Virus record (IMG/VR): IMGVR_UViG_3300046674_000373
Location: 32,166 to 96,165 of that record
DNA: 64,000 bases
Source of the DNA: a virus
Strand: one strand, 5' to 3'
Part shown: one piece after another, positions 1 through 64,000 of the stretch
How positions within the stretch are numbered: the stretch's first letter is position 1
Layout of the letters: each line of letters begins with the position of its first letter
The notes under the pieces: model-generated
What the model was told of the DNA's origin: nothing
Database searches by the model: none
What the model saw: only the letters and a program-made list of their open reading frames with translations
Translations under genes and position numbers: made by a program

Positions 1-500
1 TTCACATAGTTTTCGATCCCATGGTGCCGGGCATGCTCAGCGCGGGTCATGAGTTCAAGATTGTCGGGGTCGTTGTTGGTTTTGTTTTCATCTTTATGGT
101 GAACCACTTCGTTTTCCGTGATCCGCCGTCCGATGATCTTCTCCATCTCGACCACATGAACGGAGCGCCCCTTGTGTTCTCCGGTCGTGTATTCGAGGTA
201 CCCGTTTGGCCTCAGGGATACCCCCGCAGCGCTTTTCACTCGGCTGCTTTGCTGGTGCCCGAGTGACATCTTTCTTTTCGTGTCCTCGCTATGTGGACGC
301 CTCTTTCCGATCAGGTGAACACCGAGCTTGTGCGACACGGCCTTGATCCCATCCGCTCGAGAACGCAGAGGAATGCCGAAATCGATAAGCCGATTACGCG
401 CCGTCGATATAGTTAGACCGGTTATCTTTGCGATGTCCGGGATGCTTTTCGTTTCGGCCACATAAAGGCGCTCCAGATATTCTTTGTCGATTGGCTGCAT
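1..500 (-). CDS. HNH homing endonuclease with NUMOD3-like motif (3' end runs off window)
   Basis: Manual translation from ATG at 500 (absent from ORF track because it has no stop in the window): MQPIDKEYLERLY...HSEDTKRKMS...EVVHHKDENKTNNDPDNLELMTRAEHARHH. Confidence 0.85.
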   Translation of the reverse strand, partial: MQPIDKEYLERLYVAETKSIPDIAKITGLTISTARNRLIDFGIPLRSRADGIKAVSHKLGVHLIGKRRPHSEDTKRKMSLGHQQSSRVKSAAGVSLRPNGYLEYTTGEHKGRSVHVVEMEKIIGRRITENEVVHHKDENKTNNDPDNLELMTRAEHARHHGIENYV

Positions 501-518
501 AAAGAGTGGTGTCACAAC

Positions 519-2039
519 CTAAAAATTGTTCTGGTATTTTTCGCGGGCGCGCTGCTTGGAGCCAAAAGTATGGCGAGCCCAATTCGGCGAGTAGCCCATC
601 TTCGCGCCGTAGGCCTCGAGCTCTGGCAGCGTCTTCATGTTCCGGATGGTCTGCTGGCGCTGCTTCTTCATCAGCTCGCGCATCTCGGGCGTGACCTCCT
701 CGAGGTTGCCCTCTGCGTATTCCAGCTTGCGCGGCTTGGTCTCGTACACGTGGCCACAGCCGGGGCACTCCGGCGCTGGGACGTGGACCAAGTGGCACTT
801 CGGGCACTGCGCGAGGTCGAGCTCCTTCTTTTCCTTCTTCTTGCCCTTGCCCTTGACCTCACCCTCGAGCGACCACTCGCGCTCGTCGTCGGCGAAGCCG
901 TGTTTGAGGGTTAGGCCCGCATGGTCGAGCACATAAAAGATACGACCTTTTGGCCCAGCGTCGATCGCGGCAAAGCGCTGCTCGATGCTGTCGAGTGGCA
1001 TCCCTGGCGCGTAGACAAGCCTCGATCCACGGCCGACGAATTGCAGGTATGATGACAACGACATGGAAGGACGCAGCAGGATCACCGCTCCGACACACGG
1101 GCAATCCCAGCCTTCGACGAGAAGCATTGCCGAGGTAACCACCTTCAGCTTTCCATTTTCCAGCTCGCGCGTAGCTCGCTCGCGCTCCTCAGAAGTGCTC
1201 TCGCCACAAAGCATCATGGCCGGAATGCCAGCTGCATTGAATTCGTCGGCAACGTGCTGTGCGTGCGCGACGTTCGCGCACCAGGCTGCAGCTGGAACCC
1301 CCGGGCAAATTCGTTTCCAGTTTTCTATGGCCGAGCCGGTAATCTTCGGCTTGTCCATGACTGCGGCCAGCGAATCGCTGTCGAAGTCCTTTCCGCGCAT
1401 CTTGACTTCGGAGAGGTCGACTTTGATCGGCGCCGCGTAGACAACAGGTCGAGCGAGGTAGGCCTGCTCGATCATTTGGCGGAAGCTGATACCTTGGACG
1501 ATCTCGTCGAACAGGCCGCCACTGTGACGGCCAAGGCCTTTTCCATCAAGGCGAATCGGACTTCCGGTCACACCGAGGATGCGGGCGGGGTGGAAGTGGT
1601 TGCAAATGTCGAGGTATGACTTGGCGGCGCTGAGGTGGCATTCGTCGATCACGATCAGATCGAATGCGTCTGGTGGAAGATTTTTAAGGCGCCGAACCAG
1701 GGTCTGGACACTAGCCAACTGCACTTTGCGCATTCGGTTTGGCGTGAATCCAGACATGATGATGCCGTGCGCAACGCCATAGTCGGTCAACTTGCGACTC
1801 GCCTGTTTAATCAGGATGTCGCGGTGGGCGAGGATGAGAACTCGGTTTCCTTTGTTTGCAGCGCTGCGGGCAATAAAACTGAAAACAACCGTTTTCCCAG
1901 ATCCGGTAGCAGCCACCAGCAGCACCGCTTTCACTTTGGCCGCGAACCTAGCCCGGACCTTGGCGACGAAATCTTCCTGGTAGTCGCGCAACGCGACAAT
2001 GACGGACTGCACGCCCGCCACGATGGCATTCTGGCTCAT
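519..2039 (-). CDS. SF2 DEAD/DEAH-box helicase with C-terminal Zn ribbon
   Basis: ATGSGKT, IDECH, TGSP, QFVGRGSR motifs; CPKC..CPGC. Confidence 0.9.
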   Translation of the reverse strand: MSQNAIVAGVQSVIVALRDYQEDFVAKVRARFAAKVKAVLLVAATGSGKTVVFSFIARSAANKGNRVLILAHRDILIKQASRKLTDYGVAHGIIMSGFTPNRMRKVQLASVQTLVRRLKNLPPDAFDLIVIDECHLSAAKSYLDICNHFHPARILGVTGSPIRLDGKGLGRHSGGLFDEIVQGISFRQMIEQAYLARPVVYAAPIKVDLSEVKMRGKDFDSDSLAAVMDKPKITGSAIENWKRICPGVPAAAWCANVAHAQHVADEFNAAGIPAMMLCGESTSEERERATRELENGKLKVVTSAMLLVEGWDCPCVGAVILLRPSMSLSSYLQFVGRGSRLVYAPGMPLDSIEQRFAAIDAGPKGRIFYVLDHAGLTLKHGFADDEREWSLEGEVKGKGKKKEKKELDLAQCPKCHLVHVPAPECPGCGHVYETKPRKLEYAEGNLEEVTPEMRELMKKQRQQTIRNMKTLPELEAYGAKMGYSPNWARHTFGSKQRAREKYQNNF

Positions 2040-2060
2040 GGGTGGCCCTACGGCAGCGGA

Positions 2061-2315
2061 TTACTGCTGCGCAGCGCCGCCGGCAGCGGCCTGTTTCTCG
2101 CGAAATTCCTGCTCCAGCCGCATCACCTCGGCATCCATCTCGTCCAGCTTGGTCACCGACTGCGGCGGCCGGGTCATCCAGCGCTCGTAGGTCGCGCGCG
2201 CGATGCCGGTGTTCTTGGTGACCTGGGTCATGTTGGAGCCAACCGCCTTCGCGCGCTTCTCCATATCTTCCAGCCGCGCATGCATTTCGGCGGCAAAAGT
2301 CGTCTTCTCGGACAT
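2061..2315 (-). CDS. Cro-like HTH DNA-binding protein
   Basis: MTQVTKNTGIARATYERW HTH pattern; GGAG SD; divergent from recombination operon. Confidence 0.6.
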   Translation of the reverse strand: MSEKTTFAAEMHARLEDMEKRAKAVGSNMTQVTKNTGIARATYERWMTRPPQSVTKLDEMDAEVMRLEQEFREKQAAAGGAAQQ

Positions 2316-2324
2316 AGACACTCC

Positions 2325-2480
2325 AATAAAAATTTTTCTAATTGTAGCCGAAAATCACTACTACACACAAAAATATTGTATGATTATTGCGTGTAGTTAA
2401 GTGCATTTCAGAGTATTGGAGTGCCGCAGGCTTGATTGCATCGCCTGCTTTCCTTCATTTTTATTGAGTGATTTGTTTCG
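2325..2480. promoter_or_regulatory. AT-rich divergent promoter region
   Basis: AT-rich gap between divergent operons; TATGAT -10-like hexamer near 2379. Confidence 0.5.
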
Positions 2481-2491
2481 GAACCGAACCT

Positions 2492-3523
2492 ATGACGGAT
2501 CTATACGATCAGGGCGGCGGCAAGTTTGCGCCAGCTATTGACCACCCGACAGGCCTGGTGGAGTGCAGTAACGAAGAGTACCACTCGGGCCCGGGCATCA
2601 GCAAAAGCTCCCTGGATGCCATCGCGATAAGCCCGCTCTACTATTGGGATGCCTACCTTAATCCTGACCGCGAACCGCGCGAGGAGAAACATTGCTTCGC
2701 TGTTGGCGACGGCACGCACAAGCTGGTGCTGGAACCGGGCGAATTCGAAAAGCACTACGATGTCGGCTTCGACAAGTCGAAGTACCCGAGCGCGCTGAAT
2801 ACTTCCGACGACTTGCGGCAGGCGCTGGCTAAGCATGGCGAGATGGTCAGCAGCAAGGCGGCCAAGCCGGAATTGATCCGCATGCTGCTGGAGATCGACC
2901 CGGCCGCCGAGATCCTCGCCGAGCTGGAGCGTAAGTACAACGAGGGCCTCCGCGGGAAGACCCTGATCGACGCCAAATCCTACAAGGACATGCTGGGCAT
3001 GCTGCGCGCGGTGAACAACCACCACACCGCGCCCGGGCTGCTCTTCAATGCCAGTACCGAGCAGTCGTTCTATGTGGTCGACCAGTTCGGCGTGCTGCGC
3101 AAGTGCCGGACGGACGCGATCACCTTCGACGGGCGGTACGTGGCCGACCTGAAGACTACCGACGACGTGAGCGAGGCCGGGTTCGGCCGCACGATCGCGC
3201 AGCGCCGCTACCATGTTCAGGCGGCCTGGTACCTCGACATCCTCAAGATGCTCTACGGCGCCGACGCCCCGCGCGAATTCGTGTTCATCGCGGCGCAGAA
3301 GACGCGCCCATACGACGTCGCAGTGCACTTTCTGAACGAGGCCGACATCCACCTCGGCCGCCGCCTCTACCAGCAGGACCTCGCCACCTACATCCACTGC
3401 CTGCGCGCCGGTTATTGGCCCGGCGCCGACGGCGGCGAAATCATCCAGGCGCGGCTGCCGAACTGGGCCGAGTACCAGGCGGATGCCGCCGACCTGTCCG
3501 GCTGGAACGCGCTGGCCGCCTGA
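2492..3523 (+). CDS. RecE/exonuclease VIII-like PD-(D/E)XK nuclease (DUF3799-like)
   Basis: NEEYHSGPGISKSSLD, KCRTD, DLKTT, YHVQAAWY. Confidence 0.85.
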   Translation: MTDLYDQGGGKFAPAIDHPTGLVECSNEEYHSGPGISKSSLDAIAISPLYYWDAYLNPDREPREEKHCFAVGDGTHKLVLEPGEFEKHYDVGFDKSKYPSALNTSDDLRQALAKHGEMVSSKAAKPELIRMLLEIDPAAEILAELERKYNEGLRGKTLIDAKSYKDMLGMLRAVNNHHTAPGLLFNASTEQSFYVVDQFGVLRKCRTDAITFDGRYVADLKTTDDVSEAGFGRTIAQRRYHVQAAWYLDILKMLYGADAPREFVFIAAQKTRPYDVAVHFLNEADIHLGRRLYQQDLATYIHCLRAGYWPGADGGEIIQARLPNWAEYQADAADLSGWNALAA

Positions 3524-3551
3524 TCACCTTCCCCAACCACCGAGAGCACAC

Positions 3552-4136
3552 ATGAGCAAGTTCACAGTCGAAGAGCGCGGCAAGTGCGTCATCATCTACG
3601 GATTCATGCCAGTAGACTGGCTGTCGCGCTTTAGCAAAATGATGCCAGGCGCGCTCGTCGCTCCGCATCTGGCGCAGATGCTGGGCGCGCACTTCGCGTT
3701 CGGCCTGAAGGCCGACGTCGACGCGCTGATCGCCGAGCTGAAGCCACAGGTCGAGGCCCGCGTGCGCGCTGAGCCTGCCAACAGCAACCTCTCTCACGAG
3801 GCCTCCATCTGGCTGGCCTCCGGCGAGCGCGGCGTCAGCAGCAACACGATCTTTTCCAAGCTGACCGGCGTCGACTCGCTGGACAACTGGACGGCTGACT
3901 GCCCCTCGGACGTTTGGGACCTGCGCCGCTGCCGGCTGCTGCTGGAGCAGGTGCCTGAGCTCGTCGCCCGGTTTCCGCAGATGGCGACGGCATCGAAGCG
4001 CTGGTCCGCCCTCGTGCGCGAGTGGGACACGATCTGCCGTGTGATGGACGAGGAACTGCCGAACTGGCGCAACCCGAAACTGAACGACAACGCCCCCATG
4101 ACCTACAAACTTCTCAAACAGGCCGTCGGCCACTAA
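3552..4136 (+). CDS. hypothetical protein
   Basis: ORF with SD; WLASGERGVSS...PSDVWDLRRCRLLL. Confidence 0.65.
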   Translation: MSKFTVEERGKCVIIYGFMPVDWLSRFSKMMPGALVAPHLAQMLGAHFAFGLKADVDALIAELKPQVEARVRAEPANSNLSHEASIWLASGERGVSSNTIFSKLTGVDSLDNWTADCPSDVWDLRRCRLLLEQVPELVARFPQMATASKRWSALVREWDTICRVMDEELPNWRNPKLNDNAPMTYKLLKQAVGH

Positions 4137-4141
4137 CCACC

Positions 4142-5464
4142 ATGACCACAAAAAAAATCGCGAAGGTACGCATCAGCAACATCCTCGGCATCGACGAGCT
4201 GGAGTTCACGCCGGACGGCAAGCTGACCGAGATCACCGGCAAGAACGGCAAGGGCAAGACCTCGGTGCTGGAGGCGATCAAGTCGGTCGCAGGCGGATCC
4301 GACGCCACGCTCCTGCGCAAGGGCGCCGAAAAGGGCGAGGTCGTCCTGGTGCTGGACGACGGCACCGAGCTGATCAACAAGGTGACCGCGTCGAGCAGCA
4401 CCAAGACGATGATCCGCGACGGCAAGAAGGTGCCGAAGCCAGCCGACGCCATCCGCCAGCTGGTCGACCTGCTGTCGGTGAACCCGGTCGAGTTCCTGAC
4501 CGCGCGCAAGCAGGACCGCGTCAAGGTACTGCTTGAGGCGATGCCGATCGAGCTCGACGTCGAGAAGCTGTCCCGGATCGCCGGCGTGCCTGTCAAGGCC
4601 GCGCCAGGCGTGCCGGCCCTCGACCTGATCGAGCTGGTGCGCAAGCAGGTCTACGAGGACCGCACCGGCACGAACCGTGCCGTCAAGGAGAAGGACTCCA
4701 CGATCAACCAGATGACGCTGGCGCTGCCGGAAGTGCCGGAAGGCGTCAGCGGCAACGAGGACGAGCTGCGTGCGCAGCTGGAGCAGGCGCGGACCACGCG
4801 GGACGCCGAGCACCAGCGGATCGCGACCAAGCTCGACGGGATCCGCAAGGAGAACTCGGACAAGGTCGCCACGCTTCGCGCCGAGGCTCAGGCCCAGATC
4901 GATGCGATCAACGCGAAGCTGCAGCAGGACGTCGACGCAGCGAAGGCAGAGCTGACCGACTGGGAAGGCAAGGCGGCGCGCCAGCGCGAGCTGACCACCG
5001 AGCGCTTCACCACCGCGGCGTCGCCGCTGAACGAAGCGCTGGCCGTCATCAAGTCCAGCCGCGACACCTTCGCCAAGCGCGAGCAGGCCGAGGCCTACAT
5101 CAAACAGATGCAGGAGGAGCTGGCAGGCCTGCAGCAGGACGCCGACCGCCAGACCAAGGCGCTGGACGCGATCGACGCCTACAAGGTCGAGCTGATCAGC
5201 AAGTTGCCGATCCCGGGTCTCGAAGTGGTCAACGGCGAGGTGCTGCGCAACGGCATCGTGTTCGACCGCCTCAACACGGCGCAGCAGGTCGATATCGCGA
5301 TCGAAATCGCCAAGCTGCGCGCCGGCGAACTGGCCATCGCCTGCGTCGACAACTTCGAAATGCTCGACCCGGAAGCCTTCGAAGAGTTCCGCGCGCGCGC
5401 CGAGGAATCGAACCTCCAGCTCTTCGTCACCCGCGTCACCGGCGACGAATTCCAGATTCAGTAA
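4142..5464 (+). CDS. SMC/Rad50-like ABC ATPase with coiled coil
   Basis: Walker A GKNGKGKTS, long coiled coil, C-terminal LNTAQQ signature-like segment and CVDNFE Walker B. Confidence 0.8.
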   Translation: MTTKKIAKVRISNILGIDELEFTPDGKLTEITGKNGKGKTSVLEAIKSVAGGSDATLLRKGAEKGEVVLVLDDGTELINKVTASSSTKTMIRDGKKVPKPADAIRQLVDLLSVNPVEFLTARKQDRVKVLLEAMPIELDVEKLSRIAGVPVKAAPGVPALDLIELVRKQVYEDRTGTNRAVKEKDSTINQMTLALPEVPEGVSGNEDELRAQLEQARTTRDAEHQRIATKLDGIRKENSDKVATLRAEAQAQIDAINAKLQQDVDAAKAELTDWEGKAARQRELTTERFTTAASPLNEALAVIKSSRDTFAKREQAEAYIKQMQEELAGLQQDADRQTKALDAIDAYKVELISKLPIPGLEVVNGEVLRNGIVFDRLNTAQQVDIAIEIAKLRAGELAIACVDNFEMLDPEAFEEFRARAEESNLQLFVTRVTGDEFQIQ

Positions 5465-5488
5465 CCCCCACCACTCTCAGGAGAGAAC

Positions 5489-6586
5489 ATGCAAGACCTC
5501 GTACCAACCCAGCACCAGCAGCAACACCATCCCGTCCCGTTCGGCCAGGGCCGCGGGCTCGCGCAGACCGGCGCCATCAACCAGGGCGCCGTCACCGTCG
5601 AAGTCGAGCGCGCGATTGCCGAAGCGCAGGGCCAGATGGCGCTGGCGAAGCGCTTCCCGCGCGACCTTACCGCGGCGCACGCCGAGCTGATGCTGGCCTG
5701 CAAGTCGCCAGCCTTCGCTGGTGTCGCCTTTTATTCCAAGCCGCAAGGCGGCAGCACGGTGACCGGCCCGTCCATCCGCATGGCCGAGCAGATCGCCCAG
5801 GTGTACGGCAACTTCCAGTACGGCCACCGCGAACTGTCGCGCGACGACTCCAAGTCCGAGGTCGAGGTGTTCGCCTGGGACATGGAGAAGAACAACTACG
5901 TGAAGCGCCAGCTGACGGTGCTGCACGTGCGCGACACCCGCGAGGGCCCCAAGAAGCTGCGCGACCAGACCGACATCGACATGAAGATCAACAACGTCGC
6001 GAGCAAGCAGTCGCGCGGGCTGATCCTCGCGATGATGCCGAAGTGGCTGGTCGAGGAAGCCGTCCAGGATTGCCGCAAGACCATTGCCGGCAACAACGAG
6101 GAGCCGCTCGAGGTGCGCGTCCGCAAGATGACGCAGGCGTTCGCCAAGTTCGGCGTCAAGCCGCAGCACCTGGAGAAGTACCTAGGCCACACGCTGGACG
6201 AGGTGCTGCTTGACGAGCTGGTCGACCTGCAGGGCGTGTACAACTCGCTGCGCGACGGCACGCCGGCATCGGACATCTTCGGCGACCACGACGATGAAAG
6301 CCCGCAGGCCGAGTCCACCAGCAAGGGCATCGCCGAGACGGCCAAGGCTGGCGCGGCGGCGAAAGCGGCGGCCGACAAGACGAAACCTGCCGCTAAAGCA
6401 GGCACTGTTGCACAAAAACAAGGCGCAGCCGAGCCGGCACCGGATAGCAATCCCGTGAAATCGGAAAGCAAGGCCGTGGAAGAACAAGCCACGCCAGCCG
6501 CTACACCGGCCGAGAACTCGCAAGCACAAACCGAGGGTGCTGATTCTGTACCAGACCGTACAAAAGACGGTGCGGACCTGTTCTAA
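5489..6586 (+). CDS. putative recombination/ssDNA-annealing protein
   Basis: Position in RecE/ATPase operon; globular N-terminus, disordered linker, acidic-aromatic C-terminal tip DGADLF; function inferred. Confidence 0.45.
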   Translation: MQDLVPTQHQQQHHPVPFGQGRGLAQTGAINQGAVTVEVERAIAEAQGQMALAKRFPRDLTAAHAELMLACKSPAFAGVAFYSKPQGGSTVTGPSIRMAEQIAQVYGNFQYGHRELSRDDSKSEVEVFAWDMEKNNYVKRQLTVLHVRDTREGPKKLRDQTDIDMKINNVASKQSRGLILAMMPKWLVEEAVQDCRKTIAGNNEEPLEVRVRKMTQAFAKFGVKPQHLEKYLGHTLDEVLLDELVDLQGVYNSLRDGTPASDIFGDHDDESPQAESTSKGIAETAKAGAAAKAAADKTKPAAKAGTVAQKQGAAEPAPDSNPVKSESKAVEEQATPAATPAENSQAQTEGADSVPDRTKDGADLF

Positions 6587-6616
6587 GCAACAAAAGAAGG
6601 CAAACGGGGCAGTTTT

Positions 6617-6829
6617 ATGACGGACAAGGCAAAGAACTATTTCACGCCAAAGGAATTGTCGGAGCATTTGGACGGACGCATTAAGGTCCGGACGTTGAAT
6701 AACTGGCGCCAGAATGGCTCGGGCCCGCCTTTTACGAAGATCGGCGGTGCCGTGCTGTACCCAGTGACCGCCGTCGAAGCCTGGCTCAAGTCCAGGACGG
6801 TGTCGAACACCAGCCAGTATTCGAAGTGA
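6617..6829 (+). CDS. excisionase-like HTH protein
   Basis: FTPKELSEHL..IKVRTLNNWRQNGSGPPFTKIGGAVLY. Confidence 0.75.
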   Translation: MTDKAKNYFTPKELSEHLDGRIKVRTLNNWRQNGSGPPFTKIGGAVLYPVTAVEAWLKSRTVSNTSQYSK

Positions 6830-6834
6830 CCAGC

Positions 6835-6858
6835 GCGGGGCTCCGGCCCCGCATTTTT
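6835..6858 (+). terminator. intrinsic terminator
   Basis: GCGGGG-ctccgg-CCCCGC followed by ATTTTT. Confidence 0.6.
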
Positions 6859-6876
6859 CAAAGCCGGGGAGGCAAT

Positions 6877-7530
6877 ATGCATGCAGAAAAAGATGCTGTA
6901 GCGGCGGCCGCGCGCGCGCCGAAAGAGAGACCGATTTTGTTCAGCGGCGCCATGGTGCGCGCGCTGCTCGACGGCAGCAAGACCCAGACGCGGCGCATCG
7001 CGAAGCCGCGCCGGAAGCCCAGCCTGCTCGATGGCACGTGGACAGACGACTACGTGCTCGACGCAGGGAATCATGAGTGGCTGATGGCGGATAACCCCTA
7101 CGGCCAGCCCGGCGACCGCCTGTGGGTGCGCGAGACGTTCGTCCATATCGATGATGAGGGCGACAAATTCGACGGTATGGGCAGCCAGACTTACTACCGC
7201 GCGTCGTGCCCCCAGCCGGAACGCGACGACGCTTGGCTACGCGAGCGCGGTCTTCGCTGGCGCCCCAGCATCCACATGCCACGGGCGCGCAGCCGCATCC
7301 TGCTTGAGGTGGTCAGCGTGCGCGTCGAGCGGCTGCAGGATATCAGCGAGGCAGATGCGCAGTCCGAAGGCGTGGCCGAGTGGGCGCGCGGCGCGTGCGC
7401 AGCTGGCAACCCGAACGGATACACCGACGTCGGCTACTACTCCCTACTGTGGGAGCAGATCAACGGCGCCGGCAGCTGGGATGCCAACCCATGGGTGTGG
7501 GTGGTCGAGTTCAAGCGGGTGCAGCCATGA
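6877..7530 (+). CDS. ASCH-like phage protein
   Basis: ERPILFSGAMVRALLDGSKTQTRR, WRPSIHMPR, WDANPWVWVVEF. Confidence 0.7.
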   Translation: MHAEKDAVAAAARAPKERPILFSGAMVRALLDGSKTQTRRIAKPRRKPSLLDGTWTDDYVLDAGNHEWLMADNPYGQPGDRLWVRETFVHIDDEGDKFDGMGSQTYYRASCPQPERDDAWLRERGLRWRPSIHMPRARSRILLEVVSVRVERLQDISEADAQSEGVAEWARGACAAGNPNGYTDVGYYSLLWEQINGAGSWDANPWVWVVEFKRVQP

Positions 7531-7946
7531 CGCGCGCCACAACCGCCAAGAAGACCGATCGCCTGGCGCACGTCAACGACCTGATCAAGACCATTTCCGA
7601 TTACGGCCGCCGATTCTTCTACAACAAGGAGCGTGACCGCGTCGCGCGCATGCTGATCGGCCCGAAGGGTCACCTTTACTTTCAAGACGACTACACCGGC
7701 AAGGCGATCTACGTCGCGTACCAAGGTCGCTGGAGTGGCTTTAGCCACGGCGGCACGCTGAAGACCCTGGTCGAAGCGCTGGCCAACTACGTCCGGACCG
7801 GACAACAGCTGTCGATCGGCTGGATCGGGCCGGAGCGCTTCGACGACAGCAATATCTGGGGCTACGCCGAGGACGAAATGGCGAAGTGCCGGGCGGCCGC
7901 CCTGACCAACCCGGCGATCAAGCGTCGGGACGCCGCCACGGCGTGA
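7527..7946 (+). CDS. hypothetical protein
   Basis: ATGA overlap with upstream gene. Confidence 0.65.
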   Translation: MTRATTAKKTDRLAHVNDLIKTISDYGRRFFYNKERDRVARMLIGPKGHLYFQDDYTGKAIYVAYQGRWSGFSHGGTLKTLVEALANYVRTGQQLSIGWIGPERFDDSNIWGYAEDEMAKCRAAALTNPAIKRRDAATA

Positions 7947-7961
7947 CAACACAAGGTATAT

Positions 7962-9062
7962 ATGGAATGGACCAATCAACAGGCGGCCGCGCTCAAGGCC
8001 GTTCATAGCTGGCTACGCGACCCGAAGGGCAAGCAGGTTTTCCGCCTCTTCGGCTTCGCCGGTACCGGCAAGACTACCCTCGCCAAGCACATCGCCCAGT
8101 ATGCCGACGGCCTCGTCTGCTTCGCCTGCTTCACCGGCAAGGCCGCGCTTGTCCTCCGGAAGAAGGGCTGCGAGGGCGCCAGCACCATCCACTCGCTGAT
8201 CTACAAGATCGACGATCCGGAGGCCCAGCACCCGGAGTTCGTGCTGAACCCGGACAGCCCGCTCTCCATCGCGGAGCTCGCGATCATCGACGAGGTGTCG
8301 ATGGTCGACGAGGACCTCGGCCGCGACCTGCTCAGCTTCGGCAAGAAGGTGCTGGTGCTGGGCGACCCGATGCAGCTCAAGCCCGTGCGCAAGGACGAGG
8401 GGTACTTCACCGACCCGAAGGACAGGCCGGACGTGATGCTGACCGACATCCGGCGCCAGACGGCCGAGAACCCGATCATCCGACTGTCGATCGACGTGCG
8501 CGAGGGCCTCGGCTTGGTCGCAGGCGAGTACGGCGCGGCGCGCGTCATCCACCGCTCGCAGGTCGACCCGGAAAGCGTGCTGGCCGCCGACCAGGTGCTG
8601 GCCGGGATGAACAAGACCCGTCGCACGTTCAACCGGCGGATCCGCGAGCTGCGCGGCCGCACCAGCCCGCTGCCCCAGGAGGATGATCGCCTGGTCTGCC
8701 TGCGCAACAATCGCGAGCTCGGGCTGCTGAACGGCTCTCTCTGGCGCACCCAGCGCGCGTCTGCCTTCGGTGAGATCGTGACGCTGGAGGTCGATTCGCT
8801 GGACGGTCTGCAGGACCCGGGCGCGGTCACGGTGCCGGCCGCCTTCTTTCTCGGAACCGACGCCGACCTGGACTGGCGAATCAAGCGCCAGCATGAGGAG
8901 TTCGATTTCGGCGAGTGCCTCACCGTGCACAAGTCGCAAGGCTCCCAGTGGGACAACGTGATGTTGTTCGACGAGAGCGCCACCTTCCGCGAGCAGCGAA
9001 TCAACCACCTGTACACCGGCATCACCCGGGCGGCCGAGCGGCTGACCGTGGTGCTGCCTTAA
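7962..9062 (+). CDS. RecD/Dda-like SF1B helicase
   Basis: GFAGTGKT, IIDEVSMV, LGDPMQL, TVHKSQGSQW, YTGITRA. Confidence 0.9.
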   Translation: MEWTNQQAAALKAVHSWLRDPKGKQVFRLFGFAGTGKTTLAKHIAQYADGLVCFACFTGKAALVLRKKGCEGASTIHSLIYKIDDPEAQHPEFVLNPDSPLSIAELAIIDEVSMVDEDLGRDLLSFGKKVLVLGDPMQLKPVRKDEGYFTDPKDRPDVMLTDIRRQTAENPIIRLSIDVREGLGLVAGEYGAARVIHRSQVDPESVLAADQVLAGMNKTRRTFNRRIRELRGRTSPLPQEDDRLVCLRNNRELGLLNGSLWRTQRASAFGEIVTLEVDSLDGLQDPGAVTVPAAFFLGTDADLDWRIKRQHEEFDFGECLTVHKSQGSQWDNVMLFDESATFREQRINHLYTGITRAAERLTVVLP

Positions 9063-9076
9063 CCTGAAAGGAGTTT

Positions 9077-9631
9077 ATGAATACCCTCTGGAGCATCATC
9101 GCCCACCTGGTCTCGCGCCCGGCCGTGGTCGACTACCTGATCAAGCGCGCGAAGCGGACGCCCTACATCCACATCACCGGTCCGGACGGCAGCGTCTACA
9201 TGGAGCGCTACTGGCTCTTCAATCCGTACCCGGCGAACTCGTCCGGCAACCGGCCGTGGTGGAAGTTCCCGATCTCGATCCGGCTGCACCGGATCATGCG
9301 CGAGGACGACGACCGCGACCTGCATGACCACCCGTGGAACGCCCGAACGGTCATCCTGCATGGCTGGTACCGCGAAGTGCGCCTCAAGCAGCACCAGCAC
9401 GAGACGTACGAGAAGGTGTATCCGGTCGAGCTGGTTCCGGTCACCTACCGACGACTGCCAGGCGACACTGCGCGCCTGCGCTTCGGCGAGTACCACCGCA
9501 TTCTGCAGGTCAGCCCGGGCGGCGTCTGGACCCTGTTCATCACCGGCCGCTACCGCGGCACCTGGGGCTTTCTCGTCAGCGGGGTGAAGGTGCCATGGCG
9601 GCGTTACCTGGGCATCGAGGAGCAGGCATGA
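9077..9631 (+). CDS. cupin-like hypothetical protein
   Basis: DLHDHPWN...GWYRE...YHRI metal-ligand pattern. Confidence 0.55.
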   Translation: MNTLWSIIAHLVSRPAVVDYLIKRAKRTPYIHITGPDGSVYMERYWLFNPYPANSSGNRPWWKFPISIRLHRIMREDDDRDLHDHPWNARTVILHGWYREVRLKQHQHETYEKVYPVELVPVTYRRLPGDTARLRFGEYHRILQVSPGGVWTLFITGRYRGTWGFLVSGVKVPWRRYLGIEEQA

Positions 9632-9885
9632 TGACCGCTACCGCCCCACGCTACGCCCTTTACCCCGGCTTCGTCCGCAGCCAGACCGACGGCGACCGCC
9701 ACTACATCGGCGCGCTGACCCTGGCGCACCTGTACGGCGTGCGCGTGCAGGACTGCATCGTCATCAACCCGAACGACGCGGACGACCCCAGCCAGCGCGA
9801 GAAGCTGGAGCGGGCGCGCCGGCTCGTGCCGCTGGTGCCGCGCTACGACGGGAACTACACCCTGCCTCTGGCGAGGGCGGCATGA
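9628..9885 (+). CDS. hypothetical protein
   Basis: ATGA-coupled ORF. Confidence 0.6.
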   Translation: MMTATAPRYALYPGFVRSQTDGDRHYIGALTLAHLYGVRVQDCIVINPNDADDPSQREKLERARRLVPLVPRYDGNYTLPLARAA

Positions 9886-10145
9886 CCGCCGCCGTCTTGA
9901 CCCCGGCCCAGCTCATGCTGCTGCGCGAGGCGCTGGGCCTGAGCCACTACCAGCGGGCGCCGATCCGGCACAACCTGCCTGCTCATGCCGCCAAGGGGCG
10001 CGAGGACGACGTCGCTGCTCTGGAGCGTATGGGCTACCTGCGCACCAGGATGTTCGCCGGGGAGGGTGGTTGGGAGTCCGTCACCGAGATCACGGCCGAG
10101 GGCGAGGCTTGTGCGCTGGCGAACTCGACAGTGGAGGGCAGCTGA
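9882..10145 (+). CDS. hypothetical protein
   Basis: ATGA-coupled ORF. Confidence 0.55.
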   Translation: MTAAVLTPAQLMLLREALGLSHYQRAPIRHNLPAHAAKGREDDVAALERMGYLRTRMFAGEGGWESVTEITAEGEACALANSTVEGS

Positions 10146-10477
10146 TGGCCGTCTACGTCGACGACATGGAGGCGCCGTACGGCCGCATGAAGATGTGCCA
10201 CATGCTGGCCGATTCGGATGCCGAGCTGCACACCATGGCCGACCGGATCGGCGTGGCGCGGCGCTGGCACCAGGCGCCGCCGCACGACAGCCACTACGAT
10301 ATTGCGCTCAGCAAGAAGGCACTGGCCGTCGCCGCCGGCGCGATCGCGATCACGTGGCGCCAAGCCGGAGCCATGAACTTCCGGCGGCGCGTCACCGGCC
10401 AGCTCGGCGACCCGAGCGACGCAGTCGAGTGGATGACTAGCTACAAGGCCAAGGTCCGGGCCGCCGCTCCAGCCTAA
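10145..10477 (+). CDS. DUF4031-like protein
   Basis: MAVYVDD..YGRMKMCHMLADSDAELHTMADRIG..HYDI. Confidence 0.75.
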   Translation: MAVYVDDMEAPYGRMKMCHMLADSDAELHTMADRIGVARRWHQAPPHDSHYDIALSKKALAVAAGAIAITWRQAGAMNFRRRVTGQLGDPSDAVEWMTSYKAKVRAAAPA

Positions 10478-10484
10478 AAAACTA

Positions 10485-10515
10485 CGGGCGGCCCTTTTGA
10501 GGCCGCCCGCTTTGT
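10485..10515 (+). terminator. intrinsic terminator
   Basis: CGGGCGGCC/GGCCGCCCG 9-bp stem then CTTTGT. Confidence 0.65.
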
Positions 10516-10516
10516 C

Positions 10517-10745
10517 TGCGCCCTATTTGCGCCCTAGAGCTTGGCCCCAGAGGGTAAATCCATGCTCCACCTAGCGAAAATAGCAGTTGCGCTGAGACAA
10601 TGAGACATTTATCATCCCTATCACGGAAGTACACGGAAATGCATTTGTGTGCGTAATTTCAACGCGTTAGCCATCTCGACCGGCGACCGGCGAAACCCGC
10701 AAAATGCGCCCTGTACCCGTATTTTTGCGCCCTATGTGCGCCCTA
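10517..10745. other. putative attP with five integrase arm-type repeats (TGCGCCCT)
   Basis: Direct repeats at 10517, 10528, 10705, 10726, 10737 flanking an AT-richer non-coding core just upstream of int. Confidence 0.7.
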
Positions 10746-10760
10746 ACCGTCGAGCACAAC

Positions 10761-11933
10761 ATGAAGAGATCGCCTACTAAAATCACGAAGAGCATGATCG
10801 ACTGCGCCCTACCGGAGGCCTCCGACAGCTTCCTCTGGGACAGCGAGGTTAAGGGTTTCGGGGTCCGGATCCAGCCGTCTGGCACCAAGTCGTACATGGT
10901 TCGGTACCGCACCAAGGAAGGTACCCAACGCAAGCAGAACCTCGGCCGCACCAACGTGCTCACGCCGGCCGAAGCCCGCGAGCTGGCGCGCAAGGTGCTG
11001 GCCAAGGTCGCCGCCGGCGAGGACCCGATGGCTGAGCGCCGCAAGGAAGAGAGCCAGCCCACCATCGCCGATCTCGAGGAGCGGTACACACGGGAGCACG
11101 CCAAGCCGTTCAAGAAGCCTGCCAGCCAGCATATCGATGCCCAGAACTGGCGCCTCTACATTCTGCCGGAGTGGCGCACCCGGCTCGTCGCTGAGATCAA
11201 GAAATCCGACATCCTGACCCTGTTCGGCAGCATGGCCGACAAGCCGGCAGCAGCCAACCAGACGCTCGCCCTGCTCTCCAAGGCCATGAACCTCGCCGAG
11301 GATTGGGGCTGGCGCGCGTCGAACACGAACCCATGCCACCGGATCAAGCGCTACAAGCTGAAGAAGCACACCGCCGTCCTGACCTACGAGCAGATGGCCC
11401 GCCTGCACCAGACGATGACAAAGATGGTCGCGGAACGCCGATTGACGCCGGAGTTCGCGGCCGCGATCCGGCTGCTACAGCTCACCGGCTGCCGCAAGAA
11501 CGAGATCCTGGAAGCCGAGACGGCATGGGTGGACCGCAGCAAGCGCGTGCTCCGGCTACCCGATTCGAAGGTCGGCCCGCGCGACATTCCGCTGTCCGAA
11601 CACGCCCTTGAGATCATCGAAGACCTCGACGGCCAGTACCTGATCGGGGGAAACCGGGGCAAGGCGACCAGCAACGTCTACAGGGTCTGGGCCCGGGTGA
11701 AGAAGGAGGCAGAGCTGCCGGCGGACCTGCGGATCCACGACCTGCGCCACAGCGCCGGTTCGCTGGCTCACATGGCCGGCATGACCCAGTCCCAGATCGC
11801 CGAGCTGCTCGGCCACAGCATTCTGGCGACGACCGAGAAGTACATCCACAACCACGACGGTGATGCCGCCAAAGCCGCGAACGTGCTGGGTGCGGTGGTT
11901 ACGGCAGCTTGGAAGGAGCCGGTTGCGGCTTGA
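10761..11933 (+). CDS. int: tyrosine integrase with N-terminal arm-binding domain
   Basis: LWDSEVKGFGVRI arm domain; TGCRKNE, HDLRH, LLGH, TEKY catalytic residues. Confidence 0.95.
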   Translation: MKRSPTKITKSMIDCALPEASDSFLWDSEVKGFGVRIQPSGTKSYMVRYRTKEGTQRKQNLGRTNVLTPAEARELARKVLAKVAAGEDPMAERRKEESQPTIADLEERYTREHAKPFKKPASQHIDAQNWRLYILPEWRTRLVAEIKKSDILTLFGSMADKPAAANQTLALLSKAMNLAEDWGWRASNTNPCHRIKRYKLKKHTAVLTYEQMARLHQTMTKMVAERRLTPEFAAAIRLLQLTGCRKNEILEAETAWVDRSKRVLRLPDSKVGPRDIPLSEHALEIIEDLDGQYLIGGNRGKATSNVYRVWARVKKEAELPADLRIHDLRHSAGSLAHMAGMTQSQIAELLGHSILATTEKYIHNHDGDAAKAANVLGAVVTAAWKEPVAA

Positions 11934-12192
11934 CCGTCGGCTTGGGATCGCAGCCGGACATGGCCACTTCCAGCCCGGTTGCGTACCCATCCATCGCTGC
12001 ATAGTCCTGCAGCGCCACCTGCGCGGCGACCTTGTCGCCCGGGTACGGCCCGGTGCCGAACTTCGGCTCGGGCCGTTTCTGCTTGTCGCCCAGGCAGCCG
12101 ACGGCCACGGGCACCTTAACCTCGACGACCTTCGGGACTGTGTTGCAGGCGGCCAGCGCCAGCACCAGCAGGGCAAGGAGCGCACCTCTCAT
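11899..12192 (-). CDS. o-spanin lipoprotein (Rz1-like)
   Basis: Lipobox LALAAC, Pro-rich, follows i-spanin. Confidence 0.8.
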   Translation of the reverse strand: MRGALLALLVLALAACNTVPKVVEVKVPVAVGCLGDKQKRPEPKFGTGPYPGDKVAAQVALQDYAAMDGYATGLEVAMSGCDPKPTVKPQPAPSKLP

Positions 12193-12554
12193 TTCCAGAC
12201 CCCCCATGCTTCCCGGAGAACGCCGTCGCAGGTGGTGGCCTTGCTGTTGGCGACGGCGTCCTCGCGGTTCTTGGCGCGCTTGATCGCATCAGCCGCGAAG
12301 GCCTCGGCCATCTTGCGGCGCTCCTCGGCCGCATCGGACTGAGCCTGCAAGGCCTCGACGGCGCGGTTCTGCTCGCGCACCTTGTCGAGCAGCGCGTCGT
12401 ACTCGGCTTGCTTGGCCGTCAGCGCGCGCTGGTGGGCTGCATCGAGCCGCCAGCCATTCACCATCGCGCCGGCAGTCGCAGCCAGGGCCAGTAGCGCCAC
12501 CACCAGCACCACGCGCGCCAGGAGCTGATACTGCTCGGGGATCAGTTTAAACAT
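12189..12554 (-). CDS. i-spanin (Rz-like)
   Basis: N-terminal TM then coiled coil; downstream of endolysin. Confidence 0.8.
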   Translation of the reverse strand: MFKLIPEQYQLLARVVLVVALLALAATAGAMVNGWRLDAAHQRALTAKQAEYDALLDKVREQNRAVEALQAQSDAAEERRKMAEAFAADAIKRAKNREDAVANSKATTCDGVLREAWGVWK

Positions 12555-13126
12555 ACGGCTGTCCCCCACGAGGTGAACTTCGGCTGGTGCTTGAGCAGGA
12601 TCCAGCGCGGGTATAGTCGGCTGTATTCGAAGTTCTTGGCTGACTGGCCCGCGTTGACAGACTCGGTGGCATCGAACCACTTGCCGGGATGCGTGGTGCG
12701 CTTCTGCGCGCGCTGCACGTAGCCGAGGCCCGCGTTGTAGCCCTTCAGCGAGGCCGCCCAGCGATCACAGGCGGTGTCGCCCTTCACGCGCGCATAGTTC
12801 CAGCCGTCGAGGCGGACCATCGCGCGGATCGCCCAGGTCGGGTTGTACGGGTCGGGCGCGCCGAGCTCCGGGTACGAGCGAGCTACCTGCTTCGCCGTCC
12901 CGTCCATGAACTGCGCCAGGCCGCGGCCGTTGTCCCAGGCTGTCACGTCAGGCCGCCAGTTGCTCTCCTGCGTGATCTGCCCGGCGAACATCGGTACGGG
13001 GGCATTGAGGCCATAGACGGCCTGCGCTTCGCGCGTGAGCGTCGGCCTGAACCGCGCGGCGGCCTCCGGCGGTCCGGCCCACGCCGGCGCCGCCAGGAGC
13101 AGCAGGATGGCGACCAGCCGGAGCAT
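12542..13126 (-). CDS. endolysin, SLT lytic transglycosylase with signal peptide
   Basis: MLRLVAILLLLAAPAWA signal; QESNW, GLAQFM, YNAGLG motifs. Confidence 0.85.
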   Translation of the reverse strand: MLRLVAILLLLAAPAWAGPPEAAARFRPTLTREAQAVYGLNAPVPMFAGQITQESNWRPDVTAWDNGRGLAQFMDGTAKQVARSYPELGAPDPYNPTWAIRAMVRLDGWNYARVKGDTACDRWAASLKGYNAGLGYVQRAQKRTTHPGKWFDATESVNAGQSAKNFEYSRLYPRWILLKHQPKFTSWGTAVCLN

Positions 13127-13392
13127 CACAGGCCCAGCGCGATCGCGAGCATGGCCGCGCCGACGATTATGGCGCGGCGGATATGCTCCAGCGGGTTCGA
13201 TTCGTCGGTGATGCGCGCGCGGAAGCAGTTGCGGTCGACCCAGTAGCCAGCGAAGGCCGCCAGCGTGAGGTGACCGAGCTTCCACAGAACGATCTGGACC
13301 TGCGGGGCAGTGCCGCTCGCGGCGAGCAGCGCGGCAGCCACGTAGAGGCCGATCGAGATCAGCACCCACTGAAACATGCGCATTTTATCCAT
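13126..13392 (-). CDS. holin
   Basis: 88 aa with 2-3 TM segments, coupled to endolysin. Confidence 0.75.
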   Translation of the reverse strand: MDKMRMFQWVLISIGLYVAAALLAASGTAPQVQIVLWKLGHLTLAAFAGYWVDRNCFRARITDESNPLEHIRRAIIVGAAMLAIALGL

Positions 13393-13433
13393 GGCGAAGG
13401 TTCTCCGGAGATGGCGTTGGGAAGGGGGGGGAA

Positions 13434-13706
13434 TTACTTGGCGCCGACTTTGTCGGCGACCTTTTCGACACTGCGTTTCAGGTCGCCAAGGGCTTCCTTG
13501 ACCTCCTGGAACTTGTCTTTGTTCGAGCTGTCCTGCATCGCGTCGCGCTCGCGCTGGCTGGAGATGCGCTCCTCGAGGACGGTGACCCGCTTGTCCATCG
13601 TGCTCCAGCCGACCGCTGCCGTGATCAGGAATCCGAGGAAGGTCAGGATGTGGCCGAGGTTGACAGTCTTGTCGAACCGGACGCGGTTGTCGGATGCGTT
13701 TGCCAA
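13434..13706 (-). CDS. TM + coiled-coil protein heading lysis cassette
   Basis: TTG start with SD; one TM; late motif upstream at 13758-13773. Confidence 0.6.
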   Translation of the reverse strand: MANASDNRVRFDKTVNLGHILTFLGFLITAAVGWSTMDKRVTVLEERISSQRERDAMQDSSNKDKFQEVKEALGDLKRSVEKVADKVGAK

Positions 13707-13757
13707 TTGTCGGCCCTTAAAGAATGCCCGGTGGGGCGTGTGCGTTTCGATGGGGCA

Positions 13758-13773
13758 ATCCTACGATCACGAC
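13758..13773 (-). promoter_or_regulatory. late promoter motif (lysis cassette)
   Basis: GTCGTGAT-CG-TAGGAT; leadered. Confidence 0.65.
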
Positions 13774-13794
13774 GCGCCAGATCCGGAACAGCGG

Positions 13795-14553
13795 TCAGAA
13801 ACCAAGGGCGATATACAGCCCGGGCTGCGTCGCCACGGATGCACTGGTGTTGTAGGCAACGAACGCAGTTTTGTTGAACGTGTTGGCATTCACGCCAGAG
13901 ATTGCCACTTTCCCGACGTTGTCTGCCCCGGCAGTGGCAATGCAGGACAGGCACGCATTTGGGAAAGCCATCGCGTAAGTGACGGTTTGACTGCCATTCC
14001 CAGCAATAGACGGGACCTGACCCCACTGAAGGATCAGCCCACCCGGGAACATCTGGTAGCCGTTCGTGGTCAGCGAGCGCGCAAACTGATGCTCATAAGG
14101 AAGTGCGGCGGTGCCCAGCATGCACCAGGTGTTCGCTGCCACCTTGACGATGTTCGCGTGAGAGCCATTCGTGGCGGTTGCACTGGCTCCTGCCGCAAGA
14201 GTTTCGCCGCAAAAAATGGTGTCGCCAGCTGCCGGTGTGATCGTTGTAATGGCGCCAGACGAAAATGAGATCGGGAAGCTTGCCCCCAGCGGGAGGCCCG
14301 CTGTCGACGGGAGATTCAGCGTCGTCGCCAGGCAGACAGCGCGCTTGCCTGCGTCAGCTGCCGTGAGGCTACCAGTCGGCCCGGCCACTTGGACGTTGCC
14401 GGCCATGTTGCCAAGCGCGCGCTGAACGGCATCCATGGTGGCGAGGGATTTCGTGACGTCGAACTGCGGTGGCGTGATCGCTGCGATCACATTACCAGCG
14501 GTATCAGCCGTCAGCGCCGCGGCGAGGTTGGTCAGCTTGGTCGGTGCGTTCAT
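13795..14553 (-). CDS. tail fibre protein
   Basis: TPPQFD..KSLAT; C-terminal GYQMFPGGLILQWG fibre-tip motif. Confidence 0.75.
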   Translation of the reverse strand: MNAPTKLTNLAAALTADTAGNVIAAITPPQFDVTKSLATMDAVQRALGNMAGNVQVAGPTGSLTAADAGKRAVCLATTLNLPSTAGLPLGASFPISFSSGAITTITPAAGDTIFCGETLAAGASATATNGSHANIVKVAANTWCMLGTAALPYEHQFARSLTTNGYQMFPGGLILQWGQVPSIAGNGSQTVTYAMAFPNACLSCIATAGADNVGKVAISGVNANTFNKTAFVAYNTSASVATQPGLYIALGF

Positions 14554-14593
14554 ACATCCTTTCGTTGTCGCCGGGCCTGGGCCCGGGAGAGGC

Positions 14594-14788
14594 TTACTGC
14601 GCGGGGCTTGGTGGCGGCACCACGACCGGCGGCGGCGCCTTCCACTTGCCGTCCGCCAGGCGCCAGCCGTGCCGTACGTTGTCAGGGACCTCGACGAAGT
14701 CCTTTGCGATCGACGGGTGGAACGAGTTTTCCGGGTCGCTGGACACGTCCACAGCAACGTCGTTGATGATGCGTGCGAAGTTCTTCAT
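14594..14788 (-). CDS. small tail-fibre-associated protein
   Basis: FARII..VAVD...VPDNVRHGW; context. Confidence 0.55.
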   Translation of the reverse strand: MKNFARIINDVAVDVSSDPENSFHPSIAKDFVEVPDNVRHGWRLADGKWKAPPPVVVPPPSPAQ

Positions 14789-14792
14789 GGGG

Positions 14793-15710
14793 TTACCACT
14801 CCACGATCACGAGGCCAGTACCACCGGCGCCGGCACTCGTCGCGCCGCCGCCACCACCACCACCGATGCCACCGGGAGCGCCGTTATTGGCACCGCCGCC
14901 GCCACCACCACACATGCTGGTCGAAGACGTGACAGTGTTAGTCGCTCCGCCGCCACCGATACCGCCAAGCATCGGGTTGTTGCCCGAGTCGACCCCGCCA
15001 CCGCCACCCACGAAGCCATCAAATGGGAACCGGATAACAGCAGCGATCGGGTTGGTGTCGCCGTTCACGTTATTGACGTTGGTGGTTGAACCAGAACTTC
15101 CGTTGTAGCCGCCGGACCGAAGGCCGGCAATGTTAGGGGCACCATAGGTACCGATCGGCAGCCCGAACGGCGAGCCGCCGCTCAAGGTACCGGCAAGCGA
15201 ATCGCCGCCGCCGACACCGGCACCACCGCCACTGTAAGAGTTACCACCGTCGCCCAGCTGACTGCCGGCCCCAGCACCGCCAAGAGAATTAGCTTTTCCG
15301 CCCTTTGCCTGGAAATCGCCACCGGTACCAGATCCGCCGGCGCCATTCCCGCCCTGCATGCCTCCGGTAGCGGAGATCAGCGCTCCGAAGGAGCTCGTGC
15401 CGCCGATGTTGCCGGCAGTGCCGCCGGCGCCGACGGTCACGTTGAATGACGCTCCCGGCGTGACGGTGAATGCGCCATGCGCGTAACCGCCGCCGCCACC
15501 GCCACCCGTAGTGCTGCCGCCGCCACCGCCGCCGATCACTCGCACGCGGATCGCCGAGACGTTCGCCGGGATGACCCATACCTGCGATGCCGAGAACACC
15601 TTCCAGCGGCCGGTGCCGAATTCGCCCAGGAACCCACCTGGACGAGCCACCTGGTTGTCAACGATGTTGATGGTGTCTGCCGATGCCGGCAGCGTAATAT
15701 TGCGGCCCAT
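14793..15710 (-). CDS. glycine-rich tail fibre protein
   Basis: Poly-Gly tracts, VRVIGGGGGG...GLVIVEW. Confidence 0.7.
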   Translation of the reverse strand: MGRNITLPASADTINIVDNQVARPGGFLGEFGTGRWKVFSASQVWVIPANVSAIRVRVIGGGGGGSTTGGGGGGGYAHGAFTVTPGASFNVTVGAGGTAGNIGGTSSFGALISATGGMQGGNGAGGSGTGGDFQAKGGKANSLGGAGAGSQLGDGGNSYSGGGAGVGGGDSLAGTLSGGSPFGLPIGTYGAPNIAGLRSGGYNGSSGSTTNVNNVNGDTNPIAAVIRFPFDGFVGGGGGVDSGNNPMLGGIGGGGATNTVTSSTSMCGGGGGGANNGAPGGIGGGGGGGATSAGAGGTGLVIVEW

Positions 15711-15722
15711 TCTTCGCCTCGA

Positions 15723-16040
15723 TTAGTTGACTGGGATGCCGTGTGCGCGCGCCGACACGTTGGCAACGTCAGCACGCACCCAGATTTTCTCGCCAGCGGA
15801 GATCGCCAGTCCGGTGTTCTCCATTACGCCGTTGGCCTCGACGCGCGAGTCATACTCGATGTAGTCGGCTGCCGCCGGGGCCACCCCGGCGCCGATCGCG
15901 ATGCGGATCTTGATCGGCGCCGCGTTGCGATTGCACAGCCGAACATTGACGACGAGGTCGAGCGTCTGCGCGTCCATCAGCAGTGTGTCGGTGGCCGCCG
16001 CCAGATCGGCGCTGCCCAATTTGCCAGTTCCAAGCGTCAT
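15723..16040 (-). CDS. hypothetical virion protein
   Basis: ORF coupled within tail-fibre operon. Confidence 0.6.
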   Translation of the reverse strand: MTLGTGKLGSADLAAATDTLLMDAQTLDLVVNVRLCNRNAAPIKIRIAIGAGVAPAAADYIEYDSRVEANGVMENTGLAISAGEKIWVRADVANVSARAHGIPVN

Positions 16041-16876
16041 ACAAACTGCCCCATAAAGTAGGATCGCCCCGCGACCAGTTTGCGCAGGTTGAGCGGTTCA
16101 TTCGGCTCGTTCTGGACGAAAAGCACGCGGATGCCGGCCGGCAGCGTGCGCGCCAGTTGAACCTGTGTCGCACTCAGGATGGCGAACTCGAACTCGCGCG
16201 AGCCGTCGACATAGACGGCGACACCATCCGTGGTGCACACGCTCAGCGTGAACGTGTCCTGGCCTGCAACCGCGGTCTGGATCTCCTTGATCACGTCGAC
16301 CGCGATGTTGAGCGATGCTGTCGGGTCGGCCCACTCGGTGTCGCCGTCCGCATTGGTCTTCTTGCGCAGCACCTGTCCGGTGGTCCCACCCGGGAATAGC
16401 AGCGCTGGCGTGATGGTCGACAGCACCCAGTCGCGCGTAGCGCCAACGATAGTCGCGTCGATCACCAGCGTGATGGCCGAAGCGTTCGATAGCTTCAGGC
16501 CGAACTTGATGACCAGGTCACGCGTTGAGCCGTCGGCCACCACCGGCTTGTAGGTCTCCGGGAAGTTGGCGACGGCGAACAGCACGCCATTGGCTGTGTA
16601 CAGTCCCACTTCGCGGATTGCCCAACCGCCCTGGTTCGGTGGAATCAGGAGCTCGGCATACAGCAGCGTCGGGTCGGTAGGGTCGGTGTCGAGACTCGAC
16701 AGGTTGTTCCGGTACACCTCACGCACGAGCGTCGTCTGCGCCGCTGATGGCGTAGTCGGGTTACCGCCACCGTCCCCAACCGCCATTGCCGTCAGCTGCA
16801 CCGGCACGCCGGTTTGCGTCGCGGCCGTGTACAGCACAAGTCCGGCTTGGGTCAGTTTTGCTAAGAAGGTCGCCAT
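16037..16876 (-). CDS. tail-collar fibre protein (DUF3751-like N-terminus)
   Basis: LTQAG..MAVGDGGG..GGWAIREVGL..NFPETYKP. Confidence 0.85.
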   Translation of the reverse strand: MATFLAKLTQAGLVLYTAATQTGVPVQLTAMAVGDGGGNPTTPSAAQTTLVREVYRNNLSSLDTDPTDPTLLYAELLIPPNQGGWAIREVGLYTANGVLFAVANFPETYKPVVADGSTRDLVIKFGLKLSNASAITLVIDATIVGATRDWVLSTITPALLFPGGTTGQVLRKKTNADGDTEWADPTASLNIAVDVIKEIQTAVAGQDTFTLSVCTTDGVAVYVDGSREFEFAILSATQVQLARTLPAGIRVLFVQNEPNEPLNLRKLVAGRSYFMGQFV

Positions 16877-16882
16877 GCCGTC

Positions 16883-16898
16883 ATTGTCGTGTCACGAC
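16883..16898 (-). promoter_or_regulatory. late promoter motif
   Basis: GTCGTGAC-AC-GACAAT-N6-ATG. Confidence 0.75.
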
Positions 16899-16993
16899 GA
16901 GCTCTGGCATGGCGTGGGGTGGCTGCTTGGTGAGCGCGTTGTCAGCCACGCATAGTCGGGCGCCGGGTTGGAAGCGATGGGGTTACAACAATC

Positions 16994-17025
16994 GTCATGT
17001 CAGCCTTTCATGCGCTGCGCGCCGG
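16994..17025. repeat. 32-bp direct repeat copy 1 (after tailspike 1)
   Basis: GTCATGTCAGCCTTTCATGCGCTGCGCGCCGG identical to 18998-19029. Confidence 0.9.
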
Positions 17026-17051
17026 GCGATGGGTTGGGGGATGATGGTCAT

Positions 17052-18884
17052 TTAGAAGCCGCTCTCCATGTACTCCAGCATCAGATGGATTTCGCTTGCG
17101 GTCCCCGCATTCCAGTTGACAGCCGTAGTGCCGACTTTCGGCGCGTAGAACGTGATCGTCCCGGCAGCTTCGAAGCGTGCCCAGCCAGTGCCGATCTGCC
17201 CCAGCGCCCCGCACCAGATGAATGGAATGAACACCGGCTGCACGGAGCTAAACGAGGTGTAATGCGTCGAAGGAGTGCGCGGCGGGGTGATGACGACGTT
17301 CGCAGTCGCGTCCGTGGTCTGGAACCGCACGCGGAAATGCCATCGCACCAATCCACCAAAGCGCATGAATTTTGACTTCATCTCGGTGATGGAGGCGACA
17401 TTGGTCATGTTCGAAGTGGTCAGCGCGTAGTTCTGCCACTTCAATCCCTGGTCGTAGGCGTACGCGGTTGTCGGCAGCGCGAGTCCGTTGGGCGTGTTCA
17501 GCCACATCACGCCCTGATCAACGCCAGCCAGATAGCCATTGTTTTGGTGCGTGTACGCGCTGTTTACTTGCGGCAGCACGGACGCATCGCTACCCCCTGC
17601 CATCACGAGCGGCGTGGCGGTCAGCAGCAGTTTGGAGCCGGTCATACCGCAGCCGAAAAACTCGCTGTAGGCGTTCGCGTTGTCGAGGTCGCGACCGCAG
17701 CCTTCCATCATGCATCCGAAGAACCGGTTGCTGTTGTTGGCAAGGCCGGTAACCGGATCGGACGCGCGAATCTTGATTGCGGTCGGGGTGGCGTTCGGTG
17801 TCGTGCCGTAATTGACCAGTTCGCAATGGACGGCGACGAACACATTGGTATCGCCAGCGTCGATCTGGACGCCGGTATTGGCGACCGTTTGCCCGATGCG
17901 CCAGTTCTCGAACTTGTTGCGGTTGACCAGCGAGCCGTTGGCATTCGTCGGAGAGCGAAGCCACAGACCGCGCACGCACTGATAAACCTTGTAGTTGCTC
18001 AGCGTGTTGTAGTAGCAACCTGACGCCAGTGAGCCGTTGTACGGGCCGCACTTGAGCGCAACGCCTTCGGTGCAGCCGACCACATACACGTTGTCGAAGC
18101 GGTTGTAACTCTGCGAAACCACGGTGGTGGTCTGCGTCGTGCTTTCCGGGTAAATCGCATGGCCGGTGACGTTAGCCTTGCCATTGCCGTAAATCGTGAA
18201 ATCGCGCCCACTGTTGTGGCTGTCCGCAGTGCGAAGCACGATCATGTTATCCGATCCGGCCAAGAACCGGCAGCAGTGACCAAGAATGTGGATGCGCCCG
18301 GTGGTTCCGTTGTCGGAAGTGTAGGGCTGAAGAATGCCATTCAAGGCACCATCAGCACCAGCGATGCCGTTTAAAAGGTAGCTTGCGCCGATAGTTCCTT
18401 CGACCACCCCGCCGCCAACAGTCTTTAGGTAAGCAATGGCTGCCGCCCACGCTGGGCTAGAATTGGTAACGCCAAGAGGATCAGCGCCGAACCAATCAGG
18501 CGACACATTGCCGTCATACTGCCGCTTCCAGCGCTTCTCATTGCTCGCCACAATCACAGTTCCGCCGTTGTCAGCGGTCGTGGTGTCGCTGTCATCCCGC
18601 ACAAACATGCCAGCAATGCCCGATGGCGCAGCCGTGCCAAGGTAGCCCGTCACATACACGCTTTTCAGCACGCCGCTGTACGCCCGTAAGGCAGCGTAGT
18701 CCGCTGCCTCGAACTTGAACCCGGCAATGTCGGCCACGTAGGCGGCCGAATCCGCCAGCATCTTCGCGAACGACCGCACCGGCCCGCCCTCAGTGGTCAC
18801 GGTGGTGTTCGCATCCCCGTGCACGACCTGGTGCGCGATGTCAGCGTCAGTTTCAAACTGCAGGACTTTGTCGGTCAGGGCCAT
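17052..18884 (-). CDS. tailspike / depolymerase-like receptor-binding protein 1
   Basis: N-terminus shared with RBP2; PDWFGADPLGVTNS followed by beta-helix-like sequence. Confidence 0.75.
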   Translation of the reverse strand: MALTDKVLQFETDADIAHQVVHGDANTTVTTEGGPVRSFAKMLADSAAYVADIAGFKFEAADYAALRAYSGVLKSVYVTGYLGTAAPSGIAGMFVRDDSDTTTADNGGTVIVASNEKRWKRQYDGNVSPDWFGADPLGVTNSSPAWAAAIAYLKTVGGGVVEGTIGASYLLNGIAGADGALNGILQPYTSDNGTTGRIHILGHCCRFLAGSDNMIVLRTADSHNSGRDFTIYGNGKANVTGHAIYPESTTQTTTVVSQSYNRFDNVYVVGCTEGVALKCGPYNGSLASGCYYNTLSNYKVYQCVRGLWLRSPTNANGSLVNRNKFENWRIGQTVANTGVQIDAGDTNVFVAVHCELVNYGTTPNATPTAIKIRASDPVTGLANNSNRFFGCMMEGCGRDLDNANAYSEFFGCGMTGSKLLLTATPLVMAGGSDASVLPQVNSAYTHQNNGYLAGVDQGVMWLNTPNGLALPTTAYAYDQGLKWQNYALTTSNMTNVASITEMKSKFMRFGGLVRWHFRVRFQTTDATANVVITPPRTPSTHYTSFSSVQPVFIPFIWCGALGQIGTGWARFEAAGTITFYAPKVGTTAVNWNAGTASEIHLMLEYMESGF

Positions 18885-18911
18885 GGCGTATTTGGTTGGT
18901 TGCGTTGGATC

Positions 18912-18927
18912 ATTGTTGATTCACGAC
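18912..18927 (-). promoter_or_regulatory. late promoter motif
   Basis: GTCGTGAA-TC-AACAAT; short leader. Confidence 0.6.
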
Positions 18928-18997
18928 TGGTGCCGGGCAAGGCGAGCCTTTCAGCAGGTTGCGCTGCGATGCGCTGGCGATGGGTTGGGCGATGGTG

Positions 18998-19029
18998 GTC
19001 ATGTCAGCCTTTCATGCGCTGCGCGCCGG
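18998..19029. repeat. 32-bp direct repeat copy 2 (after tailspike 2)
   Basis: Identical to 16994-17025. Confidence 0.9.
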
Positions 19030-19070
19030 TAGGGGCCAATGGTGGAGGTGATGATGGTCATGGGTGGCTC

Positions 19071-20975
19071 TTAAACCGTATAGGTGCCAGAAACCATGAT
19101 GTAGGCAGACGCCTTATATGGGATAGTTGCAACTGCGCCGCCGCCAGATGGCTCTTGGAAGAACAGGATGTTATTTGCGCCAGGGTTGAAGTTTGCGCGC
19201 GGGATAGATCCTGCCGTCCAGGTTAGGTTATTTGTCCGCGCGATGTTCGCTGCCGGGTACGTGCTGGATGCCGCGACAGTGAACGGAAGCCCAGCAATGG
19301 CAAGGTCGCCCGTACCAGTTCCGCCGCTCCAATTGACCCAGCATTCGACGAAAACTTGCCGCCCGATTTTTGTGTAGCGGCCATTCTGCGCGGTATAGGT
19401 TGCTGTGCCTGCGGTCGACTGGCCGACAACAGTAGGCGTCCATGTGCCTTCTTTGTAGTCGTCTAGCGTGTTCGGATCGGTTGACGGGTTTTGTGTCGCC
19501 GGGAATGTGATTCCATTGCCTCCGGCAAGCGGATCTTGCCGCCCAAGAGTGACGCGACCTTGCTCAATCCACGTTGTCTGAGAAGGGTCGCCCGTCAGCG
19601 CGCCAGAAAACGAATTAATGATGGTTGCTTTTGCGCCAGTGCTGATATGGATCTGCTCTTGGCCAAGACCGGTATTGTTATTTGTCGCCCGGCAGCCAAC
19701 AAGGAAGAGTGCACCGCCGCCGCTGACGTTATCCATGTAGATAACGTTTTTGCAGCTGTCGCCGGGGATCATCTCGCCGCCGATCACGTTCAAGTGGGTA
19801 CCCGCGGTACCATCAAAATAGATGTTGTATTGCCCTGGGTTTGCCTCCATGTGGCAGCCGATCATCGTAACCTTACCGGCCTGCGAGAACTCCACCACGC
19901 GCACTCCGTCTGTAGTGTTGCCGCTGGCGTTATTACTTTCGATTTCGCATCCAGAGAAAGTGACTGCCCCATTCGGGAAGCCTACGGCGCGAATCGCCTT
20001 ATCGTTAGATATGATCTGGCACCTGGAAAAGTGGAGATCATTTGGGGCAAATTCTGAATCGATAGCTAGGTCAATACCGTACGCACAGTTCTCGATGAAG
20101 AGATTTTCATACTGGCTGATTAGGTTGCCATAGCCATACAGCCCGCGATAGCAGTTCTTGAGCGTGCAGTCTTTAACATGGACGTTTGCGCCATGCTGGG
20201 CCTGTATGGCAGATGAACTGGTGTTGGACTTTCCTGGCCCAATGATGTCGAAGCCATGCACGAGCGCGTGGATACGCACTTCTGGTGCTGAATCGGGATT
20301 GCGAGCATCAATCACGATCACCGGGGCATTCGCGGTTGCCGTGATTGTCGTACGATGCCCGCGAAGTTCGAAGCCTTCGCCGAAGTTTCCACCAACGGTA
20401 ATCGAGCCGCTGGTTTTCATGTTGCCTGGCGGTACGGTGACGCATTTAAGTCCACTGGATTTTGCGTACTGAATTGCGCTGTTCAGTGCCGATGTTGAAT
20501 CGGTGACGCCATCGCATACCACGCCGAACCATGCGGAATTGATTGCTCCGTCGAAGCGGCGCTTCCACCGTTTCCCATTGCTCGCCACAATGACCGTGCC
20601 GCCATTGTCCGCAGTCGTGGTATCAGCATCATCGCGCACGAACATGCCTGCAATGCCCGATGCGACCACATACACGCTCTTGCGCGCACCAGCGTAGGCA
20701 CGCAGGGCGGGGTAGTCGGCCAGTTGCAGGGCGGCCAGCTCCGACGCGACGCTTTCCGTGCCGTGCATCACCAGGCCCGCTCCACCTACCGCCGCCAGCT
20801 GCGCCAGCGACGGCGCCTGCGCGTCGATCGCCGCCTGGTTATCCGCTACCAGCTTGGCCAGCGACCGCACGGGCCCGCCGTCGGTCGTTACGGTTGTATT
20901 CGCGTCCCCGTGAACGATTTGGTGCGCCTTGTCGGCGTCGAGGAAGAAGCGGGCAACTTTGTCGAAGAGGCTCAT
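19071..20975 (-). CDS. tailspike / depolymerase-like receptor-binding protein 2
   Basis: WFGVVCDGVTDSTSALNSAI pectate-lyase-like start; LDDYKEGTWTP..GRYTKIGRQV C-terminal domain. Confidence 0.75.
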   Translation of the reverse strand: MSLFDKVARFFLDADKAHQIVHGDANTTVTTDGGPVRSLAKLVADNQAAIDAQAPSLAQLAAVGGAGLVMHGTESVASELAALQLADYPALRAYAGARKSVYVVASGIAGMFVRDDADTTTADNGGTVIVASNGKRWKRRFDGAINSAWFGVVCDGVTDSTSALNSAIQYAKSSGLKCVTVPPGNMKTSGSITVGGNFGEGFELRGHRTTITATANAPVIVIDARNPDSAPEVRIHALVHGFDIIGPGKSNTSSSAIQAQHGANVHVKDCTLKNCYRGLYGYGNLISQYENLFIENCAYGIDLAIDSEFAPNDLHFSRCQIISNDKAIRAVGFPNGAVTFSGCEIESNNASGNTTDGVRVVEFSQAGKVTMIGCHMEANPGQYNIYFDGTAGTHLNVIGGEMIPGDSCKNVIYMDNVSGGGALFLVGCRATNNNTGLGQEQIHISTGAKATIINSFSGALTGDPSQTTWIEQGRVTLGRQDPLAGGNGITFPATQNPSTDPNTLDDYKEGTWTPTVVGQSTAGTATYTAQNGRYTKIGRQVFVECWVNWSGGTGTGDLAIAGLPFTVAASSTYPAANIARTNNLTWTAGSIPRANFNPGANNILFFQEPSGGGAVATIPYKASAYIMVSGTYTV

Positions 20976-20978
20976 GGT

Positions 20979-22076
20979 TTACCAGTAGTTAGAAGTTGGA
21001 ATGGTTGCGTGCAGGCCGGTATGCAGCGCGTCGACCGCGGACTCGGTTACTGTGGATCCCGATGCCAGCGCCTCAGCTTCCAGATCGGTGCCGGTTAGGT
21101 AGTCGCCCGTCGTCAGGCGCGAGTGCAACAGCGTATGCAGCACGTCGACGGCTTCCTCGGTCGCGGGCTCGCCATAGGTCGCGCCCTCGGCCAGCAGAGG
21201 ATTGTCCAGTAGCAGATCGGACAGCCCGACCACCGAGGTGTCTCCGATCATCACCGCGCCGCCCACGTACAGCGTTGCTTTCACGCGAGTGATGATGGCC
21301 AGGCGCCGTAGGAACGTGCCGGCGTCGCGCATGCGGTCGATGGTCTCGATGATGGATAGGATCAGGGCCACGTAAGCGGTTACTGCCAGCTGCTCCAGCG
21401 AAACTTCGAAGTCGACGTCGAACAGGCCATAGGAGCCGTTGACGATCTGGTCGTAGTCGCTGACCGTGGCCGGCAGGCCGGCGTTGATCACGCGCAGTGC
21501 CGACTCGATCGCGACGTTGTTGCCCAGCGGCCGCAGCACGGTGGCGATGATCCGAGGCCCGTACACCGAATCCGGCTCGTCCTGCTGGCGTGGCACGTCG
21601 TAGTAGCCGCCGAGCTCGTCCAGCCACACATCCTCGGCCGTGTTCGTACTCATCTGCAGCAGCATGTTCTCGATCTGGCGGCCGGCCGCGTCGAGTTCGC
21701 GCGCGTTGGCCTCCATGTACGACCACAGCACGCTGGTGTAGGCATACAGGTGGTCGCCGTTGGACGTGTTGACATCGCCGCTCGCATCGATCAGCACGCC
21801 GGCGCCCAGCACTGAGTAGGCGGAGTCGTCGCTGTACAGCACCGAGTAGCCTGGCTGCACGGCAAGGTAGTTCGCCAACGACGCGACGCTGTACTGGGTC
21901 AGGTCGACGTCGAGCGGCTGCGCGGTGCCGCCGACAGGCGTTGTGGTCAGGCGCGCATCGCGCACGGACCAGGTCATCCCCGTACCGTCGCAGCTCAGGC
22001 GCAGTGCGAGAAACGGCGCCGGATCCTTGTCGAATATCCGGTGCAGGTAGGACAGCAGGCGGCTCGTCAGTTTCAT
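20979..22076 (-). CDS. baseplate wedge protein
   Basis: WLDELGGYYDVPRQQDEPDSVY; follows baseplate J. Confidence 0.7.
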   Translation of the reverse strand: MKLTSRLLSYLHRIFDKDPAPFLALRLSCDGTGMTWSVRDARLTTTPVGGTAQPLDVDLTQYSVASLANYLAVQPGYSVLYSDDSAYSVLGAGVLIDASGDVNTSNGDHLYAYTSVLWSYMEANARELDAAGRQIENMLLQMSTNTAEDVWLDELGGYYDVPRQQDEPDSVYGPRIIATVLRPLGNNVAIESALRVINAGLPATVSDYDQIVNGSYGLFDVDFEVSLEQLAVTAYVALILSIIETIDRMRDAGTFLRRLAIITRVKATLYVGGAVMIGDTSVVGLSDLLLDNPLLAEGATYGEPATEEAVDVLHTLLHSRLTTGDYLTGTDLEAEALASGSTVTESAVDALHTGLHATIPTSNYW

Positions 22077-23188
22077 AGGATGGTGATCGCACCAGGCATC
22101 AGCTTGGTCGTCTGGTCGACGGTGACATTGGCCGAGGGGGAGCTGAACACGATGTCGTAGACGCCCGGGATTTCCTTAACCTGCTTGATGATCTCCGACA
22201 GGATGGCTGGCTCGCCGATGCCGCGCGAGATGAGGTATGAATAAACCACCTGCACGGCTTGCGTGACCAAGGTCGGCTTGTCGTAGCCGTCGGCCGCCGT
22301 CAGCGTGCCGTCCACATTGACCAGGGCCTCGATCGCAGCAAAGACCTCGACCTTCACCCCGGCAGACTTCCAGCCCGGCACCGGCTGGCCGCTGGCGTCG
22401 TAATAGCCGTGCAGGACCTCGCTCGCCCGTGCGACCAGATCAGCCGAGGTTGAGCCGGCGCCGTTGTGCACGTAGCACAGCACCCGCGAGACCGTGGCGG
22501 ATGGATTGGTCAGGTACGGCTCGATGATCGAGGACGATACGACCCGCTCGGTACGATTGCCGTTCGCGTCGGTCAGGAAGGCCAGAGACAGCCCGTAGCG
22601 CAGCGCCTTGATGGTGCCGCGGTTGAGCGACGACACGAAGTCGTTAAAGCGTGCCTTGCGCTCGTCAGGGGTTTCCTGGTCGACGCCGCTGGCAAACGCC
22701 GTCAGGCTCGATGCCGAGGCAAAGGACTGGAGCGTGGGCTCGATCGTGAACGACACGCCGGCCGCGATGTTGCCAGCCACGCCCGGCTGATCACAGGTGA
22801 CCAGGACATCGGCATAGGTCGCGCCAGCAGGGATTGTCACGCTGGCGTTCGAGGTGAACTTGACGCCGCCCGCTGTCGGCGTGAACACCGTGCCGTCGGG
22901 GATCAGCGCGGCCGTGGTAGCCGCGGTGACGAACACCCGAATGTAACCGATCGCCGGCAGCGCGGTAACTTCGTCAAAGCTGAAACTATTGTAGACGGAG
23001 ACCTCGATTGCCTCCTTCAGTCCGATGACCATCTGCTGGTACAGCTCGTCGATTTCCGCTGCAGGAGCCTCGACCATGGTACGCGCGGCCGAGCCGATGT
23101 TGAAGTCGGTCAGCTTCTGCTGAGTGGAGCGCATCCAGTTGATCATACTGGCTGAAATGCTCGCGAAATCTTTGATTTGAAACGCCAT
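22073..23188 (-). CDS. baseplate J-like protein
   Basis: TDFNIGSAARTMVEA; GVDQETPDERKARF. Confidence 0.85.
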   Translation of the reverse strand: MAFQIKDFASISASMINWMRSTQQKLTDFNIGSAARTMVEAPAAEIDELYQQMVIGLKEAIEVSVYNSFSFDEVTALPAIGYIRVFVTAATTAALIPDGTVFTPTAGGVKFTSNASVTIPAGATYADVLVTCDQPGVAGNIAAGVSFTIEPTLQSFASASSLTAFASGVDQETPDERKARFNDFVSSLNRGTIKALRYGLSLAFLTDANGNRTERVVSSSIIEPYLTNPSATVSRVLCYVHNGAGSTSADLVARASEVLHGYYDASGQPVPGWKSAGVKVEVFAAIEALVNVDGTLTAADGYDKPTLVTQAVQVVYSYLISRGIGEPAILSEIIKQVKEIPGVYDIVFSSPSANVTVDQTTKLMPGAITIL

Positions 23189-23802
23189 CACACCACCCTG
23201 TTCAGATCCAACGCCACGCCGGAAATCGGCACCACTTCCGCCTCGACCGCCAGGCGGTCGCCCTGCGTCGTCGCTGTCACGCGGCTGACGTCCTTGACCC
23301 GGCTCTCCGAGCGCAGCGCCTCGTCCACGTAGTCGGCTGCCACCAGCTCGCGTACCGGGCCCGACAGCGCCCCGATCAGGCGCCCCAGGTTCGCCCCATA
23401 GCGCGGGTGGAACATCAGCTCGCCGTGATCGGTCTCGATGCGGTGCGCCAGCGCCTGGCGCAAGTTGGCGCGGCCTGACACCAGCGCGAAGTCGCCGCCG
23501 GCGAACTGAAGTTGTCCGTCCTCGATCTGGCAGTCGGCTAGGAACACCTGGTCTGGATCGACGCCGGCATCGACCTCGGCGCTGGCGGCCGGTACCCGGA
23601 TCGTCGACCCGGTCAGCAGTACCCCGACACGCACCTCGGCCGGATTGTCGGTCAGGTACGGCGGGACCAGGTTGTTCATCCAGCTCAGCTGGGACCACTT
23701 GGCCGCATCGCCGAGCTCGCGCAGCGCGACCGCGCGCAGGGTATCTCCGTACAGGGTCTGGACGAACCGGAAGCCCGTAATCGGGCGGGTAAAGTCGGTC
23801 AT
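23188..23802 (-). CDS. gp25-like baseplate protein with LysM-like N-terminus
   Basis: GDTLRAVALRELGDAAKW; NLRQAL..HPRYG. Confidence 0.75.
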   Translation of the reverse strand: MTDFTRPITGFRFVQTLYGDTLRAVALRELGDAAKWSQLSWMNNLVPPYLTDNPAEVRVGVLLTGSTIRVPAASAEVDAGVDPDQVFLADCQIEDGQLQFAGGDFALVSGRANLRQALAHRIETDHGELMFHPRYGANLGRLIGALSGPVRELVAADYVDEALRSESRVKDVSRVTATTQGDRLAVEAEVVPISGVALDLNRVV

Positions 23803-24947
23803 CAGACGGCCACCCCGTTGTTGACCTCGGACAGGGTCGCACCGATCACTGGTAGCGGTAGCGGTGCCAGCACGACGTCCTGGTGCGAGAGCTTGTACAT
23901 CGCCGCGCTGGCCACCGGTGACACGCCGACACCGCCTCCGGAGGATGGGCTGATCGCATAGAACGGGTTCTGGCCTGCATAGACCGATGGCGGGCTGCCG
24001 CCGCTGGTAGACGAGCAGTTTGACGCGCCATACAGCGGGTTGTAGTCCTCGTAAGTCGGCGTCTTCTTCAAGGCGTTGTGCAGCACGCAAAACGCATTGC
24101 TATACGCCCCCGCCACCTGCATCAGCTCAGCCTTCACCTGGGACGGGATACTGGTGACGGCCGCCATCGTGCGAAACACGTTCATGCCGGTTTGCGCGAG
24201 GTTGCGCGCTACCAGTACAAATGGGTCCGCCAGTGACAGCCCATTCTGGATGGTGCTGTGCACCGAGGTGAACACGGAGCTCGACAGCCGCATGAAGTCG
24301 GTCACCGGCCCCAGGATGGTCTTGTCCACGAAGTTGCGGGCTTTGTTGATAGCGGAGTTGATCTCGCCCAGCGAGCTAAACAGGCTGTCGAGCCCCAGTC
24401 CCTGTGCGCCGCCGAACAGCCCTCCGAGGCCACCAAACAGGCCAGAAATGGCACCAGGGACGCCGGCCTTCCCCACCGAGATGAAGGAAATCCGGTAGCT
24501 GGCAAGCAGCGGGCGGCTTTTGTTGCGCCGAATCTCGAACGCCAGCGGAACGATCACGCTCGAGTAGCTATTCAGGGCATCGACGAACCGAAGTTTGACG
24601 TCGTTCGGGTCGTCACCGCGGTCAACGGCCTCCTGGCGCAGCTTGTGCCACTGGTGGTAGGTTTTCTCGCGCATTTCGATCAGGCGATCGCCGCCGTCTT
24701 GACCGTCCGGTCCGGTGCGCCAACCGAGCGTGCCGGAGAGCGTCGTGGACTCCAGACCCTCACCGAACGAGTCGATCCAGGCGCCGCCGAGCGTCTGGTT
24801 GACGGACGTGCGCGACGGGTGGTTCCGGGACATTTCCTCCGGGCGGATGAACAGGGTCACCTCGTCCGCATCCCCACCCCGGGCGTCGAGGATGAAGCTG
24901 ATCGGTCGGTCTTCTGCCTTCTGACTTTTGGCGGGACTGAGGTTCAT
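23802..24947 (-). CDS. baseplate/tube-initiator protein
   Basis: IRPEEM..QTLGGAWIDSFGEG; context. Confidence 0.6.
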   Translation of the reverse strand: MNLSPAKSQKAEDRPISFILDARGGDADEVTLFIRPEEMSRNHPSRTSVNQTLGGAWIDSFGEGLESTTLSGTLGWRTGPDGQDGGDRLIEMREKTYHQWHKLRQEAVDRGDDPNDVKLRFVDALNSYSSVIVPLAFEIRRNKSRPLLASYRISFISVGKAGVPGAISGLFGGLGGLFGGAQGLGLDSLFSSLGEINSAINKARNFVDKTILGPVTDFMRLSSSVFTSVHSTIQNGLSLADPFVLVARNLAQTGMNVFRTMAAVTSIPSQVKAELMQVAGAYSNAFCVLHNALKKTPTYEDYNPLYGASNCSSTSGGSPPSVYAGQNPFYAISPSSGGGVGVSPVASAAMYKLSHQDVVLAPLPLPVIGATLSEVNNGVAV

Positions 24948-24953
24948 GCCCGG

Positions 24954-24969
24954 ATCGTAACGTCACGAC
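24954..24969 (-). promoter_or_regulatory. late promoter motif
   Basis: GTCGTGAC-GT-TACGAT-N6-ATG. Confidence 0.75.
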
Positions 24970-24982
24970 CCGGGCTGGCTGG

Positions 24983-25852
24983 TCAGGGCACTGGGGTGCT
25001 GCTGAGACCTGGCCCAGGCTGCACGCCGGAGGTCTTGTGCGACTTCAGGCTGATGGTATCGGCCTTGACGTCACCGCCGCTGACGGTGACGTTGCCGGTG
25101 ATCGCCGCCGCGGCGCCGGCCCCGCCGGACACCGAGATCCCGTTTTCTATGGTCACGTGCCCGGTGAACGTAGATTCCGGCGCATCGACAGTGAGGTGAG
25201 GTGTGGTCAGCGTGGTGTTGCCGCCCACAGTCACATCGGCTGTGCCGTCCACATTGACGGTCGCCTTGCCCTTGGTATGCAGGGTCAAGTCGCCGTCATG
25301 GGTCAGGGTCAGGTTCCCGTCCGGGTCCACGTGCAGGTCCAGCTTCCCGGCGCCCAGCACCAGGCGCAGGTGCATCGATGCGCCGGTGTTCTTCTCGGTG
25401 GCCCACTTGCCGTCGGCACCCTTGCCGGTCAGGTCGACGTGATCCTGGCTGGCTCCGACCCGAAAGAACGTGCCGTTCGGCCAGGCCATCTCAAAGTCGC
25501 CGGCCTCGTTCAGCGTCGAGTAGACCTCGGACGCGTGCCGGTCCACCCGCAGGTTCTTCTCGGCAAACGTCATCTGGTTAACCTGCGGATAGCGGAAGCC
25601 GGTCACCACAGGCATGATGCCGGAAAAATCGACGGCCGCGACCGGGTTCTTCGGCCCGACCTTGCTGATGTCCCACTTCGCGTCGCCGCTCTTCTCCTCC
25701 GGCGCATACAGGTCGTTGCGGCCGTAGGCGCCGTTGCCGTTCGAGGTCAGGACCTGCACCCCGGCCAGGCGCGAGAAGTCGTCCGTCATCACCAGGTCGA
25801 CCGAGTGATCCTCGGGGTGCGTCGCGACCACGACGCCAAATCTCAGGGCCAT
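24983..25852 (-). CDS. baseplate central spike (gpV-like)
   Basis: Beta-helix repeats; ISLKSHKTSGV tip. Confidence 0.75.
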   Translation of the reverse strand: MALRFGVVVATHPEDHSVDLVMTDDFSRLAGVQVLTSNGNGAYGRNDLYAPEEKSGDAKWDISKVGPKNPVAAVDFSGIMPVVTGFRYPQVNQMTFAEKNLRVDRHASEVYSTLNEAGDFEMAWPNGTFFRVGASQDHVDLTGKGADGKWATEKNTGASMHLRLVLGAGKLDLHVDPDGNLTLTHDGDLTLHTKGKATVNVDGTADVTVGGNTTLTTPHLTVDAPESTFTGHVTIENGISVSGGAGAAAAITGNVTVSGGDVKADTISLKSHKTSGVQPGPGLSSTPVP

Positions 25853-27360
25853 CAGGAGCTCGCCATTTCAGAATAGTAGGGGGATTCCGGGCCGCCGTTC
25901 TTGCGCATGCGCTCGACGAACCCGAGCCCGCGGTCGACCTGCAGCACCGTCGTGAAGTTGTTGAACGGCGAGAACTGGTGCTCGACCTGCACCACGTAGT
26001 AGAGCGCTGTGAAGGTGCCGCGGCGCAGCTTGATGTAGTTGCCAGCCCGGATGTTCTCGTTACCCTTGATAGCCAGGGAGCCGCGCTCGAGCAGGACGTT
26101 GTCGCGGTTCATCTCGACTAGCAGCTGGCGCCGGTTCTTGATCCAGTTCGCCACGCTGGTGTCGCGCTTGGTCTTCTCCTCCTCGGAAACGCCAGACGCG
26201 GTATTGCCAACCTCGTCGCCGCCCATCTCCGTGTTCACTTCGAGCTTGCGGATTCCGTACAGCTTGCCCTTGGTGTTGACATACTCGGTCAGGTCGATGG
26301 TCTTCTTGTCGCCGGGGGTTGCGCCGGCCTGCTTATGGTAGATGTCGCTGACCATTTCGTAGCGCGGCGCGCGCACCCAGTAGTAGTTCGCCACGTTGGC
26401 ATCCGTCCGCGACACGTTGATGCTGCGGATATCCTCGGCTGGTACGTCGTAGTAGACGAGCGTGGTCGGGTCCTGGCTTCCGCCGGCGCTGAACGCAACC
26501 GGCTCCTTGGTGTCCGGGTCGATCGGCTTGCCGTGCACGTCGAGGTACGGGTTGGCGCGGTAGATGCAGTAGACCTTGGTATCGTCCTCGGTGATGAACA
26601 ACTCGTTCCAGGTGCCGACGTCGAGGAAGCGGCGCAGCAGGTCGTAGAGCGCCCCCTCCTGGTTCTGGGTTCCCGAGAGCGAAGTCACGCCGTGCTTCTG
26701 GAGCGCCTTGACTTCGATCGTGCTCGGGTTGCTTGAATTGCCCTCGACGATGTTCTTGACATAGGGGTTCAGGATCTTGTCAAAGGTCTCCTGCAGGAAT
26801 TCCGAGCCCTTCTGCCCGATTTTCATCCCGGCGCCGAACCGTTCGAACATGGCGTAGGCGGAGATGATGTCCTGCCCGATCACGTAGCCCGGGCCGTAGA
26901 ACAGCTGCAGCATCTGCCATAGCTTGCCGTAGTCCTGCCCGGTGATGGTGACCGTGCGCGTCGGCCGCCCGTCCTGGTCGACGAATTCCGACCTGGTCAC
27001 GTCGGACACGAAGCCGCGCATGACCACCGGCGGCTGCGGCGCGCCATTGGGCACGTGCTGGAACCGGATTTCGACCATGTCCATCGGCTCGACCACGCCG
27101 GCCAGGGTATCGGCACCGGCCGGCACCGAGTACGGCTGGTCGGACACGGTGATGGCGAAGCCGCCCGCGGGCTCGCGCGCCGACTTGGACGTCGAGATCG
27201 TGGACTGATCAGTCAGGAACGGGGTGAGGTCGATGGTCTTGGCCGTGCTGCCGTAGCGCACCGAGACCTTCTCCTCGCCGTCGATCGTGTCGCGCTGGAC
27301 CGTCTTAAACAGCGTGACCTTGAAGCGCGGCGTCAGCACCGGGATATTTCGCTGCCCCAT
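25852..27360 (-). CDS. baseplate hub protein
   Basis: Between tape measure and spike; ITGQDYGK; YYVVQVEHQF. Confidence 0.65.
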   Translation of the reverse strand: MGQRNIPVLTPRFKVTLFKTVQRDTIDGEEKVSVRYGSTAKTIDLTPFLTDQSTISTSKSAREPAGGFAITVSDQPYSVPAGADTLAGVVEPMDMVEIRFQHVPNGAPQPPVVMRGFVSDVTRSEFVDQDGRPTRTVTITGQDYGKLWQMLQLFYGPGYVIGQDIISAYAMFERFGAGMKIGQKGSEFLQETFDKILNPYVKNIVEGNSSNPSTIEVKALQKHGVTSLSGTQNQEGALYDLLRRFLDVGTWNELFITEDDTKVYCIYRANPYLDVHGKPIDPDTKEPVAFSAGGSQDPTTLVYYDVPAEDIRSINVSRTDANVANYYWVRAPRYEMVSDIYHKQAGATPGDKKTIDLTEYVNTKGKLYGIRKLEVNTEMGGDEVGNTASGVSEEEKTKRDTSVANWIKNRRQLLVEMNRDNVLLERGSLAIKGNENIRAGNYIKLRRGTFTALYYVVQVEHQFSPFNNFTTVLQVDRGLGFVERMRKNGGPESPYYSEMASS

Positions 27361-27362
27361 GA

Positions 27363-30266
27363 TCAGCCAGCTCCCGATGGCGCCGGCATGGTGACGCGCT
27401 TCTTGATCGTGAACGGGTCCGCCATCTTCTGGCCGGTCGGGCTGACCAGGGTGATCTCGCCACTCAAGTTGATTGACTGCTGCGGTCCGCCTGCAGCCTG
27501 CTTGGGCGCGCCGTCAGGCATCGGCGTGGCGAAATGCCCCCGATTGCGCGAGATGGTGGACACGTAGTCGGTCGTCTCGGCATTGCCCCACTTGGACTGG
27601 TCCCAGCCGCTGTTGTAGGCCGCCAGTGCGGCCTCGTCGGTCTTGAACTTGGCCTTGTTCTCGCGCATCACCTCGCGCTGGATGATGACCGCGTCATCCT
27701 CGTTGTACGGGTCGAGCTTGCGGCCGAGGCGTTGCTCGAGCGCAGCCAGCGTCTTCGGCATGACCTGCGCCAGGCCCATTGCGCCGCTCTTCTTGTTGTA
27801 GGCGCTTGGATTGAACCGGCTCTCCTTGCTGATCTGGGCGGCCGACGTACCAGGCGACAGGCCCACCTCGCGGTCGGTGCGCGCCAGCTCGCGCATGACC
27901 TTGTCCGGGTTCTTCAGGCTCGATGCGTTCGGGTCGGCGGGCGGCGAGCTGGCGCCGGGCGAGGCAGCGTCGATTTTGAGCTGGCGCACGTTGCGCTCGA
28001 GGCTGTCCTTCTCGTCCTGCTCGGCCTTGGAGAGTTGCTCCTGCAATTCGACGATGCGCTTCTGCGCCGCCGTGCGTTTCGCCAGCAGCTCGTCACGCTT
28101 CTGCTTCAGCTCGGCGCGCGCGGCATTCGCCTCTTCATCCGTCTTGGCGCCCAGGATCTTCGTGCGGTATTCCTCGCTCAGCTTGCCGAGCTCGCCGGTC
28201 GCGTCGTTCACGCCCACGCCCTTAATGATCGCGCGCTGCTCCTCGATGTCGGCGTCGTTCTTGGTCTTCAGGTTGCTCAGGCGCTCGCCGGACTCGGTGC
28301 GCATCACGGCCTCGGCAATGCCGGTCGAACCCAGATGACCCTTCCCCGCCATGTGCACGATGCCGTACCGCATATCCGTCATGAGCGGCACCAGCTTGGT
28401 GGCGAGTTCCCGGATCCCCTTATCGACCTGGTTGATCGACTCGCGGGTCTTGCTGCCGTCGGTCTGTTCCTGCTCACGCGAGAAGGTCAGCTCCGCCAGA
28501 ATGTCGCGCAGCTTCTCGGTGTCGCCGCCGTCGATGGCGGACTGCAGGCGCTGGTTTTCCTCGACCGACAGCGACTTGCGGCTCTTGCGCAGTGAATCGG
28601 CCTGGCCCAGCAGCGTCGAGCGGTCGCCGGTCTCGATGTTGGCCATGGCCGAGATGCCGGTAGACGACAGCTGCCCCAGATCTAGGCCCAGCCGGCCCAT
28701 GCGGCCGGTCATCCCGCCCAGTGACTGGGGCGCGATCGTGTGCAGCGCCATCGCCTGATTCTCGTTCACGCCGAGCAGGCGCGCGGTCGCATTGAGCATC
28801 AGGCTCGGGTTGCTGGCGTAGTCGTGCTGGATTTTCGACAGGATGGTCGAGATATTGGTCTCGTCCGAGGTGGCGGCCGTCCCCGACACGCCGCCGCCGA
28901 ATTTGGCGGAGAACTTCGAATACAGCGAGTCCTTGCCGAACGCCAGCCGTCCGGTGCCGAACGCGCCCTGCTGCTGGAGCATGGCGGCCTGCACCGGGTC
29001 GAGCCCGTATTTCTTGCCCAGCGCCGAGAACAGGTAGTTCTGGCCCGCCTCGCCGGCCGCGCCGCCGCCCATGATGGCGCCGTTGACGCGCCCGAGCAGC
29101 GCCGCGGCGCCCTGCGGATCCAGGCCCGGCGTGCGCGACGCCAGGAGGCCCGACAGCGATCCGGCATAGCCCTCGACGTTGGCCCCGGACAGGCTGGCAC
29201 GCGACTGCGTGACTGCGAAGGACGAGATGACCTGCAGCACCTCGTCCATCTTGCCGAACGATCCGGACTTGCCGACCGCCTCGCCGATCATCAGCGCCAG
29301 GCGGCGGCTGTCGTTCGTGTTGGCGGTCACCTGGAACTGGCGCATCTGCGCGAAAAACTGGTTCGACTGCTCCGGGTCCATGCCGAAGCTGCGGCCGAAG
29401 CCGCCGCCCACCGATACTTCGTCGGCCAGCGTCTTGTACTGCTCGCGCGAGATGCCCGACAGCCGGGCAAAATCTGCGCCGAGCTTCTGGGTCTGATCGA
29501 ACGTGGTGTCGATATCGTAGGACGCGGCCCGCAGCGACTCGCGCAGCAGGTTAAAGCTGACATTCACGTCGCCCAGCGTGCGCTTCAGGGTGTCGTAACC
29601 GACGCCCTCCTGGCCGGCCGCGTCCGCCTGCCCCTTGATGGCGCCGATGCCCTTGCTGATACCAACGGCCGCCAGGCCGCCGAAGAGGCCCATCAGCCCT
29701 GCGGCCATCCCTCCGGCCATGCCAGCTGCGCCGGCGTCCGCAACAACGCCGCCGACCGGCCCGGCGGCGCGCAGACCAGCACGGGCAACCCCGCCCAGCG
29801 TTGAGCCGATAGTCGGCTCGTCCTTCCTTTTTCCGCCGCCCGAAGAGGAATCTGAGGCAGGGGCGCTCGGTCGCGCGCCGCTCGGCGTCGGCGCAGGGGC
29901 CGGAGCCTGGAGCCCATAGGCCGTGCCAGCAGTGACATGCTGGAACGCCTGCTGCATCCGCTTCTGGCGCAGGACCGGGTCGTCGTAGAGCCGGTTCCAG
30001 TCGAGCGCGCCGAATGCGGTGCCCGATTGACCGGTCGCCTTGATGCGATCGCGCAGCGCGCCGGAGACCTTGGTGAGCTCCTTGAAGCGGTCCTCGATCT
30101 GCTTCAGCTCGGCCAGCGTCCCCTGGGGCACCGGGTTGAACTTCACCTTGTTGGCAGAGGCGACCGTCTGCGCAAGCCGGTTCATCTGCTCGTTGAGCTT
30201 GGCTATTGCTTTGTCGGTGTCGCTGCCGTCGAAGTCGGCGCTGACTGGGATTTTAATGCCGGTCAT
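27363..30266 (-). CDS. tape measure protein with C-terminal lytic transglycosylase
   Basis: 967 aa Ala/Gly-rich helical; KESRFNP..GAMGLAQVMP..ALAAYNSG. Confidence 0.85.
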   Translation of the reverse strand: MTGIKIPVSADFDGSDTDKAIAKLNEQMNRLAQTVASANKVKFNPVPQGTLAELKQIEDRFKELTKVSGALRDRIKATGQSGTAFGALDWNRLYDDPVLRQKRMQQAFQHVTAGTAYGLQAPAPAPTPSGARPSAPASDSSSGGGKRKDEPTIGSTLGGVARAGLRAAGPVGGVVADAGAAGMAGGMAAGLMGLFGGLAAVGISKGIGAIKGQADAAGQEGVGYDTLKRTLGDVNVSFNLLRESLRAASYDIDTTFDQTQKLGADFARLSGISREQYKTLADEVSVGGGFGRSFGMDPEQSNQFFAQMRQFQVTANTNDSRRLALMIGEAVGKSGSFGKMDEVLQVISSFAVTQSRASLSGANVEGYAGSLSGLLASRTPGLDPQGAAALLGRVNGAIMGGGAAGEAGQNYLFSALGKKYGLDPVQAAMLQQQGAFGTGRLAFGKDSLYSKFSAKFGGGVSGTAATSDETNISTILSKIQHDYASNPSLMLNATARLLGVNENQAMALHTIAPQSLGGMTGRMGRLGLDLGQLSSTGISAMANIETGDRSTLLGQADSLRKSRKSLSVEENQRLQSAIDGGDTEKLRDILAELTFSREQEQTDGSKTRESINQVDKGIRELATKLVPLMTDMRYGIVHMAGKGHLGSTGIAEAVMRTESGERLSNLKTKNDADIEEQRAIIKGVGVNDATGELGKLSEEYRTKILGAKTDEEANAARAELKQKRDELLAKRTAAQKRIVELQEQLSKAEQDEKDSLERNVRQLKIDAASPGASSPPADPNASSLKNPDKVMRELARTDREVGLSPGTSAAQISKESRFNPSAYNKKSGAMGLAQVMPKTLAALEQRLGRKLDPYNEDDAVIIQREVMRENKAKFKTDEAALAAYNSGWDQSKWGNAETTDYVSTISRNRGHFATPMPDGAPKQAAGGPQQSINLSGEITLVSPTGQKMADPFTIKKRVTMPAPSGAG

Positions 30267-30538
30267 ATGGGTTCGCCCCAGTCAGCGGGGTCGTCCTCCT
30301 CTTCCATTTGCTTCATCACCGCTTCCTTGTCGAAGTCTTCGTCCTCGATTTCCTCGCCGGGCGGCTTGTCGAAGTAGACGTGGGCCCAGTATTCGGCCTC
30401 GATCTGCTCGTACGTGGCGTCAAGATAGCGCGGGTCCGTCGGCGCCAGGTTGAACTTGCGCCGGTACCAGAACTCCAGCGACGTCGCCATCTCCCGGCCG
30501 CGGCGCTTGGACTGCTTGGCTCGCTCCCGTTCGAAAGG
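30263..30538 (-). CDS. tail assembly chaperone, frameshifted C-terminal part (T-like)
   Basis: +1-frame ORF overlapping the chaperone (FWYRRKFNLAPTDPRYLDAT), ending at tape measure start. Confidence 0.6.
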   Translation of the reverse strand, partial: PFERERAKQSKRRGREMATSLEFWYRRKFNLAPTDPRYLDATYEQIEAEYWAHVYFDKPPGEEIEDEDFDKEAVMKQMEEEDDPADWGEPI

Positions 30539-30839
30539 ACTGCTCCTTTTCACGCAGGGCCGCGTGGACGGTGCGCAGTTTGGTGTAGGATTCCTGATCG
30601 AGCGGGTCGAGGTTGTCGATGTCCCAGCCCAGCGGTGCCGTCACGGTCAGGACCTTGAGCGCCGCGTACCAGCCGCCGACCAGCTGCAGCCAAGCGGTGG
30701 GCGTTTCCACCCCCTCGGTGACGCGCGAATACTCGGCCGAGATGCGCAGCTCGTCGCGCAGCATGCGCTTGGCGAAGGAAAAGGTGCCGACGCTCGGCAC
30801 CTCGACGAAGAAATCAGTAGCTTCAGCGGGGCGGGTCAT
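30420..30839 (-). CDS. tail assembly chaperone (G-like)
   Basis: Between tube and tape measure; SD AAGGA. Confidence 0.7.
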   Translation of the reverse strand: MTRPAEATDFFVEVPSVGTFSFAKRMLRDELRISAEYSRVTEGVETPTAWLQLVGGWYAALKVLTVTAPLGWDIDNLDPLDQESYTKLRTVHAALREKEQSFRTGASQAVQAPRPGDGDVAGVLVPAQVQPGADGPALS

Positions 30840-30875
30840 GTGGTCCTTGAATGGGAAAATGGGTTGGTGAATGCC

Positions 30876-30891
30876 AGCATGAGGTCACGAC
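30876..30891 (-). promoter_or_regulatory. late promoter motif
   Basis: GTCGTGAC-CT-CATGCT; leadered, directly after terminator. Confidence 0.7.
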
Positions 30892-30894
30892 ACG

Positions 30895-30920
30895 AAAAAG
30901 CCCGCACGCGGCGGGCTTTT
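30895..30920 (-). terminator. intrinsic (bidirectional) terminator after tail tube
   Basis: AAAAAGCCCGC-acgcg-GCGGGCTTTT. Confidence 0.8.
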
Positions 30921-30939
30921 GGGGCTGGGATGGCGCCCG

Positions 30940-31362
30940 TTATGCGGCCAGGCCGGACACGTCGGTCGCCAGGAAGGTACCGGACGACATAACGATGGCG
31001 TGCTTGGTGATCTCCAGCTCGCCCGAGGCATAGGTGCAGCCCATGTACTTGCGCAGCTCCTCGCCAGTGTCCTTGTCGTACGAGACGATGTCGAACACGA
31101 GGCCCTGCAGGGCGCCGTCGCCGTTCTCCGACGCGAGGCCCAGCTGGCGCAGGGTTGCACGCTTCATCACCATGGTGCTGACCGAAACGGTATGGCGCGC
31201 GATGGTGGGCACGTGCTCCTGGACGTGGATATCGCCGATGCCGCTGGCGGAGTCCGGCGCATAGTCGTCCGACATGCGCACCGACTGGATCAGCCCGACC
31301 TGTTTGCCGTCGAGCTGGATGACGATCCGGTTACCGGAGCGGACGTTCTGATTTTGCTTCAT
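30940..31362 (-). CDS. tail tube protein
   Basis: 140 aa after sheath; GIGDIHVQEHVP. Confidence 0.8.
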   Translation of the reverse strand: MKQNQNVRSGNRIVIQLDGKQVGLIQSVRMSDDYAPDSASGIGDIHVQEHVPTIARHTVSVSTMVMKRATLRQLGLASENGDGALQGLVFDIVSYDKDTGEELRKYMGCTYASGELEITKHAIVMSSGTFLATDVSGLAA

Positions 31363-31374
31363 TTATACGCTCCT

Positions 31375-33090
31375 TTAGATCGAGGCCGTGCCGCTGTACG
31401 GGACGGCGAAGATGGTCACCGGGATGAAGTTGACCGGGATCACCGGCGAGCACTGGAACTCGACGCGCAGCACGTCGCCCTCCAGCGAGGCGCTGATGTT
31501 TTTGTAGGCGGGGCTGTTCTTGTCGCCGACGATGACGCCCGGGCCTTGCGGCTCCGGCCGGGCCAGTTCGCGCAGGGTCGAATCGGCAATGCTCACCGCG
31601 CGCGAGAGCACAATCGGGTTGCCCTTCTCGCCCCGCAGGACGTCCAGCGCCTCGCGCACGTTGCGCGCCACGAAATCGACCGCGACGCCGCAGGAAACCT
31701 CGACCCGGTTGTAGTTGTCGTTCCCCAGCCAAGTGGTGATCGACTTGACCACCTTATAGCCAGACGAGGTGTTCTCGACGCACAGCACGCCAGCATCGAT
31801 CAGCACATCGGTGTCGGTCGGGTTGCGCAGGCTGCGCTCCAGGCCGCGTACCTTGACCGCCTTGTTGGTGAGCGCAGTGCCCGGGTTCACGCCCGAGAAG
31901 GCACCGGCCAGCAGGGCAGCCAGCATGTACGGCGGGAACAGGGTCAAGTTGCCCTTCGCGTCGTAGTCGTAGTAGCCCAGGTGCACCAGGGAGGTGCGGT
32001 CACTGTTGATCGCCTTGGCTGCCGCGATGGCCGCTGCGTCGGTCGAGCCCGAGGCCATGCCCACGATGCCGCGGCGCTCCTTGCGCATCTGCCCGGACAT
32101 GAACGCGCAATGGGTATCGTTCATCGAGTGGATGGACGCGTCTGACGTGATCGGCACTACCCACTGCACGTCTTCGGTCTGCAGGGTGGTGTAGGCCGCG
32201 CTCCACTCGGCGTTCGTGACCATACCGTCCGAGCCGCCGGCCAGGTAGGTGAAGCTGACCGGGGTCGGCACCTTGCCGGCGTTGTTGGCGCGGGTTGCGG
32301 TGATGAAGCCTTCGCCGATGCCGTTGAACCAGTCGACGGCGGCCTGCAGGTCGGCCTTGACCGTGTAGCTGGCGGTCTTGACGTCCACTGCCGTGACGAA
32401 GTCCAGGCCGTTCAGGGTTGGCTTGGTCGCGTTGCCGTCGAGGACAGCCCCCGTGAAGCCGCTGATCGAGTTGATCTTGTCCACGACCTGCTGGACCGTG
32501 GGGAACGACGCGAGGTCGATTGTGGCCACAGTGGAGCCCGACGGCGCCTGGAGCGTGATTTCCGTGCCGGTGATCGACATGACCGCAGTCAGCGCGCCGC
32601 CCGCGTAGCGCACGCTGAAGGCGTTGCGAGTGACGTTGTCGTCGGAGTAGTAGCTGTCGCCCAGTTGGGTGGTCAGCTTGAGCCCGGTCGTGGTACCAGC
32701 TTCGACCTTCGCCTTGATCTGGTTCGTGTACAGGCCGTAGTCGGTTGATGCCAGGTTGATCGCCGGGGCGCTGGCCGAGTCGAGCAGCACCAGGGTCGCT
32801 TGTACCGCCGGGTTGACACGCACCGCCACTACCGTGGATGGGCCGTTCGTCTGCGAGCTCGGATCGAACGCCTTGAGCACTGCCGTGAGCAGCTCGCCGT
32901 CGCGCAGAGCGGCGACCGCTTCGCTCGGGCTACCGAAGCGCAGCGGGGTGTTCGGGCTGCCACCGGACGAGCGGCCGATGACCGCCAGAACGTTACCGAC
33001 GGTCAGGTTCTTGTTGTTCATGGCACTGTCGTCGACCACCGACATGGTGGCCGGCGACGTCCATTTACGGCCATTGAAGAATACGCTCAT
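31375..33090 (-). CDS. tail sheath protein
   Basis: 571 aa; LAGGSDG; C-terminal PVIPVNFIPVTI. Confidence 0.9.
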   Translation of the reverse strand: MSVFFNGRKWTSPATMSVVDDSAMNNKNLTVGNVLAVIGRSSGGSPNTPLRFGSPSEAVAALRDGELLTAVLKAFDPSSQTNGPSTVVAVRVNPAVQATLVLLDSASAPAINLASTDYGLYTNQIKAKVEAGTTTGLKLTTQLGDSYYSDDNVTRNAFSVRYAGGALTAVMSITGTEITLQAPSGSTVATIDLASFPTVQQVVDKINSISGFTGAVLDGNATKPTLNGLDFVTAVDVKTASYTVKADLQAAVDWFNGIGEGFITATRANNAGKVPTPVSFTYLAGGSDGMVTNAEWSAAYTTLQTEDVQWVVPITSDASIHSMNDTHCAFMSGQMRKERRGIVGMASGSTDAAAIAAAKAINSDRTSLVHLGYYDYDAKGNLTLFPPYMLAALLAGAFSGVNPGTALTNKAVKVRGLERSLRNPTDTDVLIDAGVLCVENTSSGYKVVKSITTWLGNDNYNRVEVSCGVAVDFVARNVREALDVLRGEKGNPIVLSRAVSIADSTLRELARPEPQGPGVIVGDKNSPAYKNISASLEGDVLRVEFQCSPVIPVNFIPVTIFAVPYSGTASI

Positions 33091-33098
33091 GTCGGTCC

Positions 33099-33302
33099 TC
33101 AGACAGGTTTAGTGACGAAGGCAGCAAAGCGGGTCTGGAACTCGCTCTCTGCGTCCTTGATGCGGCCGGCGGCCAGCTCGGAGTGGTGGAAGCCACCGAT
33201 CAGCTCGACACGCTTGTCGTTCTTCGACAGCCGCGTGCAGAACTCCTCGAGCGTCATGTGCTCGGGTGCTTCCACCTGAGCGTCTTGGTCCTTTTTGCCC
33301 AT
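33099..33302 (-). CDS. hypothetical protein
   Basis: Coupled ORF upstream of sheath. Confidence 0.6.
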   Translation of the reverse strand: MGKKDQDAQVEAPEHMTLEEFCTRLSKNDKRVELIGGFHHSELAAGRIKDAESEFQTRFAAFVTKPV

Positions 33303-34123
33303 TAGTTACCCTCGATAGTTGAAATAACTTCCTTGATCGCCCCCACTGATGCGCCCACCTGCGCGGGAGCAAGACAGGAGAACGTGCACAGGACCTGGTA
33401 GACCGGCACCACGAAGGTGGCGAAGTCTTCCATATCCTGTTGCGAAAACTCGATCTCGACCATGCCGGCGAAATCGAACACCGGCAGATTGGCCTGGACG
33501 ATGCGCAGCAGCGCGCGGCGCAGTTCGATGCGTTCGTCCGGGTTCTCCGACCAGCCCATGATGTTGAGCTGCGTGCGGGCCAGCCAGCCCTCTTTTTCCG
33601 TCCAGCTGTCGGCGCTGAACTCGTCGACCTCGATCATTTCGCCGATCGCGCGTTCGGCCGGGCCTTCGCTGCCCAGGTGCACCGTGACGACCGGCCACAC
33701 CGTGTCCTCGAAGGTGGGCGGCGCGGTGAGAACCTTGATGTGCCCCTGATCGTGGAGCAGGGTGCCGCGGCGCAGCTCCTCCTGGAGCCCGAGATCGAGC
33801 CGCTCGCGCACCAGCGACAGCACGTCGGCGCCGAGCTGCTGGTAGGTCGCGTTCGGCGTTGCCGTGGCGGTCGGCCCGGCCACCCAGGTGGCGTCGAACA
33901 GGTAGTAAGGCCGGTAGTAGTAGAGCGTGCCGTTCGTCAGGCCCGTGATATCGAGCGTTACATTGTCGGACCCCTCATACACGAGCAGCGCATCGGGATC
34001 GGCCTCACCAGCAAACGTGTCCGCGACCTTGCGCAGCAGCCGCCACGACGCGGCGCCGGCCGGCGGCTGCAGGAATACCCTGAGCGCGTTTCCGGCAGCG
34101 AGCGGTTGGATGAGGGAGATCAT
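33302..34123 (-). CDS. tail completion/terminator-like protein
   Basis: Position before sheath; start chosen at ATG 7 nt after the late -10 hexamer. Confidence 0.6.
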   Translation of the reverse strand: MISLIQPLAAGNALRVFLQPPAGAASWRLLRKVADTFAGEADPDALLVYEGSDNVTLDITGLTNGTLYYYRPYYLFDATWVAGPTATATPNATYQQLGADVLSLVRERLDLGLQEELRRGTLLHDQGHIKVLTAPPTFEDTVWPVVTVHLGSEGPAERAIGEMIEVDEFSADSWTEKEGWLARTQLNIMGWSENPDERIELRRALLRIVQANLPVFDFAGMVEIEFSQQDMEDFATFVVPVYQVLCTFSCLAPAQVGASVGAIKEVISTIEGN

Positions 34124-34130
34124 GGCTTGC

Positions 34131-34146
34131 ATGATCCCGTCACGAC
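34131..34146 (-). promoter_or_regulatory. late promoter motif
   Basis: GTCGTGAC-GG-GATCAT-N7-ATG. Confidence 0.7.
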
Positions 34147-34156
34147 CGTTTGCACG

Positions 34157-34172
34157 GGCGTGACATTAGAGT
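34157..34172 (+). promoter_or_regulatory. late promoter motif
   Basis: GGCGTGAC-AT-TAGAGT-N6-ATG. Confidence 0.7.
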
Positions 34173-34178
34173 CGGCAC

Positions 34179-35024
34179 ATGGCCGAATTCAAAGTCTCCG
34201 TGAAGCTGTCGGGCGTCCCGCGCTCGGTCAGTCAGATCCTCAACGCCGAGGTAATCCCGCTGCTGAACCAGGCGGTGCGCGCCGTCGCTCAGCAGACGCG
34301 CCAGGACTGGCAGGAGGCGGTGCTGCGCACGAAGCTGTGGAGCGGCGAGAAAGACGCCTATGCGGGGTCGATCACCTGGCAGATGACCGGCGCCTACTCG
34401 GCCGAGGTCTCGACGGACTACAAGTACGCCGAGGAGATCGAGACCGGGCGACCCGCGCGCGACCTCAAGCGCATGCTGGACACCAGCCAGAAGGTCCGGC
34501 GCACCAAGGACGGGCGGCGCTTCCTCGTGATCCCGTTCCGGCACAACGTGTCCAGCATGCCGGCCGGGGTGAAGTCCATGGCCACCAAGATGCAGATGTC
34601 GCGCGTGGTGGCCGAAGGCATGCGCCCGACCGGCGAGGTGACGCACCTCTCGCCCAAGGCCGGCATGCATGCCGCGGCCCACCAGTCGCCCTACCTCTCG
34701 AACCCGGCGACGAAGGGCGCGACGATGGTTGCGAAGCGCATGTACGACTGGGGCGGCCGACTCAAGCGCGGCGCACTCAAGGACGCCGGCCTCGACGCCG
34801 CCCAGGCGAAGCGCTACGCCGGCATGGTGCGCATGAACACCAGCACCCCGGGCGGGGCGAAATCCAGCGCCTATCTCACGTTCCGCATCATGATCGAGGG
34901 CAGCTCGGGCTGGGTGATCCCTGCCCAGCCGGGCCTGTTCATCGCCCAGAAGGTCGCGGCGGAGATGCAGCCAAAGGCCGAGGCGGCATTCGCCGAGGCG
35001 ATCAAGGCGACCCTGAAGGGCTAG
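34179..35024 (+). CDS. neck/tail-completion-like protein on opposite strand
   Basis: YAEEIETG..DLKRML..RFLVIPFRH; own late motif upstream. Confidence 0.6.
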   Translation: MAEFKVSVKLSGVPRSVSQILNAEVIPLLNQAVRAVAQQTRQDWQEAVLRTKLWSGEKDAYAGSITWQMTGAYSAEVSTDYKYAEEIETGRPARDLKRMLDTSQKVRRTKDGRRFLVIPFRHNVSSMPAGVKSMATKMQMSRVVAEGMRPTGEVTHLSPKAGMHAAAHQSPYLSNPATKGATMVAKRMYDWGGRLKRGALKDAGLDAAQAKRYAGMVRMNTSTPGGAKSSAYLTFRIMIEGSSGWVIPAQPGLFIAQKVAAEMQPKAEAAFAEAIKATLKG

Positions 35025-35655
35025 ACCGCCCCCAGAGGTCGAACCGGCGCAGGACGACGCGCTTCGGTAGCCGTGCCCCTTGGTGCTCATTCCGATTCGA
35101 CGGAAAGGCCCCAAAACAAAAGAATTCCGGGTACCGGCTGCCGCTGATCGTGTACTGCGTCCCGGCCGGCGGCGCGCCAGCATCCCACGCCAGGGTGCCG
35201 TTCGCCTGCACCTGAGGGATTCCGCCCTCGACGATGTGCTTCTGGGCGTCCAGCCAGAACACGCGGCTGATCTTCTCGACCCGGCCGATCAGGCGATCGG
35301 TCGGCGCGCCGCGCACCAGCGGCAGCGAGAACTGCTCGGCGGCGTTCAGCAGGGTCACGCGGTCAAACTGCCCCATCTCGTAGAGCGGCGAGCTCTCCGG
35401 GATCGACACCACCGAGTCGCCCGATTCATAGGTACCGAACTGCGCCCACTCGCGCTGCGTGCGCGAGCCGGTCACGCCGATCACCCCATCCTTGGGGGGA
35501 TTCCAAAGCTGGCCCTTGCCCGCGCAGTGCGGGCACCGCGGGTCGGCGGCGCCGGAATTTGGATTGCGGCATGGGCAGGCGAAGGCTTTGCGCCAGGTGA
35601 CCTGCTGGCCCATGTGCTCGATATGGCGGTTGAAGGCTGCGGGATTGAGTCTCAT
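35002..35655 (-). CDS. head closure/neck protein
   Basis: CPC..CPHCAGKG; context. Confidence 0.6.
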   Translation of the reverse strand: MRLNPAAFNRHIEHMGQQVTWRKAFACPCRNPNSGAADPRCPHCAGKGQLWNPPKDGVIGVTGSRTQREWAQFGTYESGDSVVSIPESSPLYEMGQFDRVTLLNAAEQFSLPLVRGAPTDRLIGRVEKISRVFWLDAQKHIVEGGIPQVQANGTLAWDAGAPPAGTQYTISGSRYPEFFCFGAFPSNRNEHQGARLPKRVVLRRFDLWGRSSPSGSP

Positions 35656-36752
35656 CACAGCACCGCCGTCCGGATCCCGTGGATCGCCGTCATCAGGCCG
35701 CCGTTGCCGCCGGCGGGACCATTGAGAATCACGTCGACCGAGTCCTCGTACTTGCTCATGTCCACGCTGACCGACTGCGACAGGCCATCCGCGCTGATCG
35801 AGCCAGACTGCGGCAGGAAGGCGTCGGCCAGCACCTTCAGGACCGCTTTCTTCTTCACCGCGTCGACCAGCTCGGGGTAGTCGCGCGCGGGGTTCTCGAG
35901 CCCAGCCACGTAGACCATGCGCACCATGTTGGGGACGATGCGGCTGGAGCTGACCACCTGCATCATGTATGGGCTCAGCGAGCCGAAGGAGCTGCCGAAC
36001 GTCGGTACCAGCTGCACCTGGCCGTATTTCTTGAACACCTGAAGCCATTCGGCCGGCACGTCGAACACCAGACCGCCCGCGCCCGGGTAGACGAGCTGCA
36101 TGGACCGGACCTCGGCCACCGGGCGGTTGTGGGTCACGAACATGCCCCAGCACTCGCCGGTGTACATCGACGGGTCGTAATCGTAGCTGGTGTCCACGTC
36201 CCAGGGCATGCCGTCCAGGGCTTCGACCTGCTCGGGCGACGGCGCGACCGGGAAGAAAGCCGTGGGCTGCAGCCGCACGCGCAGGGTGTGCGCGACCTCG
36301 GACTCGGCGGCCAGCACCTTCTGCCAGATGTAGTCGTCTGACACCTTGAGGTCGGGCAGCAGCGACTGCATGGCCGCGTACAGGCGGTCGGTGCGCATTT
36401 CATCCACGATGAAGTCGCGCACGAACAGCGCCGAACGGGTGAGGGCTGCCGGGCTATCCTCGACTTTCACGCGGAAGCGATAAGGCCGCCCGGCCACGAC
36501 CACGGCCAGCATGACCTCGGGCGCGGTGATCGCGGCCGTATCCTCCGGTGCCAGCGGCACCTCGACGAGACCGGCGCTCCAGTCCCCGGCGTCCGCCTCA
36601 AGGTCCTTCGCCGGCGCAAACAGCGGCTCGCCGGAGGTGATGTCGAACAGCTGCGCGGTCACGGCGCTCGATGGCGCGATCGCAACCGGCTGGCCGTCGG
36701 CGCGCAAGGTCGCGGTCAGTGTGGAGGGCTGGTTCTTGATGAGAGAAAGCAT
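35655..36752 (-). CDS. head-tail adaptor
   Basis: SISADGLSQSVS; context after capsid. Confidence 0.6.
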   Translation of the reverse strand: MLSLIKNQPSTLTATLRADGQPVAIAPSSAVTAQLFDITSGEPLFAPAKDLEADAGDWSAGLVEVPLAPEDTAAITAPEVMLAVVVAGRPYRFRVKVEDSPAALTRSALFVRDFIVDEMRTDRLYAAMQSLLPDLKVSDDYIWQKVLAAESEVAHTLRVRLQPTAFFPVAPSPEQVEALDGMPWDVDTSYDYDPSMYTGECWGMFVTHNRPVAEVRSMQLVYPGAGGLVFDVPAEWLQVFKKYGQVQLVPTFGSSFGSLSPYMMQVVSSSRIVPNMVRMVYVAGLENPARDYPELVDAVKKKAVLKVLADAFLPQSGSISADGLSQSVSVDMSKYEDSVDVILNGPAGGNGGLMTAIHGIRTAVL

Positions 36753-36765
36753 GAGGGCACCAAAG

Positions 36766-36803
36766 AAAAAAACCGCCGTCCTGGAAGCCGGGCCGGCGGT
36801 TTG
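36766..36803 (-). terminator. intrinsic terminator of capsid operon
   Basis: AAACCGCCG..CGGCGGTTT stem with U-tract on - strand. Confidence 0.7.
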
Positions 36804-36831
36804 GGGTCAGTTCTGGGCTGGATCGGCCGAA

Positions 36832-37251
36832 TTAGAAAGTCTCTTCGGCCTGCGAATCGGCGGCCGGCTTGTCCGCGTCCGGCTTCTGCTCCGGTGCCGA
36901 GGTCGGCTCCGGGGTCGGTGCCGGCGTAGGGGCCGGATCGTCGGCTTTTTCGCCAGCCTTCTGGGCAGCCTTATCTTCCTTGGCCGGCTTCTTCGGCGCG
37001 GCCGGAGCAGCGGTGGGCTTCGGGGTCGGAGTTCGGGTAGGGGCCGGGGTTGGAGCGTGGGTCGGCTGCGCAACCTCTTCCTCCTCCACCAGATCGAAGC
37101 CCGGAACGAGCATGAAGTGCTCGGCCTGCTCGATGGTGACCTCTTCGGAGATCATGCCGACCGGCTTGCCTTCGTCGTCCTTGTGCAGCGTGAACTTCAC
37201 GCCGTTGATCACCTCGCCCGCATTGGGGCGCGTGCAAATCACTTTCGCCAT
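36832..37251 (-). CDS. Pro/Ala/Thr-rich protein downstream of capsid
   Basis: SD AAGGA; PTPAPT repeats. Confidence 0.65.
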   Translation of the reverse strand: MAKVICTRPNAGEVINGVKFTLHKDDEGKPVGMISEEVTIEQAEHFMLVPGFDLVEEEEVAQPTHAPTPAPTRTPTPKPTAAPAAPKKPAKEDKAAQKAGEKADDPAPTPAPTPEPTSAPEQKPDADKPAADSQAEETF

Positions 37252-37316
37252 TTCGCATCCTTCACAAAGGGCAGGGCACCCGAAGATGCCCTGCCGGGTT
37301 GGTCAATCCTGCTGGC

Positions 37317-38828
37317 TTATTCGCCGGTGTGCGGGCGCCACTTGGCGTTCGACGGCAGGATGTTCTTGATGAAGCCGTGGTGCTTCGGCTTGGTGATGCG
37401 CAGGTAGCCGAACAGGAACTGGAACCACGAGTACTGCGGCATCATGCCGATACCGAAGGGCAGCGGGATCTTGGTCATCGGCTGGAACTGGCGCCAGCCG
37501 ATCGCATCCGCGCCCTGGTCGAGGTTCAGGAGCGGGACCATCACCGTGCCCGGGATATCGCGGTTCACGTCGGTGAAGGTGGTCGTCGCGCCGTTGCACT
37601 TGATGACCTTGACCAGGCGGAAATCGCTCGCGGCGTTGGTGCCGTCCTGGCGCGAACGGTACACCGCGTAGCCGCTCTCGGTGCCAGCGGTCGAGCGGGT
37701 GATGGTCAGGACGACCTTCTTGCCAGCTGCGACGGTTACCTGCGTGGTCTTGACGATCTCGGTCTGGCCTTCGCCTTTGGAGCCGATGGCCGCCACGGCG
37801 TAGTAGTAGCCGCCGGCGCGCGGCGCGCTGAACTGCGACGAGGCGTCCGAGGCGGTACCGTCAGCCGTCACGCCTTGCGGCTTGAAGGCGGCGTTGGCGA
37901 CCGCCAGCGAGGCGTTGTGCACTTCGAACGGGTACACCATCGGGTTTTCTTCATCGTGGATGAAGGTGTCCATGTTGGTGCGCAGCACGCCGTTGGTCAG
38001 GCGGATGCCTTCGACGTGACCGCCGATGACCGGGGTGTTGTTGCCGTTCGGGAGCCAGCGGAACGACGGGTCCAGGTACTTGTTCAGGTCGTTCTGGACC
38101 GAGTTCGGCAGGAAGATATCGCTCGAGCGGCCCCACGAACCGTAGCGGCTCACCGCCACGTTAATCCGCGAGATCGCATCGACGTCGTCCAGGCGCTGGC
38201 CTTGCAGGTCAACGACGTGGTCGTCGCTCACGTTGCCGGCGGCAACCTCGTTTTCGAGCTGCGTGAACACGCCGTCGAACTGGGTCGGCGAGGCGGCCGC
38301 GTTGCCGTGGTAGCCCAGGTAGTTCGCGTCGGTCAGCAGCTGCAGGGCGCCATTGCGCTCTTCCAGCGAGATCGGCTCGGCCAGGTTCTTGCCGATGGTC
38401 AGGACGTAGCCGACCTGACGCAGGGTCATCAGGAACTTGACCAAGCCAACTTCGCGCTGGTACTCGCCCTGCGCGCCGCGCACTTGGCCCATCTGGGTAT
38501 TGGTCGATCCGCCCAGGAAGCCGCCGATCGAGGTCTGGCGGCTGTATTCGTCGACGATGTTGGTCGCGCTGGTCGATTGCAGGCGATTCATCAGGGTGAA
38601 GTGCTTGTTCTCCTGGATGGTCGTCTTCATCGTGGTATCCAGCGACTGGATACCGAGTGCGCCGCCACCGGTCAGGGTGGAGACATCGGTTTGATAGCTG
38701 CTGGCTTCGAGGGCCTTGGTCAGATCCGAGATCATGTCCAGACCGCCGCCCTGCGAGCCACCCAGAATCGGGTTGGCACCACCGGGATTCAGACCAGCGA
38801 ACTGTGCTGCGAGAGTTTGAGCGTCCAT
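37317..38828 (-). CDS. major capsid protein
   Basis: 503 aa after protease and scaffold; GGGALGIQSLD, QFDG, VVDLQG. Confidence 0.85.
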   Translation of the reverse strand: MDAQTLAAQFAGLNPGGANPILGGSQGGGLDMISDLTKALEASSYQTDVSTLTGGGALGIQSLDTTMKTTIQENKHFTLMNRLQSTSATNIVDEYSRQTSIGGFLGGSTNTQMGQVRGAQGEYQREVGLVKFLMTLRQVGYVLTIGKNLAEPISLEERNGALQLLTDANYLGYHGNAAASPTQFDGVFTQLENEVAAGNVSDDHVVDLQGQRLDDVDAISRINVAVSRYGSWGRSSDIFLPNSVQNDLNKYLDPSFRWLPNGNNTPVIGGHVEGIRLTNGVLRTNMDTFIHDEENPMVYPFEVHNASLAVANAAFKPQGVTADGTASDASSQFSAPRAGGYYYAVAAIGSKGEGQTEIVKTTQVTVAAGKKVVLTITRSTAGTESGYAVYRSRQDGTNAASDFRLVKVIKCNGATTTFTDVNRDIPGTVMVPLLNLDQGADAIGWRQFQPMTKIPLPFGIGMMPQYSWFQFLFGYLRITKPKHHGFIKNILPSNAKWRPHTGE

Positions 38829-38884
38829 GGGTTTCCTTTTTAGGAGGCTGTTTTCAGAATTCTGAGTCGTTGCCGGTCAGAGGG

Positions 38885-39526
38885 TTAGGAAAGGGCGACC
38901 TTCTGGATCAGAGCCGGGTCGATCGGCGCGTTGTGCCGGCGGCACACGTCGATGGTGCGCAGCTCGGCACCGCTGATCTTGTCGTTCGCGTAGGCGGTCT
39001 GCGCCTTGGCGAAGAACTCGTCGATGGTCAGCTTGCCGTCTTCGGCGCCGCCGGACTTGGCGAGCGTGGCACCAGCCGCGGGCTTCTCGACCGCCATCAG
39101 CATGGCCTTGCGGCCCGCGCCTTGGCCGCCCAGCTTGGCGACGGTTTCCTGGAGCGACTTGATCAGCTGGCCCTGCTTGGCGATGGTCGAGGTCAGGCCG
39201 CCGAGTGCCTTGGTAAGCACGCTGCCGTGTTCGCCCACCTGGTCCTGCAGCGACTTGATGATCTCGGTCGCATCCACGACATCGACCGGCTTGCCGTCCG
39301 GGCCGGTAACGGTCAGCGACTTGGTCAGGTCGGCATCCTTGCCGTCCTGGTCATCGTCATCCTCGCTCTTGGTGCTTGCGTCTTCGATAGTCTGGTCGTC
39401 CGGCGCGGTGCCCTTCTTGTCATCGACGGCCGGCGCCGACTTGATCAGGTTGTCCGCGTTGGCTTCCTCGTCGTTGATCGCCTTCAGCAGCTCGGCGAAG
39501 TCGCTCTTTCCTTCAGTAGTGCTCAT
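38885..39526 (-). CDS. capsid scaffolding protein
   Basis: Acidic/coiled-coil, between protease and MCP, seven hydrophobic-x-K-A/S motifs. Confidence 0.7.
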   Translation of the reverse strand: MSTTEGKSDFAELLKAINDEEANADNLIKSAPAVDDKKGTAPDDQTIEDASTKSEDDDDQDGKDADLTKSLTVTGPDGKPVDVVDATEIIKSLQDQVGEHGSVLTKALGGLTSTIAKQGQLIKSLQETVAKLGGQGAGRKAMLMAVEKPAAGATLAKSGGAEDGKLTIDEFFAKAQTAYANDKISGAELRTIDVCRRHNAPIDPALIQKVALS

Positions 39527-39531
39527 AAAAT

Positions 39532-40428
39532 TTACCTCGTCGTTTTCTTGGTAAGACCCGATTTCAGATCGCTCAAAAAGCGATCAACCCAGTCCGCAGC
39601 CTCATCGTGAGACAGCGAGAAATTCCCGGCCGCGTACTGCACCAGGCCATTCGCGGATTGGTCTTCGACGGCGCCCTTGCGCAGCGCTTTCGCCAACCTC
39701 TCGCGGAATTCGTAGTAGGACGCCGGCGCGCCGTGGTGGCCCGCGTCGATCGACTGCACGCCAAAGGCTGCGCCGCCGGTTTTTGCGCCTGCATCGGTCG
39801 CGTAGCTCGCCTCGAGCGCCTTGATCAGGTCGAGCCCGTCCACGCCCCAGGACTTCGCGAGCACGCCGAACGGGATCGTCGCGACGCCGCCGACGTGCTG
39901 GTTCACGGGCTGCTGCGACAGCGCGATGTTCGTCCAGCGCACGCCAGAGACGACAGTCACCTTGTCGCCGTTGTCGTCGAGCGCGGCCGACTTGCGCAGC
40001 ACCTTGCCGCCGACCGATGGGTACCATTTGCGCGGCGGGTTCAGCTTCGTCATGCTGTCCCACACCATGTTCGCGCGCTCGGCCAGATCGGTCGTGCCGG
40101 TGAACAGCTCGGCCTTGACGAAGGTGGACTTGCCGTCGACGCGCACGTCAACCGGCGCGCCGATCTCCCACAGGTCCGGGCGGTCGATGCCGTGCAGCGC
40201 CGCGATCGACGGCATCGATTTGTGGTCGATGTCGAGGTTGCCGAACTTGAGGTAGTGGTCCGCCGACTGCTCGAGCGCCTTCGCCAGCACAATGTCGTTC
40301 TGCTGGTCGCGCTCTTCGCGCGACGCTTCCAGATAGATGAAGCGCCGATCGCCCTCGGTTGCGGGCGTCGCCTTGAGCATCATTTCGATGCTGAGCAGTT
40401 CGGAATTGAGATAGGCGTCGCGGTTCAT
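39532..40428 (-). CDS. prohead protease
   Basis: EASREERDQQND, GNLDIDH, YPSVGG, NIALSQQPVN. Confidence 0.75.
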   Translation of the reverse strand: MNRDAYLNSELLSIEMMLKATPATEGDRRFIYLEASREERDQQNDIVLAKALEQSADHYLKFGNLDIDHKSMPSIAALHGIDRPDLWEIGAPVDVRVDGKSTFVKAELFTGTTDLAERANMVWDSMTKLNPPRKWYPSVGGKVLRKSAALDDNGDKVTVVSGVRWTNIALSQQPVNQHVGGVATIPFGVLAKSWGVDGLDLIKALEASYATDAGAKTGGAAFGVQSIDAGHHGAPASYYEFRERLAKALRKGAVEDQSANGLVQYAAGNFSLSHDEAADWVDRFLSDLKSGLTKKTTR

Positions 40429-40437
40429 ATTGACGCC

Positions 40438-40453
40438 ATGGTGGCGTCACGAC
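40438..40453 (-). promoter_or_regulatory. late promoter motif
   Basis: GTCGTGAC-GC-CACCAT-N9-ATG. Confidence 0.75.
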
Positions 40454-40467
40454 AGCCCGGAGGGGTG

Positions 40468-40725
40468 TTACAGGCCGAGTGTCTGTCTGGCCTTGCTGAC
40501 GACGAGTTCGAGCTGGCCGCGCTCGCGCACCAAGGCCAGATAGCGGTCCTGCGTCCGGTCCGGCGCTGCCTCGACCCCGGGCTGTGCGCGCTCGAGCTCC
40601 GCCAGCACGGCCTTGAGCCGCTTCTCGGCGGCCTTGAGGATGTTGCGCTCGGCCGCCTCGGTCTTGGAGGCCAGCCCGGCCAGATCGGTCAGGCTGGTGC
40701 GCACCCGCTCCATGTGGCGCTTCAT
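40468..40725 (-). CDS. hypothetical coiled-coil protein
   Basis: ATGA-coupled ORF. Confidence 0.55.
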   Translation of the reverse strand: MKRHMERVRTSLTDLAGLASKTEAAERNILKAAEKRLKAVLAELERAQPGVEAAPDRTQDRYLALVRERGQLELVVSKARQTLGL

Positions 40726-40922
40726 CGGGACACCTCGGCGCGGCACTGGGCGCGCAGGTCGGCGCGCTGGATCGCGTAACACTGGGACGGGTCGCGGCGC
40801 TCGCGCGCCAGGCAGTAAATGCGCGCGTCCGCGTCGCCGATCGCGTAGCAGGACCCCGTGTCGGCAGCGGATCCCGGCGCCGCGGCGAGCACGAAGAGTA
40901 AGGCGAGGGCGGATAGCTTCAT
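40722..40922 (-). CDS. small secreted Cys-rich protein
   Basis: Signal peptide; two CYAI-x7-C repeats. Confidence 0.6.
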   Translation of the reverse strand: MKLSALALLFVLAAAPGSAADTGSCYAIGDADARIYCLARERRDPSQCYAIQRADLRAQCRAEVSR

Positions 40923-40936
40923 GGTTACACTGTACA

Positions 40937-43900
40937 TCAGAACATCGCTCCTTGCCCGCTTTGGGCTTCCACCCGCCGCGCATTAATCGCTCCGGCTACA
41001 CCGGAATCGTCAATACCGTCCAAAGGCGACGCCATCAAATCCTTGAGGGCGTACTTTTTCTCCAGCCGATCACGCGAACGGCGCTCCTCGGCATGGTCGC
41101 CCACCAGGTCGATCAGTTCGACGCCCTGCTTCTGCCCCAGACGGTGGATGCGGGCGTTGCGCTGGCTGTGCGTCTTGGCGGTCTGGCTGATATCGTGCTG
41201 AATCAGGAACTGGCCGGATTGCAGGTTCATGCCGACGGCGCCTGCATCCGACGCGATCAGGATATCGGCTTTGGCCTCGCCCGATTCCGGATTGAACATG
41301 CGCCGCTTCTTGTCCTTCTCCTTGGCGCTGTCCGAGCCGGTTATGACCACGACGCGCTTGCCGGCCGTCTCCATCGCCGCCTTGTACTGCTCGACGCTGT
41401 CGCGATTGCGCGCGAAGATGACGCCCTGTTTGCCCGGGCGATCGGCCACCATCTGCACCGCGCGCGCCACCTTGGCGTTGTCCGGGTGCGAGTTGATGAT
41501 CCGGTTGACCGCCGAGGACTTCAGGATCCCAATGGACTTCTGGAGCGCGGCCGCGACCTTCTCGTGATCGGACTCCGGCACGCCGGCGAACGAATTGGGC
41601 GAGATCGCGCGCGCCGCTTCGACGTCGACCTTGCCGGCGCGCTGCGCCAGCCGGGCGCGCGCCAGGTGCTTGTCGAGCTCGCCCAGGGCCTGCGTCTGGC
41701 CGGGCGACAGCGACACCTTCTCCTGCTTGCGACTCACCGCGACGTCCGGCGTGATCGAGGTCGGGAACACGTAGCGCGCCATCTCGCGCTGCAGCGCCTG
41801 CTTGCTGGCGATCGTGTCGGCGCCGTAGCGGCGCATGAAGGCGGCGCGGTCCTCGTAGCGCTCGGGGTCGAGCTTCTGGAGCATCGAATGGATTTCGCTC
41901 GGGTCGTTCTTGACCGGGTCGCCAGAGGCGTAGACGTGGTAGGGCGTGTGGTGGCCCACCGCCTCCAGCACGTTCGACAGGCTCGAATTCTCCTTGCCGG
42001 CGCGGTTCAGGGTGTCGTGCGCCTCGTCGATGAAGGAAGCGTCAAAGTTGATACCCTCGGCCGCCATCACGCTGGCCACCCAGTCGCGCCGCTCCGTGGT
42101 GCTCATGGCGGCCACCTTCGACACCATGGCCGCCTCGTCGACGCCGGCCTGTTTGGACCCCAGGTGGACCATGTCGTCGCGGAAGGACTGGTGCGTCATG
42201 ACGCAGATGTGGGTATCCGGGTCCTTGTAGGCCGCGATCCGCTCGGCCTGCGACGCGCCCGGCTGGATATGGGCCTTGAACTTGCCAGCCTCCAGCAGGC
42301 GCAGCGCCTCGCCGTTGAACTGGCCCTGCACGATCGAGGGCACCATCATGATCGAGCGCTTGACCGTGCCGAGGCCCGACAGGTGCGCGTGCGCGCCCAG
42401 CATCATGTTGGTCTTGCCGCTGCCGGCGCCGGCCGCCAGCGCCATGCGCTTGTTCGCGGCCAGCAGCTTGATCGCGCGCTGCTGCGCCGCGTACTTGCCG
42501 GACATGGAGACGCCCCACAGTTTCGTGGGCTGGCCCGGTTTGAAGTTGGCGCCGACGTGCTCCATCATCCCGGCGATCTGGCGCTCCGCGGCATGGCCCA
42601 GCGTATGCCGCTCGTCGGGCGCCAGCCCGGCCGGCTGGCCGCCGGCGGTGGCCGCCGGGGCTTCTTCCGACGAGAAAAATCCCATCTGTGCCTGGTCGAA
42701 TGCCGCCTGCTGCTCTTTTGCGGCACCGATCTTGTCCGCTATGCCGCCGGCCGCATACTTGCCGCCGCTGCGGTTGCGCAAGCCATCGATCAGCGCCTTG
42801 TCTTTCGCCATTCGCGAATCGCGAGCGTCCGGGTCGACCGCGTCGAGGTGATCCAGGTTGTTGCGGATCACCCGCTTGCCCAGCTTGATCGGCGCGTCCG
42901 GATTCAGCTTGTTGTGCGCATCGACGAAGGTGGCCGCCATCTTGGAGCGGATCACGTCCTGCACGGCCTCGTAGGCCTTCTCGTTGCTGCCCATCGTCTT
43001 GAGGTACTTGCTCCAGGTGAGTGAGCTCGAGCTCAGCTTCTCGGCCAGGTTGTCGCGCGTGGCGCGCCAATCCTTCCATTCCGGGTTCGGCACCGTGTCG
43101 CCGAACATATCGGTCGTCTCCTTCTCCGGCTCGGCGCCGTTCAGCTGCTCCAGTTCGGCGCGCATCTTGCCGGCATCGGGCGATTCCTTGGCGATGTGGC
43201 GGTAGAAGTGCTCGCGCAGCGCCGCCTGGTCCTTGGGCGTGAGCTCCCCGATCTGCTTGTAGGCGGCAGTGCCCTCCGGCGTCTCGGCCAGCGCCCGGTG
43301 CAGCGCATCGACCGACTTCTGGTCGACCTTGAACTTCTGGCGGTTCAGCGTGGTTCGCTCGCCGCCCAGCTGGGCCACGTGCTCATCCGCGTACTTCTCG
43401 AAGGTGTCGCCCAGCGCGTCGGCGCGCTGCTGGTTGCCGTCGGCATCCTTCAGGGGTGCGACGGCGTCGAGCGCCTGGCGGTACTCCTCGGCCCGGCCGG
43501 CGCCGACGCGCTGGAAGAAGTCGGCCGACTGGACATCGGCCAGAATGTCGGCCGGGGCGTCGCCATCCGCCGTGCGCGCACCGATGTAGGTGCGCAGCGC
43601 CGCTTGCAGGTCGGGCCCGGGCGCGAACGGCTGCGCCAGGCGCTCAGCGACGCCCGGCTTCACATTCATCACCAGGTCAGGGCGATTCGCCACGCCAAGC
43701 GGCAGCCAGCCATCCTCGTCGTGCTCGCCGCGGATGATCGCCAGGTTGCGGCGGACCTGCTGTACGTCCTCGCGATTGACCGGCTTTGCCAGCCGCTCCA
43801 TGCCGGCCGGGGTCACGGTCAGGAAGGTGTCGCCGCCGACCTTCTCGAGCGAATAGTCACCCGTTTTCAGGCCGATCGCGCGCACCTGCTGGATTGCCTG

Positions 43901-45469
43901 CTCCACGGCCGTCTTGCCGAGCGAGACCTGCAGCGGCCCGGCGCCGGGCGCTTTCATGGCCAGCACCAGCGCGGCATTGGCCTCCATCTCGCCCATGGCT
44001 TGGCCGAGGATCCGCTGGGCGTCGCCGATGGCGGCGCGCCGGCGCGCGTTCAGTTCCTGCGCCACTGCGAGGTCCGCACCGTTCCGCGCCTCGGTAGATA
44101 GCTCGATCGCGCTGGCGGCCTCCTGCAGGTCGCGCGCCTTTTTCAGCGCCTCGGTGGTGGTGGCGGTGTAGTGGTTGACGTGCCAGTCCTGGATGCCGGC
44201 CGCAACATGCTCGACCTCCTCAGGCGCGAGATCGGCGTGCACGCGCCGCGCCAGCACCTGCGCCGCGCCAGCGATGCCGAGCACGTCAACCACCGAGCGG
44301 TCTACCAGCGCCTCGCCGCCGACGGCCAGCGCCAGCGCGTTGATGCTGTTGTAGGCGCCCACGCCGATATGGCCGCCCAGGGTCTCCGTCGGGCTGCCGC
44401 CGGCGATCTTGCCGACCTCGGACAGGAAGGCTGACGTCTGGACGGTGCGCAGGTCGTTCGCGAGGTCCTCGGCGACGTCTCCGCCGTCGGACACCTCGAG
44501 CACGAACGCCTTCGGCTCGGCCGCGCCGCGGTCCACATCGGCATGCGCGGCGCGCGCCAGGCGCTCGATCTCGGCCAGGCGCTTGCCTTCCTTGACCAGC
44601 TCCAGCGCATCCTTGGCCGACAGCAGCGAGGCATCGGCGCTGGGCGCGGCCGGCTCCTTGATGCCGGCCAGCTCCTGCTTGATCAGATTGCCCGCGTCGC
44701 CGCGCGCGAACGCGGCCTGGCGCTGCTCTTCCGTCAGGCCAGCCAGCTTGACTTGCTGAGCCTCGGCGGCCAGCACATCCTGGGACAGGCCCGCATCGGT
44801 GGCGCGGCCCTTGTAATCGGCCTGGAAACCCAGTCCGGCACCAGGTGGCTTGATGGGGTCCAGGTCCTGCACGGACAGGTGCTCGGGGGCGTCCGAGAAC
44901 AGCGGCAGCTCTCCTACGCCCGCATCGGCGCGCGCCGCCGCGTCGTTGACCAACTTCTCGCGGCTTTGCTGGATCACTTCCTTGGCGCGCTTGAGCAACT
45001 GGCGGTGGTGGCGGTCCTTGACCTTGGCAAGCGCCTTCTCGGACAGGTGCGCGTAGTCCTGCTCGGGGAAGGTGAGGTCCGATTCATCCCAGCCGGCCTT
45101 CTTGGCGACCGCCTCGATGACGCTGCGTTCGGCGGCGCGGCGCTGGTTCTGGATATCCTTGCGCGCGTCCTGCTTGGCGCCGTGCACGCCGGAGGCCTTG
45201 TCGGCGGCGATCTGTTCCTTCTTCTTGGCGCGCTGCTCGGCCGCTTTGCCCTTGGCCTCCTCCTTGTAGTCGGCGTGCGATTTCACACCGCGCAGACGTA
45301 GATGGTTCAGCGAACCACCGGCGCCGCCGATCACCACAGCCGACCCATCCTGCTGCGGCTGGATCAGCACCGGCTGGCCCTTGCCGATTCCGGCTGGATG
45401 TACGGTAATCCAGTGGGAACCCTCTGGTACGGAAGACGCTTTTAGGAGTAGGCGTGGCTCGATCGTCAT
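40937..45469 (-). CDS. 1510-aa protein with C-terminal SNF2/SF2 helicase (putative virion cargo, DarB-like role)
   Basis: AGAGSGKT, FIDEAH, SGDPVKND, SDAGAVGMNLQ, QRNARIHRLGQ; located in head module. Confidence 0.8.
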   Translation of the reverse strand: MTIEPRLLLKASSVPEGSHWITVHPAGIGKGQPVLIQPQQDGSAVVIGGAGGSLNHLRLRGVKSHADYKEEAKGKAAEQRAKKKEQIAADKASGVHGAKQDARKDIQNQRRAAERSVIEAVAKKAGWDESDLTFPEQDYAHLSEKALAKVKDRHHRQLLKRAKEVIQQSREKLVNDAAARADAGVGELPLFSDAPEHLSVQDLDPIKPPGAGLGFQADYKGRATDAGLSQDVLAAEAQQVKLAGLTEEQRQAAFARGDAGNLIKQELAGIKEPAAPSADASLLSAKDALELVKEGKRLAEIERLARAAHADVDRGAAEPKAFVLEVSDGGDVAEDLANDLRTVQTSAFLSEVGKIAGGSPTETLGGHIGVGAYNSINALALAVGGEALVDRSVVDVLGIAGAAQVLARRVHADLAPEEVEHVAAGIQDWHVNHYTATTTEALKKARDLQEAASAIELSTEARNGADLAVAQELNARRRAAIGDAQRILGQAMGEMEANAALVLAMKAPGAGPLQVSLGKTAVEQAIQQVRAIGLKTGDYSLEKVGGDTFLTVTPAGMERLAKPVNREDVQQVRRNLAIIRGEHDEDGWLPLGVANRPDLVMNVKPGVAERLAQPFAPGPDLQAALRTYIGARTADGDAPADILADVQSADFFQRVGAGRAEEYRQALDAVAPLKDADGNQQRADALGDTFEKYADEHVAQLGGERTTLNRQKFKVDQKSVDALHRALAETPEGTAAYKQIGELTPKDQAALREHFYRHIAKESPDAGKMRAELEQLNGAEPEKETTDMFGDTVPNPEWKDWRATRDNLAEKLSSSSLTWSKYLKTMGSNEKAYEAVQDVIRSKMAATFVDAHNKLNPDAPIKLGKRVIRNNLDHLDAVDPDARDSRMAKDKALIDGLRNRSGGKYAAGGIADKIGAAKEQQAAFDQAQMGFFSSEEAPAATAGGQPAGLAPDERHTLGHAAERQIAGMMEHVGANFKPGQPTKLWGVSMSGKYAAQQRAIKLLAANKRMALAAGAGSGKTNMMLGAHAHLSGLGTVKRSIMMVPSIVQGQFNGEALRLLEAGKFKAHIQPGASQAERIAAYKDPDTHICVMTHQSFRDDMVHLGSKQAGVDEAAMVSKVAAMSTTERRDWVASVMAAEGINFDASFIDEAHDTLNRAGKENSSLSNVLEAVGHHTPYHVYASGDPVKNDPSEIHSMLQKLDPERYEDRAAFMRRYGADTIASKQALQREMARYVFPTSITPDVAVSRKQEKVSLSPGQTQALGELDKHLARARLAQRAGKVDVEAARAISPNSFAGVPESDHEKVAAALQKSIGILKSSAVNRIINSHPDNAKVARAVQMVADRPGKQGVIFARNRDSVEQYKAAMETAGKRVVVITGSDSAKEKDKKRRMFNPESGEAKADILIASDAGAVGMNLQSGQFLIQHDISQTAKTHSQRNARIHRLGQKQGVELIDLVGDHAEERRSRDRLEKKYALKDLMASPLDGIDDSGVAGAINARRVEAQSGQGAMF

Positions 45470-45475
45470 GCCCGG

Positions 45476-45491
45476 ATGATGAAGTCACGAC
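45476..45491 (-). promoter_or_regulatory. late promoter motif
   Basis: GTCGTGAC-TT-CATCAT-N6-ATG. Confidence 0.75.
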
Positions 45492-45537
45492 GCCCATGTT
45501 CAGGCAGCGGCTAAGAAAGGCGCCGCAGGTCAGGTGA

Positions 45538-46404
45538 GTGGCAATCATGACCAAACCCATTTTCGAACTCGATTCGCCCAATTCATTCATCGGTACCGCC
45601 CACGTTCAAGTCCAGACGGTCGCAGATATCACCGGAGAGAATGAAATCCTTCTCCAAAATGAACATGCATTCGCGGTGTCCCAAGGTACCGGCGCTACAG
45701 TCCCAACGTCATTGAATGAGGGCCGTGCCCACGATATCGAATGGGCGCCGAAGACCATCGGTTACCTGCCTCCGGCATTCAGGGTTCGCAGCCTGTACCG
45801 TCAACCCATTCGCGCCACGTTCGTGCGCATTTCGGACGCAGTCTTTCGGGCAGCTGCGCTTGGTGTCGTTGACTTCGAGCAGGTTGACTCGCAGTTCCTG
45901 CATGGCATTACGGACCCAGTCGCGTTCAACCTGATGGAAGCCCTTTCATGGGCTGCGAGCGGCGGCAGTGACACATCCGAAATGATGCTCGAGTCGATTG
46001 GCATTGCTCTGTCCGTACGGATGATGCAAAAGCTCGGCGCCGTCATGCTGGAGAAAGTCGCGCCGTACTCCAGCGGCCTGCCTATTAACACGATGCGAAG
46101 GATCACCGAGTACATCGACGACAATATCGCTAATACGATTCGGCTCAAGGAGCTGGCCGGGATCGCTGACCTCAGCCCGTTTCATTTTGCAAGGGCGTTT
46201 CACAAAACGGCAAAAATCACTCCGGCCCGCTACATTGTGCTGCGCCGCGTCGAGTGCGCGAAACAGCGAATGCGAATTCCGTACGCGCAACTAGCGATCA
46301 TCGCATACGAGTGCGGCTTCGCCAGCCAGAGCCATTTCACGACCGCATTCAAGCGGGTCACCGGCATGACCCCGGCCGCCTACCGGGGACAGTTCATGAC
46401 TTGA
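45538..46404 (+). CDS. AraC-family transcriptional regulator (moron)
   Basis: LKELAGIADLSPFHFARAF...IAYECGFASQSHFTTAFKRVTGMTPAAYR. Confidence 0.9.
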   Translation: MAIMTKPIFELDSPNSFIGTAHVQVQTVADITGENEILLQNEHAFAVSQGTGATVPTSLNEGRAHDIEWAPKTIGYLPPAFRVRSLYRQPIRATFVRISDAVFRAAALGVVDFEQVDSQFLHGITDPVAFNLMEALSWAASGGSDTSEMMLESIGIALSVRMMQKLGAVMLEKVAPYSSGLPINTMRRITEYIDDNIANTIRLKELAGIADLSPFHFARAFHKTAKITPARYIVLRRVECAKQRMRIPYAQLAIIAYECGFASQSHFTTAFKRVTGMTPAAYRGQFMT

Positions 46405-47539
46405 GGGCAGCCTTCAGCCAGGAGGCGAACGCTGGATCATCGCCGGGCGCGGCGGCGTCGCCAACGACCACCCAGCGCCCGCGGCAATGCGGATGAGCCA
46501 GCCCAGCGGGCAGCCACCACATCTCATCCGGCGCGCGCGCCACCAGCACGTCGCCGACGCGCTTCTTGGGCGAGGCCGAGCGGCCGATGTTGGTCTTGCC
46601 GACCCATATCTCGGTCTCGCCGTCCTTGTCCGGCTTACCCGGATCGACGACTGTCGCGATCACGCCGTCGATGCGTTTGCAGAAGTTACAGGCGCTCGCG
46701 TATTGCTCGACGCGCTTGACCTTGGTGCCGAACGGCAGACTGGCGATCAGGCCCATGGTCTGCGCCTCGCCCGCCTCGGTGACCGCGATGCGGCGCCAGT
46801 CGCGGTTCAGGGTGCCGAATTGATCGAGGAGCTTGGTCTGGAGCGACGAGCCCGGCGCGCCGTCGAGCTGCTGCTCCAGGTGCTGCAGCACGGTCCCCTT
46901 CATCCGGTGCCGCACGTCTTCGGAGAGCGCACGCACGTTCTCGGCGCAGCGCACGCGCGCAAATTGCATCACGGCCTGCTCCAGCGGATTGAGGGCGAAC
47001 TGTTGCGCCGCGGCGGTCGCCGTGGACGGCAGCGCGGCCAGTATCAGATCGGCCTGGGCGACGCTGGCTGGCTTTGCCATGTGCGCCTGCACCTTGCCCA
47101 TCATCGCCGCGCGCGTGGACAGCCATTGCGCCTCGGCCACCAGCTCGTCGGCCGGAAGGTAGCGCTGCACCACCAGGTCAACGGCGAGCATGTGGTCGTC
47201 GATGGTCCACTGCGCCGGCGGCAGCGCCTCGAGGTAGATCCGCACCAGCTCGAGCTCGTCGGCCGACCAGCGGGTCATCATGCCCGGGTGCGCGACCGGC
47301 GCCGGCGAGGGCTTGTGCTTGTGGCCCAGCGTCCAGGCGGCGATCTCCTCCTGCACGCTGGCGAGGCGATCGAGGCCGCGCTGCGAGAACAGTTCGATCA
47401 GGCGCCGGATCAGGATCGACTCGTGCGGCAACCAGGCGCTGTCGCCGCCGTCGCCTGTGTGCGCCTTGTAGATGTGCTCAAGGGCGTTATCCGTGGCGCA
47501 GCAGGAGAGATGTTGGATATCGAGGAAGAGGCCGGTCAT
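46394..47539 (-). CDS. head morphogenesis protein (Mu F / SPP1 gp7-like)
   Basis: RDWRRIAVTE, ACNFC, AHPHCRGRW. Confidence 0.75.
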   Translation of the reverse strand: MTGLFLDIQHLSCCATDNALEHIYKAHTGDGGDSAWLPHESILIRRLIELFSQRGLDRLASVQEEIAAWTLGHKHKPSPAPVAHPGMMTRWSADELELVRIYLEALPPAQWTIDDHMLAVDLVVQRYLPADELVAEAQWLSTRAAMMGKVQAHMAKPASVAQADLILAALPSTATAAAQQFALNPLEQAVMQFARVRCAENVRALSEDVRHRMKGTVLQHLEQQLDGAPGSSLQTKLLDQFGTLNRDWRRIAVTEAGEAQTMGLIASLPFGTKVKRVEQYASACNFCKRIDGVIATVVDPGKPDKDGETEIWVGKTNIGRSASPKKRVGDVLVARAPDEMWWLPAGLAHPHCRGRWVVVGDAAAPGDDPAFASWLKAALKS

Positions 47540-47545
47540 GGGACG

Positions 47546-47561
47546 AGGGTAGGGTCACGAC
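47546..47561 (-). promoter_or_regulatory. late promoter motif
   Basis: GTCGTGAC-CC-TACCCT-N6-ATG. Confidence 0.75.
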
Positions 47562-47569
47562 GATAGACA

Positions 47570-47601
47570 GAGGCCCCACCGCATTGCTACGGCAGGGCCT
47601 C
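47570..47601 (-). terminator. strong hairpin closing the RNA moron
   Basis: GAGGCCCTGCCGTAG-CAA-TGCGGTGGGGCCTC on - strand; weak U-tract. Confidence 0.45.
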
Positions 47602-47786
47602 AGATGCTCCTCCCGCACGTGGCGGGCGAGACTGGTTTGCCCCCAGTCCTATCTGGAAAGTGGGGCTGGTTGTTGTGGTGCCAGGCGCAGAGCGTTGGCG
47701 ATCCTGTTGCGCGCCTGCGTTCGTCGTCGGCGCACACCACACGGCTGGCGACTGCGGCGGTCCCTTATACAACCCCGGTCAAACCC

Positions 47787-47864
47787 GGTGGAACAATCGC
47801 CATGCGTGTGGTGCCTGTCTTTCCAGGCTGTCAGGTAGTCGCCAGTCTCTTGAGATATCCCACC
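47787..47864 (-). ncRNA. candidate C4/CI-like antisense RNA
   Basis: Outer stem GGTGGGATA/TGTTCCACC encloses CTGGCGACT, hairpin GCCTG-GAAAGA-CAGGC and CACCACACG; both 9-mers are complementary to sites at 48155-48173 and 47735-47753. Confidence 0.5.
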
Positions 47865-47962
47865 CGCAAGGCCCGTACTGGCTTAGGCTCCCAGCGCTGC
47901 GCCAGCACTCTGGGAAATTGCCGTGGTTTTCACCACGAAGCGCGCAACATTCGTGTCTTCAG

Positions 47963-48124
47963 CTACCGCGCACGCTCACCCGCACGCGGATCATTATTGT
48001 ACAACATCTCCCACCCCAGCTGCCGCCTCACCTCTTCCGGCGACGGCGGCGGCGCAGCGCGCTCCTTCCGCTCGGCCATCCACTGCCTCACCTGCTCTTT
48101 GCTCGGGTGCGTCGTCGACGGCAT
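47963..48124 (-). CDS. 53-aa protein MPSTTHPSKEQVRQWM...
   Basis: SD CAGGAG; amphipathic helices. Confidence 0.65.
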   Translation of the reverse strand: MPSTTHPSKEQVRQWMAERKERAAPPPSPEEVRRQLGWEMLYNNDPRAGERAR

Positions 48125-48471
48125 GGCTGCTCCTGGTGGAACTGCAATCGGGTGCACCACACGACTGGCGACTTACTAGCAGGGAGTGGATGAAGGCTTT
48201 AGGGCTCCCATGAATCTGCCAGCCAGGAAGGATATACCTATGGCCCGCCCCTATACACCGCGTCACTGTGCCGGGAGTAAATCGACAGTCGTGTAGTGGC
48301 TCGTAACGTGAGCCAGTCGGCCGGTGACGCTCTCCGGCTGTGTCGCCGGCCACAACAGCCGGGCACTCGGTAAAACATCGGCGTTCGCATAAAGCAGCGT
48401 ACTTGATGGGAAACGGAGACAAAACACTCTGCCGAGCTAACCGACAGCCGCCGATTACTGCTGAGGTCTGA

Positions 48472-48501
48472 ATTTTACCGCAATAATAAAATTTTGCGCA
48501 A
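48472..48501 (-). promoter_or_regulatory. sigma70-type promoter
   Basis: TTGCGC-N18-TAAAAT in an AT-rich patch. Confidence 0.6.
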
Positions 48502-48704
48502 GTAATTTTGATTTTCCGCAACACCGTGGTCGCTGGCGGTCGATTGGCGCCGACCGCCAGCTCCACTCCACCATACGTTCTACGCCGATGCCGCCCTGGC
48601 GCTGGTGGGCCGTTATCCGACTGCCTACCGCCACTGGTTACCCAGCGCGGACCCCGGCCGGAGCGAGGCATGTGATACCGGCAGCTTAGCCCCTGCCGGA
48701 CCTG

Positions 48705-49037
48705 TTAGGCTCCAGGTGCATTGCGGGCCCGTTTCCCTTGCGTGATGGCTTGCGGCTCGAGTTGCAGCTGCTCGGCGCGCGCCTCTGGCGGGATGCGCAC
48801 CAGGCGACGGCGCCCAGCGTCGTCGGCCACGATCAGCCCATCCTCGCCCTCTTCTTGAACCTTGTAGGTCTGCGGCGCGCGCTTCTTGTGCCCCGCGATG
48901 TGCCCCCACTTGAGCTTGTGGCGCGCGCCTTCCCCGTCCTCGACGTGGCAACCGTGCTTGCCGGTGCACAGTACCCGGCCACTTTTGGGCTCGCCTTTGT
49001 GGTGGAAGAAGACCTCGTCGCCCTTGTTCGCGCTCAC
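48705..49037 (-). CDS. hypothetical protein
   Basis: GTGA-coupled to portal. Confidence 0.6.
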   Translation of the reverse strand: MSANKGDEVFFHHKGEPKSGRVLCTGKHGCHVEDGEGARHKLKWGHIAGHKKRAPQTYKVQEEGEDGLIVADDAGRRRLVRIPPEARAEQLQLEPQAITQGKRARNAPGA

Positions 49038-50752
49038 GGCTCGACCCTGAATACCGGAAGCCCGAAGGCCTTCTGGATTTCCGGCCCGTTGTCGTCTTCG
49101 CCTGGTGCTGCCGGCCCGCCGCCAAACGGCGGCTTCTTCTCGGCCTGGCCGCCCGGCTTGGTGTCGCCATTACCGAACGCCCCCGATCCACCCGGGCCGT
49201 CCTGCGCATCCGGGTCGCCGTAATCCTCGCCGGCCGCCTGCTGCTCGGCCATCCAGGCCTGCATCAGGTTTTGGTTGAGCGGCGCGTCGCCCCAGGCTTC
49301 CTTGATCTCCTCGCGGCCCTGATCCTTGCGCGCCTCGTTCACGGTCAAGATCACCTGGTCCTTGGCCCAGCGCTGCTCCGGCGTCTCATCGTCGATGCCG
49401 GTCCAGCGGAACACGTACTTGTCGCCGAACTCGGCCACGACATAGTCCGAGAACAGGTCCTCGTAGTGCGACAGGAGCGGCCGCAGGCCCTTGTCCTTCG
49501 AATTGATCAGCTTTTCCTCGGTGTCCGAGCCGGACAGCGAGCTGGTGCCGTTGGTGAAGCTCTCGAAATTGATCTCGTCCGGCGCGATACCGTAGATGGC
49601 GCAAATGATCGACGTGAGGAACGTCATCCATTTGGTGAACATCATCTCGTTGACGTCGACGCCGAAATTCTCGAACGCTGCCTTCGACTCCTGGTTCTTC
49701 GAGACCATCACCGGCAGGTTCCAGGCATTGCCGGCGCCCTTGACCATGGCGTTCCAGTACCGGCGGAAGGCCGACAGGTCGTTCGCGTCGTAGTCGCCGG
49801 TCAGGTGCAGCAGACCCTTGGGGATCGCGTTCTTGTCGAAGTAGCTCGTGTTGTAGGTGAAGGCGTTCAGGAAGCCGGTCACCACCTTGATCAGCAGCTC
49901 GGTCTCCGACATGCCGTAGCCGCCGACAAGGATATCGGTGCGCGGGTTGCGCGGCACGTAGATCAGGTCGTCGTAGCCATACGCCGCGCGCACGGAACCA
50001 TCGACCACCTGGACGGCGAAGATCTCGTCGTCGCCGCGGTAGCCGATCTCGTTCACCAGGCGGATCGTGGCGCCGTCGACCGCGTACAGGCCGTCCATGC
50101 CCAGGCTGCGATCACGCTTCCATTCGGTCTCGATCGGCGCGCTGTCCATGATCAGGCTGTCGCGCACCAGCTTGGACATGAAGCCCGAGAAGTTGTCGCG
50201 CTTGAGCCGCGCGCGCTGGCGCGGGTTCTTCTCCCAGCCGCAGTGCGTGAAGAAGTCCTGCAGCAGCGCAATCGACTTCTGCTCGTCCTTCCCCATCTTA
50301 GCGTTCGGGTCTTTGAGCCGGACCTGAAAGCCCGCGCCCTTGCCTCCGTCCGGCACCCGGCAGAACCGCTTAACCTGGCGCTGGCGCGTGAGGATCACGC
50401 TCGAAAGCACCGGCGTCTGGTCAACCATGTTGCGCATCATGTCGAACGACATGCCAGACCAGCGCTCGCGCCACTCTCCCATCGAGTTGCCGTACGAGTC
50501 GTTCACCCAGACCGACTGCATGCCGGGCTCGCGGTCTTTCGCGCGCGGGCTGGGGAAGGGGATCAGCTTTGCACCAGTGAGGGCCTTGTTGAACTCCTGT
50601 TCGTCGGCCTGCCGCTGCATGAACTCCACCAGCGGCATCATGTCCTTGACGGTCTGGGGTAGAGCGGCCTGCTGCGCCTCGGACATGGCGGCGCGGCGCT
50701 CTTCGGCGGGAGCGCCCGAGTCAAACGCAGTGGTGAGCGCGGAGGTAGTCAT
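49034..50752 (-). CDS. portal protein
   Basis: YAVDGATIR, GYGMSETE, IPKGLL, KDKGLRPLL, LTVNEAR. Confidence 0.9.
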   Translation of the reverse strand: MTTSALTTAFDSGAPAEERRAAMSEAQQAALPQTVKDMMPLVEFMQRQADEQEFNKALTGAKLIPFPSPRAKDREPGMQSVWVNDSYGNSMGEWRERWSGMSFDMMRNMVDQTPVLSSVILTRQRQVKRFCRVPDGGKGAGFQVRLKDPNAKMGKDEQKSIALLQDFFTHCGWEKNPRQRARLKRDNFSGFMSKLVRDSLIMDSAPIETEWKRDRSLGMDGLYAVDGATIRLVNEIGYRGDDEIFAVQVVDGSVRAAYGYDDLIYVPRNPRTDILVGGYGMSETELLIKVVTGFLNAFTYNTSYFDKNAIPKGLLHLTGDYDANDLSAFRRYWNAMVKGAGNAWNLPVMVSKNQESKAAFENFGVDVNEMMFTKWMTFLTSIICAIYGIAPDEINFESFTNGTSSLSGSDTEEKLINSKDKGLRPLLSHYEDLFSDYVVAEFGDKYVFRWTGIDDETPEQRWAKDQVILTVNEARKDQGREEIKEAWGDAPLNQNLMQAWMAEQQAAGEDYGDPDAQDGPGGSGAFGNGDTKPGGQAEKKPPFGGGPAAPGEDDNGPEIQKAFGLPVFRVEP

Positions 50753-50758
50753 GACGCG

Positions 50759-50774
50759 ATGGTGGCGTCACGAC
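50759..50774 (-). promoter_or_regulatory. late promoter motif
   Basis: GTCGTGAC-GC-CACCAT-N6-ATG. Confidence 0.75.
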
Positions 50775-50861
50775 GAGTAAGCAACAGACAGCAAAAATAT
50801 TTAGTTCATGCATCAAATTTGATGTATTATTTCAGTAAGGCCACAGAACAAGAGGAAAAGT

Positions 50862-51092
50862 ATGAAGCTGCAACTGGCACCTGGAACCACGCGGGAAGAT
50901 GTTCTCGACAAGATTGAAGAAAGCGTCGTGAATTACATGAAGACGAAGCGCGGGCTCGACGAAGACGGCATGCGCAAGCTGCTCCACGAGGACAAGGAAG
51001 TCTTGGCGAGCTACCTGCGCAAGATTGAGCGACTGGTGCGCGGCTTCATCGAAGACGGCATCCCGCCCGCCTTTTTCGGGAGAAAAGCATGA
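50862..51092 (+). CDS. hypothetical protein
   Basis: SD GAGGA; first gene of accessory island. Confidence 0.65.
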   Translation: MKLQLAPGTTREDVLDKIEESVVNYMKTKRGLDEDGMRKLLHEDKEVLASYLRKIERLVRGFIEDGIPPAFFGRKA

Positions 51093-51484
51093 GCCGCAGG
51101 ACCAGCCGCAGCAATGGGATGGTGTGGACCGTCATCAGCCGCAACGAGCGCAGCACCGTGCACGCCGGTCGGTTCTTCTTCGCGGTGCGCTGCCGCTCGG
51201 GCGCCGACTACAGCATCCACGAGCATGACCAGGACCTCGCGGCCACCGGCTCGGCGAAGGAGCTGCGCGTGTTCACCCTCAAGTACAACGTGTGGGAGCT
51301 GAGCAACGCAGTTCGCGAAATCTGTGGCGAGATCACCGAGCCGGGCTCGTGCGTACAGTGCTTCACCTGCGTCTCTCCGGAAGCTGACCTGTGCGCGTGT
51401 TGCGGGCAGGTCCAGCCGCCGCGCCACCCTTCCACCAGCTTGGACGAGTACCGCGCCGCCATGCAGGCGCGCCACGCCGCCTGA
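51089..51484 (+). CDS. hypothetical Zn-finger protein
   Basis: CVQCFTC..CACC. Confidence 0.55.
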   Translation: MSRRTSRSNGMVWTVISRNERSTVHAGRFFFAVRCRSGADYSIHEHDQDLAATGSAKELRVFTLKYNVWELSNAVREICGEITEPGSCVQCFTCVSPEADLCACCGQVQPPRHPSTSLDEYRAAMQARHAA

Positions 51485-51556
51485 AAAGTTACCGCTGGAT
51501 GTTCCAGCGAGCGCATTGGCCCGGGCGCCGATCGGGCACAAATCGAAGGAGCAATT

Positions 51557-51796
51557 TTGGAAGCAATTGATACCCGCGTGAAGAAAGTCATCGCCGAGCA
51601 GCTCGGCGTGGCCCAGGCCGACCTGAAGCCGGATGACAAGTTCATCGAAGACCTCGGCGCCGACTCGCTGGACGAGATGGAGCTCATCATGGCGCTGGAG
51701 GATGAGTTCGATCTCATGATCGACGACACGGACGTCGAGACGATCAAAACCGTGCAGCAGGCCGTCGACTTCATCACCAGCAAGGTGCCGGCATGA
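51557..51796 (+). CDS. acpP: acyl carrier protein
   Basis: RVKKVIAEQLGV..FIEDLGADSLD..ELIMALEDEF..TVQQAVDFI; SD AAGGAG, TTG start. Confidence 0.9.
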   Translation: MEAIDTRVKKVIAEQLGVAQADLKPDDKFIEDLGADSLDEMELIMALEDEFDLMIDDTDVETIKTVQQAVDFITSKVPA

Positions 51797-52020
51797 ACGG
51801 CCGCAAGTCCAAAGCCTTCCGACGCGCAGTGCGCAACATCGGCAAGCATCCGCGCGAGATCAAGACCAAGCCGGCCAAGCCGACCTTTATCCCACCGATG
51901 ATGCCCGGCAAGCCCGGCGCCACCTTCCTCGGCGAGCGCCACCTGGTGCTCAGCTGCGGTCGCGCCGTATACCGCACGCTGAAGAAGGCCGATCGCAAGG
52001 GCCTGATCCAGGGCGCCTGA
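51793..52020 (+). CDS. basic hypothetical protein
   Basis: ATGA-coupled to ACP. Confidence 0.6.
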   Translation: MNGRKSKAFRRAVRNIGKHPREIKTKPAKPTFIPPMMPGKPGATFLGERHLVLSCGRAVYRTLKKADRKGLIQGA

Positions 52021-52067
52021 TCAACCACGATGCGCCCGGCGCGAGCTGGGCGCGGTGAAAGGAAGGT

Positions 52068-52187
52068 ATGAAAGACGTTGCAAAATGGCTGGCAATTTTG
52101 GCCTGCATCGGCGGGGCCATTTATCTGATGGCTAATGGCAAAGACGGTTGGGGATGGCTGCTGTTCGTGGCCGTCTTGCTGGCATGA
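52068..52187 (+). CDS. 39-aa membrane peptide
   Basis: MKDVAKWLAILACIGGAIYLMANGKDGWGWLLFVAVLLA; SD GGAAGG; below ORF-track cutoff. Confidence 0.55.
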   Translation: MKDVAKWLAILACIGGAIYLMANGKDGWGWLLFVAVLLA

Positions 52188-52972
52188 CCGCCCTCGACCT
52201 CACCAGCCTCAAGGAGCTGGCGCAGGCGGCGACGCCGGGGCCGTGGGAACCGGTTCAGTTCGACGACCTGTACGTGGTAGGCAATAACAAACCCGCGGGC
52301 GAAGGTCGGTATTGCGTGGCCGCGAACATCCGCAGTGCTGCTGACGCGGCGCTGATTGCCGCCGCCAACCCCGCCGTCGTGCTGGAGCTGATCGCGCGGC
52401 TGGAGCGGGCGGAGGAGATGCTCGCCGCCAGCAGCCCATCGAACCGCCATGGCGAGCTGTCGATCGTGATGAGCATGCGCCAGAGAGACACTCTGTTTTC
52501 CGCAGGTCGGCACCTCTCGCCCGAGCAAATCAGGAGTTTCGCCGGCGGCGCGACCAACCACGTCAGCCTGGAGGCCAGTCGGGTGTACCAGGACCTGCAG
52601 GACCACATCTCCGGCTCCATGCCCAACGACCCGCTCGACGACGTGCTGCCGCTGCCGGCGGACACCACGCGCGAGAAGATGCATGCGGCGCTGGCAGAGC
52701 GCATCACCAGCACGCCGGAGGCGCACCGGTTTGCCGAAAGCATGGCAAAGCAGATGAAACAGGGCATGGACGGCGAGTTCATCGCGCCAGCACCGTTGCG
52801 ACTCCCGTCAGTTTCTTTGCCGCTGCCCAAGGTCCTGCCCGACAACCTGCCCGCGTCGCTGGACCTGAACGACAACGATGGCGAGCAACTGTGCGGCCAG
52901 TGCAAAGGCACGGGGAAGGTCGGCGGTCGTCTGCCATGCCCAGCGTGCGGTGGCTCGGGGAAGCAGCCATGA
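52184..52972 (+). CDS. Ead/Ea22-like protein with C-terminal CxxCxGxG Zn finger
   Basis: LKELAQAATPGPW..DAALIAAANPAVVLELI; CGQCKGTG..CPACGGSG. Confidence 0.7.
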   Translation: MTALDLTSLKELAQAATPGPWEPVQFDDLYVVGNNKPAGEGRYCVAANIRSAADAALIAAANPAVVLELIARLERAEEMLAASSPSNRHGELSIVMSMRQRDTLFSAGRHLSPEQIRSFAGGATNHVSLEASRVYQDLQDHISGSMPNDPLDDVLPLPADTTREKMHAALAERITSTPEAHRFAESMAKQMKQGMDGEFIAPAPLRLPSVSLPLPKVLPDNLPASLDLNDNDGEQLCGQCKGTGKVGGRLPCPACGGSGKQP

Positions 52973-53211
52973 CGGACCGCGTCTATGGCTGCCACAACCG
53001 GCCGCGGCCGACGGCGGGCAGCAGCTACCTGGCGCAAAGCGGGTACGACCCGACCGTCAACGAGGGCTGGGGCTGGTTCTCGCGCCAGCCGCGCTACGTC
53101 GAGATCAAACACACCATGTCCACCGACTGCCGCTACGACGCCAGCGCGACCGACCGCGGCTGCGCCGAGTGCGTGCACCAGAAGACGAACCAAAGCGCCG
53201 CCGGCGCATGA
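52969..53211 (+). CDS. hypothetical protein
   Basis: YGCHNR..DCRYD..GCAEC; coupled. Confidence 0.6.
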   Translation: MTDRVYGCHNRPRPTAGSSYLAQSGYDPTVNEGWGWFSRQPRYVEIKHTMSTDCRYDASATDRGCAECVHQKTNQSAAGA

Positions 53212-53223
53212 ACAGGGAGGAGT

Positions 53224-54048
53224 ATGCAACCCAACGAAAAAGACCTGCTGAAAGCCGAAGCCGCAAAGTTCTTCACGCGGCCGTTCAACCTGGAGCACGC
53301 CAAGGCGGGGGCGCCGTATGCCTGCCGGAATGGCAAGTCAGCCGAGATCCTGAAGTGGGGTGCCAAGAACCCCGAGTTCCCGCTTGCTGGAATCTATGAC
53401 GCCGGCTGGGTTGAACAGCCCAACAATTGGACCTCCGAAGGGAGTGCAAGCATCACCCGGGAACCGCGGGACGCCGACCTCGTCATGACCCCGCTCGGCT
53501 ACATCGACGGCAAGCCGGTGTTCATGGGTAACACCATCATCGGTGAAAACGGCAATCTGTGCGAGGTAGTCAATCCCGACTTCCCTCGCTGGGATAAATG
53601 CCGCTGGCCCGAGCCGGAGAAGCAGTACCCGGTGACTGGGATGACGGGTGATGAACTAGTCCAATCCGCGGCGGAACGTCTCGGTGTCGTTGGTGCCAAA
53701 GTCGAAGTGAACTTCGGCAACTACTCTATGCGGCGCGACCTGCGCACCGACGACGACATTATTGTTGCCATCGCCAACGCCGCCCTACGCGACGCGGTAG
53801 ACAATGAGCAGGTGGTTCCGATGGCCGAGGTCCTGCAGCTGGCTCGCGAACTGCGCAAGAATGAGTTCGACCAGGTGTGCGCCGACCGCGACGCCCGCGA
53901 CATGGCGATCGCCGAGGCGGTGCTTGTCCACGTACGTGGCTGGATCGCAAGACCGGACAACGTGTCGAAAAATGGCGCCAGGATCATTCACGAACTGCTC
54001 GGCCCAGACCTCGACCTGGCCGCCATTGTCTCGAAGGTGCAGCCGTGA
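53224..54048 (+). CDS. hypothetical protein
   Basis: SD GGAGGAG; PFNLEHAKAGAP. Confidence 0.65.
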   Translation: MQPNEKDLLKAEAAKFFTRPFNLEHAKAGAPYACRNGKSAEILKWGAKNPEFPLAGIYDAGWVEQPNNWTSEGSASITREPRDADLVMTPLGYIDGKPVFMGNTIIGENGNLCEVVNPDFPRWDKCRWPEPEKQYPVTGMTGDELVQSAAERLGVVGAKVEVNFGNYSMRRDLRTDDDIIVAIANAALRDAVDNEQVVPMAEVLQLARELRKNEFDQVCADRDARDMAIAEAVLVHVRGWIARPDNVSKNGARIIHELLGPDLDLAAIVSKVQP

Positions 54049-54380
54049 GCCGCCAGACCTGCTGCAATCAGAACTGCGGCCAGGGCGACGAGTGCCCGCT
54101 GCGCCAGCCGCGCGACTTGACCGAGGGCGAGCGCCGGCTGTTATGGTTTGCCGGCGTTGCGTGGGTGGTCCTGTTCGCGCTGGCGCTGGCCGGGTGCGAG
54201 CGCGAAGAGGTTGTCATGTCGCGACGGGTGTCCAGTGCGACCACGCACTACTACGCCGACCCGGAAACGGGTTGTCAGTATTACGCCGAGATTTCGGGCG
54301 CCGGCGACTTTGTCCCGCGCACCCCGCGCATCGCCGCCGACGGCAAGACGCACATGGGGTGCCAGGGAGGCGGGAAGTGA
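54045..54380 (+). CDS. hypothetical (possible lipoprotein)
   Basis: TM ending LAGC; DPETGCQY. Confidence 0.55.
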   Translation: MSRQTCCNQNCGQGDECPLRQPRDLTEGERRLLWFAGVAWVVLFALALAGCEREEVVMSRRVSSATTHYYADPETGCQYYAEISGAGDFVPRTPRIAADGKTHMGCQGGGK

Positions 54381-54700
54381 GCGAGCTGACCACCGATCGC
54401 GAGCTGCTGGCGCTGGCAGCCAAGGCTGCCGGCAAAAGCCGAGGCGAATGGGACTACGACTGGCTGCGTGACCAGGGTCACGAGATTGCGCGCGACATGC
54501 TGTGGAACCCGCTCCAGAATAGCGGGCAAGCGCTCGAGCTGGCGGTACTCCTGCGGATACAAGTTGAACCGAGCTCGCGGTACGCTTACGCCATTCCGCC
54601 CGACGGTACCGTTATCGGGGCCGATGCAGACGACGACCTCGCCGCCACCCGCCTCGCCATCGTGCGCGCCGCCGCCGAGATCGGGAGGTCCATACCGTGA
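54377..54700 (+). CDS. hypothetical protein
   Basis: TDRELLALAAKAAG..WNPL..TRLAIVRAAAEIG. Confidence 0.65.
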   Translation: MSELTTDRELLALAAKAAGKSRGEWDYDWLRDQGHEIARDMLWNPLQNSGQALELAVLLRIQVEPSSRYAYAIPPDGTVIGADADDDLAATRLAIVRAAAEIGRSIP

Positions 54701-54904
54701 CCGCCAAAGCCGCCCCGGACCCGGCCACCCTAACGGTAGCCCTCCACACCGGCCCCTGCCGTCGCCTCCGCAGCGAGATCGTCACCGTGGACCGGCGCCA
54801 GCGAAAGCGGGGCCCGGGCGGCCAATTCCAACCGAAATCCGATTCAAAAAAGTAGCTGAAATTAAACCTGTTCTGCTGTACGTCACCCCAAAATGGAGCG
54901 AACC

Positions 54905-55075
54905 ATGAACAATCTTGTCAGCAAACTGTTTTTCGGCGCCGGCCTGCTCGCGTACCTGGCCTTCTTCGCCGACCGGGCCCAGGCCTTCGGTATCCACGAC
55001 TACAGCACGGACGTGATGGTGTTGCCGCTTCTGGGCCTGCTCGGCCACTTCGCGTTCGAGCGGAAGACGGCCTAA
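54905..55075 (+). CDS. small 2-TM membrane protein
   Basis: SD GGAG; hydrophobic. Confidence 0.45.
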   Translation: MNNLVSKLFFGAGLLAYLAFFADRAQAFGIHDYSTDVMVLPLLGLLGHFAFERKTA

Positions 55076-57708
55076 ACCACCCTCAGGAAGCCGATACAGC
55101 CGGGCGTCTCTTCCTTCACCCGCATGAACGTCTCGCCGCAGATCCCACTCTCCGGGTCGCGGTTCTGGCATTGGCCGCAGGTGTCGGCCAGCGCGGTAGC
55201 GGCCGCCACCAGCTTGTCGCTCATGCCCGGCAATGACTTCACGTGCTCGTTCACCTCGACGGCCTGGCGCTCCTCGCCGCCGGGCAGGATGAACATATTG
55301 GTGCCGTGCGCGCGCGCCCAAGCGACGTCGCACAGCATGTTGGCGTAGCTGGTGTGCGGGTCGATGCCCACCTTGACGACGCGCCGCTTGAACTTCTTCT
55401 CCTCCTCGTCCTTCTCGGCCACCAGCGCGGTGCGCGTGAAGTGGAAGAAGGCGTACTCCTTGCAGACGGCGGCCATGCGACGCTTGCCCTTCTCCAGCAC
55501 CTCCTGCACCAGGCCGTCCGGATCCGGGAACAGGCACATGCGCTTCTGGAAACGCGCCATCGACACCTGCATGCACTTGTACTGGTCGAGTCGGACGGTG
55601 AAGCGATCGCGCAGCTCCTCGTCGGTGCGGCGCTCGGACGTGGAGAGCGCCGGCGCGTCGCCCCAGGCGAGCATGTCGCCGTCCATGTTGCCGTAGCCGG
55701 CCAGGAACACCTTGCCGTCGTGGCGCCGCGCGAAGCTCTTGGCGCTATCGTAGTTCGGCAGGGTCTCGACCACGCAACACTGCACGCCGTAGGCCGCCAT
55801 CAGCTCGTCGCAGCGGTCCCAGGGCGAGGCATCCGGGTCGTCCTTGGTCGGCGCGCGGAAGATGTACTCGATGTGCACCACGGCCTGGTGGCCATCCGGC
55901 ATGCGCTCCTTGATGACGGCGACGATGAACGAACCCATCTGGTCCAGTCCCATGAACGTGCCACGGGCGTTGCGCTTCCAGGTCAGGCCGGCGGCCATGC
56001 CCTCGGCGGCGCACTGGTTCAGCATCTCCAGGTTGACCGGGACCTGCGACGGGTCGGTGTAGGGCTTTCCGAGGGTCCTGTTGTGGAATGACTTCATATC
56101 ATCGGCTTCGTGATAGCCGGTGATGATCTTCCTGGGCGTGATGGTCGGGGACAGGAACTGTGGGAAGTGTACGGATCGTACAGACGCGTCAGGTACCTTT
56201 GCTATCCATTCCCCTTGCTGGGGATCGTCGATCCAGCCTTCGCACTCGTGGCATCGGTAACGATACTCGCCAACCATGCCGGCCTCACGCTCGCGCTCGT
56301 TCAGCCGAGGTGCGTCAGGGTCATATGCGATGCAATTTGGGAAATGCTCGTCGAGCACCTGGTGGGTGCCGCAGTGCGGACAAAGGGTATGGAACTGATG
56401 CTGGGTCCCCTTTTTGTACCACCAGTGGATATCCGAATCCGGCCAGTTTGCCGTTGATCCCATTAGCGTGTAACGAATCGATGATGCTGACATACGCTCG
56501 CGGGTCTTCTCCATGTCCGCGATTGCCATCTCTTGGACCTCGTCGAACGAGACAACGTCCATCGGATTCGATTCGGTCGAAACTTTACCCGTCGTCCAGA
56601 GGAAGTGGAATCGCGACTCTCCCATGGTTCGAACGAGAACATTACCCTCGCCGCCGCGACGGCTGCTGGATGATGTATCTGTCATCAATCGGTGCACTTC
56701 CGGTATGGTTCGAACGATAGGCATAAAGCGTATCGAGGACTTCGTCGTTGCAGCGCCCACAGCCGGCATAAACATGCCAATTTTGGCTGGCGAGAAGCGA
56801 AGTCCAAGATAAATCATCGCCAACATTTCGAAGACCGAAAAGCCAACTTGAGTGCATTTCATAATTACGTCGATCCGGTCGAAGGCATCCTGTACCGTCG
56901 ATGGGATAAGCTCGTAAATGAAACGCATTGCAGGTCGGTCAGACAAAGTGAAAGCCTTGCCGTCGACCTTCATTCCGGATTCTTCCAACCGCTCACACCA
57001 CCGGATGAACGTTTCTCCGGGCAGCACAATTTTTTGTTCTGCGGTCAGCTCAATGGCCACCTCGAGAAACTCGCCGCCAAAGCGCTGCCTGAATTCAGGC
57101 TCGGTTACGCGGTCAGCTTCGTCAGCCGTTTCCTCCGGAAGAAACGGGTTGGAAAAGGAATCGAAGTGGAACCGCGCCCACTCCGGGTCGCGCTCCGCGG
57201 CGCGCCAGAGCCGGTAGAAGTCGTTCTTCTTCCCGTACGCGTCCGACAAAATCCAGGCCTGCCCCTTGTACTGCTGGAGTATGGGCCGGATCAGGTCCTC
57301 CCACTTGTCGAGCAAGTTCTCGACCTGGCGCGCGCCGTCGATCACCACCAGCCCGAACTGGTCCATGACGTCGTGGTGGTCGGAAAGCGCGTAGAAATCG
57401 ATCAAGACGCCCGATACGAGCTCGATACGGCGCGAGCTGTGGCGGCGCTTGACCAGGTCGCCAAGCGCGTTCACGACAGCGCGGCGCACCTCCTTGAGGG
57501 ATTCGGCATCAGGTGAGAACCACGCGACCGGGCGCTTGCTGTTCAGCGTGCTCAAGGCTCCGCGCTCGGACGCCAGGAGCGCCTCAATACCAAGGGTCCG
57601 CTTCCCCCACTTTTCACCAGCGACAACGATCGTGAAGCGCTTTGCACCAGATAGACACGCCTGCTGGGCTGGATGAAGACGGGGAAGTTTTACCGTGATT
57701 TTTGCCAT
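55072..57708 (-). CDS. terL: terminase large subunit (GpA-type) with extra N-terminal degenerate terminase ATPase domain
   Basis: GpA-type KCTQVGFS, VSFDEV, CPHC..CHEC, GLDQ; N-terminal LHPAQ..AGEKWGKR..VVIDGA. Confidence 0.85.
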   Translation of the reverse strand: MAKITVKLPRLHPAQQACLSGAKRFTIVVAGEKWGKRTLGIEALLASERGALSTLNSKRPVAWFSPDAESLKEVRRAVVNALGDLVKRRHSSRRIELVSGVLIDFYALSDHHDVMDQFGLVVIDGARQVENLLDKWEDLIRPILQQYKGQAWILSDAYGKKNDFYRLWRAAERDPEWARFHFDSFSNPFLPEETADEADRVTEPEFRQRFGGEFLEVAIELTAEQKIVLPGETFIRWCERLEESGMKVDGKAFTLSDRPAMRFIYELIPSTVQDAFDRIDVIMKCTQVGFSVFEMLAMIYLGLRFSPAKIGMFMPAVGAATTKSSIRFMPIVRTIPEVHRLMTDTSSSSRRGGEGNVLVRTMGESRFHFLWTTGKVSTESNPMDVVSFDEVQEMAIADMEKTRERMSASSIRYTLMGSTANWPDSDIHWWYKKGTQHQFHTLCPHCGTHQVLDEHFPNCIAYDPDAPRLNEREREAGMVGEYRYRCHECEGWIDDPQQGEWIAKVPDASVRSVHFPQFLSPTITPRKIITGYHEADDMKSFHNRTLGKPYTDPSQVPVNLEMLNQCAAEGMAAGLTWKRNARGTFMGLDQMGSFIVAVIKERMPDGHQAVVHIEYIFRAPTKDDPDASPWDRCDELMAAYGVQCCVVETLPNYDSAKSFARRHDGKVFLAGYGNMDGDMLAWGDAPALSTSERRTDEELRDRFTVRLDQYKCMQVSMARFQKRMCLFPDPDGLVQEVLEKGKRRMAAVCKEYAFFHFTRTALVAEKDEEEKKFKRRVVKVGIDPHTSYANMLCDVAWARAHGTNMFILPGGEERQAVEVNEHVKSLPGMSDKLVAAATALADTCGQCQNRDPESGICGETFMRVKEETPGCIGFLRVV

Positions 57709-57714
57709 CCGGTG

Positions 57715-57730
57715 AGGATGGCGTCACGAT
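57715..57730 (-). promoter_or_regulatory. late promoter motif
   Basis: ATCGTGAC-GC-CATCCT-N6-ATG. Confidence 0.7.
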
Positions 57731-57741
57731 GAAGTTGTCTG

Positions 57742-58581
57742 CTAAAAGCACAGCGATGGCTGGAATGGCTCATCCAGCATCGCATTCTTTTTAATGTTAT
57801 CTAGGGCCGGCATCAGCCGAAGATTACTGAGTGCCCACGCGCGCTTGAAATCGAGATCCGATGGTTTCGTGTAATTGAAGGCATCGAGCGGAATGCGGTG
57901 GTCGATATGAAGTGCCCCAGACATGAAATCGGCCCATGTGAACCCAGTGGGGATTGTTTTTCTAAGGTGTTTCTCCAGGGCCTCAACCGAGTACCCGAGA
58001 AGGTCGAAGGTCCGTCCCGCCTTCGACTCGCGACCTTTACGCTTTAACGTCTGGTGAAGAGCCGTCCGCATTCTGGACGTCAGTGCGAATTTAGGATCAG
58101 TTCGCCGCCTGTTGGACATCGCCGTGCGAGTTCTCTCTCTGGCGAATAAAGGGCGTACAGTTTCCCTAAGCATCACAGCACAACCACAGGAAGCCGAGTC
58201 TCCTCGGAGCAGTAAGCTGCCAACTGCTGTGAATTCGGAGCCGCAATCGCAAATACACGACCAGGTAGCGTTATTGTGCTTGCTGCTGCCAGAACGTCCT
58301 ATGACGAGCAATTTTCCAAACCGTCGCCCGGTCAATATCTTGGCCGTTTGTGGCCCTGTATTTTTACCAGTCAACGCAGCAGCTTCACGATGCAAGCAGC
58401 CGCAGCTTTTCACGGTTCCACTTTTGGGCCCGTCGCTGCGTATCGACTTGCCTTTCACCCCACAGTCGCAATCGAAAATCCAGTTTCTTGGGTTCGCTTC
58501 GCTACGACGGACCGCGATCAGCCTTCCGAATTTCTGACCCGTAAGATCAATTCTATTCTTTCGAGCGGCAACGACTGACAT
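57742..58581 (-). CDS. HNH homing endonuclease
   Basis: Two LTGxxFGxL..CxCG modules; LHIDHRIP..NLRLM..NIKK; lower GC. Confidence 0.85.
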   Translation of the reverse strand: MSVVAARKNRIDLTGQKFGRLIAVRRSEANPRNWIFDCDCGVKGKSIRSDGPKSGTVKSCGCLHREAAALTGKNTGPQTAKILTGRRFGKLLVIGRSGSSKHNNATWSCICDCGSEFTAVGSLLLRGDSASCGCAVMLRETVRPLFARERTRTAMSNRRRTDPKFALTSRMRTALHQTLKRKGRESKAGRTFDLLGYSVEALEKHLRKTIPTGFTWADFMSGALHIDHRIPLDAFNYTKPSDLDFKRAWALSNLRLMPALDNIKKNAMLDEPFQPSLCF

Positions 58582-58631
58582 TGCCGCGCAGTGCGCGACG
58601 ACAGCTTTCGTTGCCACACGCACGCGCGTCG

Positions 58632-58997
58632 TCAAAGCAGTGCACCTTGGCGCCCGCCACCGCGTCCCGAATACGGCCGCGTGGGCTGCAGCTTCGCCAT
58701 GATTCCCCAAACGGCCGCATACGCGTCGTGGAGCCTGTTGTTCTTCACCGAGTCCTTAAAATTCGGATATCCAATGGCGCGCACCTGATCGGCCATTGCC
58801 GCGGCCACCTCCTGGCGCGGGATCAGCGCGCGGAACAGGTAGTCGCGCTCGGGGCGCTTCTCGACCGCTGCGTTCGGGAACACCGACTCGATATCGCCCT
58901 TGCGGCGTGCGCGGACCAGCAGCATGTCGCCAGTATTTAGGTCCTGGCCGGTCGGTTCGACAATGCTCAAAAAAGCAGAATTCAGACAAACCCACAT
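58632..58997 (-). CDS. hypothetical protein
   Basis: SD GGAGG; MWVCLNSAFLSIV..LLVRARRKGDIE..DYLFRA..YPNFK. Confidence 0.7.
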   Translation of the reverse strand: MWVCLNSAFLSIVEPTGQDLNTGDMLLVRARRKGDIESVFPNAAVEKRPERDYLFRALIPRQEVAAAMADQVRAIGYPNFKDSVKNNRLHDAYAAVWGIMAKLQPTRPYSGRGGGRQGALL

Positions 58998-59059
58998 ATT
59001 GCCTCCACAAAAATTGATGAGTGAAGGCATCATACATCAAAATTGTTGATGTGTTCAAT

Positions 59060-59818
59060 CTATATGTAGCGGAGCCATTCGAGGGGCTCGGTGAGGACAA
59101 GTTTGTTGTGCTTGGCGCCGTTCAGTTTCGCGGGGATGACCTGGCAATTGGCAGCCACGTGCAGCCCGCTCGCCAAGTCCGCCATCAGAGGGATCATATG
59201 GTCAGCCTCCCATTTGAGGCCGGTCGTGGCGCGGCGCCGGCGCGCCAGATCGGCAGCCTCGATCCACACGAACTGGTCGAATTCGCCAAACCACGGTGGC
59301 ACGGCCTTCTTCTTTCGAGCACGGCGGTGCGCGTGCGCAGCACGCTTTTTATCTGGATTCGCCTCTCTCCAACGACGCACCTTGGCTACAATCTGCTGGC
59401 TGTTTTCGATCCGTTTTTTGCGCCGGCTTTCCAGTATCCGGTCTTTGTTCGCCTCGAAGTATTTTCGGCGAGCCTCGGCGAGAGCGTCTTTGTTCGCTGC
59501 ACGCCACTGTCGGTGACGTTCGGTGACTGCTGCGCGATTTTTCTGTTCGTACTGGCGCGCGTATTCTTTTCGCTGCGCTACATTGGCACGATACTTCGCC
59601 TTATCGAACTCGGCCAACCGCTCGCGGTTTTCTTCGCGATATCTCCGCGCATACTCCGCCGCTTCTTCTCGGTTGGATTCATACCGTGCAGAGCGGCATG
59701 CAAAACATTGGTTGTTCCCGACGTATCGCTCTGCAACATGGCCACTTGGGCAAGGAACCCCAGTGAAGAACTTCTTCAGCCCTTGCTCTTTAGCTTCCGA
59801 TCGCGTGATGAGGTTCAC
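59060..59818 (-). CDS. HNH endonuclease
   Basis: FFTGVPCPSGH..CFAC; basic helical repeats; WEADHMIPL..GLHVAANCQVI..NGAKHN. Confidence 0.85.
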   Translation of the reverse strand: MNLITRSEAKEQGLKKFFTGVPCPSGHVAERYVGNNQCFACRSARYESNREEAAEYARRYREENRERLAEFDKAKYRANVAQRKEYARQYEQKNRAAVTERHRQWRAANKDALAEARRKYFEANKDRILESRRKKRIENSQQIVAKVRRWREANPDKKRAAHAHRRARKKKAVPPWFGEFDQFVWIEAADLARRRRATTGLKWEADHMIPLMADLASGLHVAANCQVIPAKLNGAKHNKLVLTEPLEWLRYI

Positions 59819-60564
59819 TTTTGCGGCGTCGGGCCAGCGCCTATCGCTTCAGCGATCGGCCAGTCGGCGGGACCGTTCAATTGCTCGTAAAGGTGACCTC
59901 GCGGGCAGAGCAAAACAGCTTGGGACTCCCATCCGCACTGGGTAGGGTCTCCTCCAACGCGGCGCGCGCGATACATTCTGGCGACAGATGTCGTCCGTTC
60001 GTAATCGCCGATCCAACCAGTAATTTGAACGCGAAGACCACTTTCCTCGAAAGCTTCCTTCAATGCGTTTCCTTGCAGCGATAGTCCATCCTCCATCGAG
60101 CCTTTGGGCCACGAGGCATCGTACCCCCCAAAACCGTTAGTTGGGCAAACGAGCCAGACGCGACCATCAGGTTCCTCAATCACCACGCCCGAACTGGCCT
60201 TCTTCCCAAGCGGGACATGCAGCGCCGGCTCATGCAGGTCATGCATAATGCCATCCTCGTAGTTCCACCCTTCAATCGTCTTCGGATGATCCTTCCAGCT
60301 GCGCAGCGCGACCTTGTTCAGCGACAGCGGCGCGTCGCCGTTCGGCACGAACGTGGCCACCGCATCAGGCGACGTCCAGGTCGAGGGGGCGGATGCGTGG
60401 TGCGGCAGCTCGACCAGGACAGGCTTCCCATTTTCGCCATGGCGGGGATGGTGGTAGGAATTCGGCAGGCTGACTTCGCCGCGCTCGTACGGACGCACGT
60501 AGGTGCCGTCGGCGCGCACGTGGCCCTTGACGTGGGCCTTAGCGAGATCGTCTTGGAGCTCCAT
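59815..60564 (-). CDS. Nudix hydrolase
   Basis: WPKGSMEDGLSLQGNALKEAFEESGL Nudix box. Confidence 0.85.
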   Translation of the reverse strand: MELQDDLAKAHVKGHVRADGTYVRPYERGEVSLPNSYHHPRHGENGKPVLVELPHHASAPSTWTSPDAVATFVPNGDAPLSLNKVALRSWKDHPKTIEGWNYEDGIMHDLHEPALHVPLGKKASSGVVIEEPDGRVWLVCPTNGFGGYDASWPKGSMEDGLSLQGNALKEAFEESGLRVQITGWIGDYERTTSVARMYRARRVGGDPTQCGWESQAVLLCPRGHLYEQLNGPADWPIAEAIGAGPTPQK

Positions 60565-61052
60565 CAAGCCGCCCCATCGAGACCGAGCAGCTGGTTGGCG
60601 AACTCTGCCACGGCCGTGTCGAGCGCCTTCTGGAGCGCGGGGAAGCTGTCCTCGGTTTGGTGCTGGCGCATCAGCTCGCCGATCTTGCTGGCGAAGATCA
60701 TGAACGCGTCACGCACCGCCAGGCGCAGCTCGCCGTCGATGTGCAGCGCCAGCGCGAGGTGGTGGCCGAGATGGTCGGGCGTGTTCCAGGGACCGCGGCT
60801 GTAGGGCGTCGTGTCCAGGCCGGCGCCGATGAACAGCTCGTTCATCCGGAAGCACTCGTTCGTGAGCCAAGCCATCAGGTCCTTGTGGCTGGACTGGCCG
60901 TAGCGCCGGATCAGGTCGGCCGCGAACTGGCGCACGATCGCACTCACGGCCTCGGTCGAGTTCAACCAGGGCGGCGAGTTGTCGGCGTTCGGCCCCTTGA
61001 CCCCCGAGTCATCGGTGGCCATGCGCTCCATGTTCTTTTCTTGTTCGCTCAT
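60564..61052 (-). CDS. hypothetical protein between ART and Nudix
   Basis: Coupled ORF. Confidence 0.65.
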   Translation of the reverse strand: MSEQEKNMERMATDDSGVKGPNADNSPPWLNSTEAVSAIVRQFAADLIRRYGQSSHKDLMAWLTNECFRMNELFIGAGLDTTPYSRGPWNTPDHLGHHLALALHIDGELRLAVRDAFMIFASKIGELMRQHQTEDSFPALQKALDTAVAEFANQLLGLDGAA

Positions 61053-61055
61053 GAA

Positions 61056-64000
61056 TTAGTCCTCGTGCGGCAGGGCCATCAGGTCAACAATTGTTTTCGG
61101 GCCGTGGCTGTGACCTTTGCTGTCCACGAAGTTCTTGTGATGGGTGACGTTCAATACGGCATATCTTACATTATTTTTGATGATTATTTCCCGTTCGGAA
61201 GACCCGAAGTTTGAGAAAGACGTGGCGTGCAGACCTTTTACACCTTTGCCGACGTGGATTTTTAGCCAAGTCTTGTGGCCGGAAAAAGCTGGGGATGACC
61301 CGAAGGACGACGACTGGAACGACCCGTCCTGAATAACAGCGCCCGTGACCGATTTGTAGGTGTCCTCGCCCACGCCGATGCCGCGCCAGAGGATGGTGCC
61401 CTCCGGGATGTCGATCGCGGCTTTTTTGAAGGCTTTCACCATCGGCTGGGCGTTGTGGTAGGCACCCGAGGCCGTGTCACCCGACCGGAGCGCCTGGTTC
61501 CAGTTCGCGTAGGCGCTGCCGGTATAGGCCTTGCACGCCGTCTGCTCGGCCGAGGTCAGCGCCTGGAACGTAGCCTTGCAAGCGTTCTTGAACTCGATCA
61601 GCTTCGGGCTGACGTTTTCCCACTGTTCCTCGAACGCCCCGTCGTCCGGCGACGGCAGGCCGGCCGCTGCCGACTTGCTCAGCACCAGGTAGTCCGCGGC
61701 CTTCGCGGCGTGCGCCTTGAACTTCGTGTAGTCGACCGGCGTGAAGTCGGCCGCCAGCGACATCGCCGCGGCGGAATAGCTCTGGGTGAACGACCCGTTC
61801 TGAACGGTCTTGTAGGTCGCCTTCGTCTGCGCCTCGAGCTCGGCGGTGACCTGCTTGAAATACTCCTTGATCTCGCCGGCCGGGTGCTGCGCGAACGGCA
61901 TCTTGACGCCGGTCTTCTGCCCGGTCGCCTTGTCGATCTGGTCGAAGGTCAGGTTCTGGACCGGCTCCGGTTCTTTGTGGTGAATCGCCGCGTCGTAGAT
62001 CGACTGCCCGGCCTGGTTGTTGGCCTCGTTGACGTGCTGGACCGACGACTTCCAGGTGCTCGTCGGGCCCTGGTTGCCGTTCATGAAGAAGTTGGGCGGG
62101 GTCGGGATCGCGTCCGCGTGGAATCCCTTCGGCGGGACTTTGATCTTAGCCCACTGCACGCCGAACTTCTCACCGGTCTCGACGATGCGCTCGCCCGGCT
62201 TGAGCCGCACCCACGAGGTGCCCTTGGCGACGCCCTGCGCCGCTTTCGGGTACTTCGCCAGCAGGTCGGCCTTGCGCGCGATCAGGGTGACGGCCAGCGC
62301 CTTCTTCGCTGCAGCGTCGCCCGGGCCGAACTGTTCGACCAGGCCCTTGATCTGTTCGTCGGTGACGGCCGCCACCTTCGCCACCGAGGCGGCGATATCG
62401 GCCTGGGTCATCTTCCCGAAGATCGACGCGGCCTGCGGATTTTTCGACGCATCCCGAAGCGTATCGAGATCGGTAACGTGCGGGCCGAACTCGCCAGGTT
62501 TCTTCTTGCTGCCCTGCGCGCGGTACTCGAGCGAGCCGCCGGCATCGACCCGCACGGCCTTGCCGTCGGCGCCGATCTGCAGGTTGTCGTAGCCCAGGCC
62601 GACCACATCCCAGTTGCCCAGCCACGCGTCGACCGCGAAGCCGCCCTGGGCATCCGGTGTCTTTGCCAGCTGCGCCGGGGTCTTGCCTTTCTTGACCTCG
62701 ACCCACTTGCTCGCGATGCCGATCTTGCCGCCCTTGGTGACCAGCATCGCGCGCTGGCTGGCCAGGCCCGCGGCCGCGTACAGCTTCGCGGCCAGCACCT
62801 CGGACTTGGCGATGTCCTCGTTTTCTGGGAACTTGCAGTAATACTCGGTGCCGTCCGGTGCCTTGAACTTGCCGCCCGGGTTCGAGCCGCCCTGCGGGCC
62901 GATCTGCTGCCAGTCGTCCATGGACGGAACAGCACCAGGCGTCGCGGCGGGCTTCTGGGGCTTCGGAGCGGGTGCAGGCTTTGGCCCCACGGCGGGGGCG
63001 CTGGCCGCGCCGGCGACCGGCTTGTATCCCTTCCCGGTCTTCTCCTTGATCAGCTTTTCCTTGGCCGCCTGAGCTGACGCTGCGCTGCCGAAATCTTTCT
63101 CCGTCGTCTGCTGCGCCTTGCCGATCTTCCCGTACTTGGTGACCAGTTTCGAACCGTGCACCGAGACCGACCACTGCTTGTTGTGGCCGTCTTCGGTGTG
63201 GTGGAACACGAGCTCCGGGCCCGCTGGAGAGGCGGCCGCCGGCTCATCCTGCTTGTGCCAGTGCCCATCCTTGAACACGAGCGTGCCGCCGTCGGCGGCT
63301 GGCTTGGTGTCGCCGTCCTTGGGGCCCGGCTCGGGCGTGGCGCCACCGTGCTGCTTGTTGAGCTTCGCCACGACATCGTGGTTCAGCACGTCGTGCCACT
63401 GCTCGCTGTCGGCCACCTTGAACTGCCAGCCGTGCTCTGCGTTGGCGTCCTTCTTGTACTCGTGGCCGTCCATGTGCACCGAGCCTGACTGGCTCGCTTC
63501 GGGTGTCACAGTGGTCTGCTGCGTCGGGCTCGACTGTGACGTTTGCGCCGGCGCGCCCTCCTTCAGCGCCGCGATCGCCGCCTGCGCGACCAGCGCGAGC
63601 TTCTTGTTGTAGGTGTTCTTGCCCCATGTCATCGCCTCGAGCGCGGCCACGTCGCCGGCCTCGGCAGCGGTCTTGATTGCGGCCAGCTTCTTGTTGACCG
63701 TCGCAGCGTTTGTGTTCGACGTGGGTAGCTGCAGCGTGTCCCAGGGGATTTGGGCGAGCAGATCCTTTGCCGTCGGCTTCGCGGGCGCTCCGGACGGTTC
63801 AGCCTTCGGCGTCTTCGCAGCGACAGCCTTCTTCGCTTTTTGCGCTGGCGTGGGGGCAGGCGCGGGCGCCGGAGGCGTAGCAGGCTCCTCTGCAACGGCC
63901 GGCGCTGCGCCCTGGAGCGCGTCGATCAGGTCGAGGTGGAAATGCAGCAGCTGCTTGCTGTTCTGGCTCTTCCCCTGCCAGGCCGCGCTGCCGTCGTTGG
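61056..64000 (-). CDS. multidomain protein: WGR + HipA/PI3K-like kinase + R-S-E ADP-ribosyltransferase (5' end outside window)
   Basis: Frame open to window edge; HNKQWSV..YGKIG..KTGKGY (WGR); GSNPGG, YYCK, KSEV, DAWLGNWD..DN, VDAG (kinase); LWRG, FQSSS, ERE (ART). Confidence 0.8.
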   Translation of the reverse strand, partial: NDGSAAWQGKSQNSKQLLHFHLDLIDALQGAAPAVAEEPATPPAPAPAPTPAQKAKKAVAAKTPKAEPSGAPAKPTAKDLLAQIPWDTLQLPTSNTNAATVNKKLAAIKTAAEAGDVAALEAMTWGKNTYNKKLALVAQAAIAALKEGAPAQTSQSSPTQQTTVTPEASQSGSVHMDGHEYKKDANAEHGWQFKVADSEQWHDVLNHDVVAKLNKQHGGATPEPGPKDGDTKPAADGGTLVFKDGHWHKQDEPAAASPAGPELVFHHTEDGHNKQWSVSVHGSKLVTKYGKIGKAQQTTEKDFGSAASAQAAKEKLIKEKTGKGYKPVAGAASAPAVGPKPAPAPKPQKPAATPGAVPSMDDWQQIGPQGGSNPGGKFKAPDGTEYYCKFPENEDIAKSEVLAAKLYAAAGLASQRAMLVTKGGKIGIASKWVEVKKGKTPAQLAKTPDAQGGFAVDAWLGNWDVVGLGYDNLQIGADGKAVRVDAGGSLEYRAQGSKKKPGEFGPHVTDLDTLRDASKNPQAASIFGKMTQADIAASVAKVAAVTDEQIKGLVEQFGPGDAAAKKALAVTLIARKADLLAKYPKAAQGVAKGTSWVRLKPGERIVETGEKFGVQWAKIKVPPKGFHADAIPTPPNFFMNGNQGPTSTWKSSVQHVNEANNQAGQSIYDAAIHHKEPEPVQNLTFDQIDKATGQKTGVKMPFAQHPAGEIKEYFKQVTAELEAQTKATYKTVQNGSFTQSYSAAAMSLAADFTPVDYTKFKAHAAKAADYLVLSKSAAAGLPSPDDGAFEEQWENVSPKLIEFKNACKATFQALTSAEQTACKAYTGSAYANWNQALRSGDTASGAYHNAQPMVKAFKKAAIDIPEGTILWRGIGVGEDTYKSVTGAVIQDGSFQSSSFGSSPAFSGHKTWLKIHVGKGVKGLHATSFSNFGSSEREIIIKNNVRYAVLNVTHHKNFVDSKGHSHGPKTIVDLMALPHED

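Follow-up and report, generated by a model that had tools for sequence, protein, structure and literature searches.

The question raised by this locus is whether a short sequence repeated in front of virion, lysis and packaging genes acts as a promoter, and if so what reads it and where the resulting transcripts begin. The window is the whole stretch of DNA that was analysed, 64,000 nucleotides in length, and belongs to a phage genome of 96 kb. The repeated sequence is a 16-mer, GTCGTGAC-N3-A-N3-T, in which an octamer is followed by two bases and a hexamer carrying A at its second and T at its sixth position. Exact matches number eight in the window, all on the minus strand, against 0.10 expected from dinucleotide shuffles, and 16 matches with at most one mismatch are found versus 3.4 expected. 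The bare octamer also occurs eight times, in promoter positions in all eight cases, where shuffles give 3.2. Of the 16 looser matches, 12 lie on the coding strand upstream of virion, lysis or packaging genes. The original prediction had claimed 12 copies, and all of them exist, eight exact and four with one mismatch. Eleven are on the minus strand and one is on the plus strand, each just 5' of a late transcription unit, the word late being taken from the products that the genes encode. The copies, together with one doubtful match, are as follows.

13758..13773, minus strand: copy with one mismatch, GTCGTGAT-cg-TAGGAT; TTG start at 13706, 51 nt downstream, with AAGGG before the TTG; lysis cassette with holin (13126-13392) and SLT-domain endolysin (12542-13369)
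16883..16898, minus strand: exact copy, hexamer GACAAT; ATG at 16876, 6 nt away; tail-collar fibre gene (16037-16876) first
18912..18927, minus strand: copy with one mismatch, GTCGTGAA-tc-AACAAT; ATG at 18884, 27 nt downstream; product of 610 aa with no assigned function
24954..24969, minus strand: exact copy, hexamer TACGAT; ATG at 24947, 6 nt away; tail-tube initiator or baseplate gene (23802-24947)
30876..30891, minus strand: exact copy, hexamer CATGCT, directly after a terminator-like hairpin with a T run; ATG at 30839, 36 nt away
34131..34146, minus strand: exact copy, hexamer GATCAT; second in-frame ATG at 34123, 7 nt away; 276-aa gene
34157..34172, plus strand: copy with one mismatch, GGCGTGAC-at-TAGAGT, the sole plus-strand member; ATG at 34179, 6 nt away; 281-aa gene pointing away from its neighbour
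40438..40453, minus strand: exact copy, hexamer CACCAT; ATG at 40428, 9 nt away; first gene homologous to the prohead protease gene annotated in phage Dolphis
45476..45491, minus strand: exact copy, hexamer CATCAT; ATG at 45469, 6 nt away; 1510-aa SNF2/helicase gene
47546..47561, minus strand: exact copy, hexamer TACCCT; ATG at 47539, 6 nt away; conserved head-module gene, 381 aa
50759..50774, minus strand: exact copy, hexamer CACCAT; ATG at 50752, 6 nt away; portal gene (49034-50752)
57715..57730, minus strand: copy with one mismatch, ATCGTGAC-gc-CATCCT; ATG at 57708, 6 nt away; large terminase gene (55072-57708)
503..518, minus strand: doubtful copy, GTTGTGAC-ac-CACTCT; ATG only 2 nt away; HNH endonuclease ORF

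The match at 503 is probably not a member of the family, since its ATG lies too close and the HNH endonuclease ORF is absent from relatives. Three one-mismatch matches on the plus strand are also doubtful, two because they are intragenic (17688 and 32213) and one because it overlaps the 50759 copy on the other strand (50748). The plus-strand genes for replication, recombination and integrase (2468-11933) have no copy in front of them, as had been noticed before. The count of 12 holds for the window but not for the genome, because the 32 kb outside the window contain four more copies, at genome positions 819, 1412, 6218 and 8819. Those at 819 and 8819 have an ATG 6 nt downstream, that at 1412 has a leader containing AGGAGA, and that at 6218 ends its hexamer in G and not T. 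At three divergent junctions the motif is the sole conserved promoter candidate: at 50759, at 45476, where the entire gap between the SNF2 gene and a divergent AraC-family gene (45538-46404, plus strand) is 68 nt, and at 34131/34157, where two copies form a back-to-back divergent pair that is also present in relatives.

To describe the architecture of the motif we built a logo from 138 distinct copies that were chosen by the exact octamer, without selection on the hexamer. A at position 12 (91%) and T at position 16 (88%) are strongly kept, and position 15 is A or C in 88%. The hexamer thus has the A at position 2 and the T at position 6 of a canonical sigma-70 -10 element. There is no sign of a -35 element, as each of the 30 positions 5' of the octamer carries at most 0.13 bit in this logo, and a consensus scan of 20 kb of the late region predicted no sigma-70-type -35/-10 promoter on the minus strand. 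An extended -10 promoter, with TGn at -15/-14, does not fit either: the TG of the octamer sits four bases 5' of the hexamer, at -18/-17, and the -15/-14 positions hold an invariant C and then a variable base (G in 57%). In our reading the 16-base signal very probably functions as a late promoter that is specific to the phage and lacks a -35 box, often starting its mRNA at the ATG. This promoter and leaderless interpretation, proposed earlier, gains support from position, strand, conservation, the A/T signature and a bimodal spacing to the start codon.

The spacing was measured for 148 distinct copies across the clade. The distance from hexamer to start is 6 nt in 61 copies and 7 nt in 16, only 6 of the 148 fall between 8 and 18 nt, and the remainder are spread broadly over 19-80 nt. 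Such a bimodal distribution is predicted by a fixed start point with either no leader or a leader long enough for a Shine-Dalgarno sequence. When the start is close (5-7 nt) it is ATG in 76 of 77 cases. For the window copies, with the start taken as the ATG that opens the longest ORF, the distances were as originally described: exactly 6 nt in seven copies, with single copies at 7 and at 9 nt. A search for the motif followed by N6-ATG returns 8 matches (at most one mismatch) versus 0.06 expected. A Shine-Dalgarno-like core was seen at none of the 9 leaderless-class starts versus 44 of 91 other genes (random 15-mers, 14%), and clear Shine-Dalgarno sequences precede the genes for capsid, tube, sheath and scaffold. 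Two of the three distant copies in the window were said to have one, and they do (AAGGA at 30876, AAGGG at 13758), while the copy at 18912 has a CA-rich leader without a clear one. Among leader-bearing copies as a class, a strong core is found in only about one third, a figure that depends on crude start assignments. The close ATGs appear to be real starts, because the independent GenBank annotation of Dolphis places the starts of gp5, gp6, gp8, gp14 and gp117 on them, and because portal N-termini are alike (mostly M-[ST]-D) across relatives with or without a leader.

From the 6-7 nt spacing, about half of the copies (77/148) should give leaderless transcripts, and the copy at 40438, with its ATG 9 nt on, is predicted to give a nearly leaderless one. 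How large the leaderless fraction is differs by lineage, a point that is new here. Leaderless mRNAs are rare in Proteobacteria and have been detected only in a minority of genomes (PMC3160421). This implies that efficient translation of such messages is not guaranteed. We found no paper on transcription of the cultured relatives.

Conservation extends the pattern well beyond this genome. The enrichment check suggested with the original prediction gave, besides the excess in the window, 3-15 copies in each of 22 further records scanned whole, almost all on one strand, versus 0 in the reversed control (0-1 over all relatives scanned). The exception among scanned relatives is Morganella phage Mecenats66, with 2 matches versus 1.2 expected and no enrichment, which retains the virion module. 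Of the 57 relatives fetched, with GC contents from 41 to 68%, nearly all have the motif upstream of the portal gene. The genome of Microvirga lupini has 14 matches, 9 of them inside a prophage of about 63 kb, a concentration indicating that the motif is not a host regulon signal. The clade infects Alpha-, Beta- and Gammaproteobacteria and includes Dolphis, Jeremy, Touem01, PHB04, ST4, fHe-Yen8-01, phiT5282EW and ECML-606-1, as well as Microvirga and Caballeronia prophages and dozens of metagenomic genomes. Judged by these comparisons, the motif is a hallmark of this large clade of ~90-kb phages of Proteobacteria, which is also new here.

We propose the following mechanism. The last six bases would serve as a minimal -10 box, in which strong conservation is confined to the A at position 2 and the T at position 6, and host RNA polymerase would read these as A(-11) and T(-7), the bases flipped by sigma-70-type region 2. 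The invariant octamer, at about -22 to -15 and 3 bp 5' of the extended -10 TG site, would substitute for -35 recognition and would be read by something that the phage supplies, most likely a specificity factor that it encodes and that acts on the polymerase of the host. The start point that we infer lies 7 nt past the T of the hexamer, which would make the A of the ATG the +1 base in roughly every second copy. Leaderless first cistrons would then give the portal, terminase, SNF2 protein, tail fibre, baseplate protein and giant ADP-ribosyltransferase, and a nearly leaderless mRNA would give the prohead protease. The scaffold-like and major capsid genes downstream of the protease gene each have their own Shine-Dalgarno sequence, and the genes for abundant products further down the units (capsid, scaffold, sheath, tube) keep such sequences.

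No sigma factor is recognisable in the window, as stated earlier, and a search of the whole genome likewise detected neither a sigma factor gene nor one for an RNA polymerase. A six-frame genome search found no match at E up to 1 to sigma-70 region 2 (PF04542) or to the Ogr_Delta zinc finger of the P2 late activators (PF04606). For sigma-70 region 4 (PF08281) the genome search gave only sub-threshold helix-turn-helix matches, in the HNH endonuclease ORF and a TerS-like protein, and Pfam matched no activator family in the 40 early-region proteins tested. The only candidates that we found, and candidates only, are a pair of unannotated zinc proteins encoded outside the window, the sole early-region hallmark of the clade. 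One is a 181-aa eight-cysteine protein (genome 16878-17423) whose family comprises about 900 clusters at 50% identity without annotation or known fold. The other, a zinc-ribbon protein of about 129 aa (genome 16426-16815), has C-x2-C, 18 residues and C-x2-C, with only generic zinc-ribbon hints.

Among the alternatives, the one that fares best leaves the promoter in place and assigns its recognition not to the zinc pair but to a sigma-like or sigma-appropriating protein, small and evolving too fast to be found by sequence searches, and we give it a little less than an even chance. Most early-region proteins match no Pfam or PHROG family, and small proteins escape detection in the tblastn comparison of relatives. 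Mecenats66 has both zinc proteins without the motif, and the pair are putative readers with weak fold matches, the 181-aa protein scoring below Z 3 and the zinc ribbon Z 4.7. Against this, the zinc pair and SSB are the only non-structural components shared by all relatives examined, even the most distant ones. In a more specific scheme built on the pair, a new two-protein zinc module encoded by the first two genes of an early operon would switch on late transcription by reading GTCGTGAC at -22 to -15 as a substitute for -35 recognition. In many members the module would be tethered to the host beta clamp by the clamp-binding-like C-terminal motif Q-x-x-L-[LWF], which half of the 181-aa homologues carry, so that late transcription would be coupled to replication as in T4 but with unrelated proteins, and leaderless first cistrons would keep the yield of low-copy virion proteins down in hosts that are poor at translating such messages. 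As a complete scheme this is speculative and rather unlikely.

It is less probable still that the host sigma-70 holoenzyme alone reads the 16-mer as an unusual promoter without a -35 box, with no octamer-binding phage factor and the phage merely tilting the balance, for example through an anti-region-4 protein or ADP-ribosylation of RNA polymerase. The hexamer shows the A/T signature of the housekeeping sigma, whose conservation across the alpha-, beta- and gammaproteobacterial hosts could explain the invariance of the octamer; the phage encodes a large ADP-ribosyltransferase, and the failure to detect a sigma factor or classical activator family would also agree. However, the hexamers are very weak (CACCAT and CATCCT, for instance), the TG of the octamer is 3 bp away from the extended -10 position, and Microvirga host DNA outside the prophage has 5 motif copies in about 4.8 Mb, a chance level indicating that hosts do not use the motif as a promoter element. 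The notion that the motif works in RNA, as a processing site or a translational operator in the Shine-Dalgarno place of transcripts starting further upstream, could draw on the location of half of the copies at -22 to -7 from the AUG, the usual ribosome-binding region, and on the endoribonuclease toxins of some relatives (MazF is annotated in Dolphis), but it is highly improbable, given that copies 19-80 nt from the start retain the same 16-mer with its A/T pair and so form a unit independent of AUG distance, that a promoter is needed at several copies, which come after terminator-like hairpins or separate divergent genes, that the octamer is unable to form a stable hairpin, and that 6-7 nt is the distance from a -10 box to +1.

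Considered as a phage-specific late promoter, the signal has several partial counterparts. P1, a temperate myovirus of Proteobacteria of about 93 kb, has 11 dispersed late promoters, in which a -10 hexamer is joined by a short element that replaces the -35, is centred at about -22 and is read by the phage-encoded activator Lpa with host SspA (PMC10695390, PMC3152322). Dispersed late promoters with a short conserved element in the stead of the -35 place P1 among the closest analogues, and its LPpac contains GTGAC. The P1 box is nevertheless a 9-bp inverted repeat (AAGTTACTT or ATGTGACTT) at another distance from the -10 box, and we rejected a P1-type AAGTnACTT repeat for the asymmetric octamer studied here, LPhot and LPpac differing from it when read directly. 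These two promoters lie 22 and 35 nt 5' of annotated start codons, neither with a start codon at +1, and the 181-aa family profile matched P1 Lpa with an hhalign probability of only 0.07%.

Thermus phage Lalka27a, the other closest analogue, offers a published precedent: each of its 16 late promoters combines a special -10 box with one conserved base at -25 and has no -35; its transcripts are mostly leaderless, starting 6 nt past the -10 box, and its authors infer a phage factor that alters host RNA polymerase specificity (bioRxiv 10.64898/2026.04.20.719267). That report cites phiYS40 for the same trait. Similar to the promoters described here, those of Lalka27a lack a -35 and follow a leaderless logic, and its portal is 35% identical to the portal in the window, but its consensus is different (TAGGGT plus C at -25), and the Thermus host phylum uses leaderless mRNAs routinely, according to PMC12340547. 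The Lalka27a and phiYS40 phages yielded no homologue of the 181-aa zinc protein. The T4 late promoter, as outlined in PMC3152322, has no -35 and a single short element near -10, and uses host core RNA polymerase with small phage proteins. The lack of a -35 and the clamp-binding-like C-terminus recall T4; its element is TATAAATA, however, and the genome analysed here has no sigma region 2 match. T4 gp33 and gp55 bind the gp45 sliding clamp via their C-termini, and the late messages of T4 carry leaders that include Shine-Dalgarno sequences. Among phage messages in proteobacterial hosts, the classical leaderless case is the lambda cI mRNA from PRM, with its AUG at the 5' end. It serves one low-level regulatory gene, versus about half of the late transcription units here.

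If these predictions are correct, a single compact promoter of about 16 bp drives the late genes throughout a large clade of ~90-kb temperate myoviruses that has hardly been studied. That promoter would be portable, without a -35 box, and a potential orthogonal promoter part once its factor is identified, and the reader may be a protein of a new kind. Systematically leaderless portal, terminase and other first cistrons would be unusual for Proteobacteria and would provide a natural system for studying leaderless mRNA translation in such hosts and its bearing on phage protein ratios. The motif also marks transcription units and true start codons. Several of the start codons marked in this way are mis-annotated in the deposited relatives.

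The pattern GTCGTGAC-N3-A-N3-T matches the window exactly eight times, always on the minus strand, where chance would give 0.10 matches, and allowing one mismatch adds the sites at 13758, 18912, 34157(+) and 57715. The motif observation is confirmed, since all 12 sites of the original prediction are recovered as eight exact and four one-mismatch matches, each with a same-strand ORF directly downstream. Even the bare octamer is confined to these promoter positions, where all eight of its window copies are found; shuffles give 3.2. Four further copies are present outside the window. The downstream genes, named by Pfam and by synteny with the Pseudomonas phage Dolphis, include the following.

Sites and associated features (window coordinates unless marked genome)
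13758: holin and SLT-domain endolysin downstream
16883: tail fibre downstream
24954: tail-tube initiator or baseplate protein downstream
40438: prohead protease homologue, then scaffold-like and capsid genes
45476: 1510-aa SNF2/helicase protein downstream
50759: portal downstream
57715: large terminase downstream
Genome 819: ATG 6 nt on; drives a giant WGR/ADP-ribosyltransferase gene whose 3' part is window 61056-64000
Genome 8819: ATG 6 nt on; drives a DUF3307 membrane protein, a TerS-like helix-turn-helix protein and two DNA methylases
Genome 1412: leader containing AGGAGA
Genome 6218: G, not T, as the last hexamer base

Site 503 was rejected as a member of the motif, as were two intragenic sites, 17688(+) and 32213(+).

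The window spans bases 32166-96165 of an IMG/VR virus record of 96,165 bp, whose 127-bp terminal repeat looks like an assembly overlap; GC is about 64%. The portal and other virion genes group the phage with the Pseudomonas phages Dolphis, Jeremy and Touem01, Bordetella phage PHB04, Aeromonas phage ST4, Yersinia phage fHe-Yen8-01, Enterobacter phage phiT5282EW and Escherichia phage ECML-606-1, with Morganella phage Mecenats66 more distant; related prophages are found in Microvirga lupini (Alphaproteobacteria) and Caballeronia pedi (Betaproteobacteria). Using the portal gene we collected 57 IMG/VR relatives (50-87% identity, 41-68% GC), and nearly all of them have the 16-mer formed by octamer, two bases and hexamer ahead of this gene. 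Scans of whole records gave 8-11 exact copies in each of five relatives, all on one strand, 8 copies in Dolphis and 3-15 in each of 16 further contigs, with a reversed control of 0 in every case. Copies share the orientation of the portal gene in 122 cases and oppose it in 7. For the Microvirga genome, 9 of the 14 matches fall inside the prophage of about 63 kb, on one strand only, and the 5 matches in the remaining 4.8 Mb are at chance level, indicating a phage signal rather than a host regulon. The motif is not enriched in Mecenats66 (2 matches, 1.2 expected).

To describe the promoter we built a logo from 138 distinct exact-octamer copies, without selection on the hexamer. The second hexamer base is A in 91% of copies (A12 of the 16-mer), the sixth is T in 88% (T16), and position 15 is A or C in 88%. 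Positions upstream of the octamer carry essentially no information in these copies, which implies that there is no -35 element. An ECF-type reading, in which the octamer's CGT would serve as -10 box, was rejected because nothing is conserved at the corresponding -35 position. The A/T signature points to region 2 of a sigma-70-type factor of the host polymerase as what would read the hexamer.

The original prediction also gave the spacing to the start codon, and this geometry holds. Seven sites have an ORF-opening ATG exactly 6 nt after the hexamer; at 34131 the distance is 7 nt and at 40438 it is 9 nt. Leaders of 27, 36 and 51 nt are found at the remaining three, with AAGGA or AAGGG before the start in two. 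When we searched for the motif followed by N6-ATG with at most one mismatch, we obtained 8 matches against 0.06 expected, seven of them listed sites and the eighth, the intragenic 17688(+), probably a chance occurrence. In 148 distinct copies from across the clade, we located the first start codon after the hexamer that opens an ORF of 60 aa or more. It is 6 nt away in 61 copies and 7 nt away in 16; in only six is the distance 8-18 nt, and the remainder are spread broadly over 19-80 nt. Among the 77 starts located 5-7 nt from the hexamer, 76 are ATG. A hexamer at -12 to -7 followed by six intervening bases places +1 on the A of the ATG, and the nearly empty gap at 8-18 nt is as expected for a fixed start point, with either no leader or one long enough for a Shine-Dalgarno sequence.

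That the close ATGs are the true starts is indicated by the GenBank annotation of Dolphis, which independently starts gp5 (portal), gp6, gp8 (protease), gp14 and gp117 (ADP-ribosyltransferase) on them, and by the portal N-termini, which stay similar (mostly M-[ST]-D) whether or not a relative has a leader. None of the nine leaderless-class starts in the genome has a Shine-Dalgarno-like core, compared with 44 of the 91 other genes and 14% of random 15-mers. Clear Shine-Dalgarno sequences are found on the abundant downstream cistrons (capsid, scaffold-like protein, sheath and tube), and the units seem to be designed so that a low-copy protein is made from a leaderless first cistron and the bulk proteins from later cistrons with Shine-Dalgarno sequences. 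The leaderless share varies with lineage, from 60/99 at a GC content of 60% or more to 14/32 at 50-60% and 3/17 below 50%. The E. coli phage ECML-606-1 has Shine-Dalgarno leaders at nearly all copies, and in the Microvirga prophage the copies before terminase, portal and protease are of the leaderless type. In bacterial genomes, leaderless genes were detected in 2 of 117 Alphaproteobacteria, 9 of 71 Betaproteobacteria and 15 of 239 Gammaproteobacteria (PMC3160421). The reading of the motif as a promoter of often leaderless messages is supported as a computational prediction, with putative start points and a presumed late timing. Two Dolphis copies, at 14320 and 23688, each have an ATG 6 nt on and suggest that gp15 and gp25 begin 162 and 60 nt further upstream than annotated; for gp15 this extension is backed by the homologue at 34123 in the window.

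What reads the octamer is a separate question. At -22 to -15 the octamer is not an extended -10 element, and the hosts do not use it; together with the A/T signature, this makes a phage-supplied factor the most economical reading. The original prediction had noted no obvious sigma factor in the window, in agreement with our six-frame searches for Sigma70_r2, Sigma70_r4_2, Ogr_Delta and zf-dskA_traR, which gave nothing above threshold. Pfam likewise returned no sigma factor, activator or other regulator among 40 early-region proteins. The AraC-family gene within the late region was rejected as the reader because it is absent from three of the five relatives compared. We checked every called protein against five relatives, four of them complete and one half-complete with low GC; apart from structural proteins, only the SSB and a 181-aa zinc protein are shared by all five. 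The latter is encoded next to a second zinc protein.

Genome 16878-17423, minus strand: 181-aa zinc protein, about 15 kb before the window
Genome 16426-16815, minus strand: zinc-ribbon protein of about 129 aa, the ORF next after the 181-aa gene

The 181-aa gene is the first after an AT-rich intergenic region of 300 bp, and the gene for the ribbon protein stands behind it in 37 of 37 relatives searched. The 181-aa protein has eight invariant cysteines and an almost invariant segment, RLIGGN-CV-CKNREYE. Its family comprises 894 clusters at 50% identity (E up to 0.001), and its distribution among GenBank phages coincides exactly with the nine cultured members of the clade. Neither a Pfam nor a PHROG family matches it, the PDB gave no match by sequence (best E 0.99), fold searches gave Foldseek E above 1 and VIA Z of at most 2.8, and its protein atlas matches are 'hypothetical' clusters only. 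A word-index search gave no fused form longer than 317 aa; a full profile search found homologues up to 474 aa, with only sub-threshold helix-turn-helix hints. The homologues end in Q-x-x-L-[LWF...] in 42 of 88 cases (for example RQGVLL, RQARLW and PQLSLW), against 0.14% of shuffled sequences, an ending that we take to resemble the beta-clamp-binding motif QL[SD]LF.

The protein of about 129 aa has C-x2-C, 18 residues and C-x2-C, plus three further invariant cysteines. Its ribbon is weakly similar to the RNA-polymerase-bound zinc ribbons of Elf1, TFIIS and Rpb9. The best fold match, the Elf1 zinc ribbon (Z 4.7, rmsd 2.9 Å, 53 residues), is below the meaningful level and counts little because the zinc ribbon is a common small fold; the next matches, TFIIS, the topoisomerase I C-terminal domain and Rpb9, are also below that level. 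We consider both zinc proteins candidate readers only. All long contigs encoding the 181-aa protein carry the motif, and the complete ones all have the portal of the clade too, so that the link of this protein to the motif is inseparable from shared descent; the one discordant case is Mecenats66, which keeps both zinc proteins with the motif unenriched. The pair is present, unannotated, in every clade member examined, and the Dolphis homologue of the 181-aa protein is largely unannotated.

The closest analogue in Proteobacteria is P1, with 11 dispersed late promoters in which a -10 box is combined with a 9-bp inverted repeat, centred at -22, to which Lpa binds; host SspA acts as co-activator (PMC10695390, PMC3152322). 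The P1 box, spacing and activator are all unlike those of the present phage. The Thermus phage Lalka27a, whose portal is 35% identical to the present one, has 16 late promoters that lack a -35 box and combine a special -10 box with one conserved base at position -25; its transcripts are mostly leaderless, and its authors inferred a phage factor (bioRxiv 10.64898/2026.04.20.719267). In its host phylum leaderless messages are routine (PMC12340547). A look-up of sequencing runs with 10 kb of the late region listed none. Searches for the octamer string returned unrelated primer matches only, papers naming the cultured relatives have no word on promoters, and a search on nanopore mapping of transcription starts in phages combined with 'leaderless' gave nothing relevant; we found no earlier description of the present promoter system in the searchable literature.

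Several other features were noted in the window.

50812-50823: perfect 12-bp palindrome ATCAAATTTGAT, upstream of the octamer of the portal promoter by about 38 nt
3-500, minus strand: HNH endonuclease ORF inserted between the helicase and SSB genes
45538-46404, plus strand: AraC-family regulator gene (HTH_18, HTH_AraC), on the opposite strand within the late region, divergent from the SNF2 gene
40937-45469, minus strand: 1510-aa protein with an SNF2/helicase C-terminal half, in the head module, behind a late promoter

Variants of the palindrome, such as TCAAAAATG and TCAAATATGAT, are found at the equivalent position in many relatives, two of which, from the Burkholderiaceae, also have a variant directly abutting another promoter copy; the palindrome could be a binding site of a dimeric protein. 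In some relatives, Dolphis (28081-28125) and ECML-606-1 (record positions 7559 and 71476), a GC-rich hairpin with a T run follows the promoter and ends right at the ATG; the window has no such case. These hairpins could act as attenuators or 5' stabilisers. Many late genes of Mecenats66 have similar hairpins, with a GGGGG Shine-Dalgarno in the 3' arm. The HNH ORF is lacking in relatives and is thus probably a homing endonuclease, and the AraC-family gene, present in only some relatives, is probably a moron. The 1510-aa SNF2/helicase protein is found in some relatives and missing from others, and it may be packaged or injected.

Follow-up and report, generated by a model that had tools for sequence, protein, structure and literature searches.

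The c4 RNA of phage P1 is processed by RNase P. In the P1 record that we used for comparison (AF234172, 48255-48459, the immI region), a site a1 b1 is followed by c4, which carries b′ and then a′ and is closed by GGUGG/CCACC, and then by a site a2 b2, with b2 lying over the icd ribosome-binding site. The CI RNA of phage P4 (seqA/seqB/seqC) is processed from the transcript on which it acts, finds complements before and after itself, undergoes tRNA-like processing, and brings about premature termination of its own operon. Helices of ~20 bp with an internal loop also stand between functional RNAs in T7 early mRNAs and in rRNA operons, where they form RNase III stems.

We analyzed a region that an earlier reading of the sequence, hereafter the original prediction, had described as a self-contained moron with a C4/CI-like antisense switch around a 53-aa ORF. 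The region lies in a stretch of 64,000 nt (the window; it spans 32166-96165 in a viral record of 96,165 bp that carries terminal repeats). The reading we prefer, to which we assign a probability of about 0.5, is that it holds two tandem copies of an uncatalogued phage RNA module, in which a long helix would serve as a processing or folding element and the ORF would be separate cargo.

Like P1/P7 C4, the locus has a promoter-proximal transcript with a bipartite site, its complement, and the site again. The closing strands are G/U-rich at the 5′ side and C/A-rich at the 3′ side in both cases (GGUGG/CCACC in c4 and GUGGUG/CACCAC in the module), both have a tRNA-like character, and in both the complementary segments vary jointly between phages. 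In contrast to the two antisense loops that C4 displays unpaired in an RNA of ~77 nt, the module’s complement is one contiguous strand within a local 19-bp helix, and the half-site that it complements also begins a tRNA-like domain at its 5′ end. Moreover, the sites leave ribosome-binding sites uncovered (20 nt separate the end of site 1 from AGGAG, and site 2 lies 195 nt 5′ of the next ATG), no icd or ant genes follow, and there is no covariance-model match. The Rfam models C4, c4-2, and c4-a1b1, which the original prediction had named as a check, and isrK gave no match in 47400-48700 even at E≤10 and none at the Rfam gathering score in the whole window. RF01695 found the positive control, P1 c4, at 68.8 bits and nothing at E≤10 in the 96-kb genome, and seven family loci likewise had no Rfam match. 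Among the testable C4 features, the window shows only the two target copies on one transcript (48173-48155 and 47753-47735). By its general description, P4 CI would resemble the locus in processing from its own transcript, flanking complements, and tRNA-like processing.

The locus and its two repeated units

Along the - strand, the features are as follows.

50752-49034, - strand: portal gene (Phage_portal), followed in order by a 110-aa gene, 1.1 kb, a 381-aa gene, and a gene for a 1510-aa SNF2-type helicase
48472-48501, - strand: candidate sigma-70 promoter (TTGCGC, 18 nt, TAAAAT)
48155-48314, - strand: unit A, with hairpin GGCTCACGTTACGAGCC (48314-48298), 5′ strand CACTACACGACTGTCGATT (48298-48280), a 106-nt interior, and site 1 as 3′ strand
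47963-48124, - strand: 53-aa ORF (stop codon included), with AGGAG 5 nt 5′ of the ATG and CCACCA (48139-48134) abutting the ribosome-binding site
47837-47845, - strand: a′ (CTGGCGACT), exactly complementary to the first half of either site, with the exact match to site 1 extending over 11 nt
47735-47828, - strand: unit B, a canonical module, with hairpin (47828-47813), 5′ strand CACCACACG-CA-TGGCGATT (47813-47795), a 41-nt interior, and site 2 as 3′ strand
47668-47743, - strand: degenerate tRNA-like tail of unit B, with 5′ strand CGTGTGGTG (47743-47735), internal hairpins, and a hairpin with CACCACA (47680-47674)
47639-47666, - strand: hairpin GCCCC/GGGGC with the invariant 18-nt loop ACTTTCCAGATAGGACTG, 3′ of unit B
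47570-47601, - strand: closing hairpin of 14 bp without a U-tract, from the predicted fold, 30 nt 5′ of the 381-aa gene

The 1.1 kb between the 110-aa and 381-aa genes contains no long credible ORFs. In loci L002-L004, found via the 381-aa protein, the 381-aa gene lies immediately 3′ of the portal gene, which marks the 1.1 kb of the window as an insert at a variable spot. The insert is absent at the 381-aa gene of relatives L002-L010, so these offer no RNA comparison. Mosaicism at the spot shows in L024, with an insertion of 172 nt, and in L169, where a module took the place of half the ORF. With blastn, the 1.1-kb region had no match in phage and plasmid collections, and among public sequencing runs, the window sequence occurred in a single DNA run (0.06 share of words) and in no RNA run. 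The absence of an antirepressor gene downstream, pointed out in the original prediction, is borne out by the next genes, those of the 381-aa protein and the SNF2-type helicase. The 381-aa protein (46394-47539, - strand) is conserved at 39-65% identity in at least nine viral contigs, where its gene lies immediately 3′ of the portal region, and no Pfam or PHROG family was found for it. Between its gene and the 1510-aa helicase gene, on the opposite strand, sits an AraC-family regulator gene (HTH_18; 45538-46404, + strand), which looks like a separate moron.

The 1.1-kb gap is an RNA island. It would be transcribed together with the late genes, probably starting at the promoter of 48501-48472. 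This predicted promoter sequence is present, and it went unlisted in a consensus scan because only three of six positions of its -35 element match. Ahead of its own unit, L032 carries a similar promoter, TTGCGC-18 nt-GATAAT, followed by the same TCAG as in the window. In the promoter region 5′ of its unit A copy, L024 (2569-2612, + strand) has a perfect 13-bp inverted repeat, TTGAGCAGGCTGG/CCAGCCTGCTCAA, a candidate repressor operator that is absent from the window. At the other end, the closing hairpin is again predicted, and a canonical terminator occupies the same place in L024, L032, and L126, 5′ of a shared GTCGTGACC and just before the conserved start of the 381-aa gene. The fold of 47560-47880 is much better than that of shuffled sequences (z = -5.2).

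The two 19-nt sites of the original prediction are real. Site 1 (48173-48155) and site 2 (47753-47735) on the - strand both read exactly AGTCGCCAG-N-CGTGTGGTG, and the chance expectation for such a site was zero in 100 shuffles. The half-site complements that it described are also there: CTGGCGACT (47845-47837, a′) and CACCACACG (47813-47805, b′) are exact and flank the hairpin GCCTG-GAAAGA-CAGGC (47828-47813). Between the two sites, the + strand carries a third copy of the site with two mismatches (47795-47813); CACCACACG thus continues as CA-TGGCGATT, forming one 19-nt strand for site 2. The resulting segment, 47813-47795, pairs contiguously with site 2 at -36.4 kcal/mol. The predicted pairing of the leader with site 1 is likewise present, over 23 nt at 87% (48298-48276; duplex energy of -34.9 kcal/mol). 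Since this leader segment plays the equivalent part for site 1, the region consists of two repeats of hairpin, 5′ strand, interior, and 3′ strand. The sites are therefore the 3′ strands of long helices; the 5′ strands are the 22-nt leader segment in one case and, in the other, b′ together with the 10 nt that follow it. In the predicted fold of the whole 926-nt transcript, both sites are paired with these local upstream partners. The cloverleaf proposed around a′ and b′ did not hold up: its GGTGGGA/TTCCACC closing stem is missing from the minimum-energy fold and from relatives that share the hairpin, and the 91-nt element on its own folds no better than shuffles (z = -0.2).

Unit A shares 83% identity with L024 2656-2797, where the changes within the helix compensate each other; it leads straight into CCACCA-GGAG and the ORF and has no tRNA-like tail. 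Unit B is 95% identical over 40 nt to L129, L136, and L137. At the variable NN pairs, unit B has GC/GC, and unit A has TC against GC, which makes one U.G pair. The tail of unit B retains GUGUGGUG and the hairpin with CACCACA but lacks the GGCUGA/GAUCAGC loops; folded alone, it pairs GUGUGGUG with CACCACA. Because unit A is tail-less and the tail of unit B is degenerate, this forward pairing may not operate in the window phage. The hairpin with the ACTTTCCAGATAGGACTG loop, 3′ of unit B, was seen in 12 viral contigs, mostly adjoining tRNA genes or immediately 3′ of a promoter. Its 5-bp stem covaries and is 96% paired, and the hairpin is not in Rfam.

The module family and its tRNA-like domain

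We scanned public viral and genome collections with the pattern AGTC-NN-CAG-N-CGTGTGGTG, which matched 54 viral and 111 genome loci. Nearly all viral matches had a partner strand no more than 300 nt upstream that paired at 16-19 of 19 positions. The genome matches were mostly chance-like, with a pairing peak at 13-14 of 19, and about nine of them, from Burkholderiales and other beta-proteobacteria, had a partner strand (in Methylotenera, Rhodocyclaceae, Telluria, Ramlibacter, Burkholderiaceae, and Alcaligenaceae). We thus recovered ~40 distinct module copies from uncultured viral contigs and Burkholderiales-type genomes. Each has a small hairpin directly 5′ of CACCACACG-CA-TG-NN-GATT, which pairs with AGTC-NN-CAG-N-CGTGTGGTG 50-125 nt downstream. 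The helix has 19 bp and a 2x2 internal loop and encloses a variable interior; interiors are unrelated between copies.

Aligned, 38 copies gave 96.9% pairing in the helix. Changes at two of its pairs are fully compensatory (CG 22, GC 11, AU 4 and UA 17, CG 16, GC 3, UG 2), the U.G wobble is kept in 35 of the 38 copies, and all five pairs of the preceding small hairpin covary; none of 500 shuffles reached the observed covariation values. The choice of members is partly circular, in that the site pattern was fixed, partner strands were filtered for at least 16 pairs, and CACCAC was picked by pattern. Evidence unaffected by this circularity comes from the NN covariation, the wobble, the hairpins, and the helix-free copies. 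A covariance model built from the alignment (R1) scored unit B (47708-47844) at 68.7 bits and unit A (48133-48322) at 66 bits on the - strand vs. 36.9 and 22.3 bits on the + strand, in line with the strand originally predicted. In the 96-kb genome, R1 found exactly two copies, both in the window. Together, the compensatory NN pairs, the conserved U.G pair, and the strand scores of R1 argue for a strand-specific RNA structure, and by this comparative evidence, the module is a structured RNA. The covariation that the original prediction had looked to exists for the sites and their complementary strands, whose compensatory changes show them to be under selection; a′ is lacking in 39 other family members.

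With blastn, the canonical form of the module had no match among the 50,697 records of the GenBank phage collection, and no Rfam 15 family matched. Modules lie within phage tRNA arrays, always in the orientation of the tRNA strand (L134, L126, L177, and L184), or beside integrase genes (L137); in L126, the CCA end of a tRNA-Tyr is the beginning of the module’s 5′ strand. We found no conserved protein neighbor, and no neighbor was common to more than three loci. In this position beside tRNA arrays, on the tRNA strand and with no conserved protein partner, the module resembles the small stable RNAs of phage tRNA operons; what sets it apart is a leader helix of 19 bp, nearly invariant, as a competitor for the acceptor strand. 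It also resembles RNase III stems, which likewise lie shortly before genes and reuse a similar sequence at several sites. However, 17 of the 19 helix positions are nearly invariant across unrelated phages, a sequence conservation far above what RNase III needs. In L143, L170, L186, and the window (48318-48312), the small hairpin has a 5′ half (GACTGGCG or GGCTGGCG) that complements CGCCAG[TC]C of the site as well and changes with the site’s middle base, and it may provide a third competing pairing.

Most sites are trailed by a hairpin-adjacent CACCACA, and the final 8-9 nt of the site serve most members as the 5′ acceptor-like strand of a tRNA-shaped domain. The usual order after the site is AAT, the hairpin GCGCA-GGCTGA-TGCGC, a variable part, GCCGG-GATCAGCG-CCGGC, CACCACA, and often ACC. 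Canonical stretches folded alone give a four-arm cloverleaf in which GUGUGGUG pairs with CACCACA, a fold that resembles tRNA-shaped phage RNAs in being cloverleaf-like without a decoding anticodon arm. Pairing in the acceptor-like stem reaches 96.6%; one double change there turns G-C into A-U, nine further changes are wobble changes, and A-to-G changes in CACCAC preserve wobble pairs. In tRNA, the D- and T-loops touch. The D-like and T-like hairpin loops of the module are complementary (GCUGAU/AUCAGC), with a mean of 4.8 nt vs. 2.6 nt in shuffles and pairing of 85.7%. True T-loops (GGTTCGAnTCC) occur in L169, L186, L171, and L129. Three copies, L154 (7370-7492), L179, and L188, have the tRNA-like domain without the leader helix, and in one of them, a double change to AUGGUG/CACCAU keeps the pair. 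ARAGORN and the Rfam tRNA and tmRNA models found no tRNA or tmRNA in the window, and ARAGORN and the Rfam tRNA model did not call the modules of other loci.

Because the last 8-9 nt of the site double as the acceptor-like strand, GUGUGGUG has two rival partners: it pairs either backward, closing the long helix, or forward, forming the tRNA-like domain. An alternative pairing between half-site and CACCACA had been noted for site 2 in the original prediction and is a conserved feature of the family. In several canonical members (L155, L178, L145, L156, and L164), CACCACA is followed 3′ by AACCTGTCTCCTCC, a hairpin, ACTTCGCCGCC, and an intrinsic terminator; a CUCCUCC run in this stretch resembles the anti-Shine-Dalgarno sequence.

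The small ORF and the extra complement

The 53-aa ORF was predicted correctly. It has three close homologs at the protein level and more than 100 tblastn relatives with the pattern HPSK..VR..PPPSPEEIRRQLGW, each with its own Shine-Dalgarno sequence and ATG. The number of relatives, the conserved pattern, and the separate start signals argue that the ORF is a real gene, and on this comparative basis, it is a genuine and widespread small-protein gene. Pfam, NCBIfam, and PHROGs contain no family for the protein, and the ESM Atlas gave no informative neighbor. It belongs to a large unnamed family with PPP[ST]PEEIRRQLGW (L046-L125), whose invariant PPP could make translation EF-P dependent. The product is hydrophilic, charged, and proline-rich and has no hydrophobic stretch, which speaks against the type I toxin-antitoxin-like output that had been suggested.

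Phages and bacterial contigs of megabase size both carry homologs of the ORF, which appear in many chromosomal contexts lacking the RNA. We scanned the surroundings of two bacterial copies: one (L078) lies just upstream of genes for LiaF-like membrane proteins and a LytS-type histidine kinase, and the other (L051) has a TonB-dependent receptor upstream and a LytS-type kinase ~1.7 kb downstream. The ORF follows the module in the window phage, L024, and L126. In L032, it is upstream of the promoter and unit, and in L169, only its 3′ half is left behind a module. Because its position varies in this way, the ORF is linked to the island without being enclosed by a switch, and the description of the locus as a self-contained moron around the ORF does not fit the relatives. 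In L169 (1308-1500, + strand), the module has a true T-arm and is followed by only the C-terminal half of the small ORF (PPP..REEVRRQLGWAMI), which suggests that the RNA cassette displaced the 5′ half of the ORF and thus that the cassette moves.

The extra complement a′ is absent from 39 other family members and confined to close relatives of the window phage. L024 and L032 each carry, downstream, a 12-nt exact complement (ACTGGGATGGCT and CGGCTGGCAGCT, respectively) of their own, differing site. The place of the extra complement relative to the ORF and the terminator differs among these three phages. Since the complements in L024 and L032 are unlikely to have arisen by chance, a long-range alternative pairing in the clade of the window phage is possible, and a′ may provide it there. 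The duplex energy of a′ alone is -17 to -23 kcal/mol vs. -35 to -36 kcal/mol for the local strands. In the window, a′ looks like a remnant of a small hairpin of the kind whose 5′ half also complements the site. An exact scan of viral contigs for CTGGCGACT-N15-40-CACCACACG returned 13 matches, all due to chance and none with a nearby site.

Proposed function and alternatives

In the processing reading that we prefer, the tRNA-like domain would have its 5′ end masked by the long helix, and the pieces would come apart through cleavage that is double-strand-specific, of the RNase P type, or both. In the window, the small-ORF message would be trimmed from a longer transcript, with unit A 30 nt 5′ of the ATG and unit B behind the ORF, and the small ORF would be a separate cargo of a mosaic locus. 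This reading leaves both the near-invariance of 17 of 19 helix positions and a′ unexplained.

In an antisense switch of the C4/CI type, an RNA from 47864-47787, or a released hairpin plus the CACCACACG 5′ part, would pair through a′ and b′ with the sites and control the small ORF or the downstream genes. The site-complement-site topology matches that of P1, with a1b1 upstream and a2b2 downstream of a c4 carrying b′ and a′; the complements are exact over 9+9 nt, or 11 nt for site 1; the window phage, L024, and L032 each have an extra complement that varies in step with the site, each at an estimated chance of ~1 in 1,000; and the tRNA-like features are compatible with RNase P processing. To this extent, the logic of the original prediction survives. 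However, the local helices are preferred, with b′ locked in one of -36 kcal/mol and a′ alone reaching only -17 to -23 kcal/mol. In addition, the sites overlap no ribosome-binding site, Rfam has no C4-type match, and the family shows no display of a′, hairpin, and b′, since a′ is missing in 39 members. Nor does the ORF keep a constant place relative to the unit. Among the matches listed, there was also no trans target of at least 14 nt elsewhere in the 96-kb genome. A C4-style switch is thus possible in the window, yet it is not the best reading, and we consider it unlikely. The two units could instead be decaying remnants, truncated or degenerate cassette copies left by recombination at a mosaic hot spot and without present function in the window phage. 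The missing tRNA-like domain of unit A, the degenerate one of unit B, the lack of any insert in L002-L004, and the mosaic locus (the L024 insertion of 172 nt and the half ORF of L169) all fit such decay, but the intact helices of both units (66-69 bits), the 83% conservation of unit A with L024 with its compensating helix changes, and the z score of -5.2 for the region make it quite unlikely.

A role as a read-through leader for the 381-aa and 1510-aa helicase genes appears improbable. The site’s alternative pairings, with the upstream strand or with a′ or CACCACA, would then decide whether the closing hairpin or terminator forms. The canonical terminator at the island end in L024, L032, and L126, just 5′ of the start of the 381-aa gene, points in this direction, as does the position of a′ in L032, ~70 nt 5′ of the terminator; a promoter with a long structured leader also resembles the late-gene leaders of phages in general. 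Yet the window hairpin has no U-tract, no pairing joins the site to the terminator stem, and most members stand in tRNA arrays or beside integrase genes with unrelated genes downstream. We regard an element acting at the level of DNA, such as the terminal inverted repeats of a small mobile element (MITE) or protein-binding or recombination sites, as highly improbable. A 19-bp imperfect inverted repeat around a variable interior, with a patchy distribution and no conserved neighbor, would be expected of it, and joint change of both arms is also expected at transposon ends. In DNA, however, the U.G position would be a fixed mismatch, and neither the constant orientation with adjacent tRNA genes nor the conserved hairpins outside the repeats on both sides, around interiors unrelated between copies, is accounted for; no recombinase or transposase is linked.

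More speculatively, the modules may form a new class of tRNA-shaped phage RNA with a leader lock. The near-invariant helix and the tRNA-like fold would compete for GUGUGGUG, RNase P and RNase III of the host would release either a tRNA mimic or a hairpin RNA whose CACCACACG seed is free, and in the clade of the window phage, a′ would turn this into a C4-like switch on the small-protein transcript.

The locus illustrates that patterns of site, complement, and site can be the strands of local helices in repeated modules and not antisense targets. Phage tRNA islands are usually read as tRNA genes and spacers; a well-supported RNA family that is absent from Rfam 15 sits there. If its two folds are alternative states, the module would offer a compact, naturally occurring case of a leader helix that controls how an RNA matures, and it would extend the small set of tRNA-scaffolded phage regulators represented by c4 and CI.

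What the first reader, a model, noticed from the sequence alone, without database searches (positions are those of the whole stretch)
59815..64000. WGR-kinase-ADP-ribosyltransferase protein co-transcribed with a Nudix hydrolase
Seen: one polypeptide of at least 980 aa with a WGR-like domain, a HipA/PI3K-like kinase retaining Lys/Glu/Asp motifs and a C-terminal R-S-ExE ART, followed by a 162-aa unknown and a Nudix enzyme. Established: WGR domains bind nucleic acid in PARPs; T4 Alt is a virion-packaged R-S-E ART that modifies RNA polymerase; some Nudix enzymes cleave ADP-ribose, NAD or signalling nucleotides. Inference: a nucleic-acid-anchored dual writer (phosphorylation plus ADP-ribosylation) with an adjacent eraser or nucleotide-clearing enzyme, used for host takeover or anti-defence. 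The 162-aa protein may be an inhibitor.
Basis: partly seen in the sequence, partly recalled or inferred. Interest (0 to 1): 0.8.

Follow-up and report, generated by a model that had tools for sequence, protein, structure and literature searches.

The report
Phage kinase-ART cargo protein with partners
A 96-kb tailed phage encodes, just upstream of its head genes, a 1,204-residue protein joining an unusual kinase to a toxin-type ADP-ribosyltransferase, plus a small acidic partner and a Nudix enzyme; they are most likely loaded into the capsid (the small partner excepted) and injected to modify the next host, a known strategy whose kinase-Nudix part is untested and is shared with a plant-pathogen effector.

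Summary
The open frame is cut only by the assembly: the record has a 127-bp terminal repeat, and the gene continues to give a 1,204-aa protein.

- **Domains:** Pfam finds WGR and an R-S-ExE ADP-ribosyltransferase (ART). The central domain has no Pfam match. It folds confidently (pLDDT 92) as a CtkA/CotH/HipA-like kinase, and its catalytic-type residues are invariant in 77 homologues.
- **Gene block:** big protein, then a ~160-aa protein, then a Nudix hydrolase. This order holds in about 56 of 75 related phage loci.
- **Head loading:** the big protein and the Nudix protein begin with a hydrophobic leader ending L-x-K-(A/S). The same motif saturates this phage's candidate scaffold protein and ends a short capsid-protein propeptide. 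The small protein lacks it. In other phages the same kinase and Nudix are fused to portal or MuF head proteins.
- **Two modules:** the small acidic protein co-varies with the basic ART domain. The Nudix co-varies with, and is often fused to, the kinase. This argues against the Nudix being the ART's eraser.
- **Wider link:** an ART-kinase-Nudix fusion with a HopAG1-type architecture occurs in Pseudomonas syringae-complex and Pantoea plant pathogens.

I read it as a head-packaged polyvalent effector with an ART-specific inhibitor or chaperone. No activity or packaging has been measured. This scan has seen the same block in at least eight other genomes.

The parts
61056..64000 (-). 3' four-fifths (980 of 1,204 codons) of the polyvalent cargo gene. 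The 5' end lies across the assembly junction at G000:C1:128-797.
63204..64000 (-). N-terminal variable region (window part): helical repeats of the form GD...G.N(T/S)..KK, separated by Pro/Ala-rich linkers, and G(H/R)WHK hairpin-like motifs. The leader LYIFKS (residues 12-15) lies outside the window.
63015..63203 (-). WGR domain (P0001 266-328)
   Evidence: Pfam PF05406, E 1e-12. PDB 2ra8 WGR, E 9e-8.
62139..62966 (-). Atypical kinase-fold domain (P0001 345-620): G-loop GGSNPGG, Lys in YCKF, Glu in SEVL, DAWLGNWD, DNL, RVDAGG.
   Evidence: Model pLDDT 92.4. CtkA Z 17, CotH Z 14, HipA Z 12. Motif residues invariant in 77/77 homologues. 4,686 clusters of relatives.
61578..62138 (-). Middle region that continues into the ART. 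It aligns to the Alt-like PHROG profile.
   Evidence: phrog_802 Alt-like ART, residues 687-884, E 3e-9. Conserved as 'MID' in many homologues.
61059..61577 (-). C-terminal R-S-ExE ADP-ribosyltransferase domain (Arg in LWRG, SSS, EREI)
   Evidence: PF03496, E 2e-13. Profile hits to VIP2, Vis, C3 and iota toxins. ExE 53/53 and third Ser 53/53.
60564..61052 (-). 162-aa acidic all-helical partner protein (pI 5.1). One divergent family is found at this position in nearly all related loci.
59815..60567 (-). Nudix protein: N-terminal leader DLAKA (residues 8-11), the motif HVKGHVRADGTYVRPY, a conserved ~70-aa N-domain, and a Nudix fold.
59902..60198 (-). Nudix fold with a variant box G-x5-L-x7-K-E-x2-E-E-x-G-L. 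The metal-binding Glu residues are kept. The usual Glu/Arg pair is replaced by Leu/Lys.
   Evidence: Pfam PF00293 at residues 124-222. Alignment to PDB 1sjy. Same variant in phages Jeremy and ECML-606-1.
59060..59818 (-). HNH / endonuclease VII-like gene overlapping the Nudix stop (GTGA). Context, probably a mobile insertion between the block and the terminase gene.
   Evidence: phrog_1035, E 9e-18..

Best explanation
This is a head-packaged polyvalent effector system of a ~96-kb Dolphis/Toucanavirus-like myovirus.

Inferred steps:
1. The 1,204-aa protein is made together with the packaging and head genes that follow it on the same strand.
2. It is loaded into the prohead through a ~15-residue hydrophobic leader that ends in the phage's probable prohead-protease site, L-x-K|(A/S). 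It is trimmed there and expelled with the DNA into the next host.
3. In the host, its CtkA/HipA-like kinase domain and its Alt/VIP2-type arginine-ART domain covalently modify host targets that remain unknown. WGR and the N-terminal repeats act as accessory binding modules.
4. The Nudix protein carries the same leader, so it is co-packaged. It forms a functional pair with the kinase.
5. The 162-aa acidic protein has no leader and stays in the producing cell. It binds the basic ART domain as an inhibitor (immunity-like) or as a chaperone until loading.

Shown here: the domain identities, the kinase fold, conservation of catalytic-type residues, synteny, the leader statistics, the fusions and the co-variation.

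Not shown: packaging, cleavage, both enzyme activities, the targets, and the inhibitor role.
For: Domains and fold. Catalytic-type residues are invariant (kinase 77/77; ART ExE 53/53).

Position: the gene array runs big gene, small gene, Nudix, HNH, a 133-aa ORF, HNH, TerL, portal, protease, then major capsid protein, all on one strand.

Leader:
- [LIVMF]-x-K-[AST] lies within the first 60 aa in 85% of big proteins and 80% of Nudix proteins, against 23% and 15% expected. It occurs in only 4% of small proteins.
- In this genome the candidate scaffold protein has 8 such sites (shuffle mean 1.3, p<=2e-4). The capsid protein has one at residues 36-39, and the protease has several.

Fusions to head proteins:
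- portal(PF06381)-Nudix-kinase-ART (P0365);
- minor-capsid PF06152-Nudix-kinase-ART (P0368);
- Nudix-kinase-MuF (P0312);
- six of six kinase proteins from loci without the Nudix block start with Phage_Mu_F.

Synteny holds in isolated phages Jeremy and ECML-606-1 and in about 56 of 75 metagenomic loci.

Co-variation: small with ART r 0.53 (p<=0.0005), small with Nudix r -0.01, Nudix with kinase r 0.53, Nudix with ART r -0.06.

Charge: small proteins have median pI 4.85 and ART domains 8.8.

Precedents: T4 Alt and polyvalent proteins (PMC5512222); packaged ART and Nudix in myoviruses (PMC9503650); MuF toxins followed by small immunity ORFs (PMC5576092).
Against: - No virion proteomics, cleavage data or enzyme assay exists for any member that I could find.
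- The leader motif is short, and its link to the protease is statistical.
- The gene also follows a run of methyltransferase and small genes on the same strand. No late promoter could be defined, so timing is not established.
- The small protein's fold is a generic helical bundle with no informative match.
- Kinase-Nudix co-variation could reflect shared vertical descent rather than joint function. ART-small co-variation could in part reflect physical linkage.
Confidence: 0.6

Rival explanations
1. The proteins are not virion cargo. They are made and act only inside the cell that produces them, like T4 ModA/ModB, to take over the host during the same infection. The N-terminal motif has another role, or none.
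For: No proteomic data exist. The gene sits in a long co-directional array that also holds DNA methyltransferases upstream. The motif has only four residues.
Against: The leader is enriched and position-specific in two unrelated proteins, and absent from the small protein between them. The same motif saturates the scaffold candidate. The same kinase and Nudix are repeatedly fused to portal, MuF and minor capsid proteins.
Confidence: 0.2
2. The kinase-fold domain is not a protein kinase. Together with the Nudix it forms a two-step pathway on a nucleotide, an NAD-derived signal or an RNA/DNA end, for example destroying or altering a host immune signal or a cap. The ART with its partner is a separate swappable cassette.
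For: Nudix-kinase fusions occur in both orders, many without any ART. Nudix co-varies with the kinase and not with the ART. Fold neighbours include non-protein kinases such as LepB/PI kinases, N-acetylhexosamine kinase and APH. PMC9503650 argues that phage Nudix enzymes mainly counter ADPr-derived signals.
Against: The closest fold neighbours (CtkA, CotH, HipA) are protein Ser/Thr/Tyr kinases. No substrate information exists. The co-variation may be only shared vertical descent.
Confidence: 0.3
3. The 162-aa protein is a folding or loading chaperone, or an activating cofactor, of the ART domain rather than an inhibitor.
For: The co-variation and charge complementarity show a specific interaction but not its sign. 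T4 Alt needs no immunity protein.
Against: The small ORF sits immediately downstream of a variable C-terminal toxin-type domain, and both evolve fast (median normalised score 0.10-0.12). That is the signature of toxin-immunity cassettes, including MuF toxins (PMC5576092).
Confidence: 0.3
4. One reading: the Nudix is the eraser of the ADP-ribosyl mark written by the ART.
For: Some Nudix enzymes cut protein-linked ADP-ribose down to phosphoribose (general knowledge). The gene lies near the ART.
Against: There is no co-variation with the ART (r -0.06). The Nudix occurs fused to the kinase without an ART in dozens of proteins. It carries the same loading leader as the writer, so it would be delivered together with it.
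Confidence: 0.1

Closest known systems
Polyvalent proteins of phages and conjugative elements (Iyer, Burroughs, Anand, de Souza, Aravind 2017, PMC5512222)
   Same: Several unrelated enzymatic domains (kinase, ART) plus binding modules lie in one polypeptide. It is encoded next to the packaging and head genes and is predicted to enter the host with the DNA.
   Different: The kinase domain described there is a Ser/Thr/Tyr-kinase derivative that lacks the C-lobe and occurs mainly in Verrucomicrobia/Chlamydia/Bacteroidetes prophages. Here the kinase is a CtkA/CotH/HipA-like fold with a DAWLGNWD...DN...RVDAGG signature. WGR and PI3K do not occur in that paper's text. The fixed small-partner and Nudix genes are not part of that description.
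Phage T4 Alt and the capsid-targeting sequence of T4 head cargo
   Same: It has an R-S-E type ART with Alt-like PHROG matches. It has an N-terminal leader ending in the head protease's site. It is inferred to be injected with the DNA.
   Different: T4 uses L/I-x-E sites, whereas here the motif is L-x-K-(A/S). Alt has no kinase, no WGR, no dedicated small partner and no linked Nudix. Packaging is proven for Alt only.
MuF polymorphic toxins of temperate phages (Jamet et al. 2017, PMC5576092)
   Same: A large head-associated protein has a variable C-terminal toxin domain (14% of them ARTs), followed by a small ORF proposed to give immunity. Relatives of this kinase are carried on MuF proteins.
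   Different: This protein has no MuF domain. It carries a conserved kinase and a conserved Nudix partner in addition to the variable ART.
HopAG1-type effector of the Pseudomonas syringae complex (ART + Nudix stated in PMC9963460) and its Pantoea relatives
   Same: The same three enzyme types occur. The kinase domain is 38% identical (E 1e-40) and the Nudix with its N-domain is 42% identical (E 2e-42) to the window's proteins. The motifs are kept.
   Different: There they are one ~700-aa chain in the order ART-kinase-Nudix. An hrp-box-like promoter lies upstream in three Pseudomonas loci, and delivery is by type III secretion into plant cells. There is no WGR, no leader and no small partner. 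That these loci are hopAG1 rests on architecture and organism, not on a name in my data.
H. pylori CtkA, Bacillus CotH and HipA/HipT kinases
   Same: They are the best structural matches: Z 17 (rmsd 3.3-3.7 over 213-220 residues), Z 14 and Z ~12. The Gly-loop, Lys, Glu and Asp/Asn positions are conserved.
   Different: No sequence-level match to their Pfam families. No HipB/HipS partner and no HipA N-terminal subdomain. The domain is embedded in 1,000-7,000-aa phage proteins.

Membership tests
ADPrib_exo_Tox / R-S-ExE (Alt, VIP2, C3) ADP-ribosyltransferases | Sequence match to the family model above its curated threshold | tested here: met
   PF03496: 50.8 bits against a cut-off of 23.4. A profile built from homologues hits VIP2, Vis, C3 and iota at E 1e-10 to 1e-4.
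ADPrib_exo_Tox / R-S-ExE (Alt, VIP2, C3) ADP-ribosyltransferases | Catalytic Arg, Ser-x-Ser and Glu-x-Glu motifs | tested here: met
   LWRG, SSS and EREI are present in the window protein. Among homologues, ExE is kept in 53/53, the third Ser in 53/53 and Arg in 42/53, with Lys in the other 11.
ADPrib_exo_Tox / R-S-ExE (Alt, VIP2, C3) ADP-ribosyltransferases | NAD-dependent ADP-ribosyl transfer | not testable with these tools
   Needs an enzyme assay.
WGR domain (PF05406) | Sequence match above the curated threshold | tested here: met
   48.3 bits against 22. PDB 2ra8, E 9e-8.
WGR domain (PF05406) | Nucleic-acid binding | not testable with these tools
   Known for PARP WGR domains only. Not shown for bacterial or phage WGR domains.
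Protein-kinase-like fold, CtkA/CotH/HipA branch | Bilobal kinase fold that superposes on solved members | tested here: met
   Model pLDDT 92.4, pTM 0.86. CtkA Z 17, CotH Z 14.3, HipA/HipT Z ~12, well above the Z ~8 background.
Protein-kinase-like fold, CtkA/CotH/HipA branch | ATP-binding Lys, helix-C Glu, catalytic-loop Asp/Asn, metal-binding Asp | tested here: met
   K (YCKF), E (SEVL), D/N/D (DAWLGNWD), DN and D (RVDAG) are invariant in 77/77. The residue-to-role mapping is inferred from secondary-structure order, not from a residue-level superposition.
HipA_C / CotH Pfam families | Sequence match to the family model | tested here: not met
   No Pfam match other than WGR and ART at E<=0.1. 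None in NCBIfam or PADLOC. It is an undescribed family within the fold.
HipBA-type toxin-antitoxin | Adjacent HipB/HipS-type antitoxin and the HipA N-terminal subdomain | tested here: not met
   The neighbours are the 162-aa helical protein and the Nudix. No HTH antitoxin is present, and the domain is embedded in a 1,204-aa protein.
Nudix hydrolases (PF00293) | Sequence match above the threshold, and the Nudix box GX5EX7REUXEEXGU | tested here: met
   32.6 bits against 21.1. The box is a variant, G-x5-L-x7-K-E-A-F-E-E-S-G-L: the three metal-binding Glu residues are kept and the Glu/Arg pair is replaced by Leu/Lys. The variant is conserved in relatives.
Polyvalent proteins (PMC5512222) | Two or more domains of disparate biochemical activity in one polypeptide of a phage or plasmid, in a packaging or late-gene context | tested here: met
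   Kinase fold, ART and WGR lie in one chain. The terminase, portal, protease and capsid genes lie downstream on the same strand.
Polyvalent proteins (PMC5512222) | Delivery into the host with the DNA | not testable with these tools
   Needs virion proteomics or injection assays.
T4-type head cargo with a capsid-targeting leader | Short N-terminal leader ending in the prohead protease's cleavage motif, with the motif shared by scaffold and capsid propeptides | tested here: met
   Leader in 85% of big proteins and 80% of Nudix proteins, against 23% and 15% by chance. Scaffold candidate has 8 sites (p<=2e-4). Capsid protein has a site at residues 36-39. Actual cleavage was not tested.
MuF polymorphic toxins (PMC5576092) | N-terminal MuF domain | tested here: not met
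   No PF04233 in the window's protein (and NCBIfam on the N-terminal piece). It is present in 6/6 kinase proteins of another phage lineage.
MuF polymorphic toxins (PMC5576092) | Variable C-terminal toxin domain followed by a small cognate ORF | tested here: met
   ART and the small ORF are both fast-evolving and co-vary. The immunity function itself was not tested.

The most novel reading that the evidence does not exclude
The conserved core is not the ART but an undescribed kinase-fold plus Nudix enzyme pair. Phages load this pair into capsids, on MuF, portal or leader-tagged carriers. Plant pathogens deliver the same pair by type III secretion in a HopAG1-type effector. That would imply a common, deeply conserved target in bacteria and plants, possibly a nucleotide, an NAD-derived immune signal or an RNA end rather than a protein. 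The ART with its acidic partner would be an independently swappable toxin-immunity cassette riding on the same carrier.
Probability: 0.25. Interest if true: 0.85.

Novelty: new variant of a known kind. Interest (0 to 1): 0.6.

Why it matters
Injected phage proteins decide the first minutes of infection, yet few are characterised beyond T4 Alt and P1 Dar.

This block is very common. The kinase domain alone has 4,686 clusters at 50% identity, almost always inside 1,000-7,000-aa proteins. It has no family model, and I found no bench data for it.

The analysis gives concrete handles for experiments:
- a candidate loading and cleavage leader;
- a predicted ART-specific partner;
- a kinase-Nudix pair whose counterpart sits in a plant-pathogen effector.

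Work on either system would therefore inform the other. Cultured relatives (Pseudomonas phages Dolphis, Jeremy and Touem01; E. coli phage ECML-606-1) make all of this testable.

Tried and rejected
- **Pfam, NCBIfam, PADLOC on the kinase region and the 162-aa protein:** no matches.
- **Fold of the 162-aa protein:** confident five-helix bundle (pLDDT 87). Foldseek finds nothing at E<=1e-3. VIA-align's best is Z 7.9 to TetR ligand domains, which is within the noise for helical bundles. No function can be read from it.
- **Late-promoter motif upstream of the big gene:** unproductive. The upstream 300 nt are coding (small membrane-protein ORFs), and a loose k-mer search gave only noise. The sigma-70/terminator scan did not differ from shuffles.
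- **Internal L-x-K-(A/S) sites at domain borders (polyprotein idea):** no enrichment beyond conserved intradomain positions.
- **Small protein fused to the Nudix in some loci:** this was an artefact of my first ORF choice. With starts chosen next to the stop of the big gene, the small ORF is present in nearly all loci.
- **Sequencing runs for expression:** none was listed.
- **Naming the Pantoea/Pseudomonas fusion as HopAG1:** NCBIfam and the protein atlas gave no such name. The link rests on architecture, organism and an hrp-box-like site with one mismatch. A strict hrp-box pattern found none.
- **Literature:** searches for CtkA or WGR with phage ART, and for the isolated relatives, gave no description of this block.

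Full report
**What is there**

On the minus strand the window ends with a 5'-open frame (61056-63998, 980 aa). A 162-aa ORF (60564-61052), a 250-aa ORF (59815-60567) and an HNH gene follow it. The window is the last 64 kb of a 96,165-bp IMG/VR virus record whose two ends repeat 127 bp. The 'open' frame is therefore an assembly cut. Read across the junction, it starts at C1:797 and gives a 1,204-aa protein. Residue i of P0001 is residue i+224 of the full protein.

The junctions are tight:
- a GAGGA Shine-Dalgarno lies 8 nt before the small gene's ATG;
- the small/Nudix junction is TGATG;
- the Nudix/HNH junction is GTGA.

No minus-strand terminator-like site lies between the genes. Co-transcription is thus plausible but not measured.

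**Domains of the big protein**

Pfam gives WGR (P0001 266-328, E 1e-12) and ADPrib_exo_Tox (808-963, E 2e-13). PHROGs adds Alt-like ART matches that extend upstream to residue 687. The ART carries Arg (LWRG), SSS and EREI. A profile built from homologues hits VIP2, Vis, C3 and iota toxins.

The stretch 345-620 has no match in Pfam, NCBIfam or PADLOC. It is nevertheless the most conserved part of the protein:
- 448+ close homologues, mostly on 91-97-kb contigs;
- 4,686 clusters at 50% identity with E<=1e-3, nearly all inside 1,000-7,000-aa proteins, some with 2-5 copies.

Folded with 30 homologues, it gives a confident model (pLDDT 92.4, pTM 0.86). Foldseek's top hits are H. pylori CtkA (E 2e-6). 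VIA-align gives these scores:

| Structure | Z |
|---|---|
| CtkA (rmsd 3.3-3.7 Å over 213-220 residues) | 17 |
| CotH kinase | 14.3 |
| HipA/HipT | ~12 |
| LepB | 11.7 |
| actin-fragmin kinase | 10 |
| VPS34/PI3K | ~9 |

The residues expected of an active kinase are invariant in all 77 homologous domains I aligned. These are the Lys in YCKF, the Glu in SEVL, D/N/D in DAWLGNWD, DN, and the Asp in RVDAGG. In the ART, ExE and the third Ser are invariant in 53/53, and Arg is kept in 42/53, with Lys in the other 11. Both domains are therefore under the selection expected of working enzymes. Which Asp is the catalytic base is my inference from secondary-structure order.

The N-terminal ~480 residues hold helical repeats, G(H/R)WHK motifs and Pro/Ala-rich linkers. 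WGR is present in only about a third of the homologous big proteins.

**Context and relatives**

Downstream on the same strand lie two HNH genes, the large terminase, the portal, a 1,510-aa helicase-type protein, the head protease, a candidate scaffold protein and the major capsid protein.

Isolated relatives are Pseudomonas phages Jeremy, Dolphis and Touem01, E. coli phage ECML-606-1, Yersinia fHe-Yen8-01, Aeromonas ST4 and Morganella Mecenats66. Mecenats66 and Touem01 are reported as headful-packaging myoviruses, and Touem01 is predicted to be temperate (PMC9503643, PMC11256456). Their records call the gene 'ADP-ribosyltransferase' or 'hypothetical'. I found no paper that describes the block.

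The order big gene, ~160-aa gene, Nudix is the same in Jeremy and in ECML-606-1, where the big protein has 2,253 aa. The Nudix is 67% and 43% identical to theirs. The small protein is 26% identical to Jeremy's and unrecognisable pairwise against ECML-606-1's. Among 79 loci fetched from viral contigs, about 56 of 75 usable ones have the full block. The small ORF starts at or over the big gene's stop codon. Aligned together, 47 small proteins form one divergent family with shared motifs: (Y/W)LG(D/N), F.G, WN.P..LG and a C-terminal LLG.

**Evidence for head loading**

Across the loci:
- 85% of complete big proteins have [LIVMF]-x-K-[AST] in the first 60 residues, against 23% expected from the motif's frequency elsewhere in the same proteins. 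The site usually lies at positions 8-20 and follows a hydrophobic run.
- 80% of Nudix proteins have it, against 15% expected, usually at positions 4-12.
- Only 4% of the small proteins have it.

In this genome the sites are as follows:

| Protein | Site |
|---|---|
| Big protein | LYIFKS, residues 12-15 |
| Nudix | DLAKA, residues 8-11 |
| 1,510-aa helicase-type protein | RLLLKAS, residues 8-11 |
| Major capsid protein | DLTKA, residues 36-39 |
| Head protease | several |
| 213-aa candidate scaffold (between protease and capsid genes) | eight (shuffle mean 1.3, p<=2e-4) |

A motif that saturates the scaffold, ends a short capsid propeptide and sits at the end of short leaders on unrelated enzymes is what T4 shows with L/I-x-E and its capsid-targeting sequences. 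I therefore read L-x-K|(A/S) as this phage group's prohead-protease site and the leader as a loading tag. I found no enrichment of the motif at internal domain borders.

Fusions give independent support. The window's Nudix family and the same kinase domain occur in single chains with head proteins:
- with a portal domain (PF06381-Nudix-kinase-ART, P0365);
- with a minor capsid protein 2 domain (P0368);
- with MuF (P0312).

All six kinase-bearing proteins I tested from loci without the Nudix block begin with Phage_Mu_F. MuF proteins are head-internal, and MuF-toxin fusions followed by small immunity ORFs are described in PMC5576092.

**Two co-evolving modules**

For 53 loci I compared all-against-all normalised BLAST scores of four parts: kinase domain, last 220 residues (ART), small protein and Nudix domain.

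| Part | Median normalised score |
|---|---|
| ART | 0.12 |
| Small protein | 0.10 |
| Kinase | 0.45 |
| Nudix | 0.61 |

| Partial Mantel test | r | p |
|---|---|---|
| Small with ART, controlling for kinase and Nudix | 0.53 | <=0.0005 |
| Small with Nudix | -0.01 | not significant |
| Nudix with kinase | 0.53 | <=0.0005 |
| Nudix with ART | -0.06 | not significant |

The small proteins are acidic (median pI 4.85; 5.1 here). The ART domains are basic (median pI 8.8; 9.0 here). Recombination therefore seems to move the ART and its small neighbour as one cassette, with breakpoints on both sides. That is the pattern of a toxin with its cognate binding protein.

The Nudix belongs with the kinase instead. 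Besides the co-variation, which could be plain vertical descent, dozens of ~500-aa proteins are direct Nudix-kinase fusions with no ART. Some phages carry such a fusion downstream of a big protein that has its own kinase.

The small protein's predicted structure is a five-helix bundle with no informative neighbour. Whether it inhibits or chaperones the ART cannot be told from sequence.

**The Nudix**

It has a variant box, G-x5-L-x7-K-E-x2-E-E-x-G-L, which is conserved in relatives. The metal-binding glutamates are kept. It also has a conserved ~70-residue N-domain that always accompanies it. The nearest solved sequences are broad-specificity Nudix enzymes, Deinococcus DR1025 and an Ap4A hydrolase. 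The substrate remains open.

**Link to a plant-pathogen effector**

I tested this partly.
- Pantoea stewartii and P. ananatis carry a 697-aa 'NUDIX hydrolase'. Its N-terminus has FRG, TSVST and EHEI motifs (an R-S-ExE ART), followed by the same kinase domain and the same N-domain plus Nudix.
- Full-length relatives occur in Pseudomonas cerasi, P. fragariae, P. tremae and P. syringae pv. cilantro.
- Three of these loci have GGAACC-N15-ACACTCA upstream. That is one mismatch from the hrp-box consensus, with a chance of about 7e-4 per locus.
- The P. cerasi protein's kinase is 38% identical (E 1e-40) to the window's kinase. Its Nudix part is 42% identical (E 2e-42) to the window's Nudix protein.

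PMC9963460 states that HopAG1 has an N-terminal ART besides its C-terminal Nudix. The architecture and the organisms fit HopAG1, but no tool gave me that name. I found no biochemical work on its kinase-like part.

**Verdict**

The mechanism I consider most likely (0.6) is a head-loaded, protease-trimmed, injected polyvalent effector. Its kinase and ART modify host targets. A co-packaged Nudix works with the kinase. An unpackaged acidic protein holds the ART in check, or folds it, in the producing cell.

By kind this is known: polyvalent proteins, T4 Alt, MuF toxins. The new elements are:
- the unmodelled CtkA/HipA-like kinase family;
- its fixed pairing with a particular Nudix;
- the modular ART and small-partner cassette;
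- the lysine-type leader;
- the shared kinase-Nudix core with a type III effector.

This scan has already met the same block in at least eight other genomes. Nothing has been tested at the bench.

Noticed in passing
window 40937-45469 (-): A 1,510-aa protein lies between the portal and head-protease genes. It has an SNF2/DEAD helicase C-terminal half (residues 994-1445), an unassigned 990-aa N-terminal half, and the same N-terminal leader (PRLLLKAS, residues 8-11) as the kinase-ART protein. It is a second candidate packaged protein, reminiscent of P1 DarB. The window's Nudix family is also fused to such helicases elsewhere (P0363, P0341, P0350).
   Followed up: partly
window 38885-39526 (-) and 37317-38828 (-): The 213-aa acidic protein between the protease and capsid genes has eight L-x-K-(A/S) sites (p<=2e-4 against shuffles). 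The major capsid protein has one at residues 36-39. Together these define the probable cleavage motif of this phage group's head protease.
   Followed up: yes
window 57742-58710 (-) and 59060-59818 (-): Two HNH / endonuclease VII-like genes are inserted between the Nudix gene and the large terminase gene. Phages Jeremy and ECML-606-1 have other genes at this place. The terminase itself is long (878 aa), with about 225 extra N-terminal residues.
   Followed up: no
G000:C1:3616-4161 (-), outside the window (L084): A 181-aa HD_4 domain protein (PF13328, E 1e-10), the SpoT/RelA-type hydrolase-like HD domain. It lies about 3 kb upstream of the big gene, next to a C5 DNA methyltransferase and ParB-like methyltransferase genes.
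   Followed up: partly
L030, L033, L052, L061, L067, L069, L074, L077: In these related phages the Nudix gene downstream of the big protein is itself a Nudix-kinase fusion. The phage therefore carries two copies of the kinase domain. Some database proteins have 2-5 copies in one chain (P0125).
   Followed up: partly
L085, L086, L089 (Pseudomonas cerasi, P. fragariae, P. tremae): A ~700-aa ART-kinase-Nudix protein has an hrp-box-like site (GGAACC-N15-ACACTCA) upstream and a Ser-rich N-terminus (MINPVKHNFSHLGFSN...). This fits a type III effector of the HopAG1 type.
   Followed up: partly
window 64000 / G000:C1:1-127: The record's 127-bp direct terminal repeat falls inside the big gene. The contig ends are therefore an assembly cut of a circular or circularly permuted genome, not physical ends. 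This fits the headful packaging reported for the relatives Mecenats66 and Touem01.
   Followed up: yes
Nudix residues 12-30 (window ~60478-60534) and big-protein N-terminus: Right after the leader, both protein families carry a short basic motif of the type (H/K)VKGYTR.DGT.V.PH (Nudix) or KIAHQ.GY.L..GRWHK / V.IPGYTR.DG..V..H (big protein). Its role is unknown. It may be part of the loading signal or a DNA-contact element.
   Followed up: no
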